From Pachysolen tannophilus NRRL Y-2460 (lineage: Eukaryota): a stretch of DNA of 64,000 bases. Under the pieces are notes generated by a model, which was not told the origin of the DNA, searched no databases, and saw only the letters and a list, made by a program, of their open reading frames with translations. Made by a program: the position numbers and the translations under genes. The stretch spans positions 1,204,724-1,268,723 of the forward strand of contig KV454011.1 in assembly GCA_001661245.1 (NCBI GenBank), in the 5' to 3' direction. Positions 1 to 64,000 of this stretch are shown piece by piece. Numbering within the stretch: the stretch's first letter is position 1; each line of letters opens with the position of its first letter.

Positions 1-559
1 GTAATTCAATCTCTTTATGAAAACAAAAAAAAAATTATTTAGAGGGTCCAAAACAACTAGAGAAAGCTCTTCCTGATTTGGGTTAGAAAAGTTAGTTTAT
101 TTCTCTTTTGTTTTCACATCGAGCCAAAACTATTTTTTTTTTTTCGGTACTAAAGAAAGTGTTTACAATGTTTATTTGGTTTGTTTACATTTTGCCTTTT
201 GAGGAATCTTTTTTTTTTTTTTCATCGACATGATGGGTACTAAATAAATAATACCAAAACTTAAAATGTCTTTTGTTGATTAAGTATTCAACAGATAGAT
301 ACGGCTAGAAACAGACAGCTTTCAAACGCAATTTTATATGAAAAACATATGTTATATAAAGAAAGAAAGAAATAAAAAAATAAAAAAAAAAAGAAATAAA
401 AAATAAAAATAACCTTCATCTAACCCATTCATTCAAGTAACTAAAATAAAATACAAATACAAAAGAAAAAAAAAAAAAAAAAAAAAAAATTTAACAAACA
501 ATGGAATAGAAAATCACGTATATATATACCCAACTTTATGGATTTCACGTCATTTTGAA

Positions 560-1666
560 TTAATCGTTGTGCGTTGTAGTGTCATCACCTTTATCTTCTT
601 GTGTTGCCAATACTTGACTTGCCAACATGCCTAATGTATCTAACATATGATTATTACCATTACTATTTGAAGAAGATCTTGAAGAAGGAGAATCTCTTCC
701 TGAATTTAAAGTTCTACTCAATTGTGATTTTAAATCTTCAATTTCACGAAGTAATCTTAAATTTTTCATTTTCAGTATTTTTAATTTATTATATTTCAAT
801 TTTTTATAATGTTTAATCAATTTTAAATTTCTTTTGTTTAATTTTTCATTTTCTAAGATTAAACTACTCAAATTTATTTGAAAAGTTTCTAAATTTTTTA
901 ATAAAATTTGTTTTTCAATATTTTTTTGTTCTAGTATTGTCTTTATTTGAAATTTAAATAAATTTTTATTTAAATTTAAATTTAATAATGAAGATTTTGA
1001 ATGATTTAAAATTTCAACTAATTTTTTAATCATTTTAGAAGGATCTTGTTTATTATAATTTTCTTTTAAATCATTCTCATCTATTGATGATGTTTCATTT
1101 ATGAAAAATTTCGCTTTTTCAATTATCAGCTCAATTTCAGAAAGAATCTTTCCACTTTCATTATCAATTAAATTCAAATCATTTTCATTCGAACTATTCT
1201 CATTTTTTTGACCTTCTTGTATATTATTCGCTATTTTATCCTCACTAAATTTTGAATCTTCTCCTGCTTCCATTTTTTTCAAATTTGTTACTTGCTGACC
1301 ATCATTAGTAATATCTTCCACCCCCATTTTGTCCACCTCATTCTTAATCTTATTAATCTTATTCTTCTTATCATCACTAGTATCATCATTATCAACATCC
1401 CGGATTTTCCTCTTTTTCATACCATTGACCCCAAAACTCTTGCTAGACAATTCTTCCCCACCACCAGCACCAGCACCAGCACCCTCTTGAGATGATGATA
1501 AAGTAGAACTCGAACATTGAGATGAAACCTCAGTGCTAAGAACCTCTGATGATTTAGGTGAAAAAATAGTCAGTTGCTCTGAAGTTGTACATTGCTTATT
1601 AGATGAAGACAACACTTGTTCCAAGTTCAGCTTACCAACTAATTCCTGGGTCTGTAAAGTAGCCAT
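560..1666 (-). CDS. FDO1-like nuclear coiled-coil protein
   Basis: 368-aa ATG ORF with a low-complexity N-terminus and a coiled coil. The C-terminal MLDTLGMLASQVL resembles the Fdo1-family tail as recalled; identity tentative. Confidence 0.55.
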   Translation of the reverse strand: MATLQTQELVGKLNLEQVLSSSNKQCTTSEQLTIFSPKSSEVLSTEVSSQCSSSTLSSSQEGAGAGAGGGEELSSKSFGVNGMKKRKIRDVDNDDTSDDKKNKINKIKNEVDKMGVEDITNDGQQVTNLKKMEAGEDSKFSEDKIANNIQEGQKNENSSNENDLNLIDNESGKILSEIELIIEKAKFFINETSSIDENDLKENYNKQDPSKMIKKLVEILNHSKSSLLNLNLNKNLFKFQIKTILEQKNIEKQILLKNLETFQINLSSLILENEKLNKRNLKLIKHYKKLKYNKLKILKMKNLRLLREIEDLKSQLSRTLNSGRDSPSSRSSSNSNGNNHMLDTLGMLASQVLATQEDKGDDTTTHND

Positions 1667-1713
1667 CCCGCTTTCCTCCTAACGTTCACAAAAAGTACCC
1701 AAAAAAAGTTCCC

Positions 1714-1728
1714 TGAACGTTCCTGAAC
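1714..1728. promoter_or_regulatory. Heat-shock-element-like array (tGAAcgTTCctGAAc)
   Basis: Three alternating nGAAn units inside a degenerate 10-bp tandem repeat, about 50 bp upstream of the ATG at 1666. Confidence 0.3.
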
Positions 1729-1866
1729 GTTTCTAAAAGTTTCCAACTAATGTTCCTAAATCTTTAATTGGCAGCACTCACTCACACTTTCAAATACAAA
1801 AAGTTCAAATTAGTATTTGTTTTTATAAGTTTTCTTTTTTGTTTGGCGCATACTCAGGCCTAAAAG

Positions 1867-1872
1867 ACGCGT
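1867..1872. promoter_or_regulatory. MCB-like element ACGCGT
   Basis: Exact ACGCGT in the AT-rich divergent promoter between the 560-1666 gene and SUB2. Confidence 0.35.
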
Positions 1873-2558
1873 AAAAGAAAAATATCAAAAAACAAAAAAA
1901 AAAAAAATTGCTAACAAAACTCAAAGTCGTGTTAAACACACTCAAATATCCAAATCGGGAACAATTTTTTGTTTTTCTTCTTTCTTCTGGAAGTCGTTCT
2001 CGAAACAAAACGACTGCCAAAAAAAACCCTTTTTTTCTCGTTTCCCTTTTTCTTACTGGAGAAAATCAATATACAACCAGGATTTATTAAAAATTTAGTA
2101 AATGTATCTGGGGAGAAGTAGAAGAAATATAGAACTAAATTTAAAATATTTAAAATAGATTTAGCACTTTATTATGGATTTGATTGTAAAATTAGAGAAC
2201 AAACTGTTTTAGTTTTTAAGTTCGTCGTTTTATTAATATTCCAGTGCTCATATTTACGCTGTGCATTACTATGGGCTTTGAAGTTTGTTTCAATTTCAAG
2301 GGCGCCCAAACTGTACTCTTGACTGTTTTGTAAGGCTTTTTGTTTTCTTTTTTAATGAATTCTGCGTAGATCTGAGCACTGGCTAATACGGCGAGATTTT
2401 ATTTTTCTCGTGGAAAAACCAACCACTTTGATTATATAGTAAGTATGTATACCTTTTTATATAATTGGTATTAATTAAATTAAATTAAATTAAATTAAAT
2501 ATAATCAATCAATCAATCGATTTAATCGTGGTAATTATTGTTATAATTGATATTAGCC

Positions 2559-4627
2559 ATGTCACACGAAGGTGAAGAAGAACTTTTAGATTATTCCGAC
2601 TCGGAAGATGTTGCAGTTGCTCCATCAACAGCAACTGCTAATGAAGAGTTAAAAGATGGCAAAGATGAGTCGAATAAAAAAGGTTCATATATCGGTGTTC
2701 ATGCAACTAGTTTTAATGATTTCATGTTAAAAGCAGAATTATTAAGAGCGATTGCCGATTGTGGGTTTGAACATCCTTCAGAAGGTTAGTAATTTATAAA
2801 AAATGAAACATTTAATAAGATGAGAAGGAAGCAAAAAAAAAAAAAAAAAAAAAAAAAGAAAAACAATTAAAGCGAGATATTTTTTATTTGGTTATGGTAT
2901 GGATAATGGTTGAGAATCTATTATATATTATTTATCAACTCAACTTATCCTATCAGGAGATTGATGGTGCTATATGCATCTGCTCGAGGCAAAAGATTAT
3001 ATATATATAGTTGAACGCAAAGTTACAACCAATGTGATGTAGCTTGAGTTTGACTATATTTAATATTTCTCAATATAGTCTCACTTTCCTTCAAGCCAAC
3101 GCGAATGAGAAAACATAAAAACGTTAAAACATTTTTTTTAAAAATTAAAAAAAAAAAAAAAAAAAAAAAAGTTAGAGTTGAGTCTAATTCAACAATGTAA
3201 GAATTTTGATGTATTTTATTTAACAAAATACAATTTCCTTTTTTTCTTTCATAGATGAGATACTTATTATTCATTCCAAAACCAAAATATCTTCTTTAAT
3301 TGGAGCTCTTAAAAAGAAAGAAAGAAATAATCTTAAAAATCTTTTAATTTTTTTTTTTTTTTTTTTTTTTTTGCTTCCCAATCATAATCATCATCATATT
3401 TCAAAAGAAGAAAAAACTAACAAATCAAATTTTTTTTTAATTATTACAGTCCAACAAGTTTGTATTCCTCAGTCTTTAACAGGTACTGATGTCTTGTGTC
3501 AAGCTAAATCCGGTTTAGGTAAAACAGCTGTTTTCGTCTTGTCGACTTTAAACAGATTGGACCCAACACCAGGTGAAGTTTCCGTTGTTGTAATTTGTCA
3601 TACAAGGGAATTGGCTTACCAAATTCGTAATGAATATGCTAGATTTTCAAAATATATGCCAAATGTTATTACGGAAGTTTTCTATGGTGGTACTCCAATC
3701 AATAAAAATGTTGAAATTTTAAAGAACAAGGAAACTTGTCCTAATATCGTTGTTGCTACTCCAGGTAGATTAAATGCTTTGGTTAGAGAAAAACATATTA
3801 GACTTAATGAGGTTAAAACATTTGTCGTTGATGAATGTGATAAAGTTTTAGAATCAATTCGTAAGTGGAAACAAACATTATTTAATGATTATTTATTATT
3901 ATTATTATTCTTATTTTTGCCCATAAACTATTACTAACTTAAAACTTATTTATATTTAGATATGCGTTCTGATGTTCAAGAAATTTTCCGTGCTACACCA
4001 CATGAAAAACAAGTTATGATGTTTTCAGCAACTTTATCTCTGGAAATTAGACCTGTTTGTAGAAAATTCATGAAGTCACCTTTGGAATTATTCATTGATG
4101 ATGAATCGAAATTAACTTTACATGGTTTACAACAATATTATATTAAATTGGAAGAACGTGAAAAAAATGCAAAATTATCGGATTTATTAGATAATTTAGC
4201 ATTTAATCAAGTTATTATCTTTGTTAAATCTACTAGAAGATGTAATGAATTGAATAGATTACTTGCTAAATGTGGATTCCCAACAATTGCTGTTCATTCT
4301 GATTTACCTCAAGAAAAGAGAACAGAAAATTATAAATTGTTTAAAGATTTTAAATGTAGAATTTGTGTTGCCACAGATGTTTTTGGTAGAGGTATTGATG
4401 TTGAAAGAATCAACTTGGCTATTAATTACGATATGCCATCAGATGCTGATCAATATTTACATAGAGTTGGTAGAGCTGGTAGATTTGGTACAAAAGGTTT
4501 ATCCATTAGTTTTATCTCCAGTGAGGAAGATAATGAAGTTTTAGAAAAAATCCAATCTAGATTTGATGTTAAAGTTGCTGAATTCCCTGAAGAAGGTGTT
4601 GATGCTTCAACCTATATGCAAAGTTAA
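2559..4627 (+). CDS. SUB2: DECD-box RNA helicase Sub2/UAP56; exons 2559-2784, 3450-3860, 3960-4627 (434 aa)
   Basis: Motifs [34 protein letters not shown]. Intron 1 2785-3449 (GTTAGT..AACTAAC..CAG) and intron 2 3861-3959 (GTAAGT..TACTAAC..TAG) join three ORF-track fragments in frame. Confidence 0.97.
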
Positions 4628-4784
4628 AACAAGAAACTTTGATCTAACTAAGTTTTCTCTCTTTTTTTTGTTGTTTTTTTTTGTGTATGTGGTTTCTTTT
4701 TTCTTTATCTTTCTTTTCTTTTTATCAACCCCATCCGTAAATCACCTTTCCTATGTTTAAATATTGTATAGTCAAAATTTAAAA

Positions 4785-4901
4785 TCATTTTCCAGTATTA
4801 TTGTTGTAAAAACTACAAACACGATCAATTATTTTGAAAACATTATCTATTTCTTTTCTTGGAATTAAAAACCATTCAATATGTATGTTGAAATTACCTT
4901 T

Positions 4902-4933
<32 letters not shown>

Positions 4934-5549
4934 CAATACATCCATTACAATGCACATTACCATGACCATATTTCTGTCTTAAAAGTTGATGTATCTTAGA
5001 TTCCACAATATTAGCATTTTGCAAGCATAAAAACCCTGATTGAGTATTTTCATAGTTTAAATATTGTTTTGATCCATTTAGTGACATTTTTTTGAAAAAA
5101 AATAATAATTTATCCATATCATTTGTAATAACCTCTTGTTTTGAGTTATACGGATTCACAAGAAGAAGCTGGTGCTTACATTGAAACTCCCATTGCTTCA
5201 ACCTCGTATGTACACTCTGCGTAGTATACCCAATCTTGATCAAGATATCATGCTTGGGATTGAAAACTTTCAACTTGTTATCATTATATTTCTGTATTTT
5301 CAACCAGGGTTCTTTTGTAGGCTTGACCAACAAGTGTTGTAGAGTATATACGTATATGCGTCCTGGAACTTTTATTGGAATCAACTTGGAGCCCAATAAA
5401 GATTTTTTAGGACTGCCAGTACTATTGCTGGTACCAGTAATGGTACTTGAATTTTGTTGGAACTGGTGGTACCGACAAAACCCACCTTCTTTCACATATA
5501 TCTTACACCGCTCACCTTTCTTCGTTATTCCCTTACACTGTTTCGACAT
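4785..5549 (-). CDS. T5orf172/MUG113-family (GIY-YIG-like) domain protein with N-terminal Cys/His motif
   Basis: First ATG at 5549. Motifs QCKGITKKGERC..FCRYH, GRIYVY, IKIGYT..RLKQW..QC, ESKIH, C..C, HIEWF. Confidence 0.75.
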
Positions 5550-6861
5550 TTCAGCTTCAAGCCTTGAATCACCACCCACACCTCAACCCGCCAAAGAGTA
5601 CCGATTCAATTATATAAAACCCAATCTCCGCCGTTAAGAAAGAGAGAGAGAGAGAGAAAAAAAAAACCTCATCACTTACTTTCACTATTTACCTATTTCC
5701 TAAACGGTTGCACTTGGCACGCGCTCACACTACTGTTTTTTATCTTCAACTTTTCTTCACTTTTTTAAATATATCAAAGAAGAAGAAGAAGAAAAATAAT
5801 AGTAGTGTGCGCGGATCTCACTTTGCCGAAATAGGAACACCACAACCACGTTGAAATCCAGAACCAAAACCAGATCGAGAACCAGATTCCACGGCAAAAA
5901 GTACTCAAGCGAAAAAAAAGAAAAAAAGAAAAAGAAAAAAAGACAGGGTAACCTAAGACAAACCTTAAAGTCTAGAATAAATAAAGTTTGTTCTCGTTCG
6001 TGTCTGGGGCACGTAAAGTTTTTTTTTTGACGACCAAACTAACTTACATCATAATTAGTTTCCTAATCTAGTAATTGCCCCTGCGGGCCTGTAATTTGAA
6101 CTAGTGCGCGCATTGGTGGAAAAAAACTTATAAAAAAAAAAAGAGTATTTATTAAATTTATTAAAATGCAAAAAAAAATATAGAAAAAAAAAAGCGCCCC
6201 TAATCCACCTGCAGGGCACTCACCGCAAATCTGCATATGCCCCCTTTTCCTAGGCAACTACGTCAACAAAAATTGTAAACAAAAAAAAAAAATAAAAAAT
6301 TTGAATTTGAAACATCAAATTTTTCTAAGTTAAATTTCCCCCTTAATAAATAAATACTTCTAGACAAACAAACAAACACCTAAAAAGATTTGATATACCC
6401 TTGTTAGCAATTGATTGTTTTCTTTTTATTTATATTTTAATTTAATTTAATTTAATTTAATTTGATTTTCTTTTCTTTTGTTTTTTTTTGTTTGACAATC
6501 GAATTCACTCGTTCTAATATTCATTTTATTTATTTATTCATTCATTCATTCATTCATTGATATTTTAGTATCTGATACCGAATAGAATAGATATATTTTA
6601 CGAGTTGAGTTTTATTGAGTGATAATTTGCTAATTTGCTTCTACCGCCGCCGGTTGTTTATTGGAAAGATAAACTATCAACTAACTTGAGTCCTTCTTTA
6701 TTTTATTTTAAAAAAAAAAATTCGCTTTTTACGAATAACTATTTGCTTTTACTTGCTTTAAAATTTTGTGTGTGCTCTTTCATTTTATTGCAGTACCCGT
6801 GTTTATTCTTTCGTTGTTCAATATAGACATAATTGTTAAATAAATCTCATGGAATAAAGAA

Positions 6862-9800
6862 ATGTATACTCGACAATTATTCGGCAATATTTTTGTGGTA
6901 TTGTTTTTGCTATTTGCATTTTCGGATGCTTTGGCAATACCCACTTTGCTTACTGGAATTGGAGAGAATGATCAACAGCTGTCGTTGAATAAGATAAATG
7001 ATCAGTTAAGAAAAGTTGCTAGTGCTTTTAAGAAGAGAAGTAATAATTGGTTAGGAAATAAAAATTCTAATGAATATTATCAAAATTCAAATTCAACATT
7101 TTCTGTTACTTCAAGTTCAACAGGTGAAGATTCTACAGATTTTGCAACAGTGGATTTTTCCAGTATATTTGATGAGACATTTTTGTCTTCTTCTTCAAGT
7201 GAAGGGTCTTTGGAAACTGATGCCACAAGCATCGTTGATTCAAGTTCCTCAATTGCTGCTGTTTCCACTTCAAGTTCTTTGTCAACTTTTTCGTCAAGTT
7301 CAAGCTCCAGTTCTGTAACAGGGCCCTATTACCCAACAGAAACAGATTCTTCATCTTCATCTTCATCTTCTTCAACTGATGCGAGCAGCTCAAGTTCTGT
7401 TTCTATAACAGCAACGGCAACATCATCAACAGCAGTTTCAACAGCTGCAGATTCATCTAGTGCTAGTGTAACCTCTAGCGCTGATGACTCAGATACCAGT
7501 TCAGATTCTGCAGTTTCTTCAGATTCCTCTGCTACAGATTCTTCTACTACAGATTCTTCTACCACGGATTCTTCTGTCACTGATTCATCTGCCACAGATT
7601 CTTCTACTACTGATTCATCTGTCACTGATTCATCTGCTACTGATTCATCTGCTACTGTTTCATCTACCACAGATTCATCTACCACAGATTCATCTACCAC
7701 AGATTCATCTACCACAGATTCGTCTACCGATTATACTGCTTCATTGGACTCGTTATTGGCTTCAATCACTTCAACTTCTGGTTCAGTTTCCGCTACTTCA
7801 ACAACGTCATCTTATAGTGATGATGATTATGGTTCATATTCTGACTCGTATGAAACTTCTTCATCTTCAGCAACAACAACATCTGGGCTGCTGTCATCGT
7901 CCGGTGCAGTATTGAGTTCAACTGATGCTAATTCAACTGATGTTAGTTCAGCTGTTATTAGTTCAACTGATGCTAGTTCAACTGATATTAGTTCAATTGT
8001 TATTAGTTCAACTGACGCATCTTCAGCTGGCGCATATTCATCTGGCGTTAGTTCAAGTGACGTTAGTTCAGCTGACGTTAGTTCAACTGGTGTTAGTTCA
8101 GCTGACGCATCTTTAACTTTATCATTATCGTTAGCAACAGATTCAAGCTCAGTTGCAAGTAGCAGTTACACCAGTGATTTAACAAGTAGTTCAAGTGTTT
8201 TAAGCGATGATTATTCAATTTCTTTGATTTCTTCATTAGTAGCTTCAGAGACACTGGCAATTTCCTTGAGTATTGATCCTTTGAGTTCCACAGTTTCATC
8301 AGTTCCACTTGCTTACAGTACAGTCATTAGTACTTCTTCAAGTGCATCGGTTCCAGATTCATACTATCCGACAAGTAGCCTGGTATTATCAGTTAGTTCA
8401 GAAGAAGCTTCTTCAACATTATCATCTTCTACAGTTGCAGTGGAAAGTACTTCTTCTCCACTGGTTAGTGTTTCATCCCCAGTTTTAATTATTTCTTCTT
8501 ATTCGTCAGAGTCTGATACTGCTTCAGTATCAGCTTCTTTATTATTGGATTCTTCAAATACTCTCTCATCCATACCAACTTCAACAGATTCCAGTTCTGT
8601 TTATTCATCTCAAGTGCCAGATGTCATTTCATCCTCATATTTACCATCTGATACTGCTACTTCTATTGCTTCAATATCTGCAGGTTCGTCATTATCATTG
8701 TCAGCAGATTTAGAAAGCTCAAGTGAAGTTTCTAGTGCAGCCACTACCAGTGTATCACAACCTTTGAGTCCTGTTTCTGCTTCTGCTACATCTTCAATAT
8801 TATTGGAAACTTCAATCAGTGATTCTGAAAGTGCCACAAGTTATTCTGAGCTGACTGATTCGTTATCAGCATCACTATCATTATCATTATCTGATTCCCA
8901 AACTCTGTTGATATCGATTACCAGTGAAACTTCAGCCTCTCAAGGTGCTTCAGTTTATACTTCAGCTTCTACGGGACAGGAAAGTAGTGCTGTTGTTCCT
9001 TCAGAGACTTTAGCCAGTTCAGGAATTACTAGTACTGGTAGTTCAGTTGTTGTTACTTCATCATCTCTGTCGTCATCTAGTACTTCAAACTGGTTACCAA
9101 CTGAAATTATCACGGAAGGTGTACTGACATCGACTGCTAGTGGTAGCGTATCGGCAACTACTACTCTGCTGTCTACTACATTACCAAAGGCAATTGCACC
9201 AGCAGAAACTGAGGTTCCTTCATCTGATTTTAGTTTAATCACTATTGGTTTTAAACAAAGTTTAAATTATGCTTTTATCGTTGAGAACTCATTAGCACCT
9301 GCACAAATTTTTGAATATTTACCAAGTGTAGTATTATACCCATTTTCAAATACTAGTTATGACTCTTCAGTATTTGTTAAAGAATTAGTTCCATATACAG
9401 CTGCCGGTCTTGATTACATTATAACTGTTGCAGAAGTTTATTTCCCAACAAATTATATTGAAGAATTACAAAATTGTGTTGTCAACACTTCATCTAGTTT
9501 TTACAATAACCCAGATTCAACAGAGTATTCGTTAGCTTCTTTAGTTGATCCACAAGTTCCATTAACAGGTTTAGTGGATGAGACAAGCACAACATCAAGC
9601 ACAAGTGCCTCTTCATCTTCTACAAGTGATTCTGATGAATCAGATGATTCGGATGATGATAGTTTAGGGTCACTTGGTGTATCTTACTCTTCAAGTGGTG
9701 AAGGTACAAGTGATGGTGATGATAGCAACAGTTCTTCAAAGACTAAGAAAATAGTTGGTATTACTGTTGGTACAGTTGTTGGTTGTTCAATATACTTTGC

Positions 9801-10179
9801 ACTCTTGGTTCTCTTTTACAGGTTTAGAAAAGCCAAGAAATCTATCAATGGAAACAACGGCAATAATGATGATAATGAATATTATGATGGTATTTCACAA
9901 CCACAAATTTCAAGAGGATCTTCTAGAGGTTTTGGGCCGATTAATTTGCCGTTGAACGGATCAAACTCATTCATATCGGATTCTTCGCTCCATGCAGCTA
10001 ATAACAATAATAATAATCATAATTCACAAATTGGAGAGAACCGCAATAGCTTTAATAATGGTAGTTCTTGGGATCAAAGAAGATCAGGTACATCTACACA
10101 ACAAATGGATCAATTGGGAAACTACATTCCTAAGATTAGTACACCGGTACAACTGCAAAATTCTTTAGGTTGGGCTTAG
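6862..10179 (+). CDS. MSB2: Signalling mucin Msb2/Hkr1 family
   Basis: Signal peptide, long Ser/Thr region, HMH-like domain (ITIGFKQSLNY..APAQIFEYLP), one TM segment (IVGITVGTVVG), C-terminal IS.P....NSLGW. Near MCY1 and SNU71, as in S. cerevisiae. Confidence 0.9.
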   Translation: MYTRQLFGNIFVVLFLLFAFSDALAIPTLLTGIGENDQQLSLNKINDQLRKVASAFKKRSNNWLGNKNSNEYYQNSNSTFSVTSSSTGEDSTDFATVDFSSIFDETFLSSSSSEGSLETDATSIVDSSSSIAAVSTSSSLSTFSSSSSSSSVTGPYYPTETDSSSSSSSSSTDASSSSSVSITATATSSTAVSTAADSSSASVTSSADDSDTSSDSAVSSDSSATDSSTTDSSTTDSSVTDSSATDSSTTDSSVTDSSATDSSATVSSTTDSSTTDSSTTDSSTTDSSTDYTASLDSLLASITSTSGSVSATSTTSSYSDDDYGSYSDSYETSSSSATTTSGLLSSSGAVLSSTDANSTDVSSAVISSTDASSTDISSIVISSTDASSAGAYSSGVSSSDVSSADVSSTGVSSADASLTLSLSLATDSSSVASSSYTSDLTSSSSVLSDDYSISLISSLVASETLAISLSIDPLSSTVSSVPLAYSTVISTSSSASVPDSYYPTSSLVLSVSSEEASSTLSSSTVAVESTSSPLVSVSSPVLIISSYSSESDTASVSASLLLDSSNTLSSIPTSTDSSSVYSSQVPDVISSSYLPSDTATSIASISAGSSLSLSADLESSSEVSSAATTSVSQPLSPVSASATSSILLETSISDSESATSYSELTDSLSASLSLSLSDSQTLLISITSETSASQGASVYTSASTGQESSAVVPSETLASSGITSTGSSVVVTSSSLSSSSTSNWLPTEIITEGVLTSTASGSVSATTTLLSTTLPKAIAPAETEVPSSDFSLITIGFKQSLNYAFIVENSLAPAQIFEYLPSVVLYPFSNTSYDSSVFVKELVPYTAAGLDYIITVAEVYFPTNYIEELQNCVVNTSSSFYNNPDSTEYSLASLVDPQVPLTGLVDETSTTSSTSASSSSTSDSDESDDSDDDSLGSLGVSYSSSGEGTSDGDDSNSSSKTKKIVGITVGTVVGCSIYFALLVLFYRFRKAKKSINGNNGNNDDNEYYDGISQPQISRGSSRGFGPINLPLNGSNSFISDSSLHAANNNNNNHNSQIGENRNSFNNGSSWDQRRSGTSTQQMDQLGNYIPKISTPVQLQNSLGWA
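7522..7731 (+). repeat. Coding 15-nt tandem repeat (TDSS[T/A/V]) in MSB2
   Basis: Roughly a dozen ACnGATTCnTCTnnn units visible directly. Confidence 0.9.
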
Positions 10180-10677
10180 ATGCAAAATAAAATAGAAAAA
10201 AAATTTTTTGAAAGTTTTTATAAATAAGATATGTTTGATATTAATTTTCATTTAAACAAAACTGAATTTTCTTTTCTTTTTTTTTTTCTTTTTCTTTTTT
10301 TTTTTGTCGAGCTACGTTTAGTTCTTTTACCTCTTGTGTTTTTGCACTGATGGATATTTGTATTATTTTATGTTCATGTTTTATTAAAAATTTTTCTTAT
10401 AATTTTGGTTTTTTTTCTTTTCTATTCCATTCATTTTCACTCTTTTGATTTAACTGAATCTTTTTATTTTTTGATAAGTTGATTGAAACCATTTTGAGAC
10501 TTTTTTTTGCGATTTTGTCAATTTCGTTATTTGCTTTTATAGTATTTTTTTTTAGACAACTTCAAATGGTGCAATTTATCTTTTAAGATACCCCTGATAA
10601 AAAAATACATGTGTAAAATTTATATTAGTTCATATACGTAGATATACAATAAAATGTTTCTATAAGATTGTCAATCT

Positions 10678-11484
10678 CTATAAAATCAATCCTGCTGTTT
10701 CATTCAAGTAAATCAAATGCCTATCAAAATTTTTCAAAATCAACATCTTATTTAAAATTGATGGTTCTAATACATCTTTCCCCTTTTCCTTTGAAGAATA
10801 ATAGTTATCCAATTTTTTCAATGGTAAATTGTTTAACACCAATTTATCATCTCCTTCACAATATACAAACGTTTGGCCATTATCTTGAATTTCAATCTTT
10901 TCATAAAAATCCTTCACTTTTGAATAATACAGAAACTCCGATTTTTCCTCTTGGTCATTATTACCATCATTTAATAATTTATAATCGTTGGAATTCAATG
11001 GGTCAAATAATGTCTTTTCTTTATTGAACATTTTCGAAAACTCTAATCTACTATGTTCTGTATTCAACAAGTTCTTTAATATCTTATACTCAATGTTAAT
11101 ATCTTTTGAATCAACAAGTCCATTATTAACAAATATCAAAGTATTGATGATTCTTTCGATGAGCTGCTTATGAGTTAACAAATCAGCACCAGCAGTGTTT
11201 AGCACCGTTGATCTCTTTGAATTATAATCTGAATACTTGAATTTAAACCTAACATAGTTGGAATAAGTGTTCTTGATATCCTCTCTAGTGGTTATAAATG
11301 GTTTGAATCGTACAAAATATCTGTATAATATTAACAATTGATCTTTATTTTTAAAGTTTTCAAGATACTTGTCTTTGTTTAAACGTTTAATATTTAAAAA
11401 AACCTTTGACTTGTTCAACACCTGTTTATTGGTGAATATCGTCGAGTTATGAGTCGTCAATGGCAACTTAACTGAACTCTTCAT
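10678..11484 (-). CDS. IRC19: Irc19/Rrg4 family protein
   Basis: LYRYFVRFKPFI..IKNTYSNYVRFKFKYSDYNSKR matches the Irc19 core as recalled (LYRRFMRLKPFI..VKDTYRDYVRYKF..NYELKR). Confidence 0.8.
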   Translation of the reverse strand: MKSSVKLPLTTHNSTIFTNKQVLNKSKVFLNIKRLNKDKYLENFKNKDQLLILYRYFVRFKPFITTREDIKNTYSNYVRFKFKYSDYNSKRSTVLNTAGADLLTHKQLIERIINTLIFVNNGLVDSKDINIEYKILKNLLNTEHSRLEFSKMFNKEKTLFDPLNSNDYKLLNDGNNDQEEKSEFLYYSKVKDFYEKIEIQDNGQTFVYCEGDDKLVLNNLPLKKLDNYYSSKEKGKDVLEPSILNKMLILKNFDRHLIYLNETAGLIL

Positions 11485-11626
11485 TCTGTTGTTGTTGTAT
11501 TCCCTTTATCTTTATTTTGATATATATAATAATATATATCATATTAATATATTGAAAGATATTTATATCATCACTACTGGAAAAAAGAGATTTAATATAT
11601 TCAATTATTTTTAATCAAATCACTTT

Positions 11627-12644
11627 ATGAGTTCAATTAAGGTGAAATCCACAGAATTATCAGTCTTGGTGAATTCATCCAAGGAGTTGATCAAGTGCTC
11701 TTATGATTATAAGCTAGTAACAAACACAAGTTATGATTATGAAGATGATATGATAGTATTACCGAATTACCCCTTTGTTGTATGAATTACCTTACTCAAA
11801 ACAAATGAGCAATACATTTAGATAAGAGATAATAAAATCTAACTAGTGATTATAGATCGTTCATTTCAATCTATTCATTAATGGTTTCCATATTAATAAT
11901 GAGTTAAATCCACATTTCACCAATATTTTATCTCAAAGTCTTAGTAATGGTAAGTTTTGGAAAGATATCAATTATACAGTTGATGAAGGTATTTCTGAGA
12001 ATAAAAATACGGTAAAGATATTACTCAAGTGTAATTTTCTTGAAAGATGGGGAGATATTATAGTCAACAGTAAAGATGGTTTAAATGGTTGTGCTTTTGA
12101 TGAAGACAATGTTGCTGTTAGTGCTTCTGGTGCTGCAAATAACAGTGGGATCAGCTTTCGCCAACTACAAGAACTAAATATAGAACTGAGATTGTTTTTA
12201 AACAACGATGATCCTTCAAGAATTCTAAATCACTTAAATTACTTGTTTTCCAGTGTATTTTTAAGCTTAGAATTGCAACTTCCATTTGTCTTTTCATTTT
12301 ATGGAAGGTTGTCCTTAGTTAAAAATTCAAAAGAGCGTTTAAATGAATTATCAATGATTCTTACAAAAGATCAAACAAAGTTATTCAAAGACTTGATATT
12401 GCAATTGAATCGCTCGATCTATAATTTGAATAATGAATTGAACAATAATTTAAAGAAAATATTGGAAAGAAATTTAACATCTTCAAAAGCAGATTATTAT
12501 TTAAAATTAAAGATGAAAAATACTAATCTCAATAACCATGCTTTAGATATGGAAGAATTAGCATCAAAGAAAAGATTAAGCTTCTACAATTTCAACGAAT
12601 TCTTTAGTCTTGATGTATTGAAGGAAATAGTTGATCAAGTATAA
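11627..12644 (+). CDS. REC102: Meiotic DSB protein Rec102; exons 11627-11779 and 11856-12644 (313 aa)
   Basis: Phase-0 intron 11780-11855 (GTATGA..ATCTAAC..TAG) restores one reading frame. Blocks FWKDINYTV, KILLKCNFL and HLNYLFSSVFLSLELQLPFVFSFYGRLSL align with recalled Rec102 blocks FWEEQLFYQV, ILSLKCTIL and HFNEYFSSLIVSQLEFEYPMVFSMISRLRL. Confidence 0.82.
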
Positions 12645-12784
12645 ATTGTATACTTTTTATAAATTTAAATAAATTAAATTAAATTAAATTAAATTAATTA
12701 TAATGAAATTTTTAATAATTATCATTTTTGTAATTTACAAATTTCGAAATTTCAAATTAATATCTTTAATTAATTGAAATAGCC

Positions 12785-13942
12785 ATGATCAATTGGAAAT
12801 CATTGATTGCTTCTTCAACAGCATCTCTCTTTGGATTTTATTTGATTTATAAAACTTATCACATCACTATAAATGCAAAAAAAAGAGATAAAATTAAACA
12901 TGGAATTGAAGAGTTAATAGGAAATACTCCAATGGTGGAGATAAAGTCTTTAAGTAAATTAACCGGTTGCAAGATTTATGCCAAATTAGAAATGAATAAT
13001 CCTGGAGGATCTGCTAAAGATCGAGTTGCTTTGGCGGTAATACGAAAGTATGAAGAACTTGGAATAATTCATCCACATAAAGGTGATGTTATTTTTGAAG
13101 GTACTTCTGGTTCAACAGGTATATCATTTGCCATGTTATGTAATGCTCTTGGATATACTGCTCACATATGCTTGCCAAATGATACTTCAACTGAGAAACT
13201 TCAACTCTTGACTTCATTGGGAGCTGAATTGGAACCTGTTAAACCAGCTTCAATTGTTGATCCAAGTCAATACGTGAATGCAGCTAAGAAATCAGCTGAA
13301 TTTTTTACAAATGATACTTCAAATGATGGAGTAGGAGTATTTGCTGACCAATTTGAAAATGACTGCAATTGGAGAATCCATTATACAACTACTGGTCCAG
13401 AAATTTATGATCAAATTGATCATAATTTAGATTTCTTTATTACAGGAAGTGGTACTGGTGGAACAATTGCTGGTTGTTCCAGATATTTAAAAGAAAAAAT
13501 ACCTTCTTTAAAAGTGATATTAGCAGATCCACAAGGCTCAGGTCTTTATAATAGAGTCAAATATGGTGTAATGTATGATAAAGTGGAAAAGGAAGGAACT
13601 AGACGAAGACATCAAGTTGATACTATTGTAGAAGGTATTGGTTTGAATAGGTTAACCTATAATTTTACTAAAGCAGAACCATACATAGATGATGCAATTA
13701 GAGTCACCGACGAACAAGCAATCAAGATGGCAAAGTTTCTAAGTATCAATGATGGGTTTTTTTGGGGATCTTCTAGTTGTATTAATGCTGTTGCTGCTGT
13801 CAAATGGTGTCAAAAGATTAATAAACCAGGTTCTAAAATTGTTCTAATTGCCTGCGATTCAGGTTCAAGGCACTTGTCAAAATTCTGGAAAGAAGCTGTT
13901 GAAATCAACAAGAATATCACCCTTGATGAAGTATTAAAATGA
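12785..13942 (+). CDS. MCY1: PLP-dependent cysteine synthase-like protein with N-terminal membrane anchor
   Basis: IGNTP, KLEMNNPGGSAKDR, EGTSGSTGIS, GSGTGGT, RRRHQVDTIVEGIG. Confidence 0.9.
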   Translation: MINWKSLIASSTASLFGFYLIYKTYHITINAKKRDKIKHGIEELIGNTPMVEIKSLSKLTGCKIYAKLEMNNPGGSAKDRVALAVIRKYEELGIIHPHKGDVIFEGTSGSTGISFAMLCNALGYTAHICLPNDTSTEKLQLLTSLGAELEPVKPASIVDPSQYVNAAKKSAEFFTNDTSNDGVGVFADQFENDCNWRIHYTTTGPEIYDQIDHNLDFFITGSGTGGTIAGCSRYLKEKIPSLKVILADPQGSGLYNRVKYGVMYDKVEKEGTRRRHQVDTIVEGIGLNRLTYNFTKAEPYIDDAIRVTDEQAIKMAKFLSINDGFFWGSSSCINAVAAVKWCQKINKPGSKIVLIACDSGSRHLSKFWKEAVEINKNITLDEVLK

Positions 13943-14139
13943 ATAGTTCTCTGTTCTCTGTTCTCTGTAGATATTAAAGATAAGTTTCTTCAATAATAAT
14001 AAATATATTTTACTTGTATAATTTAAAAAAATTTTCAAAAAAACCCAAGTTAATACTAAAAACTTTTATATTTAATTTTTAAATAAATTATTACAAGTTG
14101 ATAATCACAAAATTGATTGATATCAAGAGTAGAGGCCAA

Positions 14140-16026
14140 ATGTCAGAAGCTATATCTGCGTATCAGCTTCCGGTTTCTACTTCACAAATACCGTTGGAGT
14201 TGCCAATACGAAATGCTGAAAGTGAAAAAAGTTTTAGTATAATTAATAACGAACCAATTTTTGATAAGAATTTTGTGGATCTTAAAGAAGTTGTCTTACA
14301 GAAAGAAGATGTAGAGAGTTATGAGATTAATTTAATCAAGAAGATACAAAAGGGAATAGATGGTTCTGTTTTGAAGTTTTCAAATGGCAATGTAAATGGT
14401 TCTGATCACAAGGATACTGGTGTTGATGTTAATGTTGATATTGATGTTGATGAACAAAAAAATCATAATAATGATGGCGATAAAATGGATGTTGATCAAG
14501 AATGTCACCATTTTGTGGATATTGTCACATTTCATTCCAAGTTAGATGTATTAGGTCAATTGTTAACATGTGTTTTAACCAAGTTGCCTAATTTCGGTGG
14601 TTCTATGTTTAATATTGAAAGTTATTTAAATATAATAATGGATTTCTTTAAAATTGATAAATATTCTTGGTCTACAGTTAGTGAATTTGATTTAGGAGAA
14701 TCTGAAAGTAATCCAATATTCTTAAGATTTGAAAAAGTGATTGATTTGTTAAAAATATATCAATTCTTTCAACATGATGATGATCATGATTTAAAAGATA
14801 AATTACATTTAGAAAGTAATTCTCTTGAAATGTTAAATGATTATAAGAAAGAACATCAATTGGAAATTCAAGATAGTGAGGTTTATTCATCATTAAAACA
14901 AAAATTAGAAAATTTTGCTATATCGATTCCAAAAGTATCTGCATCTATAACCACAGAGTTTGGTTTATCAATAGATGGTAAAGATTCTGTAGCAAGTGAT
15001 TTGTTGAATTATAAAATTGATCAAAAAGAATTAGTTGATGTTCCAAAACCATTAGTTGAAGAAGTTAAAAAAAACATTATTGATTTTAGATTAAAAGTGT
15101 TTAAAGATGAAAAACTGAAAAGAGAAAAAGAATTGGTGCTGGACAAGAAGAAATCAAGATTAAAATTGAAGAAATTATTTCTGGATATTTCCAAAGCAAA
15201 TAATACTAAGAATGATTCCAAAAGTTTTGACGATTATGAAGATGACGATGATGAGTTAATGGCCGAGGGATATGATGAAGATGACGAGTTGAACGATGAA
15301 GAATATGAGAAATTGAGGAAAGCCAAGGAAGAAGATTTAATAGAGCAGAAATTTTTAAATCGTGAAAAATTGTTAAAGCAAAAAGAAAACAAGAGATTGG
15401 CTTATATTGAAAAAACTACAAGAGAGATTATTAATTATGATCAATTAATTTCAACTCAGCGTGAAAAATTCCTTAAAGAATTTGTTAATGGGTTAACTCA
15501 ATCAAATAAAATCGATAATAATTTGACAAAATTTTATTTAAATCATCAAAATTATTTGAAATTTAGAAGTGATGTTAAAAGTAATGAAGAAAGACTTGAT
15601 GATATTGATAGAAAGGAAGAAGAACAAGAAATGTTTGCAAAAGCTCAAGCCAATGAGTTCCTTTCATCATTTAATCCTGGTAATGAAAATGGTGAAGAGA
15701 AGAAACTGCAACCAGTTAAATTGGTTATTAACAAAAACAAAGAACAAAAAGAAGAAGTTCAGCAGGAAAAGCAAGAAAAGCTGGAAAAATCACTATTAAA
15801 GAACAATACAAAACTAATAAGCGAATTGGAAGCCAAAATTGAATCATTAACCATGGAATATTTAGGAGTGAAAGAACCACAATTGATTCAATTTATATTA
15901 AATTTTGTTGTCGAGAATTATCCAGGTAGTAAAGAAGGTTTAGTCAAAGAATTATATGAAACTTTAGATGAAGATTCAGAAATTGTTGCTGATCAGTTAT
16001 GGAATTTTTTAAAAGAGAACATATAA
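14140..16026 (+). CDS. SNU71: U1 snRNP protein Snu71 (C-terminal PWI domain)
   Basis: First ATG at 14140. Charged coiled coil and PWI-like C-terminus (EYLGVKEPQLIQFI..ELYETLDEDSE..LW). Follows MCY1, as in S. cerevisiae. Confidence 0.85.
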   Translation: MSEAISAYQLPVSTSQIPLELPIRNAESEKSFSIINNEPIFDKNFVDLKEVVLQKEDVESYEINLIKKIQKGIDGSVLKFSNGNVNGSDHKDTGVDVNVDIDVDEQKNHNNDGDKMDVDQECHHFVDIVTFHSKLDVLGQLLTCVLTKLPNFGGSMFNIESYLNIIMDFFKIDKYSWSTVSEFDLGESESNPIFLRFEKVIDLLKIYQFFQHDDDHDLKDKLHLESNSLEMLNDYKKEHQLEIQDSEVYSSLKQKLENFAISIPKVSASITTEFGLSIDGKDSVASDLLNYKIDQKELVDVPKPLVEEVKKNIIDFRLKVFKDEKLKREKELVLDKKKSRLKLKKLFLDISKANNTKNDSKSFDDYEDDDDELMAEGYDEDDELNDEEYEKLRKAKEEDLIEQKFLNREKLLKQKENKRLAYIEKTTREIINYDQLISTQREKFLKEFVNGLTQSNKIDNNLTKFYLNHQNYLKFRSDVKSNEERLDDIDRKEEEQEMFAKAQANEFLSSFNPGNENGEEKKLQPVKLVINKNKEQKEEVQQEKQEKLEKSLLKNNTKLISELEAKIESLTMEYLGVKEPQLIQFILNFVVENYPGSKEGLVKELYETLDEDSEIVADQLWNFLKENI

Positions 16027-16154
16027 GACGACCCCCCTTAGATAAATTATTTGTACTAATACATAATTATATTAACTTAAATACAAGTTTCGTGAAAATC
16101 TATATCTATATATAAGAAAGATAGAAAGAGAGGGGCGAACATGGTGAACACAAG

Positions 16155-18467
16155 TTATAATTCTTTCCTCCTGTTATCACTAATTATCTTTTCTTTAATT
16201 TTTCCGCTAATGATAGCTGCATTATTATCCTTATTAAAATCACTGTAATCATCAAAATCACTCCCACTAGTATAGCACAATTCACTATCACTTGTCCTGC
16301 TACCAATATCATTTGAAAAAATAGAAACTTCTGAATATTTAAACTTGGGGTGAGATCCTGAAATAGTAGTAATATTGCTGGAAGAAGAAGAAGAAGAAAC
16401 AGCTCTTTCATCTAAAGTCTCAACAGGAGGATAATTTTGTGACTTCGATTTTGATTTCCTTGCTTGTCTTCTTAATTTCAGTTTTTGAGTCTTTGCCTCT
16501 TCTTCTTCCTCTTCTTCTTCATCAGAGCTTAAACCATTACTCGGACTGTTTGCTTGTAAATCATTATTCAAACGTTCATCAATTTGTCTTTTCTTTCTTT
16601 TCTTTTTATCATTTATCTTGCGCTGATATTCAAGAAGGTTAAAATCAGGGTAAAGCTGAGGTCCAAGATCATTTACAATTTCTGTTATTTCCAAGCTTAA
16701 CTCTTTTCTCATCTGTTTCAATTCTAAAATTTTTGACTCGTTTAATAAGATCAACCATAAAGGCCGTAATGATTTAAAATAATCCATTCCTCTATCTCCG
16801 ATAATTAAAGCAGAATATGTTATTACAACGTTGAAAATAAAAATTGACCAAAATACAATAGAAACTTCTAACAATGACCTGTTGATTATATTATGATAGA
16901 ATAATAAAGAAGTTCCGACTATTGAATAGAAAAAATATAATAATGGTGCAAAACCCATACTGACTAATATTTTCCAAGTGGCAACAACGTCAATAGCTTT
17001 TATCTTTACAGTTGATGCAGCTAATGCTTCTTTTGATTTTTTATTGCTAATTCTTTTCGTTGCAATGAAAACAGGTGAAAATAATAAAAATCCTGGAATA
17101 CAAAATAATAATAATATTAATACTCTAGTAAAATTCAAAATCAACAATAAAAAAGTGAAGATTTTCAATCTAGGTTTACAATTTTCAACTTCATGATCTG
17201 GGATATTATAAATTTTTAATAAATCGTTATATTTTAAGATTTTATTTTTCAACACATTCAATCTAGGATCTTTGGAAATAAAATGAGTATATCCTTTAAC
17301 CAATCTTCTATTCATTTCAATAATTAATTCTAAAGATAATCTTGATGAAAAATTATTTGCATATAATCTTCTAGCAGCTTGAACACATACTAAAGTTTCA
17401 AAATCGGGACAAGTGACAGTTACTGATTTCAATCCATTTTTCACAATTTCTAACAATTCTTTTACTGCCTCTTTTGAAGTTGTTGGATTTCTGTACATTT
17501 CTACCAATTCTTCAGGAATATCAATTGGAGATCCGAATTCAACAATAGCTCTAGATCTAAACTTATTAGGATGGAAATAGTTCATTCCACATGGAACAAT
17601 TTTAACTTTGCAATTTGAATCATTAGCCATAGCTCCAAGAGCCATTATAGCCACCCCAGCTTTTAAAGGTAAAAGATCGGGTCTATCATGAGATCCTCCT
17701 TCTGGGAAAATTCCTAAACAATTCCCCTTTGAAAGATGTTGAAAAACTTTTGCATAAACTTGAGATTGATCAATCTTAGCTGCAGTTTTAAAAGTTGTAC
17801 CATTAACCAAAATTTCTTTAGCAGTTTCCAGATTTTTGGAATTTGCATATTTAAAATCTTTTCTTAAAATTAATTCAGTATCAGAAATTATTTTTTCTAT
17901 TTCTGCAGAACCTAAACTATTGGGTAAAGAAATTAAACCTTTTAAAACACATTCTTTTGAAAAAACTGTATTTTTACCAAAGATTCTATAATTTCCCTCT
18001 TGAAATTCATCTAAATCAATGAAAATTTTACCAGACAGAGTGGTTAAATTATCCTGAGCTCTACTAACTGGTATAGCCATTGCACATTTTGCTATTCTAC
18101 CAATCCATTTTCTTTTAAAAGATTTTAAAGCAATTAAAAATGAAACTCTACGATGCAACTCGTTCTGAACCTGACCCATCAATACAATCGGATCAACAAA
18201 CTGATTCGCATGAGGAGCACCAACAAATATTATCGGCTGTTTGGGATTACGAGGTAATCTGAAAGCACCTCTAGGTCTAATTTCTCTGAAAAAACAACTA
18301 AATACAACTCCTAACAACCATAACACAAAATCATAAATAAGTTTCTCTAATTCTGAAGCTTCTTTGTATCCCGAATCTTTTACCAAAGATTTTTTGCTGA
18401 TTAAAGATGAAGATTCATCTGAACTTAACAAGGGTCTTGTAGAACCTGAATCTTGTAAACGAGACAT
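16155..18467 (-). CDS. SCT1: Glycerol-3-phosphate/DHAP sn-1 acyltransferase (Sct1/Gpt2)
   Basis: APHANQFVDP, FPEGGSHDR, IVPCGMNYFHPNKFRSR. ATG at 18467. Divergent from a LAA2-like gene. Confidence 0.92.
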   Translation of the reverse strand: MSRLQDSGSTRPLLSSDESSSLISKKSLVKDSGYKEASELEKLIYDFVLWLLGVVFSCFFREIRPRGAFRLPRNPKQPIIFVGAPHANQFVDPIVLMGQVQNELHRRVSFLIALKSFKRKWIGRIAKCAMAIPVSRAQDNLTTLSGKIFIDLDEFQEGNYRIFGKNTVFSKECVLKGLISLPNSLGSAEIEKIISDTELILRKDFKYANSKNLETAKEILVNGTTFKTAAKIDQSQVYAKVFQHLSKGNCLGIFPEGGSHDRPDLLPLKAGVAIMALGAMANDSNCKVKIVPCGMNYFHPNKFRSRAIVEFGSPIDIPEELVEMYRNPTTSKEAVKELLEIVKNGLKSVTVTCPDFETLVCVQAARRLYANNFSSRLSLELIIEMNRRLVKGYTHFISKDPRLNVLKNKILKYNDLLKIYNIPDHEVENCKPRLKIFTFLLLILNFTRVLILLLFCIPGFLLFSPVFIATKRISNKKSKEALAASTVKIKAIDVVATWKILVSMGFAPLLYFFYSIVGTSLLFYHNIINRSLLEVSIVFWSIFIFNVVITYSALIIGDRGMDYFKSLRPLWLILLNESKILELKQMRKELSLEITEIVNDLGPQLYPDFNLLEYQRKINDKKKRKKRQIDERLNNDLQANSPSNGLSSDEEEEEEEEAKTQKLKLRRQARKSKSKSQNYPPVETLDERAVSSSSSSSNITTISGSHPKFKYSEVSIFSNDIGSRTSDSELCYTSGSDFDDYSDFNKDNNAAIISGKIKEKIISDNRRKEL

Positions 18468-19039
18468 ACAACCTTCAACTGGTTCGTTAAGAAAAAGAAA
18501 AAGAAAAGAAAAGAAAAAACAAACAAACAAACAAACAAACAAACAAAAAAACAAAAACTGATTAACTCAAAAAGCTAATAATCTACCTCAAGGCTCACCT
18601 ACTCCTCTATCTACTCTAAAGCAATTAAATATAAATTAAAATCAATATCAATATCAATTATTAATACTAATTAAAATAACCCTTTTGTTATCTATCTATT
18701 TAACAAACGACAAACAACAAATAAAAACAAACAACAACAAAAAAAAATTTTGATTTCCTAAAATGGATTTTGGTATCTGTACGCACTACTGGGTTTTCAT
18801 TTCTCTTTATTGACCAAGAGTTGGTTTCTATAAACGCTTTTACACCTTCTTTGTAGCATGTAATTGAAGTAAAGCTCAATTGTAAAACTGAATTTTTCAG
18901 TTTTACATACAATATGCATAAAGTTGAAAAAAAAAAATAAAATAAAATTGATTAAATATATTTATTTCTTTAAACGTATTAAAAATACCATAAATTAATC
19001 AAAGATCTTTAGGAATTGTTTTGTTGTGTTTTGAGTGAA

Positions 19040-19897
19040 ATGGATGATTCAAAAGGAGATCACGAGATTGATGAAGTTGATGAAGTTGATGAAATTGATG
19101 AAATTGATGAGGTTGATGAGGTTGATGATGATTTTGGATCATTCGATGAGGCTTTAGTTGATGGTGTGGGAGAAGAAATAAATAAAATTCCAAATGGTGA
19201 TAATAATAAGGTACCGACAGATATTTTCAATGATTCAAAGAATGATGAATTGAATAAATTATTGGATAATGTTGTCAATTCGATATTTCCTTTAGATATA
19301 AATGGAAATAATAATGATATAAATAGTAATAATGGGGAACAAGAGTCACTGATATTGAACCCTAGAGCACAAGAAGTTTTCAAAAGAATAACTTCAATTG
19401 ATTCTTCTTCTTTCCACCACGATAAGATAATAATAAATAAATCTTCATGGAAAAAATCAAAGATTAAAAGAGAATTATATTTAAGATTGGGGATCCCATT
19501 AGATTTAGATGAATTAAACATGAACAATAAACATAACAGTTTTGCTGAAAACAATTTTTCACATCTTAAATTCACCAAGGAAGATTTGAAATTACCAGAT
19601 TTTAAAGATTTACAAATACCCAAAGAGATAATCCCAAACCTTTTAAATGATTTCTATTCAAACAAATTCGATAAGATAATCAGCATTAACCTACAAAAAA
19701 TTCAATATTATAAAACAATTGAAGATCCAACGAAATTAGCTACAATCAACGCAACGTTGGATGAAAACTTGAAAGAATTGAAAAAAAATTACGTCCTTGA
19801 AAAAGAGCACAACAAAAACCTCCAACAAGAAAACCAACTCTTCCAAGACTACCTAGAAAACTTGGTAGGTAACGAATTGAAATTGAAAATCTTATGA
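19040..19897 (+). CDS. LAA2: Laa2-like AP-1 clathrin adaptor accessory protein
   Basis: Acidic DEV/DEI repeat followed by DDDFGSF (FGxF gamma-ear motif), WKKSKIKRELYLRLGIP, coiled-coil end. Adjacent to SCT1. Confidence 0.7.
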   Translation: MDDSKGDHEIDEVDEVDEIDEIDEVDEVDDDFGSFDEALVDGVGEEINKIPNGDNNKVPTDIFNDSKNDELNKLLDNVVNSIFPLDINGNNNDINSNNGEQESLILNPRAQEVFKRITSIDSSSFHHDKIIINKSSWKKSKIKRELYLRLGIPLDLDELNMNNKHNSFAENNFSHLKFTKEDLKLPDFKDLQIPKEIIPNLLNDFYSNKFDKIISINLQKIQYYKTIEDPTKLATINATLDENLKELKKNYVLEKEHNKNLQQENQLFQDYLENLVGNELKLKIL

Positions 19898-19958
19898 AAG
19901 CTACATTCTATTCATGATATCGTTCTATTTATTGTCATGAAGACATGTTATTATTTCT

Positions 19959-22661
19959 CTAATATTGTAAAAAACTATACCAGTCACCTATATTAAACGT
20001 ATTTGGAACAAGTTGAGCTTGCTGTTGTTGTTGTTGTTGCAGCTGCTGTTGTGACTGCTGTTGCGATTGCAGTTCTTGTTGAGGAGATAGAGTATCAATC
20101 AGCGGACAATGGTTTGCCTCGGTATGGTCAAACATAGTGGCATCGATATTATTGTTATTATGTATATTTGTTGAATCAGTAGAAGCTATAGCACTATTTG
20201 CTGAAGAATTTCCAACAGTAGTGGAAGTAGTAGTGGTATTTGAAGTTGAAGTTGATACAAGATTTGAACCGAAGTCGGGACTCCATGAGAATATGCTGCT
20301 ATCCAAGTAGAAATCTTCCGATGGTAACATATTCGGTATTTGAAGTTGTTGTTGATGATGTTGTGGTAAATGGGATTGCGGCTGTACACCAAGAGTTGAA
20401 ACGTTGTTATTGGCTGGATTGCTTGTATATATATCAACATGCCTTGTAGAATTTGATGATCCCAAACTTGTTTCAGGAATATTATTGTTGTGAACCCATT
20501 GAGTTTTTTGTCTATGTGGTTCTGTGACAGCAACAAAATCTGGAAACAACATTGCAGGATTAAAATCCAGTCCAATAGAATCCGAGTTATTCTTCGCCAT
20601 GTTCACTTGGATTAAATTTGGAATTTCTTTAAGGTTTTTCTCATTATTGTTGTTATTACAAAAATTATTATTTTTACTTATTGATTCTTCTTTGCTAGAG
20701 AGAGAGGAACGATATATTGAATCCGTTCCATATGACATTTTTTCCTTTTCTGCTTTTTCCTTTTCTAATTTAGTTATATTTTTCTTTGAAGTTACAACAC
20801 TTTGAATAACAACGCGTCTTTTATTCTTATCATTTTTCAAAGTTTCCAACATATTTAAACAAATGTATCCCAGACTCCAATGTTTACTCAATTCAATTAA
20901 ACCTTTTCTACAAATTTCTAATGAATTTTTCGCAACTTCACCAATCTTATCGTTATTATCAATGTGATAAATGAGCATTATCATTGATGAAAATAAAACA
21001 TAAACCATTAAACCTGGACAATATCTTAAATCATCATTATCCATTAAATGCTGAACTATCAAAGCAATCATATGAGCAGATTGAACTGTAATCCCCCAAG
21101 AAGGATAATAATCTGTAGCTTCTGTTGAATTACCATTTGATCTTCCAATTATATTCGTTCTATGAATCAAACATAGGGCAACATAATATTCACTCATGAG
21201 TAATCCTCCAAAATAATTTTGTGAATTTTCATCTTTCACAGAATAACGTAATTCTGATGGTAATTTATTTAACCAATCAACCATTAATAAATCATATTTT
21301 TTAACAAATGATAAATCATCAATATTATAAGAATATTCTGCTTGTACTGTATATTTAACTTTTAAAATGGATCCAATAATTTCAAATAATTTCACATGAT
21401 AGATGTAATAATTGCATTCAATTTGATTTAATGGATATGGTGATGGGTTATCAGGTGTATCTTCTACAAAATCATCAATAGTCAACTCTGGAACATCACA
21501 ATCTTCTAAATTTATCACTGTGGGCCTGCCAAAAGATAAAGCAACAGATCGATCTTTTGAAAATAAAACCCACCAAATTTTTTTCCAAATCCTGCGTTGA
21601 CTTAATGGTGCATCTTTATTGTATTTTTGAAATCCATAACCTTGACCTATAGTGACAGCTAACCTAGTCCAATAAAATACATTTTGAGTAACATCATCAT
21701 TATTTTCCCACCATAATCCTAAAAGTAATACAGATTGAATTAAAGTCAATGGATCTGTTTCATAATTTAAATCATAAAGAGCCTTTGACCTTTCATAGAA
21801 AACATTGGAACAAGTATCGTTTGAGTCTAATTCATCCCGTAATTTAGGATTAGAAGCAGCTCTAGAAGATGCTAAAAAAACACAGTTTAAAAGTAATAAT
21901 GAAGGAGGATCCTCAACATTATTATAATATTTGTTCATAAATTCAGTCTTGTTTAAAACTGGGAGTATAGCATGAACATGATCAAAATATGTATCAATCA
22001 ACTCAAGACAGATATCTTTGTCTGGCAATAAAAATGAACCTTTCAAACCTAATATCCTAATATCCAATTCTGAAAGTCTACGTAAAAGTGTTTCATCATC
22101 AAAGGACTTGGTAAAATGGGTGGAAGAAGTTACAATCGAAGGACCCAAAAATAATGTTGTTGCATCATGTCTAACACATAAATTATGGAAATTTGGTGAT
22201 TTTTCTAAATTCACTTTTGAAAGTGTCTTAAGTAATGCATCTTTCCTTTGTGAACTATCATTATTGTTACTGTTATTATTAACTTTTACCTTTAACTTAT
22301 CAGCTTCTCCTAAAGGCCGCTGAGAAGTTCCAGAACCTTCATTCCTTGATTTTGATTCCAGCAGTTGACTTCTCAACTTATCTTCTTCAATTTTCTTTTT
22401 AGTTCTTCTCGTTCTTTTCAAATCAGGAAGTTTACATTCACAACCAAATGAAATACAATTCGAACAGGGAGTTCTTAATAAAGCATCACATTTAACTTTC
22501 CTAGAATGACAAGTCTCACAAGCTCTTAGCGTCCTTGGTCTTTTATATTTCACTTTAAAAGCTGGTTTCTTTTTATTATAATCATCGCTCTTAGCAGCAT
22601 CTGCAATAGTAGTAGTGGTATTAATACTAGTAAACACATCCGGTTGTTTTGCATCCTCCAT
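19959..22661 (-). CDS. CTF1: Zn(II)2Cys6 transcription factor, Ctf1/FarA family (fatty-acid utilisation)
   Basis: RACETCHSRKVKCD..PCSNCISFGCEC; fungal TF domain RRIWKKIWW..DRSVALSFGRP..IN..DCDV..LT.DDF.ED. Confidence 0.8.
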   Translation of the reverse strand: MEDAKQPDVFTSINTTTTIADAAKSDDYNKKKPAFKVKYKRPRTLRACETCHSRKVKCDALLRTPCSNCISFGCECKLPDLKRTRRTKKKIEEDKLRSQLLESKSRNEGSGTSQRPLGEADKLKVKVNNNSNNNDSSQRKDALLKTLSKVNLEKSPNFHNLCVRHDATTLFLGPSIVTSSTHFTKSFDDETLLRRLSELDIRILGLKGSFLLPDKDICLELIDTYFDHVHAILPVLNKTEFMNKYYNNVEDPPSLLLLNCVFLASSRAASNPKLRDELDSNDTCSNVFYERSKALYDLNYETDPLTLIQSVLLLGLWWENNDDVTQNVFYWTRLAVTIGQGYGFQKYNKDAPLSQRRIWKKIWWVLFSKDRSVALSFGRPTVINLEDCDVPELTIDDFVEDTPDNPSPYPLNQIECNYYIYHVKLFEIIGSILKVKYTVQAEYSYNIDDLSFVKKYDLLMVDWLNKLPSELRYSVKDENSQNYFGGLLMSEYYVALCLIHRTNIIGRSNGNSTEATDYYPSWGITVQSAHMIALIVQHLMDNDDLRYCPGLMVYVLFSSMIMLIYHIDNNDKIGEVAKNSLEICRKGLIELSKHWSLGYICLNMLETLKNDKNKRRVVIQSVVTSKKNITKLEKEKAEKEKMSYGTDSIYRSSLSSKEESISKNNNFCNNNNNEKNLKEIPNLIQVNMAKNNSDSIGLDFNPAMLFPDFVAVTEPHRQKTQWVHNNNIPETSLGSSNSTRHVDIYTSNPANNNVSTLGVQPQSHLPQHHQQQLQIPNMLPSEDFYLDSSIFSWSPDFGSNLVSTSTSNTTTTSTTVGNSSANSAIASTDSTNIHNNNNIDATMFDHTEANHCPLIDTLSPQQELQSQQQSQQQLQQQQQQQAQLVPNTFNIGDWYSFLQY

Positions 22662-22853
22662 TTTAGCAGCTAGAGAAAGACCACTGACTAAATATTTTTG
22701 ACCAATTTATGTCGAATACACAAGTGTGATGGCCTCTTTCTTCCAACTACTCGTCTCTGTTCTTTTTAACCCAATTCTATTGTAATTATAAGTGAAGTTG
22801 ATGGTAACTTATTTATTTTAATATGCTTATAAAATGTGAAAAGACCTTTAAAT

Positions 22854-22859
22854 CCTCGG
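22854..22859. promoter_or_regulatory. CCTCGG FarA/Ctf1-type binding motif
   Basis: Exact hexamer about 190 bp upstream of the CTF1-like ATG. Confidence 0.35.
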
Positions 22860-23151
22860 TTAAAACAACGTCTGTTACAGAAGTTCGTTTTAGATGAAGA
22901 GCGACTTGATACAGTATAACACCGATAAGAAGTACATGATTGATTGATCGATATCGATCTAGGAGATATGGATCCAGGAGATATAACAGTTAATGGTGTG
23001 TATTATTTGTTTCTAGAGTAAAAGTAATAGCACAAAGTGATAGGTTAACAAAAAAGTCACAAAGAAAATGGAAAATGGAAATAAATAAAATGAAAATAAA
23101 ATAAAAAATAAAGAAAAGAAAAGAAAAAAAAAAAAAAAACACACAATATAA

Positions 23152-24365
23152 TCAGTTGACGATAGAATAGGCATTTCTTGGGAAATTATTGCTATTGTTG
23201 TTACTGGTGTTGTTATTGATACCTAGTCTGGTACTTATTCTTCTTCCATGAGGAGTGTTTTTAACGTCCACCATTAGTGGAACTAAGATATTTTTCAAGC
23301 GGTTGAATTGGTCAAATTGAGCCACATCCAAAGAAGTTTGGAGAACGTAATTTCCGTAGGAATCATTCAATAATTTGACAATATCATCTTGATGAGTTGA
23401 AATTAAATTATCAATCAATTTTTCTGAAAAATTGGATAATCTTAATACTTTTTCAATGACATTAGAGCCGAATTTATGTAATGATAATTCAATAATGTTT
23501 TCATTAATGACATTCAAGATTTTGGAGATTAATTCATCAAGTTCCTTGTTATCAGATTCAATCAACTCTTCTCTGTTCAAGATGTATTGTACAACGTAAT
23601 TTCCAAAAGGATCAACGGCTAATGTTAAAACATTTTCATTAATCTTGGAACATAATGCTTTGCATTGTTCTAAAGTACCAAAATCAAGACATCTTTGTAA
23701 GACACAACAACCGTGTCTATGAGTGGCAATTAAATTACAATTTTCACAAATAATATCAAATATGAACTGATTATCGCTGGCCGAAAGTTTTGATAAACAT
23801 TTTTGAACAACATGATTACCGTTTAAATCTCTTGATAACGATACAATATTTGGTGATAAAGATTCAACTATAATTTTGGCTTCTTCTTCTGTAGCAACGC
23901 ATTCAACTAATTTTTGTAAAGCTCTAGTACCATGAGAATCTAGTGCAATTTCATAAAAATGTGAAGATGCAATTTTAACCAAGACAATTCTTTGTTCTTC
24001 ATTAGCTTTTTCTAATAATTTTTGAATAAGATAATTTCCAAAAGGATCAACCATCAATTCAACGACATTCAAATAAGTTTCATTGAAGATCAATGTTGTT
24101 TTGAGTTCATCGTCTAAATCCAATTGTTTCTGTAAGAAACGACAACCATGTTGATCTTTACACAAGGAATAAATATCGCCTTTAAAATCGTCCAATTTGG
24201 CACCTATATATTTCGAAGGATCTTCACCTTTCCTTCTGCTGTTATTCAAAGACTTGTTTCTATGAACATTCATACCACTATTGTACCTGCGATTGCTTAC
24301 CAGAGCATTTATACTACTAGTGTTGCTGTTATTGTTGTTATTGTTGCTGTTGTTACTGTTGTTAC

Positions 24366-24396
<31 letters not shown>

Positions 24397-25941
24397 GCTA
24401 TTGTTATTATTATCGTGGAATAATTGACTATCAAAATTGTTGTCAAAAGATTGATGATGAGGAATTACACCACCATTACTCCACATTGGATTCAAACGTA
24501 AAGGCAGCGTCTGAACATGTCCGGGAATTGGACTATTTGCTAACTCGCTCACACGTCCACTAGCAGCAGTAACACCTGCCACCCCAGGAGCATGTTGCAC
24601 TAAATGCAGTTGATGCTGATTGTGCTGCTGAAGCAGGAACTCTTGTGGCTGGGGCATGAATAGCTGCGCTTTCCGTGACTGTGGAGTAATTCCAAACATG
24701 AAATCCATCTGGCTGAAAGTTCCAGGATGCAGAGAAGTCAAATTTTCAGAATCCATATGCATTTGCATGGGGAATTGATAAGCGGATGCAAAATTTTGTT
24801 GTTGTTGTTGCTGCTGCTGCTGAGGATAGTACTGGGAATAGGCAACTGATTGTTCTGAGGTATGGCATTGACTTCTTGATATACTTGGAGAAGATACAGC
24901 ATCACTTGTAATTGGTAAAGTCACTCTTCTCTTATCATTTGGTTTCATCTGATGTTGTAGTGATGGTGATGAAATCAACGCTGGACCAAAGTTCATTCCG
25001 CCATTACCGCTGCTGCTGCTGCTGCCAGCAGTATTTCTCAATTCTGAAAGACTATCACTTCTAATTTTGTGATAACGATCGTTAATATTGTTGGAATTGT
25101 TATTGTTGCTACTAGTTTCGGGTAATTGAAAAGGTTTAACAGGTAATACCATAAAGTTCGAAGAAGTATTAAAAGGTGGAGCTGACTGTGCAATTCCAGC
25201 TACTGGACCCCAATTAGTGCTAGGTGTCTTTGGTAAAAAATTGGATGAACTGGATGATGTTGGATTGGGAGTTAATGATCCTGTAGGGTACAAACTAATA
25301 AAAGAGCTGGTATTGTTATAATTTGATACAAATGATTCATCAATTGTAGTAGCATCGTCACGATTGTCCTTTGACGTCATTGTAGTTGAATTATTTTCAT
25401 TATTTTTCAAATCGTTACGAGAATTAATCCCATCAGTTGAATTACTATTTTTCAACCTATTAGTCAGTAACTCTGTATAATCTAAATTTAAATTCCCCAA
25501 TGCAATATCAATATCCAAATCTGGAGTTTCTGATCTTAAAATTCCACTACTTGAACCAACATTAAAATTTCCAACACCGGGAGTCGTGAATAAATCCAGA
25601 GTAGCTGCTGATGAATGGAAATGATTTTTTGAATTTGAAGTTGTAGAACGGTTCAACGGGGTAACTGTCATTGAAGTTGTATTGGCATCACTATTATTTG
25701 ATTCAATTGTACGCAGAAAACTTAATTGATCCTTTTCATTACCGCCAACAAATGATGACATGAACCGCTGTTGGTTCAGCTGCAGCTGCCGGGTCCGGTA
25801 AAGTTCCTGGTTTGATCCTTTTGGTGGAGGAGTAGTTGTCACAGAACTATTTGAAACCAGCGGCTCACCAGCACCAATAGTAGTCATTGTAGTAGTAGTA
25901 GTAGTATTATTATTATTTTCTTGAAGTAATGATGATGACAT
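23152..25941 (-). CDS. PUF4: Pumilio-family RNA-binding protein Puf4
   Basis: C-terminal Puf repeats (LCKDQHGCRFLQ, DPFGNYLIQK, DSHGTRALQK, DLNGNHVVQK, HRHGCCVLQR, HKFGSNVIEK, DSYGNYVLQT); N/Q-rich N-terminal region. Confidence 0.9.
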
Positions 25942-26870
25942 GCCTTAACGAAAGAAAAAAAAAAAATTAACAAAATTAAATTTTAAAAAAAAAATGCAAT
26001 GTAGTGAGTGATATTGTAGTATGATATGTTGATTTTGAATGAATAGTTTCAAATGGTAGGTTGAGGGGTATTGTTCTTGTCTATAGTTATATACCTTTCC
26101 CTTAAAACAAACCTTAGGTATTATGAGTTGATCTTATGCAGATTAAAGTCTCTAAATGACAAAATGAATAATGAACAATATGAAGATGGGGGATATGAGA
26201 TGAAAGTAATAAAAAAAATAAAAAATAAAAAAAATTAAAAGACTAAATCAAATCAAACCAAATCAATCAAAAACCGAACAAGAACCGTACAATATGAAAA
26301 GTTATTAAGAACAAAACAAATTTTAAAAAAAAAAACCAAATAAGAATGGAAAGATGGAATCTTTTTTTTCCTTCTATCTAATATACAGTTTCAAATATTC
26401 CACAAATGAAGATGAAGAAAATAATGAAGAAATGAAATGAAATGAAATAAGNAAAAAAAAAAAAAAAAGGGGGGAAATTTGTTGAAGATTAATTAAAATT
26501 GATCCAAACTAATATACATAAAAATGTGTATACAGAAATCAATTGTTTTTATAAAACAACAACTAATTTATAAAGGGTTCAAGCCAAGAGAACCCGTCTT
26601 GAAGACAACTAGTATACAATCTCGATTAACGGTATATACAAAGTATATTAATTTCAAAATAATATATATTTATATATATTTTATATATTTATATGTTTAA
26701 ATTTATTTATATGTTGATTTGATTTTTCCTATACAAAAACAAAAAAAAAAAAAATTTTCTTTCCGAAAAAAACAAAAGAACAAAAAAACAAAAAAAAAAA
26801 CAAAAAAAATTGAAAAAAAAAACATGTTTTTTTAAAAAAATAAATGAATGATGATTGATAAATGATCAAA

Positions 26871-29327
26871 TTATTCTCTCAACAGTGAAGGTTTTCTATC
26901 CATGTTGACCATTTTCTTTTTGTTTCTTTTTGTGATCTTTTCATCGTTCATTATTCTATCGAATTCTCCAACTTTTGATAATTGTCTTCCGAAATTGTCC
27001 TTGTCCTTTAATTTATAAATTCTTACAATCCAATTTTCACTTGTGAAAACTTCTTCGACACTATTGATTTGAATTGATTTTGCATAATCCAAGGATAATC
27101 TTTGATTTCTTGATCTATCAGCTGCTCCTGTAGTTGGGCCACTTCCAAAAGAGGAATATACTTCACCAAATCTATAATATGAAAGTTTGTATAAAAGAGA
27201 ATTACGCATTGCAGAAGTAGCTAAATCATCAATTCTATATTCACCTTTATCTGTGAAATAAGATCTTTCACGTATTTCTTCAGGCCATATACCTTCACTT
27301 ATTCTAACCATCCATAAGAATTTGTTTAAATCATCACCACTAAAACCAATTAAACCTCCAAAAATGACCAAGATATAATCAACATCCAATGATCTCATTA
27401 TTTCTTCAGATTTCTCTTCAGTTGTGGCCATTGCACGTCCAACGGTGGCGATATGAGTATTATTCCAAGTATTGTTATCTACCAATGTAGTTCTATCTGC
27501 CATACCACCAATTTGGTAACCATAATCCCACCATGCCATAACTTTAGAATCTTCTGGGGTATTCATACGAAGCCAATAATAAGCTTCTCTATAATCATCA
27601 ATCAAGTGTTGAGATCCATCAGGGTTACGTGATGCTAAAACCACAGATGGAGACGAGTATGCATTTGATGTGACCCAAGTACAATGATGTACGTAGAACC
27701 ACAAGTAAAAGATAAAAGTTCCTGAAACCAAAAGTTTTGTTAAAGATTGAAACAATGTATCTTTATTAAATGAAAAAGTATGAACAATTTCTGATGTTTT
27801 TTTATTCTTTGTATTAGCATTTGTAGTAGTATTACTATTAGTATTATTGGTAGTAGTAGTAGTTGCTGTTGTTGTTGCAATTGTTGAAGCTGATGAAATA
27901 TTTTGATTTTTCTTTGATTTTTTTGTTGATTCATTACTTTCTGAAAACCCACTATTATTATTTGATATTCCTTTAATTTCATTTGTTAAGATATCTTTAA
28001 TATTTAAATAAACTTCAAATATTTTACCAACAGCGATACCACCACATACACAAACAATTGGAGCTAAAGTTAACATTAATCTAATCATGACTCCAGCAAA
28101 ATAAGATCCAAGAACACTATAAATGATAACAAAAACACTTTGATTTGATAAATCATTAAAACAAAGCCAAACTCCTACAGGGAATAACCAAATTAAAAAA
28201 TTCAAATCAAAATAAAAAGCTGACCAAGGAGTAGGTTGGTGTTCTGAAACTGATGCAATGATTGGGATATGGACTTTTGCATAATTTGTGTCCCATAAAG
28301 AATAAAACCTACCTGTCCATGGAGCAATCAAACCTAGATGTGTCAGCAGTACTAAACCTGTAATACCTAGGATGAAAACAAAAGCTCCAAAAGTATAAAT
28401 GACTTTTTTAAAACTTTTCAGTGAAAGTGTTGATTTAAAATAACTTGCCAAAAGAACCAATTGCAACAATCCGAAAACACCAAATGAAGCCATATGATCA
28501 TTTGATTTTATAGGTAAAAATCCAACAAATGGAATTTGCATAGACATTAAAGTACCCAAGACATACCATGTTGTATAACTAACATAAACTTTATGATCAA
28601 ATCTTCCCATTAATAATAACACAAAAACGTGTAATGGAATCAAATTTGTAATGAAAACGTAACCTCCCCAAGCACTTACCATATAAAAATAAAATAATGA
28701 AGTTAAACTACCCCAAAAGATTGAACCTAATTTGATTGCCTTAATCCAAAAATAAAAAGTTGCCATCAATAAGGTAATTGCAATTGCCTCGTTATCATAT
28801 GATCCAGCAACAGATCTTGAGATATATCCAGGTGTAATACCCATAAATATAGCACTGAATAATGAAGCTGTTGTATTATGATCAGTGATTTCATTTGTTA
28901 AGAAAAAGATAAATAATGAAGTCACTGAAGAAAAAGCCGGAGCCAATAAGACACAAATATTCCTAATATCAATTGGTAATCCAACAAAATTTAAAAAATG
29001 TTTGATAACACCACTAGTAACCATCAATCCAGGATATAATGTTCCACCAGTTACTCTTCCTAATGGGTACCATGTCTTATCATCAAACCAATTTAAAAAT
29101 TTATTAAATCCATGCTTAACCAAATACTTTGTTGCTCGATAATTGAACCACGGATCAAACTCATGAATAATACTTTCAAACCGAATAACACTGAATAACC
29201 TTGAAGATATTGCAGCAATCGATATAGAAATAAAAATCGAAATTATCAACAACGATTTGATCAATTTTAAAAAAAATGATGGCACCACAATAGAACCATC
29301 TTGCTCGTCAATTAATATAGAAACCAT
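26871..29327 (-). CDS. STT3: Oligosaccharyltransferase catalytic subunit
   Basis: IIHEFDPWFN, SVAGSYDNE, WWDYG, DNNTWN. First in-frame ATG at 29327 (the ORF-track start is GTG). Confidence 0.97.
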   Translation of the reverse strand: MVSILIDEQDGSIVVPSFFLKLIKSLLIISIFISISIAAISSRLFSVIRFESIIHEFDPWFNYRATKYLVKHGFNKFLNWFDDKTWYPLGRVTGGTLYPGLMVTSGVIKHFLNFVGLPIDIRNICVLLAPAFSSVTSLFIFFLTNEITDHNTTASLFSAIFMGITPGYISRSVAGSYDNEAIAITLLMATFYFWIKAIKLGSIFWGSLTSLFYFYMVSAWGGYVFITNLIPLHVFVLLLMGRFDHKVYVSYTTWYVLGTLMSMQIPFVGFLPIKSNDHMASFGVFGLLQLVLLASYFKSTLSLKSFKKVIYTFGAFVFILGITGLVLLTHLGLIAPWTGRFYSLWDTNYAKVHIPIIASVSEHQPTPWSAFYFDLNFLIWLFPVGVWLCFNDLSNQSVFVIIYSVLGSYFAGVMIRLMLTLAPIVCVCGGIAVGKIFEVYLNIKDILTNEIKGISNNNSGFSESNESTKKSKKNQNISSASTIATTTATTTTTNNTNSNTTTNANTKNKKTSEIVHTFSFNKDTLFQSLTKLLVSGTFIFYLWFYVHHCTWVTSNAYSSPSVVLASRNPDGSQHLIDDYREAYYWLRMNTPEDSKVMAWWDYGYQIGGMADRTTLVDNNTWNNTHIATVGRAMATTEEKSEEIMRSLDVDYILVIFGGLIGFSGDDLNKFLWMVRISEGIWPEEIRERSYFTDKGEYRIDDLATSAMRNSLLYKLSYYRFGEVYSSFGSGPTTGAADRSRNQRLSLDYAKSIQINSVEEVFTSENWIVRIYKLKDKDNFGRQLSKVGEFDRIMNDEKITKRNKKKMVNMDRKPSLLRE

Positions 29328-29515
29328 CCTCTGCACTGCTCCCACTATAGATCCATACACATACACATAAATATATATATATATATATTAATCTACCTTG
29401 ATATCAACAGTTTTGTCTCTTTGTTCTCTTGTTCTATTTCTATTCTCTCTTTGTTCAAACGTGTTAGCATCTTTTTTTTTTTTGTTTTTTTCGTCATTTT
29501 ACACCAAATTTTATG

Positions 29516-29735
29516 GCCCTGTAAGCGCCAGCCCTCGTTTTTAACACCGCCAAAAAAAACAACAACATCACACAGCCCCTAATTGGCAACAGCCCTTGAA
29601 AATAAAAATGAAAAAGATAATTGCACAGCCGCCCTTGAAATATTATTTTACCGTAAAAGCCCTTGTTTTAATATTATTTTACGTCGCCCCTATATTTTAC
29701 AACGCCCTTATTTTGTTTATTTTGTAACCGCCCTC
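29516..29735 (+). repeat. Cluster of nine co-oriented GCCC(C/T) motifs / degenerate tandem repeat in the STT3-PIB2 divergent promoter
   Basis: GCCCY at 29516, 29531, 29575, 29592, 29631, 29659, 29686, 29704 and 29730; several followed by TATTTTAC. Confidence 0.7.
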
Positions 29736-29905
29736 GTTTGTGTTTGACCAGTTTCACTAGTTTCTCGCTAAAAACAAGCTATCTCAACAAGGAAGTATTT
29801 ATATGAATATTAATATATACATATATCTATATGTCTATTATTATTGCTTGAACAAGTGTGAGTTGATTCTTGTTTATTTTGGTGCTTTGATTTGTTATTT
29901 TGAAG

Positions 29906-32416
29906 ATGAGTCAAAGAGAGGAAGAGCATAATAGTAATAGTATCATTTTTACCAAGAAACAAGATTTGAAAGTTCAATCTTTACAATCTTCTTTGTCGTT
30001 GAATAATCATTTTTTTGTAAATGGTACTGCACGGACAAATCCAAGAAGTACAAGCGAAGAATTAGAAGATGGGGTGCTGGAAAATATTGAAGATGATGCG
30101 GATGATGATGATGATCAACTGAGTGATAATTTGACACTAAGCGCCATTAGGAAATTGCAAGATAAGGGGAAGCTTTGTCGGGATAAGAATCTTGAGGTAA
30201 CGGCGGCTAATGGTAACAATAATACCGGAAATGTAGTGGGTACTATTGTTGGACCTAGTACTTCTGGTACTGGAGTTAATGCTGAAGGAGTTGTTGGAGG
30301 TTCTAGTATTCACTCGAGAGATGATATAATAGGTGGGGATCGACTGAAGATTAGAAGTGGCGAAGCGAATATTAATAATAATAATAATAATAATCCAATG
30401 AAGAATTATCTTGGTTCTACAACGAGTCTTGGATCTTCGAATGATAGCGGGTTGGCGCTAAGGCCAATGAACAGTTTCCATACGACTGCTGCGAAAGATG
30501 GAGTGGTGAATAGTGTTGTTAGCAGCAGCAATGTATCTGTGGATGAGGCCAAGGTAACAGTGAAGAATTTGCCCAAAATTATTCAGGACTTTAATATCAA
30601 TGGTAATGGTGATGGTCATGGTAATAATAACAATAGTGGCAGCGGTAGTGGTAGTGTTGACTTAAATAACTCGGCTACAAAGGTACAAAACAATGTCATG
30701 AACCATTTTGAAAAAAGAAGACCTATATCTCCTTCGCCAATGTTGAAAAATAGTCATTTCCAGTTGATGGCACAAAATGGTAACCAGAATGGTAACCAGA
30801 ATGGAAGCCAAAATGGAACAAGTAGCGCTGAAACTAGTGGGACTTTATCACCCATGAATAGGTCAAGCAGTGCCCTAGTACTACAACAACAAAATTTGAG
30901 GGTTCCATATCAGTTACAACAAAATAACATCAATACTACCAATGAGAGTAATCATACCGCTGGCCTTAGTAAATTTCAACCGGCAGTTTCAAGTCCAATT
31001 GTTCAGGAGCAGCAGCAGCAGCAACCACAACAACAACAACAGCAGCAACAGCAACAACAGCAGCAACCACAGCAACAGCAACAACAAGATACAGAAATTC
31101 AACCTCCGCAGAAGCAACCGGAATTACAACCTCAGTCTCAAGCGCTGTTGCTGCTAGACATTCAACGCAGCGGGTTGGCCGCAGATCAAACTTCTACACA
31201 AAGTATCAACAAATTGAAAAGACCTTTATACGTTCCAGCTGTCTTGAGACCAAACGTTTTCCAACAATCTTTAGACCCATCATCTTCAGCATCATCAATA
31301 ACATCATCCAATCCTAATTCTGCTCTGAACGATAATACTGTTCCTGAAAACATTTCAAAAGATTTGTTAAAATATAAAGAATACAACAATTTAATTCGTC
31401 CAGCTTTATCTTCAGGTTCTCCATCTTTAAATTTAAATTTCAGCAAAAAATCCCCTTATTCGTCATCATCGATAACTTCAAATGGCATTCAAAACCACAA
31501 TAAAGTATCGAATAGGACAGTGAGTTTCTTATATAATTTAAAAGCCCAGTTTTTAGCTCCTTCACACATGTCATCGGATGATTCATCATCTACTTTTTCA
31601 ATAAGTTCATCACAATCTTCAAGATCATCTTTAAATATTGTTCAAAAAGGTCCTTCAAGAAGACATTGGAAAAAAGATTCATCTTCTTTCAAATGTTTTA
31701 ATTGTGGAGTATTTTTCACAAATGTTGGTATAAGAAGAAGAAAACATCATTGTAGATCATGTGGAGAGATTTTTTGTACTGATTGTATAAATCATTACAT
31801 ATATTTAGACAATGACGCAAAATTTGTGTTGATTGATCTTGATCATAATAAGAAAGATAAATCAGATGCAGATGAAAATGATAATTATACCCAAGAGAAT
31901 TCATCTGTTTTCAAAAATGGATTCACTTTTAATGGAAACGATAATACTACAATGATACAGCCTAATACTTCTTTATCAAATGATGAAACAAATAATAATA
32001 TTCATAATAGCGATTGTGGGAGTATCGTTCCTACAACACCAAAGGAAAAATATTTAGTAAAAGCATGTTATCAATGTTTTGAAAATTATGAAAATTTCCT
32101 TAGACAGAAAAATCCTTCAATTTTCAAATTAAATACTAATAATAATAACAATAATTTTATTGTTAAAAATAATAATAATCTTAACAGAGATAGAGGTGAT
32201 AAAAATAATAACAACGCAAATAGAATTGATAATTTATTATTATCAGGCAATTATTATGATAATGATGGTGATACTCGTGATGATGAGTTAAGAAGAAGTT
32301 CTATTGCTAGTCAATCGAATAATAATAATGGTAACAAAAATAATAATAATGGTAATAATAATAATAATGTTGTTGGTTCATTCATTCCAGCAGACTGGAA
32401 TTGGAGTTCTTTTTAA
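29906..32416 (+). CDS. PIB2: FYVE-domain TORC1 activator Pib2
   Basis: RPLYVPAVLR motif, FYVE domain (W....CFNC..RRRKHHCRSCGEIFC), tail IPADWNWSSF. Divergent from STT3, as in S. cerevisiae. Confidence 0.92.
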   Translation: MSQREEEHNSNSIIFTKKQDLKVQSLQSSLSLNNHFFVNGTARTNPRSTSEELEDGVLENIEDDADDDDDQLSDNLTLSAIRKLQDKGKLCRDKNLEVTAANGNNNTGNVVGTIVGPSTSGTGVNAEGVVGGSSIHSRDDIIGGDRLKIRSGEANINNNNNNNPMKNYLGSTTSLGSSNDSGLALRPMNSFHTTAAKDGVVNSVVSSSNVSVDEAKVTVKNLPKIIQDFNINGNGDGHGNNNNSGSGSGSVDLNNSATKVQNNVMNHFEKRRPISPSPMLKNSHFQLMAQNGNQNGNQNGSQNGTSSAETSGTLSPMNRSSSALVLQQQNLRVPYQLQQNNINTTNESNHTAGLSKFQPAVSSPIVQEQQQQQPQQQQQQQQQQQQQPQQQQQQDTEIQPPQKQPELQPQSQALLLLDIQRSGLAADQTSTQSINKLKRPLYVPAVLRPNVFQQSLDPSSSASSITSSNPNSALNDNTVPENISKDLLKYKEYNNLIRPALSSGSPSLNLNFSKKSPYSSSSITSNGIQNHNKVSNRTVSFLYNLKAQFLAPSHMSSDDSSSTFSISSSQSSRSSLNIVQKGPSRRHWKKDSSSFKCFNCGVFFTNVGIRRRKHHCRSCGEIFCTDCINHYIYLDNDAKFVLIDLDHNKKDKSDADENDNYTQENSSVFKNGFTFNGNDNTTMIQPNTSLSNDETNNNIHNSDCGSIVPTTPKEKYLVKACYQCFENYENFLRQKNPSIFKLNTNNNNNNFIVKNNNNLNRDRGDKNNNNANRIDNLLLSGNYYDNDGDTRDDELRRSSIASQSNNNNGNKNNNNGNNNNNVVGSFIPADWNWSSF

Positions 32417-33133
32417 AAAATATATATAATCTAATAGATATATTTATTAGTTTATATTGTTCTATACATATATAAATATATATTTCTACAAAAAAATATT
32501 GTTTATAATTATTTTAAATTTTTTTTTTTTTTGGTTATTTTTTTCTTTCAATAATTTATATATTTAATTTTGATTAAGTTAATTTCGAAAATATCCCAAG
32601 ATAAAATGTTTGTGAGAGAAGAAATATAAACAAAATATAATTAATCAAAATAAAATAAAAAATGGTTGAAAAAGAAAAAAAAAAAAAAAAGTAGAGTTCC
32701 AAAATATTAATTATTAAAAAATAGAAAAAAAAAAGTATGAAAACCAACAATGATAACAACAGCAAAGAATAAACGACAAGTAAAAAGTCAATTTTAAGGT
32801 ATTATATAAAAATTGAAAAATTTCAAAACAGAAATGTATAGAAAAGAATGAAAGGAATGGAATTAACAGTTTCCACCAAGACATGAATCAAAATGCAAAA
32901 TAAAAAGAAAGAAAGGTTGGAAAATTAAATGAAAAATAAAAATAAATATAATAATATAGATTTTTTTTCTTTTTCTTCTTTATTAGTTATTATTAATGAT
33001 GATTTGATCTAATATTTCATTTAATTAATTAAAACAAGAAACAAACAAATAAGAGAGAAAAAAAATTAAGCAAAATTTTTTATTATTATATTATTAGTCT
33101 TTTTCAATTTAAATTCTCTCTCTTTGATTTCCC

Positions 33134-35833
33134 TTATGTTGATTTTTCATGTTGGGTAGAGACTCTTTGCATAGCAAAGATAAAGTCTTCCATTGATCTT
33201 TGAGTTGGCTTTTCCTTTCTTGGTTTACCATTCATGAGTCTATCAAATGATTCTGAAGTGGACATAGAAACATAAGCACCACCCATGACACAGAAGACAC
33301 CGAATGACCAGATCCAAACTCTAACAACTGTAACGATATCGTTCCAGTTTTGTGACCACCAACCGAACAAGGTGAAACATGTAGCAATGATATCAACAAT
33401 CAAGACTGCACCAGATAATTGCCATGATGGAATTGATGACCAGAATGGACCTTGGGCTCTTGTGATGAAAATCAACCAATTTTCAGAAAGAGAAATTTGT
33501 AAGAATAAGACACCATCAATCGAACCGAAGTTTTGGATAATACCACCTTTTTTAACAAACATAGTAGTTAAAGTAATCCAAGTACCAATAGCCAAGATGA
33601 TACCCAAGACAATGGACATACCCCATAATCTTGGTAAGTTCCATTTAACAGGCAGTGGGTCGTATGGAGCATTATCATAAGCAATTGCTAAAGTGGCAAC
33701 ATCGGCGAAAATGGCAATGAAGACAACTAAATCAATATCCAAAGAATTGTTCAAGATAGCAATCCATAATCCTAAAAAGATTTCCAAGTGTAAAGATAAA
33801 GCGATACGGTAAACAACATAAGCATACATTCTGTGGAAAATTTGTCTTGAAGTCTTCAAGGCATCAATAATGGCAGATAAACCTGGAGCTAAGAAAACAA
33901 TATCAGCAGCAGAACGAGCAGCATCGGTGGCACCTTCAACGGCAATACCGGTATCAGCTTTCTTCAAGGATGGAGCATCGTTAACACCGTCACCAGTCAT
34001 GGCAACCAAGTAACCTCTTTGTTGTAAGATAGAAACAACATTATACTTGTGTTGTGGGAAAACTTCAGCAAAACCATCGGCATTTTCAACAAAATCGGAA
34101 ATTTCAGAACCTGGTAAATCACCACCACCGCTTAAACCTAATCTTTCAGCATCGAAAATGTTTGTACCTAAACCTAATTGTCTACAAGTTTCCTTAGCAA
34201 TACCAACGGCATCACCAGTTAACATCTTGACTCTTAAACCTAATCTTTTAGCTTCAGCAACAGTTTTAGCAGTATCATCTCTTGGAGGATCCATACATGG
34301 CATGACACCCAAGATTTCCCAGTGACCTTCACCTCTCTTTCTAGCAACACCCAAAGATCTGAAACCTCTTGAAGCTAATTCAGCAACTTTGTTTTCATAG
34401 TTTTGGTGGATATCTTCAGGAATTGGATGATCTTCTTCAACAGTTTTCAAGACGAATAATGGAGCACCTTTAACACAGATAATTCTTTCACCTTCTGGTG
34501 ATTCAACAATAGCAGTAACTTTCTTTGAAACAGGATCAAAAGGTTGGAATTCAATAACTTTATATTTGGTTAAAGCAGCTTTAGCTCTTGGGTAACGGAT
34601 TAAAGATTTTAAGAAAGCCTTATCAATTGCATCCAAACCCTTCTTCTTTCTAGAAGCAGCTAAACAAGCAGTTAACATTAAATCATCAGCTTCAACACCT
34701 TCAACGGTATATGGGTCGTGTAAGGACAACTTATTTTTGGTTAAAGTACCAGTTTTATCAGAACACAAGATTTCAACACCGGCCAAGGATTCAATGGCAG
34801 ACAATTTTTGGACAATAGCCCTCTTCTTTGCCAAGTAAGCAGCACCGACAGCCATGGTAGTTGTAACAACAGCTGGTAAACCAACTGGAACACCAATAAT
34901 GGTGATTGCCAAGGTATAACGTAAGATTCTAACAATTTTGTTGGTACGGTAAAAGGAAGCAGTCCAAACAAGTAACAAAGTAACAATAACCAAGACCAAC
35001 AACATAGTACCAATGTTATTTAAAACTTCGGTAAAATGACCTTGACCACCTGCAGCCTTGTTGACCAATGCAGCAGCACGACCGACAAAAGTATTGTCAC
35101 CAGTGGCAGTAACAACCATAAAGGCTTCACCACGCTTAACGGTAGAAGAAGAATAAGTACTATCACCGTGACGCTTGTCAACAGCTAAAGATTCACCAGT
35201 AATAGCAGATTGATCAACTTGTAACAAGACATCTTCAGTAACAATTCTACCATCAGCTGGAATAACGGTACCATCTTCCAATTGTAAGATATCACCTGGA
35301 ACAATTTCATTGGCCATAACTTCAACAATGTGACCATCTCTAATAACAACGGCAGTATTAGCCAAAGTTTTCTTTAATTCAGCAACAATGGAACCGGCTT
35401 GGTATTCTTGAATAAAACCAACACCAGCATTCAACAGTAATAAACCACAGATAACACCGAAATCAACCCAATCTTCCAAACCTGCAGCCAAGATAGCAGC
35501 GGCTTCCATAACGAATTGAATTGGACCAATGAAAAACATACAAAACTTAATAATCAAGTTTTCTTGGTCTTCATTCATTTGGTTTAAACCATATCTCTTT
35601 CTTCTTTTCAGAACTTCATCAGAAGTTAAACCAACAGCTGGGTCGGTCTTTAACAATTCTTCAGGAACTGGTTTAAAAGAAGCACCATCATCTTCATCGG
35701 CTGCTTCTTCTTCGTCACCTTCTTCACCTTTATCGGATTGAAGGTCCAAAATTAATTGGTCAATATCTTCATCTTCATCATCGTCTACTGGAGCAGCAGC
35801 GTGCTTTTCATTCGTTGGTTCTGTAGATGACAT
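33134..35833 (-). CDS. PMA1: Plasma-membrane H+-ATPase
   Basis: [31 protein letters not shown]-terminal QRVSTQHEK. Confidence 0.99.
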
Positions 35834-38128
35834 CTTTTTATTATTATTATTTTTATTTTCTTGCTTTCTCTCAATTCGTTTCTTTTCCTTGTCAATTAAT
35901 CAACTGGAACTTAATTGAGCTAATTTTTTTTTATTATTATTATTAAATAACCTTTGTTGGTATCTAAATTAAAATAACAAAAGTAAATAACAATTAAAGG
36001 AAAAAAAAAAAAAACTAACAAGTAATTGAACTTTTTCTTCCTTCTTTTTAATCAATTAAAGAATTAAAAAAAAAAAAAAGAAAAAGGAACAAAAATTTGA
36101 AGAGAGAACAACAAAATATATTAACCCAAATAAAAGAGAAATAAAAAAAAAGAGAGAGAAGAAAAAAAAAAAGAAAAAGAAAAAAATAATTGATTAAAAG
36201 CAAAGTGAGTTATTATTTATATATATATATACATTGGACAATTTAGGTAAGGATTGTTGAAAATATTCTGTTGTTGTTAAAAATGTCCAAAATTGTCCAA
36301 TTTTTTATTAATTTTTTACGAGGACGGATGGCGGACGGCAGGTTGGTTATGCGGCCCGGAACCCTCAAACAAGCCAAATGAAAACAAACTTTTAATGAAA
36401 CTGTGCGGGACAAGCCGCATGCTATAGGTAAAAAAAATTTTCTGTTTCCAGAAACCGGATTCGCTAGGAAGGTAAGAAAATTAAATAAAAACAAGAAAAA
36501 AAAAAAAAATTCCCGCAAACAAACAATAAAAATTAAAAAAAATTAAAATTTTCATAAGTTTTACGTCGGGGTTTGCAATTCGTTTAGGAAATTTGTAAAC
36601 AAAGTAACAGTAGCCGAGAGAGGAAAAATAATAAAAAAAAAGAAAGTTTGGTTAGGTTTCTTTGGTTTTGGTTCTGGAGGACACGACTTTTAGGTTCATT
36701 TTTTTTTATTATTATTTCAGTTCTTTTAAGCTTTAAGGTAATTTCTTATTTTGTATTTCGGTTTAGGTCAGTTAATTGGCTACGTAATTGTTAAAACTTT
36801 GTACCAGTATTATTATATTATATTATATTAGGTGGGAGGAGAAGACTAAAGCAAGTAACTAATTAATTATCGAATTGAAGTAATTTAATACCGAATAAGT
36901 AGTTAATGTCTAATATTTATAAAAATGGTGGAATAAATTCCAGGTTATTTTCGGTTTTAAAAGTGTCTATGGTAAAATGTAAACAATAATAATCTAGATT
37001 GTAAATTTTTTTATTTTTCCAATTGACCAAACTTTTAACCTAACTATAACTTTTGAGAGAAAAAAAAAAAAAGAAAAAAATTTTTCTTTCTTTCTTTCTT
37101 CCTTTCTCTCTTCCTCACTTGTATTTTCTTTCTTTCTAAGAACTATCTGTTAGCATCGGCCAATTACTTTTGAGTGTTTTTTTTTCATTTTTTTGGTGCA
37201 CCAACCGTTTAAGTCGGTTGATGATGAGTACTATGACTTGCATTATTCACATTTAGTAAGTTGATTGTGTATACATATTTCCATATCTGCTCTTTTAATT
37301 GGGTCGGTCGGTACTTCTTGATGAGCAGCAGAAAATGTTAAAAAAAGCAGCAGCCACGTCCCCCTAGAAACCGTAAGTATGTGGAAAAAAAAATAACAAA
37401 AAAAAAAAAACAAAACAAAACAAAACAAAGAAAAAGAAAAAGAAAAAAAAATTTTTTGTGATAGTTTGTTTTTTCCCTTTTGGGACTCGGTTTCCAATTT
37501 AGGAGTTGTTATTACCGCTTTATGCAAAAAAAAAAAAAAATAATAAAAGATGTACAATGATGGTAGTTACCTATGCTTTACTTACCTTACAATTAGTTAC
37601 CGGAGTGCGACGGAATTTTTTTTATAAGTTATATTTATGTCTGCGTAAATTGTATCCTGCCAACCCGTTTTCATAGAAACTAGAAACTTGAAAATTTATA
37701 AACTAGATTTTCGAAATTTGAAATACAAACAACTGATTGAATAAAAACTATCCGAAAACGGAATAAAATAAGCGAAAAGAAAAGAAAAGAAAAAAAAAAA
37801 AAAAAAAAAACCAAATTGTTCTGAAATTCAGAATTGAAAAATCAGAATTGAAAATTCAGAATCAGAATGAATTGTAGTGTTTTTTCTTAATAGTAGTGCA
37901 AGTTTATGATAATATCCGGTTTAGGGTTATTTGGTGTTTCGGTAAACGACTAAGCGGACTTCACTGCTCTCTTTCTCTCTTTCGGTCTTTCTCTTTTTTA
38001 TTAAGTAAATGATAAATAATTTATTATTATTATATATTTATTATTTATTATTACGTGTTGTATTATAATAGATAAAAATCATATTTTTTTTTTTATTTTT
38101 TATTATTTAAAATAAATCCATTAGGGAA

Positions 38129-39843
38129 ATGTCTTCTACAGGTGTCGGAAATAATAATGACACAAGCAGTGGTGGTGGTGGTAATGATGATGATGATTTA
38201 TTTATGACTTCTGTAAATGGGGCGATACAACTTTCATTAGCTCAAGATAAGCCATTATTAATTTTTTTAACAAATCAAACTTCTAAACAATCAAAAGATT
38301 TTTATTTAAAATTTATATCAAATAATAAGAAACAACTATTAAGTTTCCGAAATTCAATTATTTTTTTAAAATTAATTGAATCAACAAGAGAATTTGGTTT
38401 TTTTAAAGAAATTTTTACAAAATTAATTATACCAAGTGTTTATATTATTAAAAATGGGTCAATATTGGATATAATATCAGATTTCAAACTAACTATTCAA
38501 GATTTTAATAAAAAAATTGAAAAAATAATTTCAAATAATAATAATAATAATGGTTTATCATCAAATTCAAATTCTAAAGCTTCTTCTTCTAAAAAATCTC
38601 ATACTAAGAAATATTCAAGTTTAAAAGAAGAATCAGCAGAAACTGCTGCTAAAATTTATAGAGAGAATTTGGCAAAACAGCAAAGATTGGAAAAAGAAGA
38701 AAAACTGAGGATCTTGAAGTTGTTGGAGTTTGATAAAGAAGAGAGAAGGAAAAAACGGGCTGCAGAACGTAGATTTTCTTCAAATAGCATGGACGAGTCA
38801 TCGCCGGTCCGTGAGGAGTTTCACCGTGATAGTACAGAGAGTCCCAGTAGTCCTTCAGCTGCTGCCGCTTCTACTGCTGCAGGTGAACCAGTATTCCCAA
38901 GAGAAAATCTTCACGGAAACACACATGATAATGATGCAGAATACCTTATTCAATTAAAATTATTCAACGGACATAGTTTAAAACAAAATTTCCCAAGTAA
39001 CGTTACATTATCACAAATTAGAGCTTTCATAAATGAAAATTACCCCGAATATCAACAAACTCCGTATCATTTCTTTATGCCTATATACAGAATAAATTAT
39101 AGTGATAATGATGAGTTGAATAAAAGTTTAAAAGAATTGAAATTAAATAGAGCTGTGTTGATAATAAAACCAAGTGACCATTTTTCAACAAGCTCTCATC
39201 AGGGGTACCAACTGGATCCTAATGATTTATCAAACCAGCAAAGCAGTCTAGGTTGGATTTCTAGCAGTTTTGGTGGATTAATTGGTGGGATTTTTGGTCG
39301 TGGGAAAGCAGGTCCTCATAACCAACGTATCACGAATTTGAATGCAAATAATAATAACAATAATAATAATAATGATAATGATAATAATGATAATTTAAAT
39401 ATTGATGAAATTGTTGCAGCTGCAAGCGGTGGTAACAATAGCAATAGCAATAGCAATAGTCATAGTGGAAGATCAGATAGCTTAGCATCAAGTATTGTCA
39501 CCAATCATGGAACTAACGACATTACTTTTGATCCTTATGAAAACGGGAATAACATTGTTTCTGATCAATCGCAATATTCCACACCAACAAATAGGAGATC
39601 ACGAGAATCGACTAGGGCCTCGACACCAAGACCAACGTTAAATTTAACATCATCTACAAATAATTTTAGCTTAACGAATAGTAGTCAAGTAAATATTGGT
39701 GATCCTCATCCTTTAGAACAAAATGATAACGGTGGTAAAAAAAAAAAGATGACGATAGGCTTGTCTATAATGGGAATCAATTGAGTTTAGAAGATGATTC
39801 AAAAGACTTTAGAAAATTTCATACTGACAAGGATGAATCGTAA
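38129..39843 (+). CDS. UBX7: UBX-domain Cdc48 cofactor (Ubx6/Ubx7/UBXN4 type); apparent frameshift at A11 run 39737-39747
   Basis: Thioredoxin-like N-terminus, coiled coil, UBX domain (IQLKLFNG..FP..TL..IR.FI). The as-read frame stops at 39784; the alternative frame gives DDDRLVYNGNQLSLEDD..TAA ending at 39843. Confidence 0.8.
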
Positions 39844-40029
39844 ATTAATTTATTTTATTTTTTTTTTTTTTTTTTTTTTTTATTTTTATATATTTATATA
39901 TATAAGGTGCGCTGTGTGTATCGGTATGGTGGGAATAAATTTTTATATTTAACAAAGTATATACGTATATATATATATATATATTTATATTTATCTATCT
40001 CTAAGGTTAATTTTTTTTTTTATTTATAT

Positions 40030-41211
40030 TTAAACTGTTATAGGACCAAATTCTTCACTATAAATATTTTTAATATTTTTTTCTTTTAAAATTTCATTAA
40101 TTTCATTCATGAATCTGAAAGGACCTACTAAATAAATTGATTCATCACCTTTAAGAAATTCGAAATCGGTTTTGTTCATTCTTCTATAAATAAATTCGGT
40201 ATCATTTCCATCTTCTTCAGTAATGAATTTAATAATTTGGAAATTTTTTCCATATTGCAATTGTAATGAATTTAACCAATTTTTAAAAGGCATTGAATTA
40301 ATTGTTTTATTAGAAAATAATAATTTAACCTTACGATTTTGACTTAATGCATATTCTGTAATTGAAACCATAGGAGTTATACCTATACCACCAGCTATTA
40401 AGACCATTTCTGAATCAGCAGGGCCTTCTTCGTATAATAATTCTCCATTTGGTGGTGAACAACCAATGATATCACCAATATTTAAACCACCATCATGGAT
40501 AAAACTAGATATAACACCATTTGGATCTTTACGAACAGAAATTCTATATTTATTTTCATCAAAAAATTCTGAAAGTGTAAATTCACGTTGAGTAGAAATT
40601 TTTGAGATTTTATTTGGAGGGAATCTTATACAAATGTATTGACCTGGTTTAGGTGTTGCAGGTTTAGATCCATCTAATGGTGCAAAATAAATTGATTTAA
40701 CATTATCAGATTCATCAACAATATCCAAGATTTTAAAATCTTTAAAATCACGCCAAGAATTTGGTGATGAAGCTTGTTCATCATATTTCAGTGCTTCTGC
40801 ATTGATCAAGATATTTGCCAATTGGAAATATGCTAATTCCCAAGCTTTCATAAATTCCAGAGTTGCAACTTCATCACCTAACATTTTATGTAATTGATAT
40901 AATAAACATTCACCAACTACTTGATAATGTTCAGCTTTAATTTGTAAACCAACATGTTTAACAACAACATGGTGAACAAACGAAGTTAATGGTGTTAAAT
41001 CATCAATATTTTTAGCATATTGAAGTAATGCATGGGCTAAAATTTTTGGTTGCCTTAAACTTTCATGATGAGCTTGATTAAAATAAGGTAAAACTTCTGG
41101 GTGTGTATTAAACATATGAGAATAAAATCCATATGTTAAATCCACACCACTAGACTCCAAAACTGGAATCGAATTTTTAATAATAGTTTTCTGATCTTCG
41201 GTTAAAGACAT
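40030..41211 (-). CDS. YHB1: Flavohemoglobin / nitric oxide dioxygenase
   Basis: Globin domain (FY..MF..HPE..YFN, QPKILA, KHVGLQI..EHY..VG), FAD/NAD domains (PGQYI, REFTLS, AGGIGITPM, EEFGP). Confidence 0.95.
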   Translation of the reverse strand: MSLTEDQKTIIKNSIPVLESSGVDLTYGFYSHMFNTHPEVLPYFNQAHHESLRQPKILAHALLQYAKNIDDLTPLTSFVHHVVVKHVGLQIKAEHYQVVGECLLYQLHKMLGDEVATLEFMKAWELAYFQLANILINAEALKYDEQASSPNSWRDFKDFKILDIVDESDNVKSIYFAPLDGSKPATPKPGQYICIRFPPNKISKISTQREFTLSEFFDENKYRISVRKDPNGVISSFIHDGGLNIGDIIGCSPPNGELLYEEGPADSEMVLIAGGIGITPMVSITEYALSQNRKVKLLFSNKTINSMPFKNWLNSLQLQYGKNFQIIKFITEEDGNDTEFIYRRMNKTDFEFLKGDESIYLVGPFRFMNEINEILKEKNIKNIYSEEFGPITV

Positions 41212-42079
41212 AACGGAAAGTAATTGAATTGAATTGAATTAAATAATAAATATAAATAAACTGTATACAAGAGTTTTTGAATAAAGATAGAAAAGAAAAA
41301 CTATTAAACTTCTTTTTTACAATAATTACATCCAGTTATCGTTACTGGTTTAAATACCGTTTTTTTTATATATCAAAATTTTTCAAGTCGCCTTATCAAG
41401 TTTTTAAACTGATCTAATTCCTGGAATGATTATTAAGAATTAACATGAAGTAGTCAGTTAGTTAAGTTAGTTTTATACAGTCTCATCGCATCATCGCATA
41501 ATTGTACATATTTGTTTACATTAACTGGCCAATTATGGTCCCGCAGAGTAAGCTGCCAAAGAAATAAAATCAGCCCTTAATGATCTTGGTGGGCTGATAA
41601 AACAGTGAAAAACTGAAGATCCCGCCGCCTGGCCTCTCTTTTTTACAAAGTATTCTCCGCCTATTTCTTTTTATTTTTTCCTAATTTTTTACTAATTTAT
41701 TAACTGGACGGCTTACCGCTGAATACAACAGGAGCTGCGTACCGCAAATTGCGAGCAATAAGGAAGCATAAATGCGGTAGTGGCTCTTTCTCTAATTATG
41801 CCCAAAAGAGTAAAAAAGGGAGTTTCCCAAAATAAAAAAGAAAACCTTTGTTTAAATAAAACACGGCAAAGAGGACAAACAAAGAGGACAAAGAAAAGAG
41901 GAACTCATCGTTATTAAATAGTTAATTTAAATAATTGATTTCTTTCTTTTTATTTATCCTGTTCCATTTATTTATTATTATTTTGCTGATTTTATTGGAA
42001 TTGGAAGTTTTATTGCTTTTTGCTACTTCTTTTATCTTTCGAATCTAGAGCATTTCCAGATACACAACTACTACAAACT

Positions 42080-42085
42080 ACGCGT
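42080..42085. promoter_or_regulatory. MCB-like element ACGCGT upstream of BNI4
   Basis: Exact hexamer about 500 bp upstream of the ATG. Confidence 0.35.
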
Positions 42086-42582
42086 CACTCCCACTTTCAC
42101 TCCCTTTTTTTTTTTATTTTTTTATTTTTTTTTTTTTTACTTTGGCGTTTAATTTTCCTTGCATATTAAGGTAACAAACAACATAACATAGATCTCCTTG
42201 ACTTAGATATTTTCAATTTTTACGATAATAAATATTGGTTTCTTTTATTTGCAATTCTCTTATGAACAAAGAAGATAGACTATTTACTACTTTAGAGTAT
42301 TAAATTGAGGTTTCAAACTTTCCATTAAAAAAAAATACTCATTGCTATAAAGAATTTTTTTTTTATTTTTTTGCTTTTTTTTTTTTCTGGTTTTCGGTTT
42401 TTGGTTTATCTTCACTGTTTGGTACTAACAAAAGACGGTTTGAATAGTTATATTTGCAAATAACGATTAGTGGACTATTTTGAATTCACATTTTATTTTA
42501 TTTATAAAGAAATAAAAAAAAAAGAAGAAGAGGAAAGAGTTTTTTTTTTCCAAATTATTTAAAACTTATTATTTGGTACCAA

Positions 42583-45500
42583 ATGGAATCTACCGCTATA
42601 ACAGAAGTTTATAACTCCTATCGTCTGCATAATAACCGAAATCGCTATAATCATAGTTTAAATTCAAATTCAACAGCAGATATGACAGAAGATGAGGATT
42701 TCAAAGCTTTTTCGCATTCATCTTCTTTCCAAACAAGTTCTGCTAATTCATCACCAGTAAATGATGTTAATTTTGGTGGACACGGTCAAAGAAGAAAAGA
42801 TATTTCAGTATTAAATGGAGATTTTTATTCTGGACCATCTTTGAATAATAATTATTTGAATAATAGAAACCATTCGAATTATATTAGAAGGTCGTTGTTG
42901 ATCTCACCATCGTTGAAAAATCTTCAACGCGATTTATACGAAAATGATCCAGATTTGAAACCGGTATCTACTGTATATGAATCAATAAGAGAAACTCATC
43001 ATCGTGAAGTTCATCAAGTACGTGAACTACGTGAGTTACGTGAGTTACGTGAATTACGTGAATTACGTGAATTACGCGAAGCAAACGAAGCAAACGAAGT
43101 AAATAATGTTCAAGAGATTCCAACAACAAATCTAGGTATGGTAAATAGTCCTAGTTTCCGTGCTTTGGAAAATATAGTCAATGAAAAAAATAAAAGAAAT
43201 TCAACTTGTTTACCTCAAAAGAGATATAGTATTATTTCAGAAGCTGAAGAATCATCTCCAGAATCAGTTTCAGAGCCTGTACTTGATTTGGTACTAACAC
43301 AGACTGGTCAAGATATACAAGATTTTCAAGATCCATTATTAACAACACTGAAAAATCAATCACAAATATCATTAGGAACTTTTTATACTGCAAAATCTTC
43401 TGGTACTTCTATAATTGATACAAATGATAATTCTAGTGCATATACTTTAGAAAATGCAGCTTTCTTAAAACAAGAAAATAGTGATGATTTAATAGATTTA
43501 TCATCACCTTTGCAATCTTTTACTCCAAGATTAAATAATGCTGCTGAAACCTTAGCTGTTAAAAGTTTAGGAATATTATCTCCAGAACCAAATGAAAATA
43601 ATATATACAGAATTCAAAAAGTAAATTCAAAAGTTTACAGAGATTCAATTATTAATTGTGATAATGAAAAAGAATTACCTCAGCTTCCAAAAAGTGCAAC
43701 TACTAATTATACTTATAAGTATTCTTCAATGCTTGATAGTGCAGAAATCTATGATTCTAACAATAATAATCAACATCAAAGAAAAAATTCTTTACAAGCT
43801 ATACCATTAAACATGAAAAATAATAAAACAACTAATGGAAATGTTAAAGACAATATTAATAGTAACGCTGTAATTGATGTTCCTAAAAGAATAACTTCTT
43901 TAAGTAAAGAAAAACAAGAACTGGAAATTAAAAAAAATAGAAGAAGAAGTTTTGTTGGATTTTTTAAATCTAAAAAATCAACTTCAACTGTTGATTTTAC
44001 TTCAAAAGCTCATACAACAGGGGATCATACATCGGAGCAAAATGAACGAAAAAACAAGAACTTGGAATTACAACAAAGCGCTGTTCATTCAAATGCGATC
44101 GCTAAAGAAGATTATTCAAGGTCCAAAAGTTATTCCAATTTTGAAACTTTAACTCATAAAAAACATAATGATGATGTTAATATTAGTACAAGAAAAAGTA
44201 TACTTTCTGCATTTAAACGTAAAAGTAATATTGCTGGGGGATCAATAGTGACATCGTTTGAAAATGGTAAAAAAGATGATTCGGATTACGAAGAAATTGA
44301 CTTTGATTCAGCAGTAGCAAGAGACATGAAAAAATCACAAGAGAGATCATTAAGCTCACCAATATCGCTTAAATCACAAAATAAAACTTATTCTCTTACT
44401 AATACAGATACAAGCTACCGTAATGGTAATAAAAGGGATTCTATATTAGTTCTGTCATCAGATCTTAAAGATCGACAATTAAATGAAAAAAAAGAAGGAT
44501 CAACTTTATTCAAAGATTTGAGCTTCTCACAATCAATGGTATCATCAATTGATCGTAACTATACTATCGTCAATGACTCTCAAAACGATATAAGTGAGAT
44601 TCAGGCTGAGAGCTCACTACTTGATGGTAGTAATGAAAGAGATGAATTTAATTCAAGTTTCAATTCCATAAAAGAATCTTATAGTTTTGTTCAAGAAAAT
44701 GGAGAGAATAATATTTACAATAAATATTCATCACTCAAACAGCAGCAGCAGCAGCAGCAACCACAGCAACAACAACAATCTTTTTTGACGAGAGATTTAA
44801 GTATAGGGAGCTTCAATATCAATGTTGATGAGTACAATTTGGACAATTATTCCAAAATAACTCCAAGAATCCAGCAAACTTCAGAGATGAAGTCACCAAA
44901 TAAAATGCAGAACTTATTGGGTGAAGCATTGTTCCCTAAAAAATTGGATATTCATGAAGTTGAGAGCATCACAACTTTGGAAAGATCAAGATCAATGAAG
45001 TCTATCAGGTCGAATAATACGCATGGAAATCGTGATCATTCCATAGATGGAATGACTGTACTTAGGTCGCCTGCTTCTTCCCAATATCAATGGTCTCCTG
45101 ACAAAATAATATCTTCTCCAACTAGTATATTGAAGAAAACAAGGAGCTCTTCAATAGCAGATCATGATTCAGAAGAAGATTTCGAAAATGGAGACGATTT
45201 AATGGAATTTGCAGCAATGATTGACTTTGGAGATGAAGAATTGGATTTGAGTTTTGACTTTGGGGATGACGATGTTACTCCTAAAATAAATGAAGTAACC
45301 GATGTAAGAATAGAGACCCCAATAAAACCATCAGTGCCACCACTTGATGATCGAAATGCACTATTTCTCAAAAGCGAAGAGCTAAATCCTGCTATAGTAG
45401 AAAATGAAGAGGAAGAGGAAGTAATATCTGACTATAGTATTAAATTAGAACGTCAACATGAACATGATGCTTTAGTTCCAGAAGAGAGTTATGTACATCC

Positions 45501-46188
45501 TTTCGATGTCGCTGAGCAAAATATCATTCAAACTTTAAACCCGGCTAAATTAGATCCTCTAGATATTAAAGTTACAAAAGAGTTAGGTTCTATTCCTATA
45601 CAGCCTGAGAATAACTATGGAAGTGATCTCAAGATTCACCAAAATCATCATACTTACAATTCTGAAGTCCTGAATCAAACCTCGATGGCAAAATTGCAAC
45701 ATATAGATTCATACTCCCCAGAACAGAGGCAACATGGAAAATATGAAGATTATGAAGAAATAGAGCAGCAGAGCCCAGTTTTATCTTATAAGGGCTTAAA
45801 AGGACCAAGATTTGGTGAAACAAACATTCATATTCCTCATTCATCATCTTTGTTTTCAAAAACAGATTTGGAAAATTCTTTAGCGTACCCTAGAGACAGC
45901 TTACTTTCCATTCAAAACTTATCGTCCCCATCAGGATTAAATTTAAGATTAGCAAATAATAATATTAATGCTAATGTAGCTAGAAAATTAAAAAAAGGAG
46001 TTAAATTTTCTTCTCGTATTATTCTTTACGATACTTACGACGGTGAAGAATACGATAGACATCCAGAAAATGCTACTTGTAATCAATTGACTCCAGCTTT
46101 GGCACTGCTGATCAAAGAAGAGTTGAATTCTGTTAAAAGAGAAATGGAAGTTCATGAGAATTCCAAATGTTATACACATTTTTTTTAA
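42583..46188 (+). CDS. BNI4: Bud-neck scaffold / PP1-targeting protein Bni4
   Basis: LFPKKL...EVESI..LERSRSMKS block; C-terminal GVKFSS..YDTY..EYDRHP..TCNQLTP..IKEELN..K.EMEVH..S.CYTHFF. Confidence 0.85.
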   Translation: MESTAITEVYNSYRLHNNRNRYNHSLNSNSTADMTEDEDFKAFSHSSSFQTSSANSSPVNDVNFGGHGQRRKDISVLNGDFYSGPSLNNNYLNNRNHSNYIRRSLLISPSLKNLQRDLYENDPDLKPVSTVYESIRETHHREVHQVRELRELRELRELRELRELREANEANEVNNVQEIPTTNLGMVNSPSFRALENIVNEKNKRNSTCLPQKRYSIISEAEESSPESVSEPVLDLVLTQTGQDIQDFQDPLLTTLKNQSQISLGTFYTAKSSGTSIIDTNDNSSAYTLENAAFLKQENSDDLIDLSSPLQSFTPRLNNAAETLAVKSLGILSPEPNENNIYRIQKVNSKVYRDSIINCDNEKELPQLPKSATTNYTYKYSSMLDSAEIYDSNNNNQHQRKNSLQAIPLNMKNNKTTNGNVKDNINSNAVIDVPKRITSLSKEKQELEIKKNRRRSFVGFFKSKKSTSTVDFTSKAHTTGDHTSEQNERKNKNLELQQSAVHSNAIAKEDYSRSKSYSNFETLTHKKHNDDVNISTRKSILSAFKRKSNIAGGSIVTSFENGKKDDSDYEEIDFDSAVARDMKKSQERSLSSPISLKSQNKTYSLTNTDTSYRNGNKRDSILVLSSDLKDRQLNEKKEGSTLFKDLSFSQSMVSSIDRNYTIVNDSQNDISEIQAESSLLDGSNERDEFNSSFNSIKESYSFVQENGENNIYNKYSSLKQQQQQQQPQQQQQSFLTRDLSIGSFNINVDEYNLDNYSKITPRIQQTSEMKSPNKMQNLLGEALFPKKLDIHEVESITTLERSRSMKSIRSNNTHGNRDHSIDGMTVLRSPASSQYQWSPDKIISSPTSILKKTRSSSIADHDSEEDFENGDDLMEFAAMIDFGDEELDLSFDFGDDDVTPKINEVTDVRIETPIKPSVPPLDDRNALFLKSEELNPAIVENEEEEEVISDYSIKLERQHEHDALVPEESYVHPFDVAEQNIIQTLNPAKLDPLDIKVTKELGSIPIQPENNYGSDLKIHQNHHTYNSEVLNQTSMAKLQHIDSYSPEQRQHGKYEDYEEIEQQSPVLSYKGLKGPRFGETNIHIPHSSSLFSKTDLENSLAYPRDSLLSIQNLSSPSGLNLRLANNNINANVARKLKKGVKFSSRIILYDTYDGEEYDRHPENATCNQLTPALALLIKEELNSVKREMEVHENSKCYTHFF
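43021..43080 (+). repeat. Coding 9-nt tandem repeat (REL)x6 in BNI4
   Basis: Six CGTGARYTA units followed by CGCGAA. Confidence 0.9.
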
Positions 46189-46493
46189 ACCATTTTATTA
46201 ACAACGGACGAGATATTTTGTTTTTTTCTTTTTTGTATTTCAGCATATTTGATTTAAAGGTTAAGGACAGACATGCCTCATCATGTTTAAATAATTCATT
46301 AGGTATTTATTTTAGATTTATGTACTTATGCTAAACTGTTCGTTTTTTAACCGTTTATTTTGTTTCGTTTTACCTTTTTTTTTTTTTTCTATTTGCTTGT
46401 GGGGACCTTTTAACTATTTTACAGACGGTTAAAATATTTTATCAAATAAACTCTTGAATATTTACATTTCTAGTTCTTGTATTATAATAATAT

Positions 46494-49256
46494 TTAAGTG
46501 AAAGGAACACTATCTCCATCATCCCAGAATAAACTATTATTGCTCTTATCACTTCGTCCGTAGAGTAACCAATTTTTCTTAACTTTCTTCAAGGATATCT
46601 CAGCAGATCCAATTCCGTATCTTATTAGCTGGTTGAAACAACACTCAATAATGAGTCTATCCATTGGCTCAAATGCAAAAATTCCACTTATTAAAAGAAC
46701 CCATTGCAACATAATTAACCTGTGGTCAAATTCGGTAATTAAATATTTTGAAAAATCTATTGGTTTTTTAATAAATTGCTTTATCTGAGATCGATCATTA
46801 TCGTTTAACTCTTTATCAACACTCTTTGATTTTGTTATCTTTAAATTATCGTTATGATCATTTTCTTCTTCTCTTGGATGTAATTGCATTTGCGTATGAG
46901 TGTCAGCATGTGTATCTTTCATGCCATTATTCTCGGATGTATTTGTTGAATTTTTAAATTGTTTCTTCTTTCGCAAACAACTATCAATAATATCTTTTTC
47001 TTTATCATCCAAAGTATTGTAATAACAATCCAATTCTTTCAAATCCTCCTGACTTATGTTATCTTTCACACGTATAAAGAAAAAACTATCCAATATTCTC
47101 TTCACCAAGTGCTGAGCTATTTTAGAGTCACAGCTTAAGTTGAAAGCCTCATTACATATCAAAATTCTCAAAGTTCCAGCAAGTCGATGAACCTGATTTA
47201 CTAAATCAAAATATGAAAACCAATTCTTGTTGATTTCACTATAAAAATAACAGGATAAAGGTACACCCATAAATCTTTTATCATTAAATTGATTTTTCTG
47301 GAGGTCTTGAGATTTCATTGATTTTATCAAGTTTTCAGGATGATGAGGTGATTCACTAGGAATTACATAAGGTGCATCTTTTGTTATTACAAAATCTTGA
47401 CCTGATTCGTCTAATAACCTCATTATTTTCAATATTTCATTGACATGTAACTGAGGTTCACCATTAACGTAATCAACCATTTTGCTAAATTTTTCTTTTT
47501 CTGATAGATTGTCAGTCTTTGTTCCTTCTTTCTTAGACAACGCCCTTCTAATGGCTTCCAAAGCCAAGATCGTCTCTTTAAAAGCTTCAACCATCGAGTT
47601 AGTTAATCCCAAATATATGTTATAACTATTTGTCTTTACTACCACAGTACCATCATTTTTCAAAGAATAGCAATTGACTGAAAATCCAATTTCAGATAAA
47701 ACTTTCCCATAATCTGGATCTGTCAAATTTAACAATTGATTTAATTCAAGAGAATTGTGAATAGTTCCTCCAATTGGAATTGTCAATGAAGCTAATATTT
47801 CCATTGATCCAAAGATACATTTTGACAAGGCTACACCAGTATTATTTAAACTTGTACAAGTTGAATACTTTAGCAATAAATCTTTAGCTCCTCTTAAATG
47901 GGCCCTCCAATTTGAACCTGATGACGAAGAAAAATCAGCAGCCAATACCAAGATGGTGAAAAGCAAGCTTTCTATATTATTTGTTATTTCCTCTTTCTTC
48001 TTCAAAACTGAATCCAATGCGTTTAAGCAATTGGTTAAATAATAAGATCTCAATTTTTTGTGGACTTCAAAAGCACCAATTGCGGGCCCATTATCTAGGT
48101 CATCTATAGCTGAAAGACGTTGATAATATTGGTACCTAGCTGCAGTGGCTAACATAGCTGATAATAAATAAGGTGCTTTCTTGGCTTGGATTAACATTGT
48201 GTGAATCAAAGAGTTTTGTAAATAAGATGTTGCAAAGGGGGCTAACGTCAAATACATATCAGTTATAAATATTTTCAAATAGTTCATGTGTGAGGATGAT
48301 AAGCTAAATTGGAAAAAATTGGCAATATTGATCAAATCATTTTGAGATATAGAATTATTCAATTTTTCTAAATAGTCAAATTCTTGTGAAATAGTATTGT
48401 TCTTGTCACTGATGCTATTGTTTTTATTACTATGGAAATTATTTTCATTATTATCAGTAGCATCTACTGAGTAATCACCAAATACATTGTTATCAAAGAT
48501 AGCATTGCTATTGGTATTATTTTCTTGTTGGTACAATTCCTTGAATGGAGGGTCTAACTGAATCAAATCATTCAAATCATTAATAAGCGAAGATGCATCA
48601 TTAAATAGTTCATCAAATAAAGCTGGATAAAAATTATTACTATTACTATTGTTATTATTGTTATTGTTGTTGTTGTTACTGTGATTGTCATTTTGGTGTT
48701 GTTGAGCTTGGTTAATATCGTAACCATATTGGCCTTTATTAATATCATTCTTATTATCACTACTATTGCGGCCATAGTAATCCAGATTCAAATTATAATT
48801 CTCTCCAGTCTCATTTTCATTCAATAAGAACCTCAATGTAGGTACAGGAGACGAAGCATTTTTAATTGTTGGTGTTGCTGCTGTTGTTGCTGCTGTCGCA
48901 GTATCAACACCAGTTGTAGAATCGTTGACAGTATACGATGTCGACGGCGAAGTAGGCACAACTGAATCTGAGAAACTAGCTCTATTTACAAGTTGCTTCA
49001 CTTGTTTTCCATTTCCAACACCAATCTTTTTCAGCTTCCCACCATGACATTTCAAATTCACCAACTTTTCATTCTTGGAATTAATAGTAAAAATTCTTGA
49101 ATTATTAAACTTTATGATCTTATCGTAATTACAATTTCTTTTAGTATTTTGACAATAAGTACAAATTGGATGAACTTCATCACATTTCAACTTCCTTCTT
49201 TTACACTCTCCACATCCATTTCTAGAATAATGTCTCTTCTTCTTTATCTCTTCCAT
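46494..49256 (-). CDS. Zn(II)2Cys6 transcription factor, Lys14-like
   Basis: YSRNGCGECKRRKLKCDE..PICTYC......CNY; C-terminal fungal TF domain (WRAHLRGAKDLL). Confidence 0.8.
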   Translation of the reverse strand: MEEIKKKRHYSRNGCGECKRRKLKCDEVHPICTYCQNTKRNCNYDKIIKFNNSRIFTINSKNEKLVNLKCHGGKLKKIGVGNGKQVKQLVNRASFSDSVVPTSPSTSYTVNDSTTGVDTATAATTAATPTIKNASSPVPTLRFLLNENETGENYNLNLDYYGRNSSDNKNDINKGQYGYDINQAQQHQNDNHSNNNNNNNNNNSNSNNFYPALFDELFNDASSLINDLNDLIQLDPPFKELYQQENNTNSNAIFDNNVFGDYSVDATDNNENNFHSNKNNSISDKNNTISQEFDYLEKLNNSISQNDLINIANFFQFSLSSSHMNYLKIFITDMYLTLAPFATSYLQNSLIHTMLIQAKKAPYLLSAMLATAARYQYYQRLSAIDDLDNGPAIGAFEVHKKLRSYYLTNCLNALDSVLKKKEEITNNIESLLFTILVLAADFSSSSGSNWRAHLRGAKDLLLKYSTCTSLNNTGVALSKCIFGSMEILASLTIPIGGTIHNSLELNQLLNLTDPDYGKVLSEIGFSVNCYSLKNDGTVVVKTNSYNIYLGLTNSMVEAFKETILALEAIRRALSKKEGTKTDNLSEKEKFSKMVDYVNGEPQLHVNEILKIMRLLDESGQDFVITKDAPYVIPSESPHHPENLIKSMKSQDLQKNQFNDKRFMGVPLSCYFYSEINKNWFSYFDLVNQVHRLAGTLRILICNEAFNLSCDSKIAQHLVKRILDSFFFIRVKDNISQEDLKELDCYYNTLDDKEKDIIDSCLRKKKQFKNSTNTSENNGMKDTHADTHTQMQLHPREEENDHNDNLKITKSKSVDKELNDNDRSQIKQFIKKPIDFSKYLITEFDHRLIMLQWVLLISGIFAFEPMDRLIIECCFNQLIRYGIGSAEISLKKVKKNWLLYGRSDKSNNSLFWDDGDSVPFT

Positions 49257-49390
49257 CTGATACTCCTGATCATATATAACTAACTAGATAATTATTTGAA
49301 TTATAAATTACAAATTTATTGCTATTAAAATATTTTTGTACTATTAAAAAGTTTTCTATGTAAATCGTCCTAAAAGGGGAAAAATTATCA

Positions 49391-51115
49391 TTAATCAAAA
49401 GTCTTTGACCAAACTTTTACTGTTAAACCATCTTTTAAGATCAGCTCTTCCTGGACCAAGTGGTAATTGGAAATCCAGGGCAATATTCTGAAATATGTGA
49501 GCCAATATAGAAAGCACAGGGCTAGCATTATGACAGCAGATATGGCGTAGATTTTGTTTTCATCATTGGTATCACCAACAAATGGACCTATCAACATCAA
49601 GATGGAGAATATTGTAAAAAACCATACACCTATCTTAGGAGCTTTTATCAGTGGTTTGATATGGGGATATCTTTTACCTATGATTAACAAACCTATTGAA
49701 GTCAATGCAAAGAAAAATTTGCTTGGATAACTTTCTAAATTGATTAAAAAATTGTAAAGATCATTAGTCATTGGGAGACTTAAAATCAATATATTTAAAA
49801 CTAAAGAAACCATTAAAGCTGGGAAAGGAGCATTATAGGGCCAATTGGAGGCCAATTTTTTAGAAAATGGTAAGAATCCTTCTCTGAAAACTTCTTGGTT
49901 CATTCTACCGGCACTATAAGTCACCACTAATACATTTCCTCCTGCACAAATGGCAATAGTTAATCCTAAAAATCTTGACCCAATTGAATCACCAAAAATT
50001 TTAGTGAAAAGTAATCCACCAACAAGTTCATTACTATTAATTAATTCATCATAAGGTATAACTATGAGATATGCTAAATTTATCAATAAAAAACTAATAA
50101 ATAAAATCAACATTGCTATGGGACATGATATTTTCAAAGTTCTAGCAGGATTAATAACTTCTCCTGCAAATACTGTTATTGTTTGATATCCTCCAAAAGT
50201 AAATGTTGCTTTAAAAATTGCAGATGTTAAAGAAGAAACACTTACATGTTGTTTAATTTTGAAAAAATCTTGTATAAGATTATTATCTGGATATTGAATT
50301 CTAGTAATTGATGTGGGCAACATAACGAAAACACCACAAAATGCTAACAAGAGTAATAAGAGAATCTTCAAGCCTCCAACAAAGTTTTGGAAAAAAACTC
50401 CATGTTTAATAGAAAATCCATAACATAATGTACAAAATGTACATAAACCTATAGCAATAAGTCTTAATGTAGTTTCTCTTGGTTCAGTAATTCCAAATGA
50501 TGCTAAAACATATTTCCCAAATATGATGGCATTATTAGCACTGAATGCAAATAAGATGCTATAGATACCGAAAACAACACTCATTAACATCTTTGGTTTA
50601 TAATAAATAAATTGTAAATAGACTTTTTGACCACCATTTTTAGATATTATAGAACTTAACTCTAAAAAGACATATAACCCTGAAAATCCCAAGAGTCCAG
50701 CTACTACCCATACTGTAAAGAATAAAAATGGAGATCCTCCACAATCTTTATAGATTAAAGCAGGAGCTGCAAAGATTCCCGACCCTAATATCTTGGAAAT
50801 CATTACTACCGCAACTGACATCATCCCCAAATGACGCTTATGGTTATTATCAAAATAATTATCATTTCTAAATAAATAGTAATTATCATTTTCTATCCTA
50901 GATTTTGAAAAAGAGAGTCTATTGTTATTTTGTAGTCCATGGTCATCACTATTATAAACGTTATTATTATCATTCCCATAATATAAAAGTGCAGAATCAG
51001 AATCTAATAAATTTTGATTTTCACTCACAACGGCCAAAATATCTTCTTCACTTTCATCAAGTAAAGATGATCCAAGCCGTGCCTTTGCCATTTCATCAAC
51101 ATCAGAAACCACCAT
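49391..51115 (-). CDS. MUP3: LAT-type amino-acid permease, Mup3-like methionine permease
   Basis: RHLG, ILGSGIFAAP, GGQKVYL, GEVINPARTL, RMNQEVFREGFLPFS; about 12 TM segments. Met31/32 site upstream. Confidence 0.8.
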   Translation of the reverse strand: MVVSDVDEMAKARLGSSLLDESEEDILAVVSENQNLLDSDSALLYYGNDNNNVYNSDDHGLQNNNRLSFSKSRIENDNYYLFRNDNYFDNNHKRHLGMMSVAVVMISKILGSGIFAAPALIYKDCGGSPFLFFTVWVVAGLLGFSGLYVFLELSSIISKNGGQKVYLQFIYYKPKMLMSVVFGIYSILFAFSANNAIIFGKYVLASFGITEPRETTLRLIAIGLCTFCTLCYGFSIKHGVFFQNFVGGLKILLLLLLAFCGVFVMLPTSITRIQYPDNNLIQDFFKIKQHVSVSSLTSAIFKATFTFGGYQTITVFAGEVINPARTLKISCPIAMLILFISFLLINLAYLIVIPYDELINSNELVGGLLFTKIFGDSIGSRFLGLTIAICAGGNVLVVTYSAGRMNQEVFREGFLPFSKKLASNWPYNAPFPALMVSLVLNILILSLPMTNDLYNFLINLESYPSKFFFALTSIGLLIIGKRYPHIKPLIKAPKIGVWFFTIFSILMLIGPFVGDTNDENKIYAISAVIMLALCFLYWLTYFRILPWISNYHLVQEELILKDGLTVKVWSKTFD

Positions 51116-51212
51116 TTGGTCTATTTATTGTATATTATTGTTGTTGTTGATATTAGTAATTAAAGAAAGATATGCATAAATATTAAAAAAAGAGGTTTCC
51201 GATAAGAAAAAC

Positions 51213-51222
51213 GCCACAGTTT
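51213..51222 (-). promoter_or_regulatory. Met31/Met32 site AAACTGTGGC
   Basis: Perfect consensus on the minus strand about 100 bp upstream of the MUP3-like ATG; GATAAG at 51201-51206. Confidence 0.65.
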
Positions 51223-51385
51223 TCATTTAAAATGGAAAAGATGAAAATGAAGATGAAGAAAATGAAGATGAAGAAGATGAAGATGAAGAAGGAAAATAAT
51301 TCAAATTTTATTAAATCTATATTGAATTCTAAAAAAATATATATGTGTGTGTGTGTTTATGAGTTTGTGAGTTTATTCATTTGTC

Positions 51386-52810
51386 TTAGAAGACGTATGG
51401 GATGAACAAGTAAGGACATTCTTTTAAGTATCTATCCCAATCTTTACCGTATTTCTTTGCGCATTTTCTATTATCTCTAACTGCTCTATGGGTTAATACG
51501 ATGAAGAAGAATACTGGGTAAAACCATGGGAATGGCGACAGGAACCCACAGATGAATCCCCATGTCAAGCATTGGACGTAATCGGCGGTATAATGCATTT
51601 TTCTTGCATATTTATACCAACCATCTGTTAATAATACTGAACCATTTGCACATTTTATATATTTTGGATTTTTCAAGACTTGACCTGGTAAATATGGGAA
51701 AGTTTTCCTAATTGATTTATCACCAGCCATAAATTTTCTAAAAGTATTTTTTTGTGCATTACCTGTATCGAAGAAATAATAAGCAATTAATAATAACATA
51801 TATAATGAAATGTTATAAGTTTTTGACCAATTATACTCTGATGGATCATGATGATATAAGAATAAAGTACAATGACAATAAGTATATGGAACACCAGCAA
51901 TATTCCAAAAAATCAACAAAAACCCAAATTTTTCATAAGCCATATCCCATGTTGGAACAATTAATTCTTCACCTTTAGAACAAGCATTTGCATATAAATA
52001 ATGAGCTAATAAAAGAAAACAAGCTTGTGGTGTTATATAACCAAAAGTTTCATATTGATATAAACATAAACTTAAGCTTAAAAAAAATAAAGTAAACCAA
52101 GGTAATCTAACTTCGAAAAACATTTTTAAATCAATTATACCAATTCTTGGATTTAAAGGAGCACCCATAAACATATCATAAATTACATTACCTGTTAAAT
52201 CATGATAATCACCTGAAATGAAAAGGGTATATAAATATAATGAAATACTAAAGATAAAACCAAGTATAATAGCAATAGTCATTAATTCTCCAAAATGTTC
52301 TAATATATAATATAATTTGAAAAAACCTGTAAAATGCATTATAAGAGCTATTGTAAATGATGTATAAAAAGTCCACATTGCATTACAATAATAAGGTAAT
52401 TGTTTATTTTGTAAATGAGTTAATGGTTGACCTTTTGTCCAAATACCTGGTAAAATTATATAAAAAATTAATTGACAAACAATAAATGTAATAAATATTT
52501 TCCAAGAATTAAATGATGGAATACCATTTTTTAAAAATAATTGATATAAATGATTTAAAAAATCACTAAAAGATTCTTTATCAGTTGGCCAAGCAGGTTT
52601 ACCATTATAAAACTCTGCACTTAACCACATATAATACATCAATAATGGGAAACCAATCATCATTCCTAAAGCACCTATTGGACCTCCAAACTCATATTCA
52701 ACTTGTTTCTTGTTAGAAACAGAATCAGAAGAATCTGATGTAACTTGTTTCAAATTAACTCCATTAGAATCATTTTTCTTGGAGGATCTGGATCTAGTGA
52801 CAGCAGCCAT
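51386..52810 (-). CDS. ERG4: Sterol C-24(28) reductase
   Basis: [47 protein letters not shown]...CPY.FIPYVF. ATG at 52810. Confidence 0.97.
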
Positions 52811-52984
52811 ATTAGCAATCAGCAATCAGCATTCAGCAATAAGCAATAAGCAATAGTTCCACTATTAGTTCCAATATTGTTTATAATCAACTGGAGGAAG
52901 GAGGATTTACTTGACTATTTATATGATTTGCGTGAAATTTTTACGTACACGTTACCAATTTTATTTTTCAAGTTTTAAAAAAAA

Positions 52985-53007
52985 TCGTATAAAAAGACTC
53001 TCGTATA
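52985..53007. promoter_or_regulatory. Two sterol response elements TCGTATA (Upc2/Ecm22 type)
   Basis: TCGTATA at 52985-52991 and 53001-53007, 175-197 bp upstream of the ERG4 ATG. Confidence 0.7.
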
Positions 53008-53095
53008 AAAACATATGAACGATGACAACAGCAACAACTGCAACTGCACGATTATTAAAATGTAGTTATATCTAAATCTATATATGTGTATATTG

Positions 53096-53970
53096 TTAGT
53101 CCTTTTCAGCAATAGAGATTAATCTTTCATCAATTTCTTCTGGTGTTAAAATTCTAAAACCTTTTTCTTTAGTAGCAATACCAATTTCAATATCATTTTT
53201 CCTAAATTCTGTACTTAAAACATTACTCAATTGAATGATTGCAAATTCAACAACTTTCTCCCAGTTTCCCTTACATAAAACTGATTTTTTTCTTTCACCA
53301 TCTTCTGTTGTTGTTGTTGTTGAACCAGTTTTTTTCAAACTTTTCTCTAAAGATGCCATTACTTCTTGTTCTTTTGGACCTGTAGCACAAGCTTTTGAAG
53401 AATTATAATAACCTGCTGGATCACATCTAAATAAACTTGGTCCAAATTCTTCATCATAACTAATAAATGTTAATACTACTCCTAATGGTCTCATATATGC
53501 TCTTTGAGTATAAATTTGTGATAAATTTGCCATTCTCTTTGCCAATGCATCACATGGCATTTCATACCCATACTTGTATTTAAACTCAGAAGCCTCTGCT
53601 CTTGCTCTTAAAGCTTGTGCTCTAGCATCTGCAATCGATCCTGTTACACACATTCCAATTGAAGGAGTAATTTGAAATAAGTAAGTTATAGTCTTTGCAT
53701 CCAATAATTTATCAGGAATCTTCTTTTGAGATATTACTACACTAGAATCCTCACCACATATACCCATAGAAGTGATATTTGCTAAATTGATTGCTTTAAA
53801 AGCATATTCTACTTGATATAATCTGCCTTCCGGTGAAAAAATGGTAATATGTCTATCAAAACCTGCAGAGCCTAAACAAAGAAAAAAAAAAGAAAAAAAA
53901 CTTGTTAGAATCAAACACCATATTCAATTGAATGAGAAAAAAGCCCACTACAATCAAACTTACCAGACAT
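53096..53970 (-). CDS. SCL1: 20S proteasome alpha-1 subunit; exons 53970-53964 and 53871-53096 (260 aa)
   Basis: ATG TCT G, then intron GTAAGT..TTCTAAC..TAG (53963-53872), giving [26 protein letters not shown]. Confidence 0.97.
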
Positions 53971-54097
53971 TATCTACTATATGATCTCAATTAAATATTT
54001 AATTAATTAAATAAATATATAAATATATATATAAAGTATAAAATATAAACCACTTCTTTTGTTCTTCTTCTTTCTCTTTGTTCTTGATTTCGCCTGT

Positions 54098-54106
54098 AGT
54101 GGCAAA
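54098..54106 (+). promoter_or_regulatory. Rpn4/PACE-like site AGTGGCAAA
   Basis: One mismatch to GGTGGCAAA, about 130 bp upstream of the SCL1 ATG. Confidence 0.65.
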
Positions 54107-54441
54107 AATTCAACTTTTTTTTTTTAAATGAAGTATAAAATTTCCCAAAGCGGTAATTCATTTTTGGTAGTTTTGTGAACGACTTTTTGATACAACAAAA
54201 AAAGACACAAAATTTCCTAATTGGGATAATTTGGTTTGATAAAGCACTACCGCCTTTCAGAGGCCGCAAGAAAAAAATGCGGACGCAATTGTAGGCGCAA
54301 ATTAAGTGTACACTTGTGTATCACAACTGTGGACCGCGAGTATCAGCGCGCGTGGTTGCTCAACTGCGGATATTACTGCTGCTGCTTTTGTCGCTGCTGT
54401 TATCGCTGGTACTGCTGCTGCTACTCCTGGTGCTGCTACTC

Positions 54442-55533
54442 CTAGTCGTGGTTACCCATCAAGATTCTGGAACTATATTGGGCAAAGTTTTCAGTCTCAT
54501 TAACCATATCACTTAAACTTGGCTGACAGAAAACAGCTAATGTGTTTCTTGCTATATTTTGATATTTTGCATCTTTAAAATTTTTAACAAAATGAGGAAC
54601 TGCCTTGAACCGATTATTCGAAACTTCTTGTAAGCAGCTCCCAGTTTGGAAAGCTAGGCAATCAATGGGTATACTTATTTTCACTGCTTGGCCTTTTCTG
54701 TCTTTAATAAATAATCCCGAATTATGGGAATCAGGAGAATTAGGTAAGATTTCACCGGTTTCCTCGTTGATGAACAATGCACTTGTTAAGCCAGTAAGAC
54801 ACGAATGGTCTAAATGTTCACCACACCAGTCTGAGTCATCGTCGGAGCTAGCAAGTAAAGCAGAGCTAGCAGAGCTAGCAGATCCTGCTGCTGATGATGC
54901 TGCTGCTGATGATGCTGTTGATGACTCGGATAACGGGTAATAATGCAATAATCTTGCCTTGGTTGTATACGATTTCTCAACAATAGTTTCCAAGTATCTT
55001 GGTTTATAATTTTCTATATTTTGTAAACAATACCTATCACAGTTTTTAGCAACTTCAATACTAACACTTATAATCAAGTTGATTAATCTTTTACAATCCA
55101 TAACAAAATTCGGCATCAATTCTTGTGAAGGCCACAAATTCAGACACGTATATGCCTTATATTTATCAAAACCAACAATTTCCTCGGATATAGGGCCTTC
55201 CTTGTTAAAATCTTTATAAAATGAACAATTAATATAATATGAACCTTTAAATAAATCAGGTTTACCATTCAATTTTTCCTTCCCCAATGACCACCCAATA
55301 AGCCATGTTGCCTCTTCATTCTCCATTCTCTCTAATTCATGTTTAGGAAGCTTGGCCAATATAGAAGCTGCACTTAAAACCTTCAATCTAAGTTCATAAT
55401 ACTCTTGTGGAAGATCTTTAACTACAATAATACCTAAACTCTTTTGACCAAATGCCCTTTCCAAAACATCAAATGAAATCCCTTTCTTCAACTCCTCAAG
55501 CGATACAGTAACACTACCACCTTCATAGCTCAT
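54442..55533 (-). CDS. 2-oxoglutarate/Fe(II)-dependent dioxygenase family protein
   Basis: ARLLHYYP, HxD (GEHLDHSCLT), distal His (AVPHFV), RxT (RNTLAVF). First ATG at 55533. Confidence 0.85.
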   Translation of the reverse strand: MSYEGGSVTVSLEELKKGISFDVLERAFGQKSLGIIVVKDLPQEYYELRLKVLSAASILAKLPKHELERMENEEATWLIGWSLGKEKLNGKPDLFKGSYYINCSFYKDFNKEGPISEEIVGFDKYKAYTCLNLWPSQELMPNFVMDCKRLINLIISVSIEVAKNCDRYCLQNIENYKPRYLETIVEKSYTTKARLLHYYPLSESSTASSAAASSAAGSASSASSALLASSDDDSDWCGEHLDHSCLTGLTSALFINEETGEILPNSPDSHNSGLFIKDRKGQAVKISIPIDCLAFQTGSCLQEVSNNRFKAVPHFVKNFKDAKYQNIARNTLAVFCQPSLSDMVNETENFAQYSSRILMGNHD

Positions 55534-55741
55534 ATTCCAACCTCTTCTCCCTCTATTCTCCTCTTTATATTTCAATTTGTATTTAAAAAAAATTCTTTAT
55601 TCTATTCTATCGGCTAATTTATAAAATTAAATAAATTTAAAAAATATAAAAATTTTTTAATTTTATTAATTAATTAATTAATTAATATTTTTTGCTTAAT
55701 TTCAATTAATAAACTTGTTGTTAGGGTATCATCTATGGACG

Positions 55742-57151
55742 ATGGCGTATTCATGGCTGGATGATGATGACCAAACTCTCCAGCATGATAGTAAGACGTT
55801 GAAATATATGCCGTTGTATGAATTAAATTCGAATTTTAATCAACAATATAGACCAAATGTTTCTTACCATTATAATGAACAAGTTTCTCATTTTCATTAT
55901 GGAGTTAGACATCCTATGAAACCTTTTAGATTGATGCTTACTGATCATTTAGTGATAGGGTATAAGTTACATGAGCATATGGATTTATATAAGCCAAGAC
56001 GAGCTACAAGAAGTGAATTATTGGAATTTCATTCTGAAGATTATATTGATTTTTTATCCAGTATAACTCCTGATCAATCTCTGTTAAAATCATATCTGGA
56101 TACTTTACTGAAATTTAATATAGGTGATGATTGTCCTGTATTTGATGGGATGTATGATTATGCTTCGATATATGCTGGTGCTTCTTTGGATGCTACAAGA
56201 AAATTAATAAATGGACAAAGTGATATTGCTATTAATTGGTCTGGTGGACTTCATCATGCCAAAAAATTTGAACCTTCTGGTTTTTGCTATGTGAATGATA
56301 TTGTCTTGTCAATATTAAACTTGTTGAGATATTATCCAAGAGTCTTGTATATAGATATTGATTTACATCATGGTGATGGAGTTCAAGAGGCATTTTATAC
56401 AACAGATAGAGTATTAACATGTTCTTTCCATAAATACGATGGGAAATTTTTCCCAGCAACAGGTAATCTTGATGAAACAGGAATAGGTAAAGGTAAGAAT
56501 TTTGCTATAAATGTACCTTTAAGAGATGGAGTTGATGATGAAAGTTATATAAGGTTATTTAAATCAATAATGGAACCTTTAATAAATCAATTTAATCCTT
56601 CAGTTATTGTTCAACAATGTGGGGCAGACTCTTTAGGTTGTGATAGGTTGGGACGCTTTAATTTGAACATTAAAGCTCATGGTGAATGTGTTAATTTTAT
56701 TAAAAGTTTTGGAATTCCAATGTTAGTGGTTGGTGGAGGAGGTTATACTCCAAGAAATGTTAGTAGGTTATGGTGTTATGAAACCTCATTATTAACAAAT
56801 GTTAAATTAAATAGTAAATTACCTGAAAACTTGGCTTTTAGAAATTGGTTTAAGCCAGATTATTCATTGCATCCAAATTTAAAAGGTGATAATTTACAAA
56901 ATCAAAATGATCGAAAATTCTTGGAAAATTTGAAAATAACCGTATTGGAACAATTAAGATTTTTAAATGGAGCTCCAAGTTGTTCAATGAATGAAATCCC
57001 ACCGGATTTACAAGGTTTTACTAAAGATGATGAAGAGGCCTTTTATGAAAAATTAAAAGAGCAAGATTTTAACGATAAATTTATAGATGGAGAAGCTAGA
57101 GATAAAAAAATTATGAAAGATGAAGCTAGAATTGGGGAATTAATGGAATAA
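55742..57151 (+). CDS. HOS2: Class I histone deacetylase Hos2
   Basis: [60 protein letters not shown]. Confidence 0.95.
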
Positions 57152-57338
57152 TGCTAAGATGTAAATCATCATCTTTTTTTTTTTTTTATTTATTTTGTAT
57201 ATTGTAAATCGTTTAGTAGATATTTTGTAAATTAATATGTAATTTTATTATCATCAAGGCAAAAAGAAATTAAAATAAATAAAAAAAACACACAAAAAAC
57301 TCCTATTTAATTAATATATAATACATTCAATGCTAAAT

Positions 57339-58700
57339 TTATGAATGAATTGCAACTTTTTCCCTTTGTTTATCTGTATCAGCTTTCACCTCTTTTTCTT
57401 CTTCTTCTTCTTCTTTATTTTCCAGTACTTTGTTATCTGTTTTCAAATTTTCTAATCTCTTGGCCAATTCATCTATACCATCGTCAGAATGATCTATTTC
57501 AATTGTTTCCTTAGTATTTTTAGCCATTTCTTGTAATTCCTTTTCAATTTCTTGATCTTCTTTCTCCATATTGGTGTTATCAGCCAATAAGTCACTAATC
57601 TCCTCCGTCTTGTTTACTTCAACGTTAAGATCTGCAATTATTGTATTCAAATCATCCAAATCATCAATCTCACTATTCAAATCTTTTAATACCAGTGAAT
57701 TTCTAGTTAATGTATTAATTAATTCTTTATTAAATTTAGCATTATTAATATTTCTTAACAATTCATCCAAATTATTATAGTTGTTTAATTGAAGATCATA
57801 ATTATTGGTCAATTTCTTTAAAATTTGAAATAATCTTCTGGCTTTAACTTTATTATTATTATCCAAATTTCTTTTGATTTCAAGTTTTAAATCTTGTATT
57901 TTGATAGATAATTGATCTGTAATCAGTTGAATCTTGTTTAATGTGATTTTTAATTCAACAATTGATTTATCAGACTCTGAGATAATTTTTGTTTCTTCAT
58001 TATTATCACTATTAATAATATTAAATTTAATGATGTTATCATCTATTATAATTTTTTCCAATTCTCTTGATAAATAAATTAAAATCAATTCATAGTCTAA
58101 TTCTGTAATCTTCTGATATAAATTCTTCTTCTTGATAACACTATAGAAATCCAGTTTATCAATAATATAATCACAATAGTCTTGTTTCTTTAAATAATTT
58201 GATTCATAATACCTTAATACATCAATACTCAATTCTTCAAGATTCTTAATTGAAATTAAAGCATCTTTTTTCAAACTCCCATCTCTATTCCCAACATTAT
58301 AATCAAAAAAATATGTTAACTTTGAAAGTAAACTTGAAATCACTCTTTTAGACTTGATGGAACCCTTTTTAAATTCACTAATCGGTACAAGACTTTGTTC
58401 TCTTATTAAAACGTTTAATACTTCATCCATTATCCCATTAGAAAGCTTGTATACAACTCCATTCTCATATACTATAGTAAACTTGTCTATAAAAGACCCA
58501 TTATTCACCTCGACACTAGTCAAATGATCAAAAACTTTCATATCAATCAATTTCAAAATAATAAGTTTCCAAGTCTCTAAATTGCCATTATAACCATCTG
58601 GATTCCTATCCTTTAATACATGAAGATTAGAATTATACATAGAACTCAGCCTAGAACTCTTAATATATTCCTTTAACACCTTCTCAATCTCCATCGTCAT
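57339..58700 (-). CDS. CHM7: ESCRT-II/III hybrid protein Chm7/CHMP7
   Basis: N-terminal SRLSSMY...LKD.NPDGY.GN..TW region followed by a Snf7-like coiled coil with acidic tail. Confidence 0.8.
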   Translation of the reverse strand: MTMEIEKVLKEYIKSSRLSSMYNSNLHVLKDRNPDGYNGNLETWKLIILKLIDMKVFDHLTSVEVNNGSFIDKFTIVYENGVVYKLSNGIMDEVLNVLIREQSLVPISEFKKGSIKSKRVISSLLSKLTYFFDYNVGNRDGSLKKDALISIKNLEELSIDVLRYYESNYLKKQDYCDYIIDKLDFYSVIKKKNLYQKITELDYELILIYLSRELEKIIIDDNIIKFNIINSDNNEETKIISESDKSIVELKITLNKIQLITDQLSIKIQDLKLEIKRNLDNNNKVKARRLFQILKKLTNNYDLQLNNYNNLDELLRNINNAKFNKELINTLTRNSLVLKDLNSEIDDLDDLNTIIADLNVEVNKTEEISDLLADNTNMEKEDQEIEKELQEMAKNTKETIEIDHSDDGIDELAKRLENLKTDNKVLENKEEEEEEKEVKADTDKQREKVAIHS

Positions 58701-58829
58701 CAATTCAATTCAATTCAACTTAATTCAACTTAATTCAATTCAAACTAATCATCAATTTATTTATAAATTTAATCTTATTTATATTACTGTTTTGGTATTT
58801 AATTTATATATTTATTTATTTTAGCAATT

Positions 58830-58838
58830 TTTGCCACA
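58830..58838 (-). promoter_or_regulatory. Rpn4/PACE-like site TGTGGCAAA
   Basis: One mismatch to PACE, about 85 bp upstream of the HSM3-like ATG. Confidence 0.5.
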
Positions 58839-58920
58839 TCAAGAATTAGTTGTTAAACTGATTAATACTTGTTGATATTGAGATTGAAGGGATTGAAGGG
58901 ATTGAAGAGGATATTGTAGC

Positions 58921-60378
58921 ATGGATGCTGAAGAGTTGAGCTTACAGATTATCAAGCTGACGAGGGACGATTGTGTTGATGTTAGGGATGTTGAGAAATT
59001 GTTTGGTAAACTATTATCAGGTGCTGATATTGAGAACCGATTAGAATTGGTTCAATCATTGATCAAATATTTGGCCACTGGGTCTTCATTTTTTGAGTTG
59101 GATGATAGTTCGCAAAATTCTGTGATCAAGTTGCTATCATTATTATTAGACAAGTATTCTATTGATTATATTCTTCAAAATTTTTACTCTTTAAATGATT
59201 TGATCAATTTTATTAATTTGACTAAAAATAACAATGTTTTTAAATTGATTTCCAACTTATTGTTGAAGATATCACCTATTGATATTCTTTCAAATACTGA
59301 ATTGATCAAGATCTTGATAACAAAATTGAATGACGTTGAGTTGTCTTTAGGAATTATAAATTCAATTGAAGATTTTATAATGAATTTAGCCTTGGTGAAC
59401 AATAGTGAATTGATGAAAAGAAGGTTATTATCGCATGAAATTATAAATTTACTAATGTCAATGAGAAATAGTGGGAAAGATAAGCAAATTGTGAGGTTAT
59501 TGGATCTAATAAGTAATGTTTACTTAAATTTCGTTAAAGATGGTGATATTCCAACATATTTGTATTCTTTTGAATTTAAAGATTTTATTCAAGATGATGT
59601 GATGTTAGTTGTTTGCATAATTGATTTCCATAATCGGGTCTTATCGAAAATTATTGAAGATAATAATAGACTTTGCTGGTTGAGTGATAAATTGGTGAAT
59701 CAATATGAATACATTGTTAGATTGTTGTTTGACCAAAATCTTCTGGATCATGATAATAAAAGTTTCATTATAAATGAAGTTACAATATTTACAACCCAAT
59801 TATCATATTTACCTGAGGGAAAATATTTTGATAATTTAAATGGAAAATATCATATAATAGATAGGGCAATTGATGACTATACTTATAATGATGAATCGAT
59901 ATCGTTATTATCCAAGATAAATCCAAATTATTTGATGAATAAACAACAATTTTTAAAAGATTTTGCAATTTACAAAGTTAAATTCATTCCAATATTAAAT
60001 AATTTAATTCAAAAAGAATCAATATTTGAAATTGTCAAGTTGAAAAACTTTAATACATCCTCGTTGAAAAACTTGCCATCTTTAAAAGAATTATTCGGTG
60101 TATTAGTAGTAATGTCCTCTTTTAAATGGTCAACATTTCATCTTTTAAATCATTTACCATCTATAATGAACACATTGTTGGATAATCTGTTTGATATTGT
60201 TGAGCCAGAAGTTTTTGAATTAAAAAAACAAATTTTAGCAAATTTGATATTTTCCAATACTATTGAAGAATTGGGAATCTGGAACTCAAAAATAAGGGAA
60301 ACTTATAGTTTAATGTTAGATGGAAAACCGTTGAAGGATAAAGATGTTCAGGTTGCAGTCTATGATCAATTTAGTTAA
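58921..60378 (+). CDS. HSM3: Hsm3-like ARM/HEAT-repeat proteasome base assembly chaperone
   Basis: 485-aa Leu/Ile-rich helical protein of Hsm3-like size; PACE-like site upstream; gene neighbourhood fits. Sequence match not verified. Confidence 0.6.
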   Translation: MDAEELSLQIIKLTRDDCVDVRDVEKLFGKLLSGADIENRLELVQSLIKYLATGSSFFELDDSSQNSVIKLLSLLLDKYSIDYILQNFYSLNDLINFINLTKNNNVFKLISNLLLKISPIDILSNTELIKILITKLNDVELSLGIINSIEDFIMNLALVNNSELMKRRLLSHEIINLLMSMRNSGKDKQIVRLLDLISNVYLNFVKDGDIPTYLYSFEFKDFIQDDVMLVVCIIDFHNRVLSKIIEDNNRLCWLSDKLVNQYEYIVRLLFDQNLLDHDNKSFIINEVTIFTTQLSYLPEGKYFDNLNGKYHIIDRAIDDYTYNDESISLLSKINPNYLMNKQQFLKDFAIYKVKFIPILNNLIQKESIFEIVKLKNFNTSSLKNLPSLKELFGVLVVMSSFKWSTFHLLNHLPSIMNTLLDNLFDIVEPEVFELKKQILANLIFSNTIEELGIWNSKIRETYSLMLDGKPLKDKDVQVAVYDQFS

Positions 60379-60474
60379 AATAGAAAGAAGTTCTTTATTA
60401 ATTAAGCAATAGAATAAAAATAAAAATAATAACAATAATAATAATAATAATACATGTTCAACAGCGCAGCTATT

Positions 60475-62961
60475 TTATAGACAAATTTCTTCATCAAATC
60501 TACTTTTGTAAATATCTGAATTTGACTCGACGTCATATAATGATCCATTATGCTCTTGTTCCAATCTTTGAGTTAATCTAATAACTCTCCATTTTTCTTT
60601 GTCATATTCACCAAATGCACCATATGGACATGGACTATCAGTACTTCCAGAATTTTTAGAAAATTCACTATCTGGAGTACTTTTAGTGGTGCCGCTATCA
60701 ACTCTTTTCCCACCAATTGAACTTGGTGTCAATCCATGAAATGTGTCGAATGAAGGTTTGTTGACAATTGATGTGGATTTGGTGTGGTTGTGGAAAAATT
60801 CTTTAATAGGTGATGATTTTTTACCCAAACTTATCAGTGAAGTACTATAGTTATGTTGATGAGCATTATTGGAAATAAAATCACCCATTTCGTGATGTTG
60901 TTGAGATATGTAGGAAAACCTCAGGCCAGCTTCCCTCTTTTTTACTTCTTCTTCATCTTCATTATCAAAGTCTTTTGATGAGTTGAAAAATCTTTTGTTG
61001 AATCTTTTCAAAGGAGATGATGAACTTGATCTTCTTCTTGAAGGTAAAGATGTGGATGTTGATGATAACAACTTTAATTTGCTTTTTTTTGAAGGAGAGA
61101 GTTCCTTTAACTGTTGTGGATATTTGAAAAGTTCGGCATTTTTCATACTTTCCATTGGTGCCATGGAAAGTTGATTAAATTCTTCTTCTTCCTCCTCTTC
61201 TCCTTCTTCTTCTCTTTTTTCTTCTTCTTGGTGATTTCCAGGATTAAACGTAAAGTTATCAAATGTATAATCACTTTCAGTACAGTCAAGGTCACGTATC
61301 GGAGTCTTATTCCCATTTCTATATGAATGTAGAGATGGAGCACTAGAACTTCTATCTAAACATTTACTAGAATTGAAATCAAGATTAAGTTTACCTTCAC
61401 TCTCAACGCTTTGAACTTGTGATGAATTTTGAATGTATATCCCCATCCCAATTTCTTCTCTTTCTATTTCCCTTGACCATTTATCTTTATTATTTTCCCA
61501 ACTTTGAAGAGAAATGTGATTTAATTGAGTTTTGCCTGATATTGGTGCTTCTTCCAGTAATTTTGAACTTTGGCGTGATCTTGGTATATCACCCAATTGA
61601 TCCAAAACATTTACATCTCTTGATGGTGAATACTCTTGAGGTGAATTTAATTCTGGTGAACTTTCATTTCCTCTTTCAACTACTCTCTTTTGAATTTCTC
61701 CATTTTCATCTTCCTCTTCTTCTTCTTCGTGGATGACTGAATGAGGTAAATAGTCATTATTATCATTACTATTTCCATGAACATGAACTGGATGATCTTG
61801 AGTGAGTGCGAACTGAGGCAAGTACTGATTTTTTTCAAATTCTCTTTTTGAATTTACTATTTGACTTTCACCTTGTTGTAATAATGGTGGTAATAGAGAA
61901 TCTGAAATCTTTGATAAGAAATCCTTTTCATGCAGTATTGTTTTTTCGTTTCTCTTTTTCACATTCAATCTTATAGATGAACTACTTGTAATTAAATAAT
62001 TGAGATCTGTAGTTGATATTATGTGGTTGTTTTCATATAACCTTGAGCTTCTTTTATAATTATTTTCCCATGAAGTAATAATATCTTTATTATCATTATC
62101 CGAATTTGCAATTTCATAGAATGCAGATTTTGAAAGTGGTAAATTGAAATGATTTTCGTTGTTATTATTATTATTTTTTATCTCATTAAACCCACTATTA
62201 TTCATTTTTTGAGTTTTCATGGATGAGCTCTGTACTTTAGAAACTGAAAGATCAAAATGATTTCCATTATCGTTATTATTATTTGTATAACTCATTCCAT
62301 TACTTTCAACATCTTTTGAACTTCTGTAGTTGAATTCATTTGGATCTGTCACTAATGTTTGTAAAGAATCTTTATTATTTATCAGAAACCTATGATCTTC
62401 TGCAATACTTGGTGGAGTGAAAATTCTAACTGAAGCTGTTGGAGAAGTTGTTGCAGAATTTGAAGCTGAATTTGGTACACTGGTTTGAATGCATGATGAA
62501 AATAAAAATGACAACATCGGCCCTTTCAAAAAAGTTGAAATTATGAAAAGACTCATCACCCCAATTCTCAACCTCTTGGTGGTAGATTGTTCTATGCCAT
62601 TATAAATTATATTATCAAACCATACTATCCCACTTGCAATGGATAAGAAAGTGCTTATTAACATTAAAAGAAAATTAAGCACGAAAAATTTTTTAATGTT
62701 GGATTTGGCATTCTTACTAATGGAATCTATTATCACTGTTATTAAAGATGTAGCTGCTATCACTGTTGTTAAAAACTCTCCTATTATTAAAAGCAATAAT
62801 GAAGCTGTGGATCCACTTTTGGTCGCTACAAATAAAGCACAAAGTGCATCTGCTAGACTTATCAGTATCACTATGAGTATTATCACCAACTCTAAAACAC
62901 CTTCAAATATTACCATTCTCTGCTGCCAACTTTCATTATAATATAGTTTAGGTGGTTCCAT
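60475..62961 (-). CDS. Irc8-like membrane protein (about 4 N-terminal TM segments, long disordered tail)
   Basis: First ATG at 62961. Hydrophobic N-terminus, C-terminal GEYDKEKW motif, near CHM7. Family assignment tentative. Confidence 0.6.
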   Translation of the reverse strand: MEPPKLYYNESWQQRMVIFEGVLELVIILIVILISLADALCALFVATKSGSTASLLLLIIGEFLTTVIAATSLITVIIDSISKNAKSNIKKFFVLNFLLMLISTFLSIASGIVWFDNIIYNGIEQSTTKRLRIGVMSLFIISTFLKGPMLSFLFSSCIQTSVPNSASNSATTSPTASVRIFTPPSIAEDHRFLINNKDSLQTLVTDPNEFNYRSSKDVESNGMSYTNNNNDNGNHFDLSVSKVQSSSMKTQKMNNSGFNEIKNNNNNNENHFNLPLSKSAFYEIANSDNDNKDIITSWENNYKRSSRLYENNHIISTTDLNYLITSSSSIRLNVKKRNEKTILHEKDFLSKISDSLLPPLLQQGESQIVNSKREFEKNQYLPQFALTQDHPVHVHGNSNDNNDYLPHSVIHEEEEEEDENGEIQKRVVERGNESSPELNSPQEYSPSRDVNVLDQLGDIPRSRQSSKLLEEAPISGKTQLNHISLQSWENNKDKWSREIEREEIGMGIYIQNSSQVQSVESEGKLNLDFNSSKCLDRSSSAPSLHSYRNGNKTPIRDLDCTESDYTFDNFTFNPGNHQEEEKREEEGEEEEEEEFNQLSMAPMESMKNAELFKYPQQLKELSPSKKSKLKLLSSTSTSLPSRRRSSSSSPLKRFNKRFFNSSKDFDNEDEEEVKKREAGLRFSYISQQHHEMGDFISNNAHQHNYSTSLISLGKKSSPIKEFFHNHTKSTSIVNKPSFDTFHGLTPSSIGGKRVDSGTTKSTPDSEFSKNSGSTDSPCPYGAFGEYDKEKWRVIRLTQRLEQEHNGSLYDVESNSDIYKSRFDEEICL

Positions 62962-64000
62962 TTTTTGTAGAAACCAAAATTCATCAAATGCTGAGAAGAT
63001 TATATGAACCAAGAACTAAAGCACTGTTCACTTTTAAACTTGTTTTTTTTTTTTTGTTTTTTTTTTCTATAAACTCAACTTTAAAAAGACAATGACATAC
63101 TGAAGAACAATCAGTTAATTAAAAAAAAATTTTGGTAACCCCAAAAATTTTCTAGTTATCTAGGGCCCGCTAACCTTGCCGTTTGTAAATAAACGAAGAA
63201 AAGATATAGTTTGCAGCTATTTGGACGCATTTTCAGTATTTTTCCATTAAGTCTGTTTATCTATTTCCTAAAGAGGAAAATACAGAAATTGAGCCGGAGA
63301 TAGATGGATACGCAGTTTGACTATGTTTGGCGGGCATTCCTGCGTATATGTTAAGCGCTCTTATGGAGCAATATATACGCATCTGCGTACTTTCTTTAAT
63401 ACCACATATTATTTATTTAGATATCATAGTTTCAAAAACTTTCTCTATATTTGAGTTGTTTGATTGAACTATGAAATGAGAATTGTGAAAGACTTTTAAT
63501 GGCGATAGCAGCTATTCCAGTACTGTTTTGAAAAATGAGGGAAAAAAAAGAAAGAAAAAAGAAAAAAAAGTACTTTTTTAGCTAGCCAAAAGTTATATCT
63601 TTCCATCAATGAAACCGTATACATAAAAAGTGGTTTTGTAGGATAATTGTTCTAGAAGTCTCAAGTTAAATTTTTTATCATTTGCATTGCCTCTGCTTCA
63701 ATTTTTTAAGAACGCTTCAATTTTTAAAAAAACAACCACCACTGCGTATACGATATAAAATTTTTATCTTGATTTGTTTTACGAATCATTAAGAAAAGTA
63801 TAAAAGTAAACCATTTTGAGTTTTGTAGTTTTTAACCGGGTCAAGGGCGAATTTAAAAAAGATTTAAGGCAAAATAAACTCTAAGTTTAAAGGTCCACAC
63901 TTTGAGTATAGATATCACCTGGATAAACAGCAGCCCAATAGGTATTGGTTATGAAAGTCTCGATTTCACAAAAAAAAAAAAGAAAAAAAAGTGCTCGATG

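Follow-up and report, generated by a model that had tools for sequence, protein, structure and literature searches.

Alanine as the probable reading of CTG codons in a 64-kb budding yeast sequence

Genes and in-frame CTG codons of the window

The window, that is, the whole 64-kb stretch of DNA analyzed here, contains 26 open reading frames (ORFs) of at least 200 aa with 15,600 codons, among which 95 are CTG, and at least one CTG is present in 22 of these ORFs (85%). In the codon tally, CTG is more frequent than CTA and CTC despite a GC content of 30%; the CTG/CTA ratio is 1.7, and the remaining NNG/NNA ratios in the window range from about 0.1 to 0.55. The positions of the codons that we discuss are collected in Table 1. 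The original prediction, made from the sequence alone, had cited twelve of these sites; all twelve proved to be CTG codons lying in frame within long ORFs, and their flanking residues were as quoted. As for the gene names proposed at the same time, Pfam or PDB matches supported SUB2, PMA1, STT3, a HOS2-type deacetylase, a flavohaemoglobin, a member of the ERG4/ERG24 family, a UBX domain and an acyltransferase, but the ORFs of 1105 aa (called MSB2) and 1201 aa (called BNI4) had no Pfam match and their names are putative.

Table 1. In-frame CTG codons of the window, with the residues observed at the corresponding positions of homologues (n, number of rows)
Feature	Coordinates	Strand	Observation
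CTG, SUB2 third exon, residue 27 of ORF 3962-4627	4040..4042	+	In frame; Gln in S. cerevisiae Sub2
CTG pairs, 1105-aa ORF (putative MSB2)	7888/7891 and 9166/9169		In frame
CTG, SCT1-like acyltransferase, residue 144	18036..18038	-	Gly 91, Ala 14, gap 14, Val 9, Leu 5 (n=150)
Adjacent CTG pair, STT3 residues 327-328, transmembrane stretch	28344..28349	-	In frame; orthologue columns 327: Gly 45, Ala 41, Leu 17, Ser 2; 328: Leu 85, Ala 33, Ser 1 (n=119)
CTG, STT3 residue 303	28419..28421	-	Ser 67, Pro 25, Ala 8, Thr 7 (n=119)
CTG, PMA1 residue 727	33653..33655	-	Thr 42, Ser 23, Lys 5, Ala 2 (n=80)
CTG, PMA1 residue 133	35435..35437	-	Leu 64, Met 8, Ile 3, Ala 2 (n=77 metagenome homologues)
CTG, PMA1 residue 75	35609..35611	-	Variable: Leu 21, His 12, Thr 11, Asp 9, Ile 7, Val 7, Ala 5 (n=77)
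CTG, UBX gene	38705		In frame, flanking residues as quoted
Two CTG, flavohaemoglobin YHB1, residues 118 and 141	40789..40862	-	In frame; Ala at both in the deposited protein
CTG pair, 1201-aa ORF (putative BNI4)	46105/46108		In frame
CTG, ERG4 residue 424	51539..51541	-	Gly in two solved sterol reductases; Ala in the deposited protein
Three CTG, HOS2 deacetylase domain, residues 114, 119 and 123	56081..56110	+	In frame; orthologue columns 114: Asn 25, Ala 24, Ser 17, Lys 16; 119: gaps in most rows; 123: Ala 36, Lys 26, Glu 15, Ser 11 (n=119)
All 95 in-frame CTG of 26 ORFs, Ala reading	560..62961	.	Table 26 translations as in the public record

Tandem repeat arrays were detected in the 1105-aa ORF, in which numerous CTG codons lie within Ser/Thr-rich stretches. 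In PUF4, all 11 CTG codons fall at residues 28-547, and the homologue matches span about 36-47% of the query and are confined to the PUF domain (from about residue 590), so that the search for homologues of this gene yielded no usable CTG column.

Residues at the CTG columns of orthologues

To evaluate which amino acid CTG stands for, we used the 11 CTG columns of HOS2, STT3, SCT1 and PMA1 in which at least half of the orthologue rows were filled (119, 119, 150 and 80 homologue rows, respectively). Leu reached 50% or more of the orthologues in 2/11 CTG columns, compared with 197/278 columns at which one of the remaining Leu codons stands (Fisher p = 6e-4). The two columns are PMA1-133 and STT3-328; together with PMA1-75 they make up the three that are Leu-modal. 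Ser reached at least 40% in 1/11 CTG columns, compared with 94/187 columns of Ser codons, and STT3-303 is the sole Ser-like column among the CTG sites. Over these 11 columns, the consensus check that had been proposed for the reassignment returned columns that were neither mostly conserved Leu nor dominated by Ser. Four further columns came from solved structures and presented Asp/Gln and Glu/Glu at the two YHB1 sites (bacterial structures FHP 3ozu_A / E. coli 1gvh_A), Gln, and Gly/Gly, with Leu in none of them. In the window, CTG does not act as a Leu codon.

Neither does it act there as an ordinary Ala codon. Ala reached at least 50% in 0/11 CTG columns, compared with 126/165 GCN columns (p = 4e-7), and it was modal in only one, HOS2-123. 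Furthermore, CTG is over-represented at Leu-conserved columns with respect to GCN (2/11 vs 0/165, p = 0.004). The homologues named in the original prediction as carrying Ala were in part recovered: HOS2-123 is indeed Ala-modal (36/119), but SCT1-144 is Gly-modal (91/150) with Ala second (14), and Ser is outside the eight commonest entries of that column (150 rows). The caveat that one STT3 CTG lies on a conserved Leu was well placed (STT3-328, 85/119) and extends to PMA1-133 (64/77), where S. cerevisiae has Met and Neurospora Leu, in a stretch that we take, following the earlier reading, to be a transmembrane helix. As both of these columns are dominated by Leu, the argument that CTG codons inside the helices of PMA1 and STT3 favor Ala is weak: such sites cannot separate Ala from Leu.

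In a site-specific profile likelihood over the 11 CTG columns, Ala obtained -26.6, Leu -31.4 and Ser -37.0, and the same method called 50/50 other codons correctly as a control. Ala was first at every pseudocount from 1 to 20 and on leaving out any one gene; its margin over Leu was 4.8 log units, which fell to 0.3 without HOS2 (-20.6 for Ala vs -20.9 for Leu). It should be noted that, when true Ala columns matched in entropy were drawn 3,000 times (mean -12.5), every draw scored better than the Ala fit of -26.6. These site-specific column probabilities replaced a cruder score based on one pooled substitution table, which ignores the residues tolerated at each site; in that score Ser was first and Ala fourth, an outcome that speaks against the Ala reading, and every value was negative. 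In addition, a classifier based on flanking residues was applied to all 95 CTG codons and called them Leu or Gln. This call is no evidence on the reading of CTG, because the classifier recovered just 10/48 held-out codons and its 'L' was often false; it ranked Ser codons first in 5/6 cases, and Ser was outside the top eight for CTG. Ala fits the CTG columns that could be aligned better than any other residue, but the support is weak, and its margin over Leu is not decisive. The original statement that Ala fits best is upheld by this ranking, while the transmembrane argument given for it is weak.

The same columns bear on two other readings. In the first one, the standard code would apply and CTG would be leucine, a codon that an AT-rich genome (30% GC) uses rarely and at variable sites only. 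The three Leu-modal columns (3/11) and the second place of Leu in the likelihood, close to a tie when HOS2 is omitted, speak for it. However, a choice among synonymous codons should not track conservation, and here it does (2/11 vs 197/278); moreover, the residues in the four PDB columns (Asp/Gln, Glu, Gln and Gly) and the excess of CTG over CTA and CTC at 30% GC are against it, and with the public record and the published mass spectrometry considered below we regard it as highly improbable. In the second one, CUG would be serine (table 12), as in Ser1 (Candida/Debaryomyces) or Ser2 (Ascoidea/Saccharomycopsis). This could account for STT3-303 (Ser 67/119), for the Thr/Ser column PMA1-727, for the many CTG codons within Ser/Thr-rich stretches of the 1105-aa ORF and for the first place of Ser in the pooled score. 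Nevertheless, serine was the worst of the three residues in the site-specific test (-37.0), and it hardly occurs at four of the CTG columns in which Ala is present (2/119 at STT3-327, 1/119 at STT3-328, outside the top eight at SCT1-144 and unlisted at PMA1-133); taken with the phylogenetic position and the deposited proteins, its probability is minimal.

Public protein record and phylogenetic position

Exact translations of ERG4, YHB1 and HOS2 were searched in NCBI/UniRef, and they were found with table 26 (CTG=Ala) in 3/3 cases, with table 1 in 0/3 and with table 12 in 0/3, it being understood that table 26 in the public record is a choice of the depositors and no independent measurement. 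The deposited proteins P0121, P0122, P0123 and P0243 correspond to ORFs of the window, are otherwise identical to them and carry Ala at 11/11 CTG codons, including the three of HOS2 (114, 119 and 123).

A maximum-likelihood tree was built for one gene, HOS2, with 30 rows. The window grouped with the protein P0124 (support 100/99), and both were sister to eight Leu2/Pichiales rows (90/86). The window fell outside the starred five-row Ser1 group, which counts against the Ser1 form of the serine reading, and outside both starred Leu1 groups; by path, its nearest rows were P0124 and the Leu2 rows, and not Ascoidea/Saccharomycopsis. P0124 has Leu at 3/9 conserved-Ala columns and is the sole one of 119 orthologues with at least two such sites. 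Such a pattern is what CTG=Ala codons leave behind when they are translated with the standard code. The equivalent signature for Ser, with Leu at conserved-Ser columns, was seen in 10 other rows. According to PMC5951914, the Ala clade is composed of Pachysolen, Nakazawaea and Peterozyma and is split from Leu2, whose members are Komagataella, Ogataea, Pichia and Kuraishia. The position in the HOS2 tree matches this published CUG-Ala clade.

Origin of the alanine reading and comparison with known CUG codes

Taken together, these observations very probably assign the window to a budding yeast of the order Alaninales, the CUG-Ala clade (Pachysolen, Nakazawaea, Peterozyma), in which CTG is read as Ala. 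The simplest candidate for the source is Pachysolen tannophilus itself. The central claim of the original prediction, that CUG stands not for Leu but for Ala (or Ser), with Ala fitting best, is thereby supported by the first place of Ala in the likelihood, by the table 26 translations of the public record and by the HOS2 tree. Its corollary also follows, namely that the supplied standard-code translations err at CTG, with 95 wrong positions in 22/26 ORFs.

The reassignment may be explained as follows. The clade would have lost the ancestral tRNA-Leu(CAG), and its role at CUG would have passed to an alanine tRNA with an anticodon mutated to CAG. Alanyl-tRNA synthetase recognises its substrate by G3:U70 and A73 in the acceptor stem; because the anticodon is ignored, the tRNA would still be charged with Ala, and every in-frame CTG would give alanine. 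Searches with ARAGORN and Rfam found neither a tRNA gene nor an RNA gene of any other kind in the 64-kb window. For P. tannophilus, PMC4937558 reports a tRNA(CAG) with G3:U70 and A73, and LC-MS/MS with Ala at 97.2% of 907 fully supported CUG positions and exceptions at a rate like that of AUG.

The origin of the codons themselves could account for the sites at which they lie. Most CTG(Ala) codons would have been born by single-base changes in codons such as those for Leu and Gln. CTG cannot be reached from any GCN codon by changing a single base, and from such an origin it would follow that CTG avoids conserved Ala sites and is located where the residue is variable or of the Leu type. In the genes tested, CTG was found at variable, Leu-type or Gln-flanked sites and at 0/11 conserved-Ala sites. 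This pattern, over 11 columns, fits CTG codons arising afresh after the capture of the tRNA.

Beyond this, CUG(Ala) codons might form a distinct young class and be more than a fifth codon for alanine, excluded from conserved Ala sites and enriched both at sites of the Leu type and next to Gln codons. That could mean an ongoing one-step replacement of Leu by Ala and of Gln by Ala or, more boldly, a residual or conditional reading as Leu (PMA1-133, STT3-328); we consider this extension very unlikely. A decoding that is dual or depends on context, in which Ala would predominate beside a genuine minor share of Leu, comparable to the stochastic Ser/Leu of Ascoidea asiatica, would explain why CTG fits none of Ala, Leu and Ser as an ordinary codon would and why it exceeds GCN at Leu-conserved columns, but the chance of it is exceedingly small, considering the mass spectrometry just mentioned, the simpler explanation of Leu-type columns by a one-step origin of CTG from TTG or CTN, and the presence of Ala at both columns in other species (33/119 at STT3-328, 2/77 at PMA1-133).

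With CTG read as Ala, table 26 is needed for annotation, homology searches and structure prediction of the window. This reading of the window adds no new biology, and the CUG-to-Ala reassignment is already known, having been published in 2016 (PMC4937558) and the clade delimited in 2018 (PMC5951914).

Among the other reassignments, CUG-Ser1 (Candida, Debaryomyces; table 12) concerns the same codon, which Leu likewise lost to a tRNA that is charged irrespective of its anticodon, and in both Ser1 and the window CTG is depleted at conserved Leu sites. They differ in the amino acid and in the lineage: Ser fits worst in the window, whose place in the tree is outside the starred Ser1 group. CUG-Ser2 and the stochastic decoding of Saccharomycopsis and Ascoidea (PMC6041473) are likewise an independent reassignment of CUG in an AT-rich yeast lineage; unlike them, the window is nearest to P0124 and the Leu2 rows and lacks a Ser signal.

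The closest likeness is with the nuclear code of Pachysolen tannophilus (table 26), as described in Muhlhausen et al. 2016 (PMC4937558) and Krassowski et al. 2018 (PMC5951914), to which the window corresponds in its table 26 proteins, its Leu2/Pichiales sister group and its CTG columns best fitted by Ala. PMC4937558 gives 16,824 CUG codons in 5,288 proteins for this species; the density is 3.7 CTG per ORF in the window vs 3.2 per protein in P. tannophilus, and the genes affected are 85% vs 80%. One point is in tension: in the motor-protein set of that study, Pachysolen CUG was found mainly at conserved alanine positions, whereas in the window, in a small sample of four conserved genes, the count at conserved-Ala columns was 0/11. 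As a system, nothing sets the code of the window apart from that of Pachysolen tannophilus.

CTG codons and gene content of the window

All 12 sites on which the original prediction based a CUG reading as alanine (or serine) instead of leucine proved, when checked in the window ORFs, to be CTG codons in frame and flanked by the residues quoted, and the CTG observation is confirmed. The window has a GC content of 30.4% and 26 ORFs of at least 200 aa, 22 of which carry at least one CTG; altogether, 95 CTG were counted among 15,600 codons. CTG was commoner than CTA (55) and CTC (34). Since all other NNG codons of the window are well below their NNA partners, CTG appears to be uncoupled from the CTN box. 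A Gln codon adjoins CTG in 13 of the 95 cases; for the remaining codons taken together the share is ~7% (p = 0.02). It was also observed that several CTG codons lie within poly-Gln runs, as expected from a single CAG-to-CTG change.

Pfam and PDB searches recognised a typical budding-yeast gene set. CTG is present only in the last of the three coding pieces of SUB2. The ORFs that had been called MSB2 and BNI4 gave no match in the Pfam search, so both putative names remain unconfirmed. No tRNA gene was found within the 64-kb window by ARAGORN or Rfam. STT3 carries a low-complexity insert of about 80 residues (~447-528) that is rich in Asn, Thr and Ser and is unaligned to the STT3 structures of S. 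cerevisiae and Chaetomium; both PDB alignments break from ~446 to 529.

Features of the window, with positions and strand as available
Feature	Window position	Strand	Basis or remark
SUB2	2547-4627	+	Pfam/PDB search; apparently three coding pieces, two introns
SUB2 open frames	2547-2789; part of 3224-3937; 3938-4627	+	Apparent coding pieces
ORF of 254 aa, T5orf172/MUG113 and DUF5763 domains	4785-5549	-	Pfam; without CTG
PLP-enzyme ORF (PALP domain)	12785-13939	+	CTG-free
PUF4	23152-25941	-	Pfam/PDB search
Single N	26452		Sole ambiguous base of the window, between the PUF4 and STT3 ORFs
STT3			Pfam/PDB search
STT3 low-complexity insert	~27744-27989	-
PMA1			Pfam/PDB search
HOS2-type histone deacetylase			Pfam/PDB search
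Flavohaemoglobin			Pfam/PDB search
ERG4			Pfam/PDB search
SCT1-like acyltransferase			Pfam/PDB search
HSM3			Pfam/PDB search
Zinc-cluster factors, two			Pfam/PDB search
CTG near Gln codons, examples	20042; 25785/25779; 24609

Residues at the CTG columns

Orthologue columns were examined for four genes with CTG codons in alignable regions: HOS2 and STT3 (119 rows each, homologous-protein search), SCT1 (150 rows, search of protein representatives) and PMA1 (80 rows, metagenome loci found by tblastn). When only columns with a residue in 50% or more of the rows were kept, 11 CTG columns remained, that is, alignment columns at in-frame CTG codons. Leu reached at least 50% in two of these 11; for the other Leu codons, 197 of 278 columns did so (p = 6e-4). 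In solved structures, the residues at the CTG sites YHB1-118, YHB1-141, SUB2-27 and ERG4-424 (gene and residue number) were Asp/Gln, Glu/Glu, Gln and Gly/Gly, respectively. Judged by these columns, CTG differs from an ordinary Leu codon.

In a Codetta-like test, the log of each residue's weighted column frequency was summed across the 11 CTG columns, giving -26.6 for Ala, -31.4 for Leu and -37.0 for Ser. Ala scored best because it has a fair frequency in nearly every CTG column; Ser is nearly missing from STT3-327, STT3-328, SCT1-144 and PMA1-133, and Leu from HOS2-123, STT3-303 and PMA1-727. As a control, all 50 other codons represented by five or more columns were called correctly, and the true residue was recovered in 91-100% of trials with entropy-matched draws of 11 columns. 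Ala ranked first at pseudocounts from 1 to 20 and whichever single gene was dropped, its lead over Leu falling to 0.3 without HOS2. An earlier and cruder pooled substitution-table score had placed Ser first and Ala fourth.

Across these 11 columns, CTG is unlike a normal Ala codon in its behaviour. Ala reached at least 50% in none of them, against 126 of 165 GCN columns (p = 4e-7), and when true Ala columns were drawn with matched entropy, all 3,000 draws fitted Ala better than the CTG columns did. The CTG columns are variable (median entropy 1.50, compared with 0.47 for all columns). The one-step neighbours of CTG are codons for Leu, Val, Met, Pro, Gln and Arg. Since none of the GCN codons can turn into CTG by a single mutation, new CTG(Ala) codons could plausibly arise as replacements at tolerant sites, an origin that would agree with the Leu-type CTG columns, such as PMA1-133 and STT3-327/328, and with the CTG excess next to Gln codons. 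PMC4937558 places Pachysolen CUG mainly at conserved alanine positions, an enrichment that the 11 columns do not show.

Deposited proteins, relatives and known decoding

By exact-sequence look-up, the ERG4, YHB1 and HOS2 translations are present in NCBI/UniRef only under table 26 (CTG as Ala); those under table 1 (standard code) or table 12 (CTG as Ser) gave no exact match there. Four deposited proteins are identical to window ORFs and have Ala at 11 of 11 CTG codons. The sequence is thus already annotated as CUG-Ala; this Ala reflects the code selected by the depositors and is no measured result. The PUF4 ORF was absent among the 120 matches listed in its own homologue search, and the PALP ORF had no exact match in NCBI/UniRef; the public gene models of both probably differ in start or splicing. 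Entries for HOS2, STT3, ERG4 and YHB1 are present in that collection.

In a maximum-likelihood tree of one gene, HOS2 (30 rows), the window protein paired with the orthologue P0124 (support 100/99). Eight Leu2/Pichiales species formed the sister group of this pair (90/86); neither the starred Ser1 group of five rows nor either of the two starred Leu1 groups contained the pair. P0124 has Leu at three of nine conserved-Ala columns and is the only one of the 119 orthologues with at least two, which we infer to be the pattern of CTG=Ala codons after standard-code translation. Leu at conserved Ser served as a positive control: ten other public HOS2 proteins (P0144 and nine more, one named Babjeviella inositovora) have it at 2-5 of 14 conserved-Ser columns, and look like public-collection entries from CUG-Ser species to which the standard code had been applied.

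The proposed Ala reading is supported by the site-specific test, the table 26 proteins on record and the HOS2 tree position. CUG-to-Ala decoding is already known, and NCBI taxonomy assigns P. tannophilus to the order Alaninales. PMC4937558 describes a P. tannophilus tRNA(CAG) with G3:U70 and A73 and without a long variable arm, and reports Ala by LC-MS/MS at 97.2% of 907 fully supported CUG positions. The CUG counts in the same paper (16,824 codons in 5,288 proteins, affecting 80% of genes) agree with the CTG density of the window. Likewise, the HOS2 tree position matches the placement stated in PMC5951914, where an Ala clade of Pachysolen, Nakazawaea and Peterozyma diverges from Leu2 inside the Pichiaceae.
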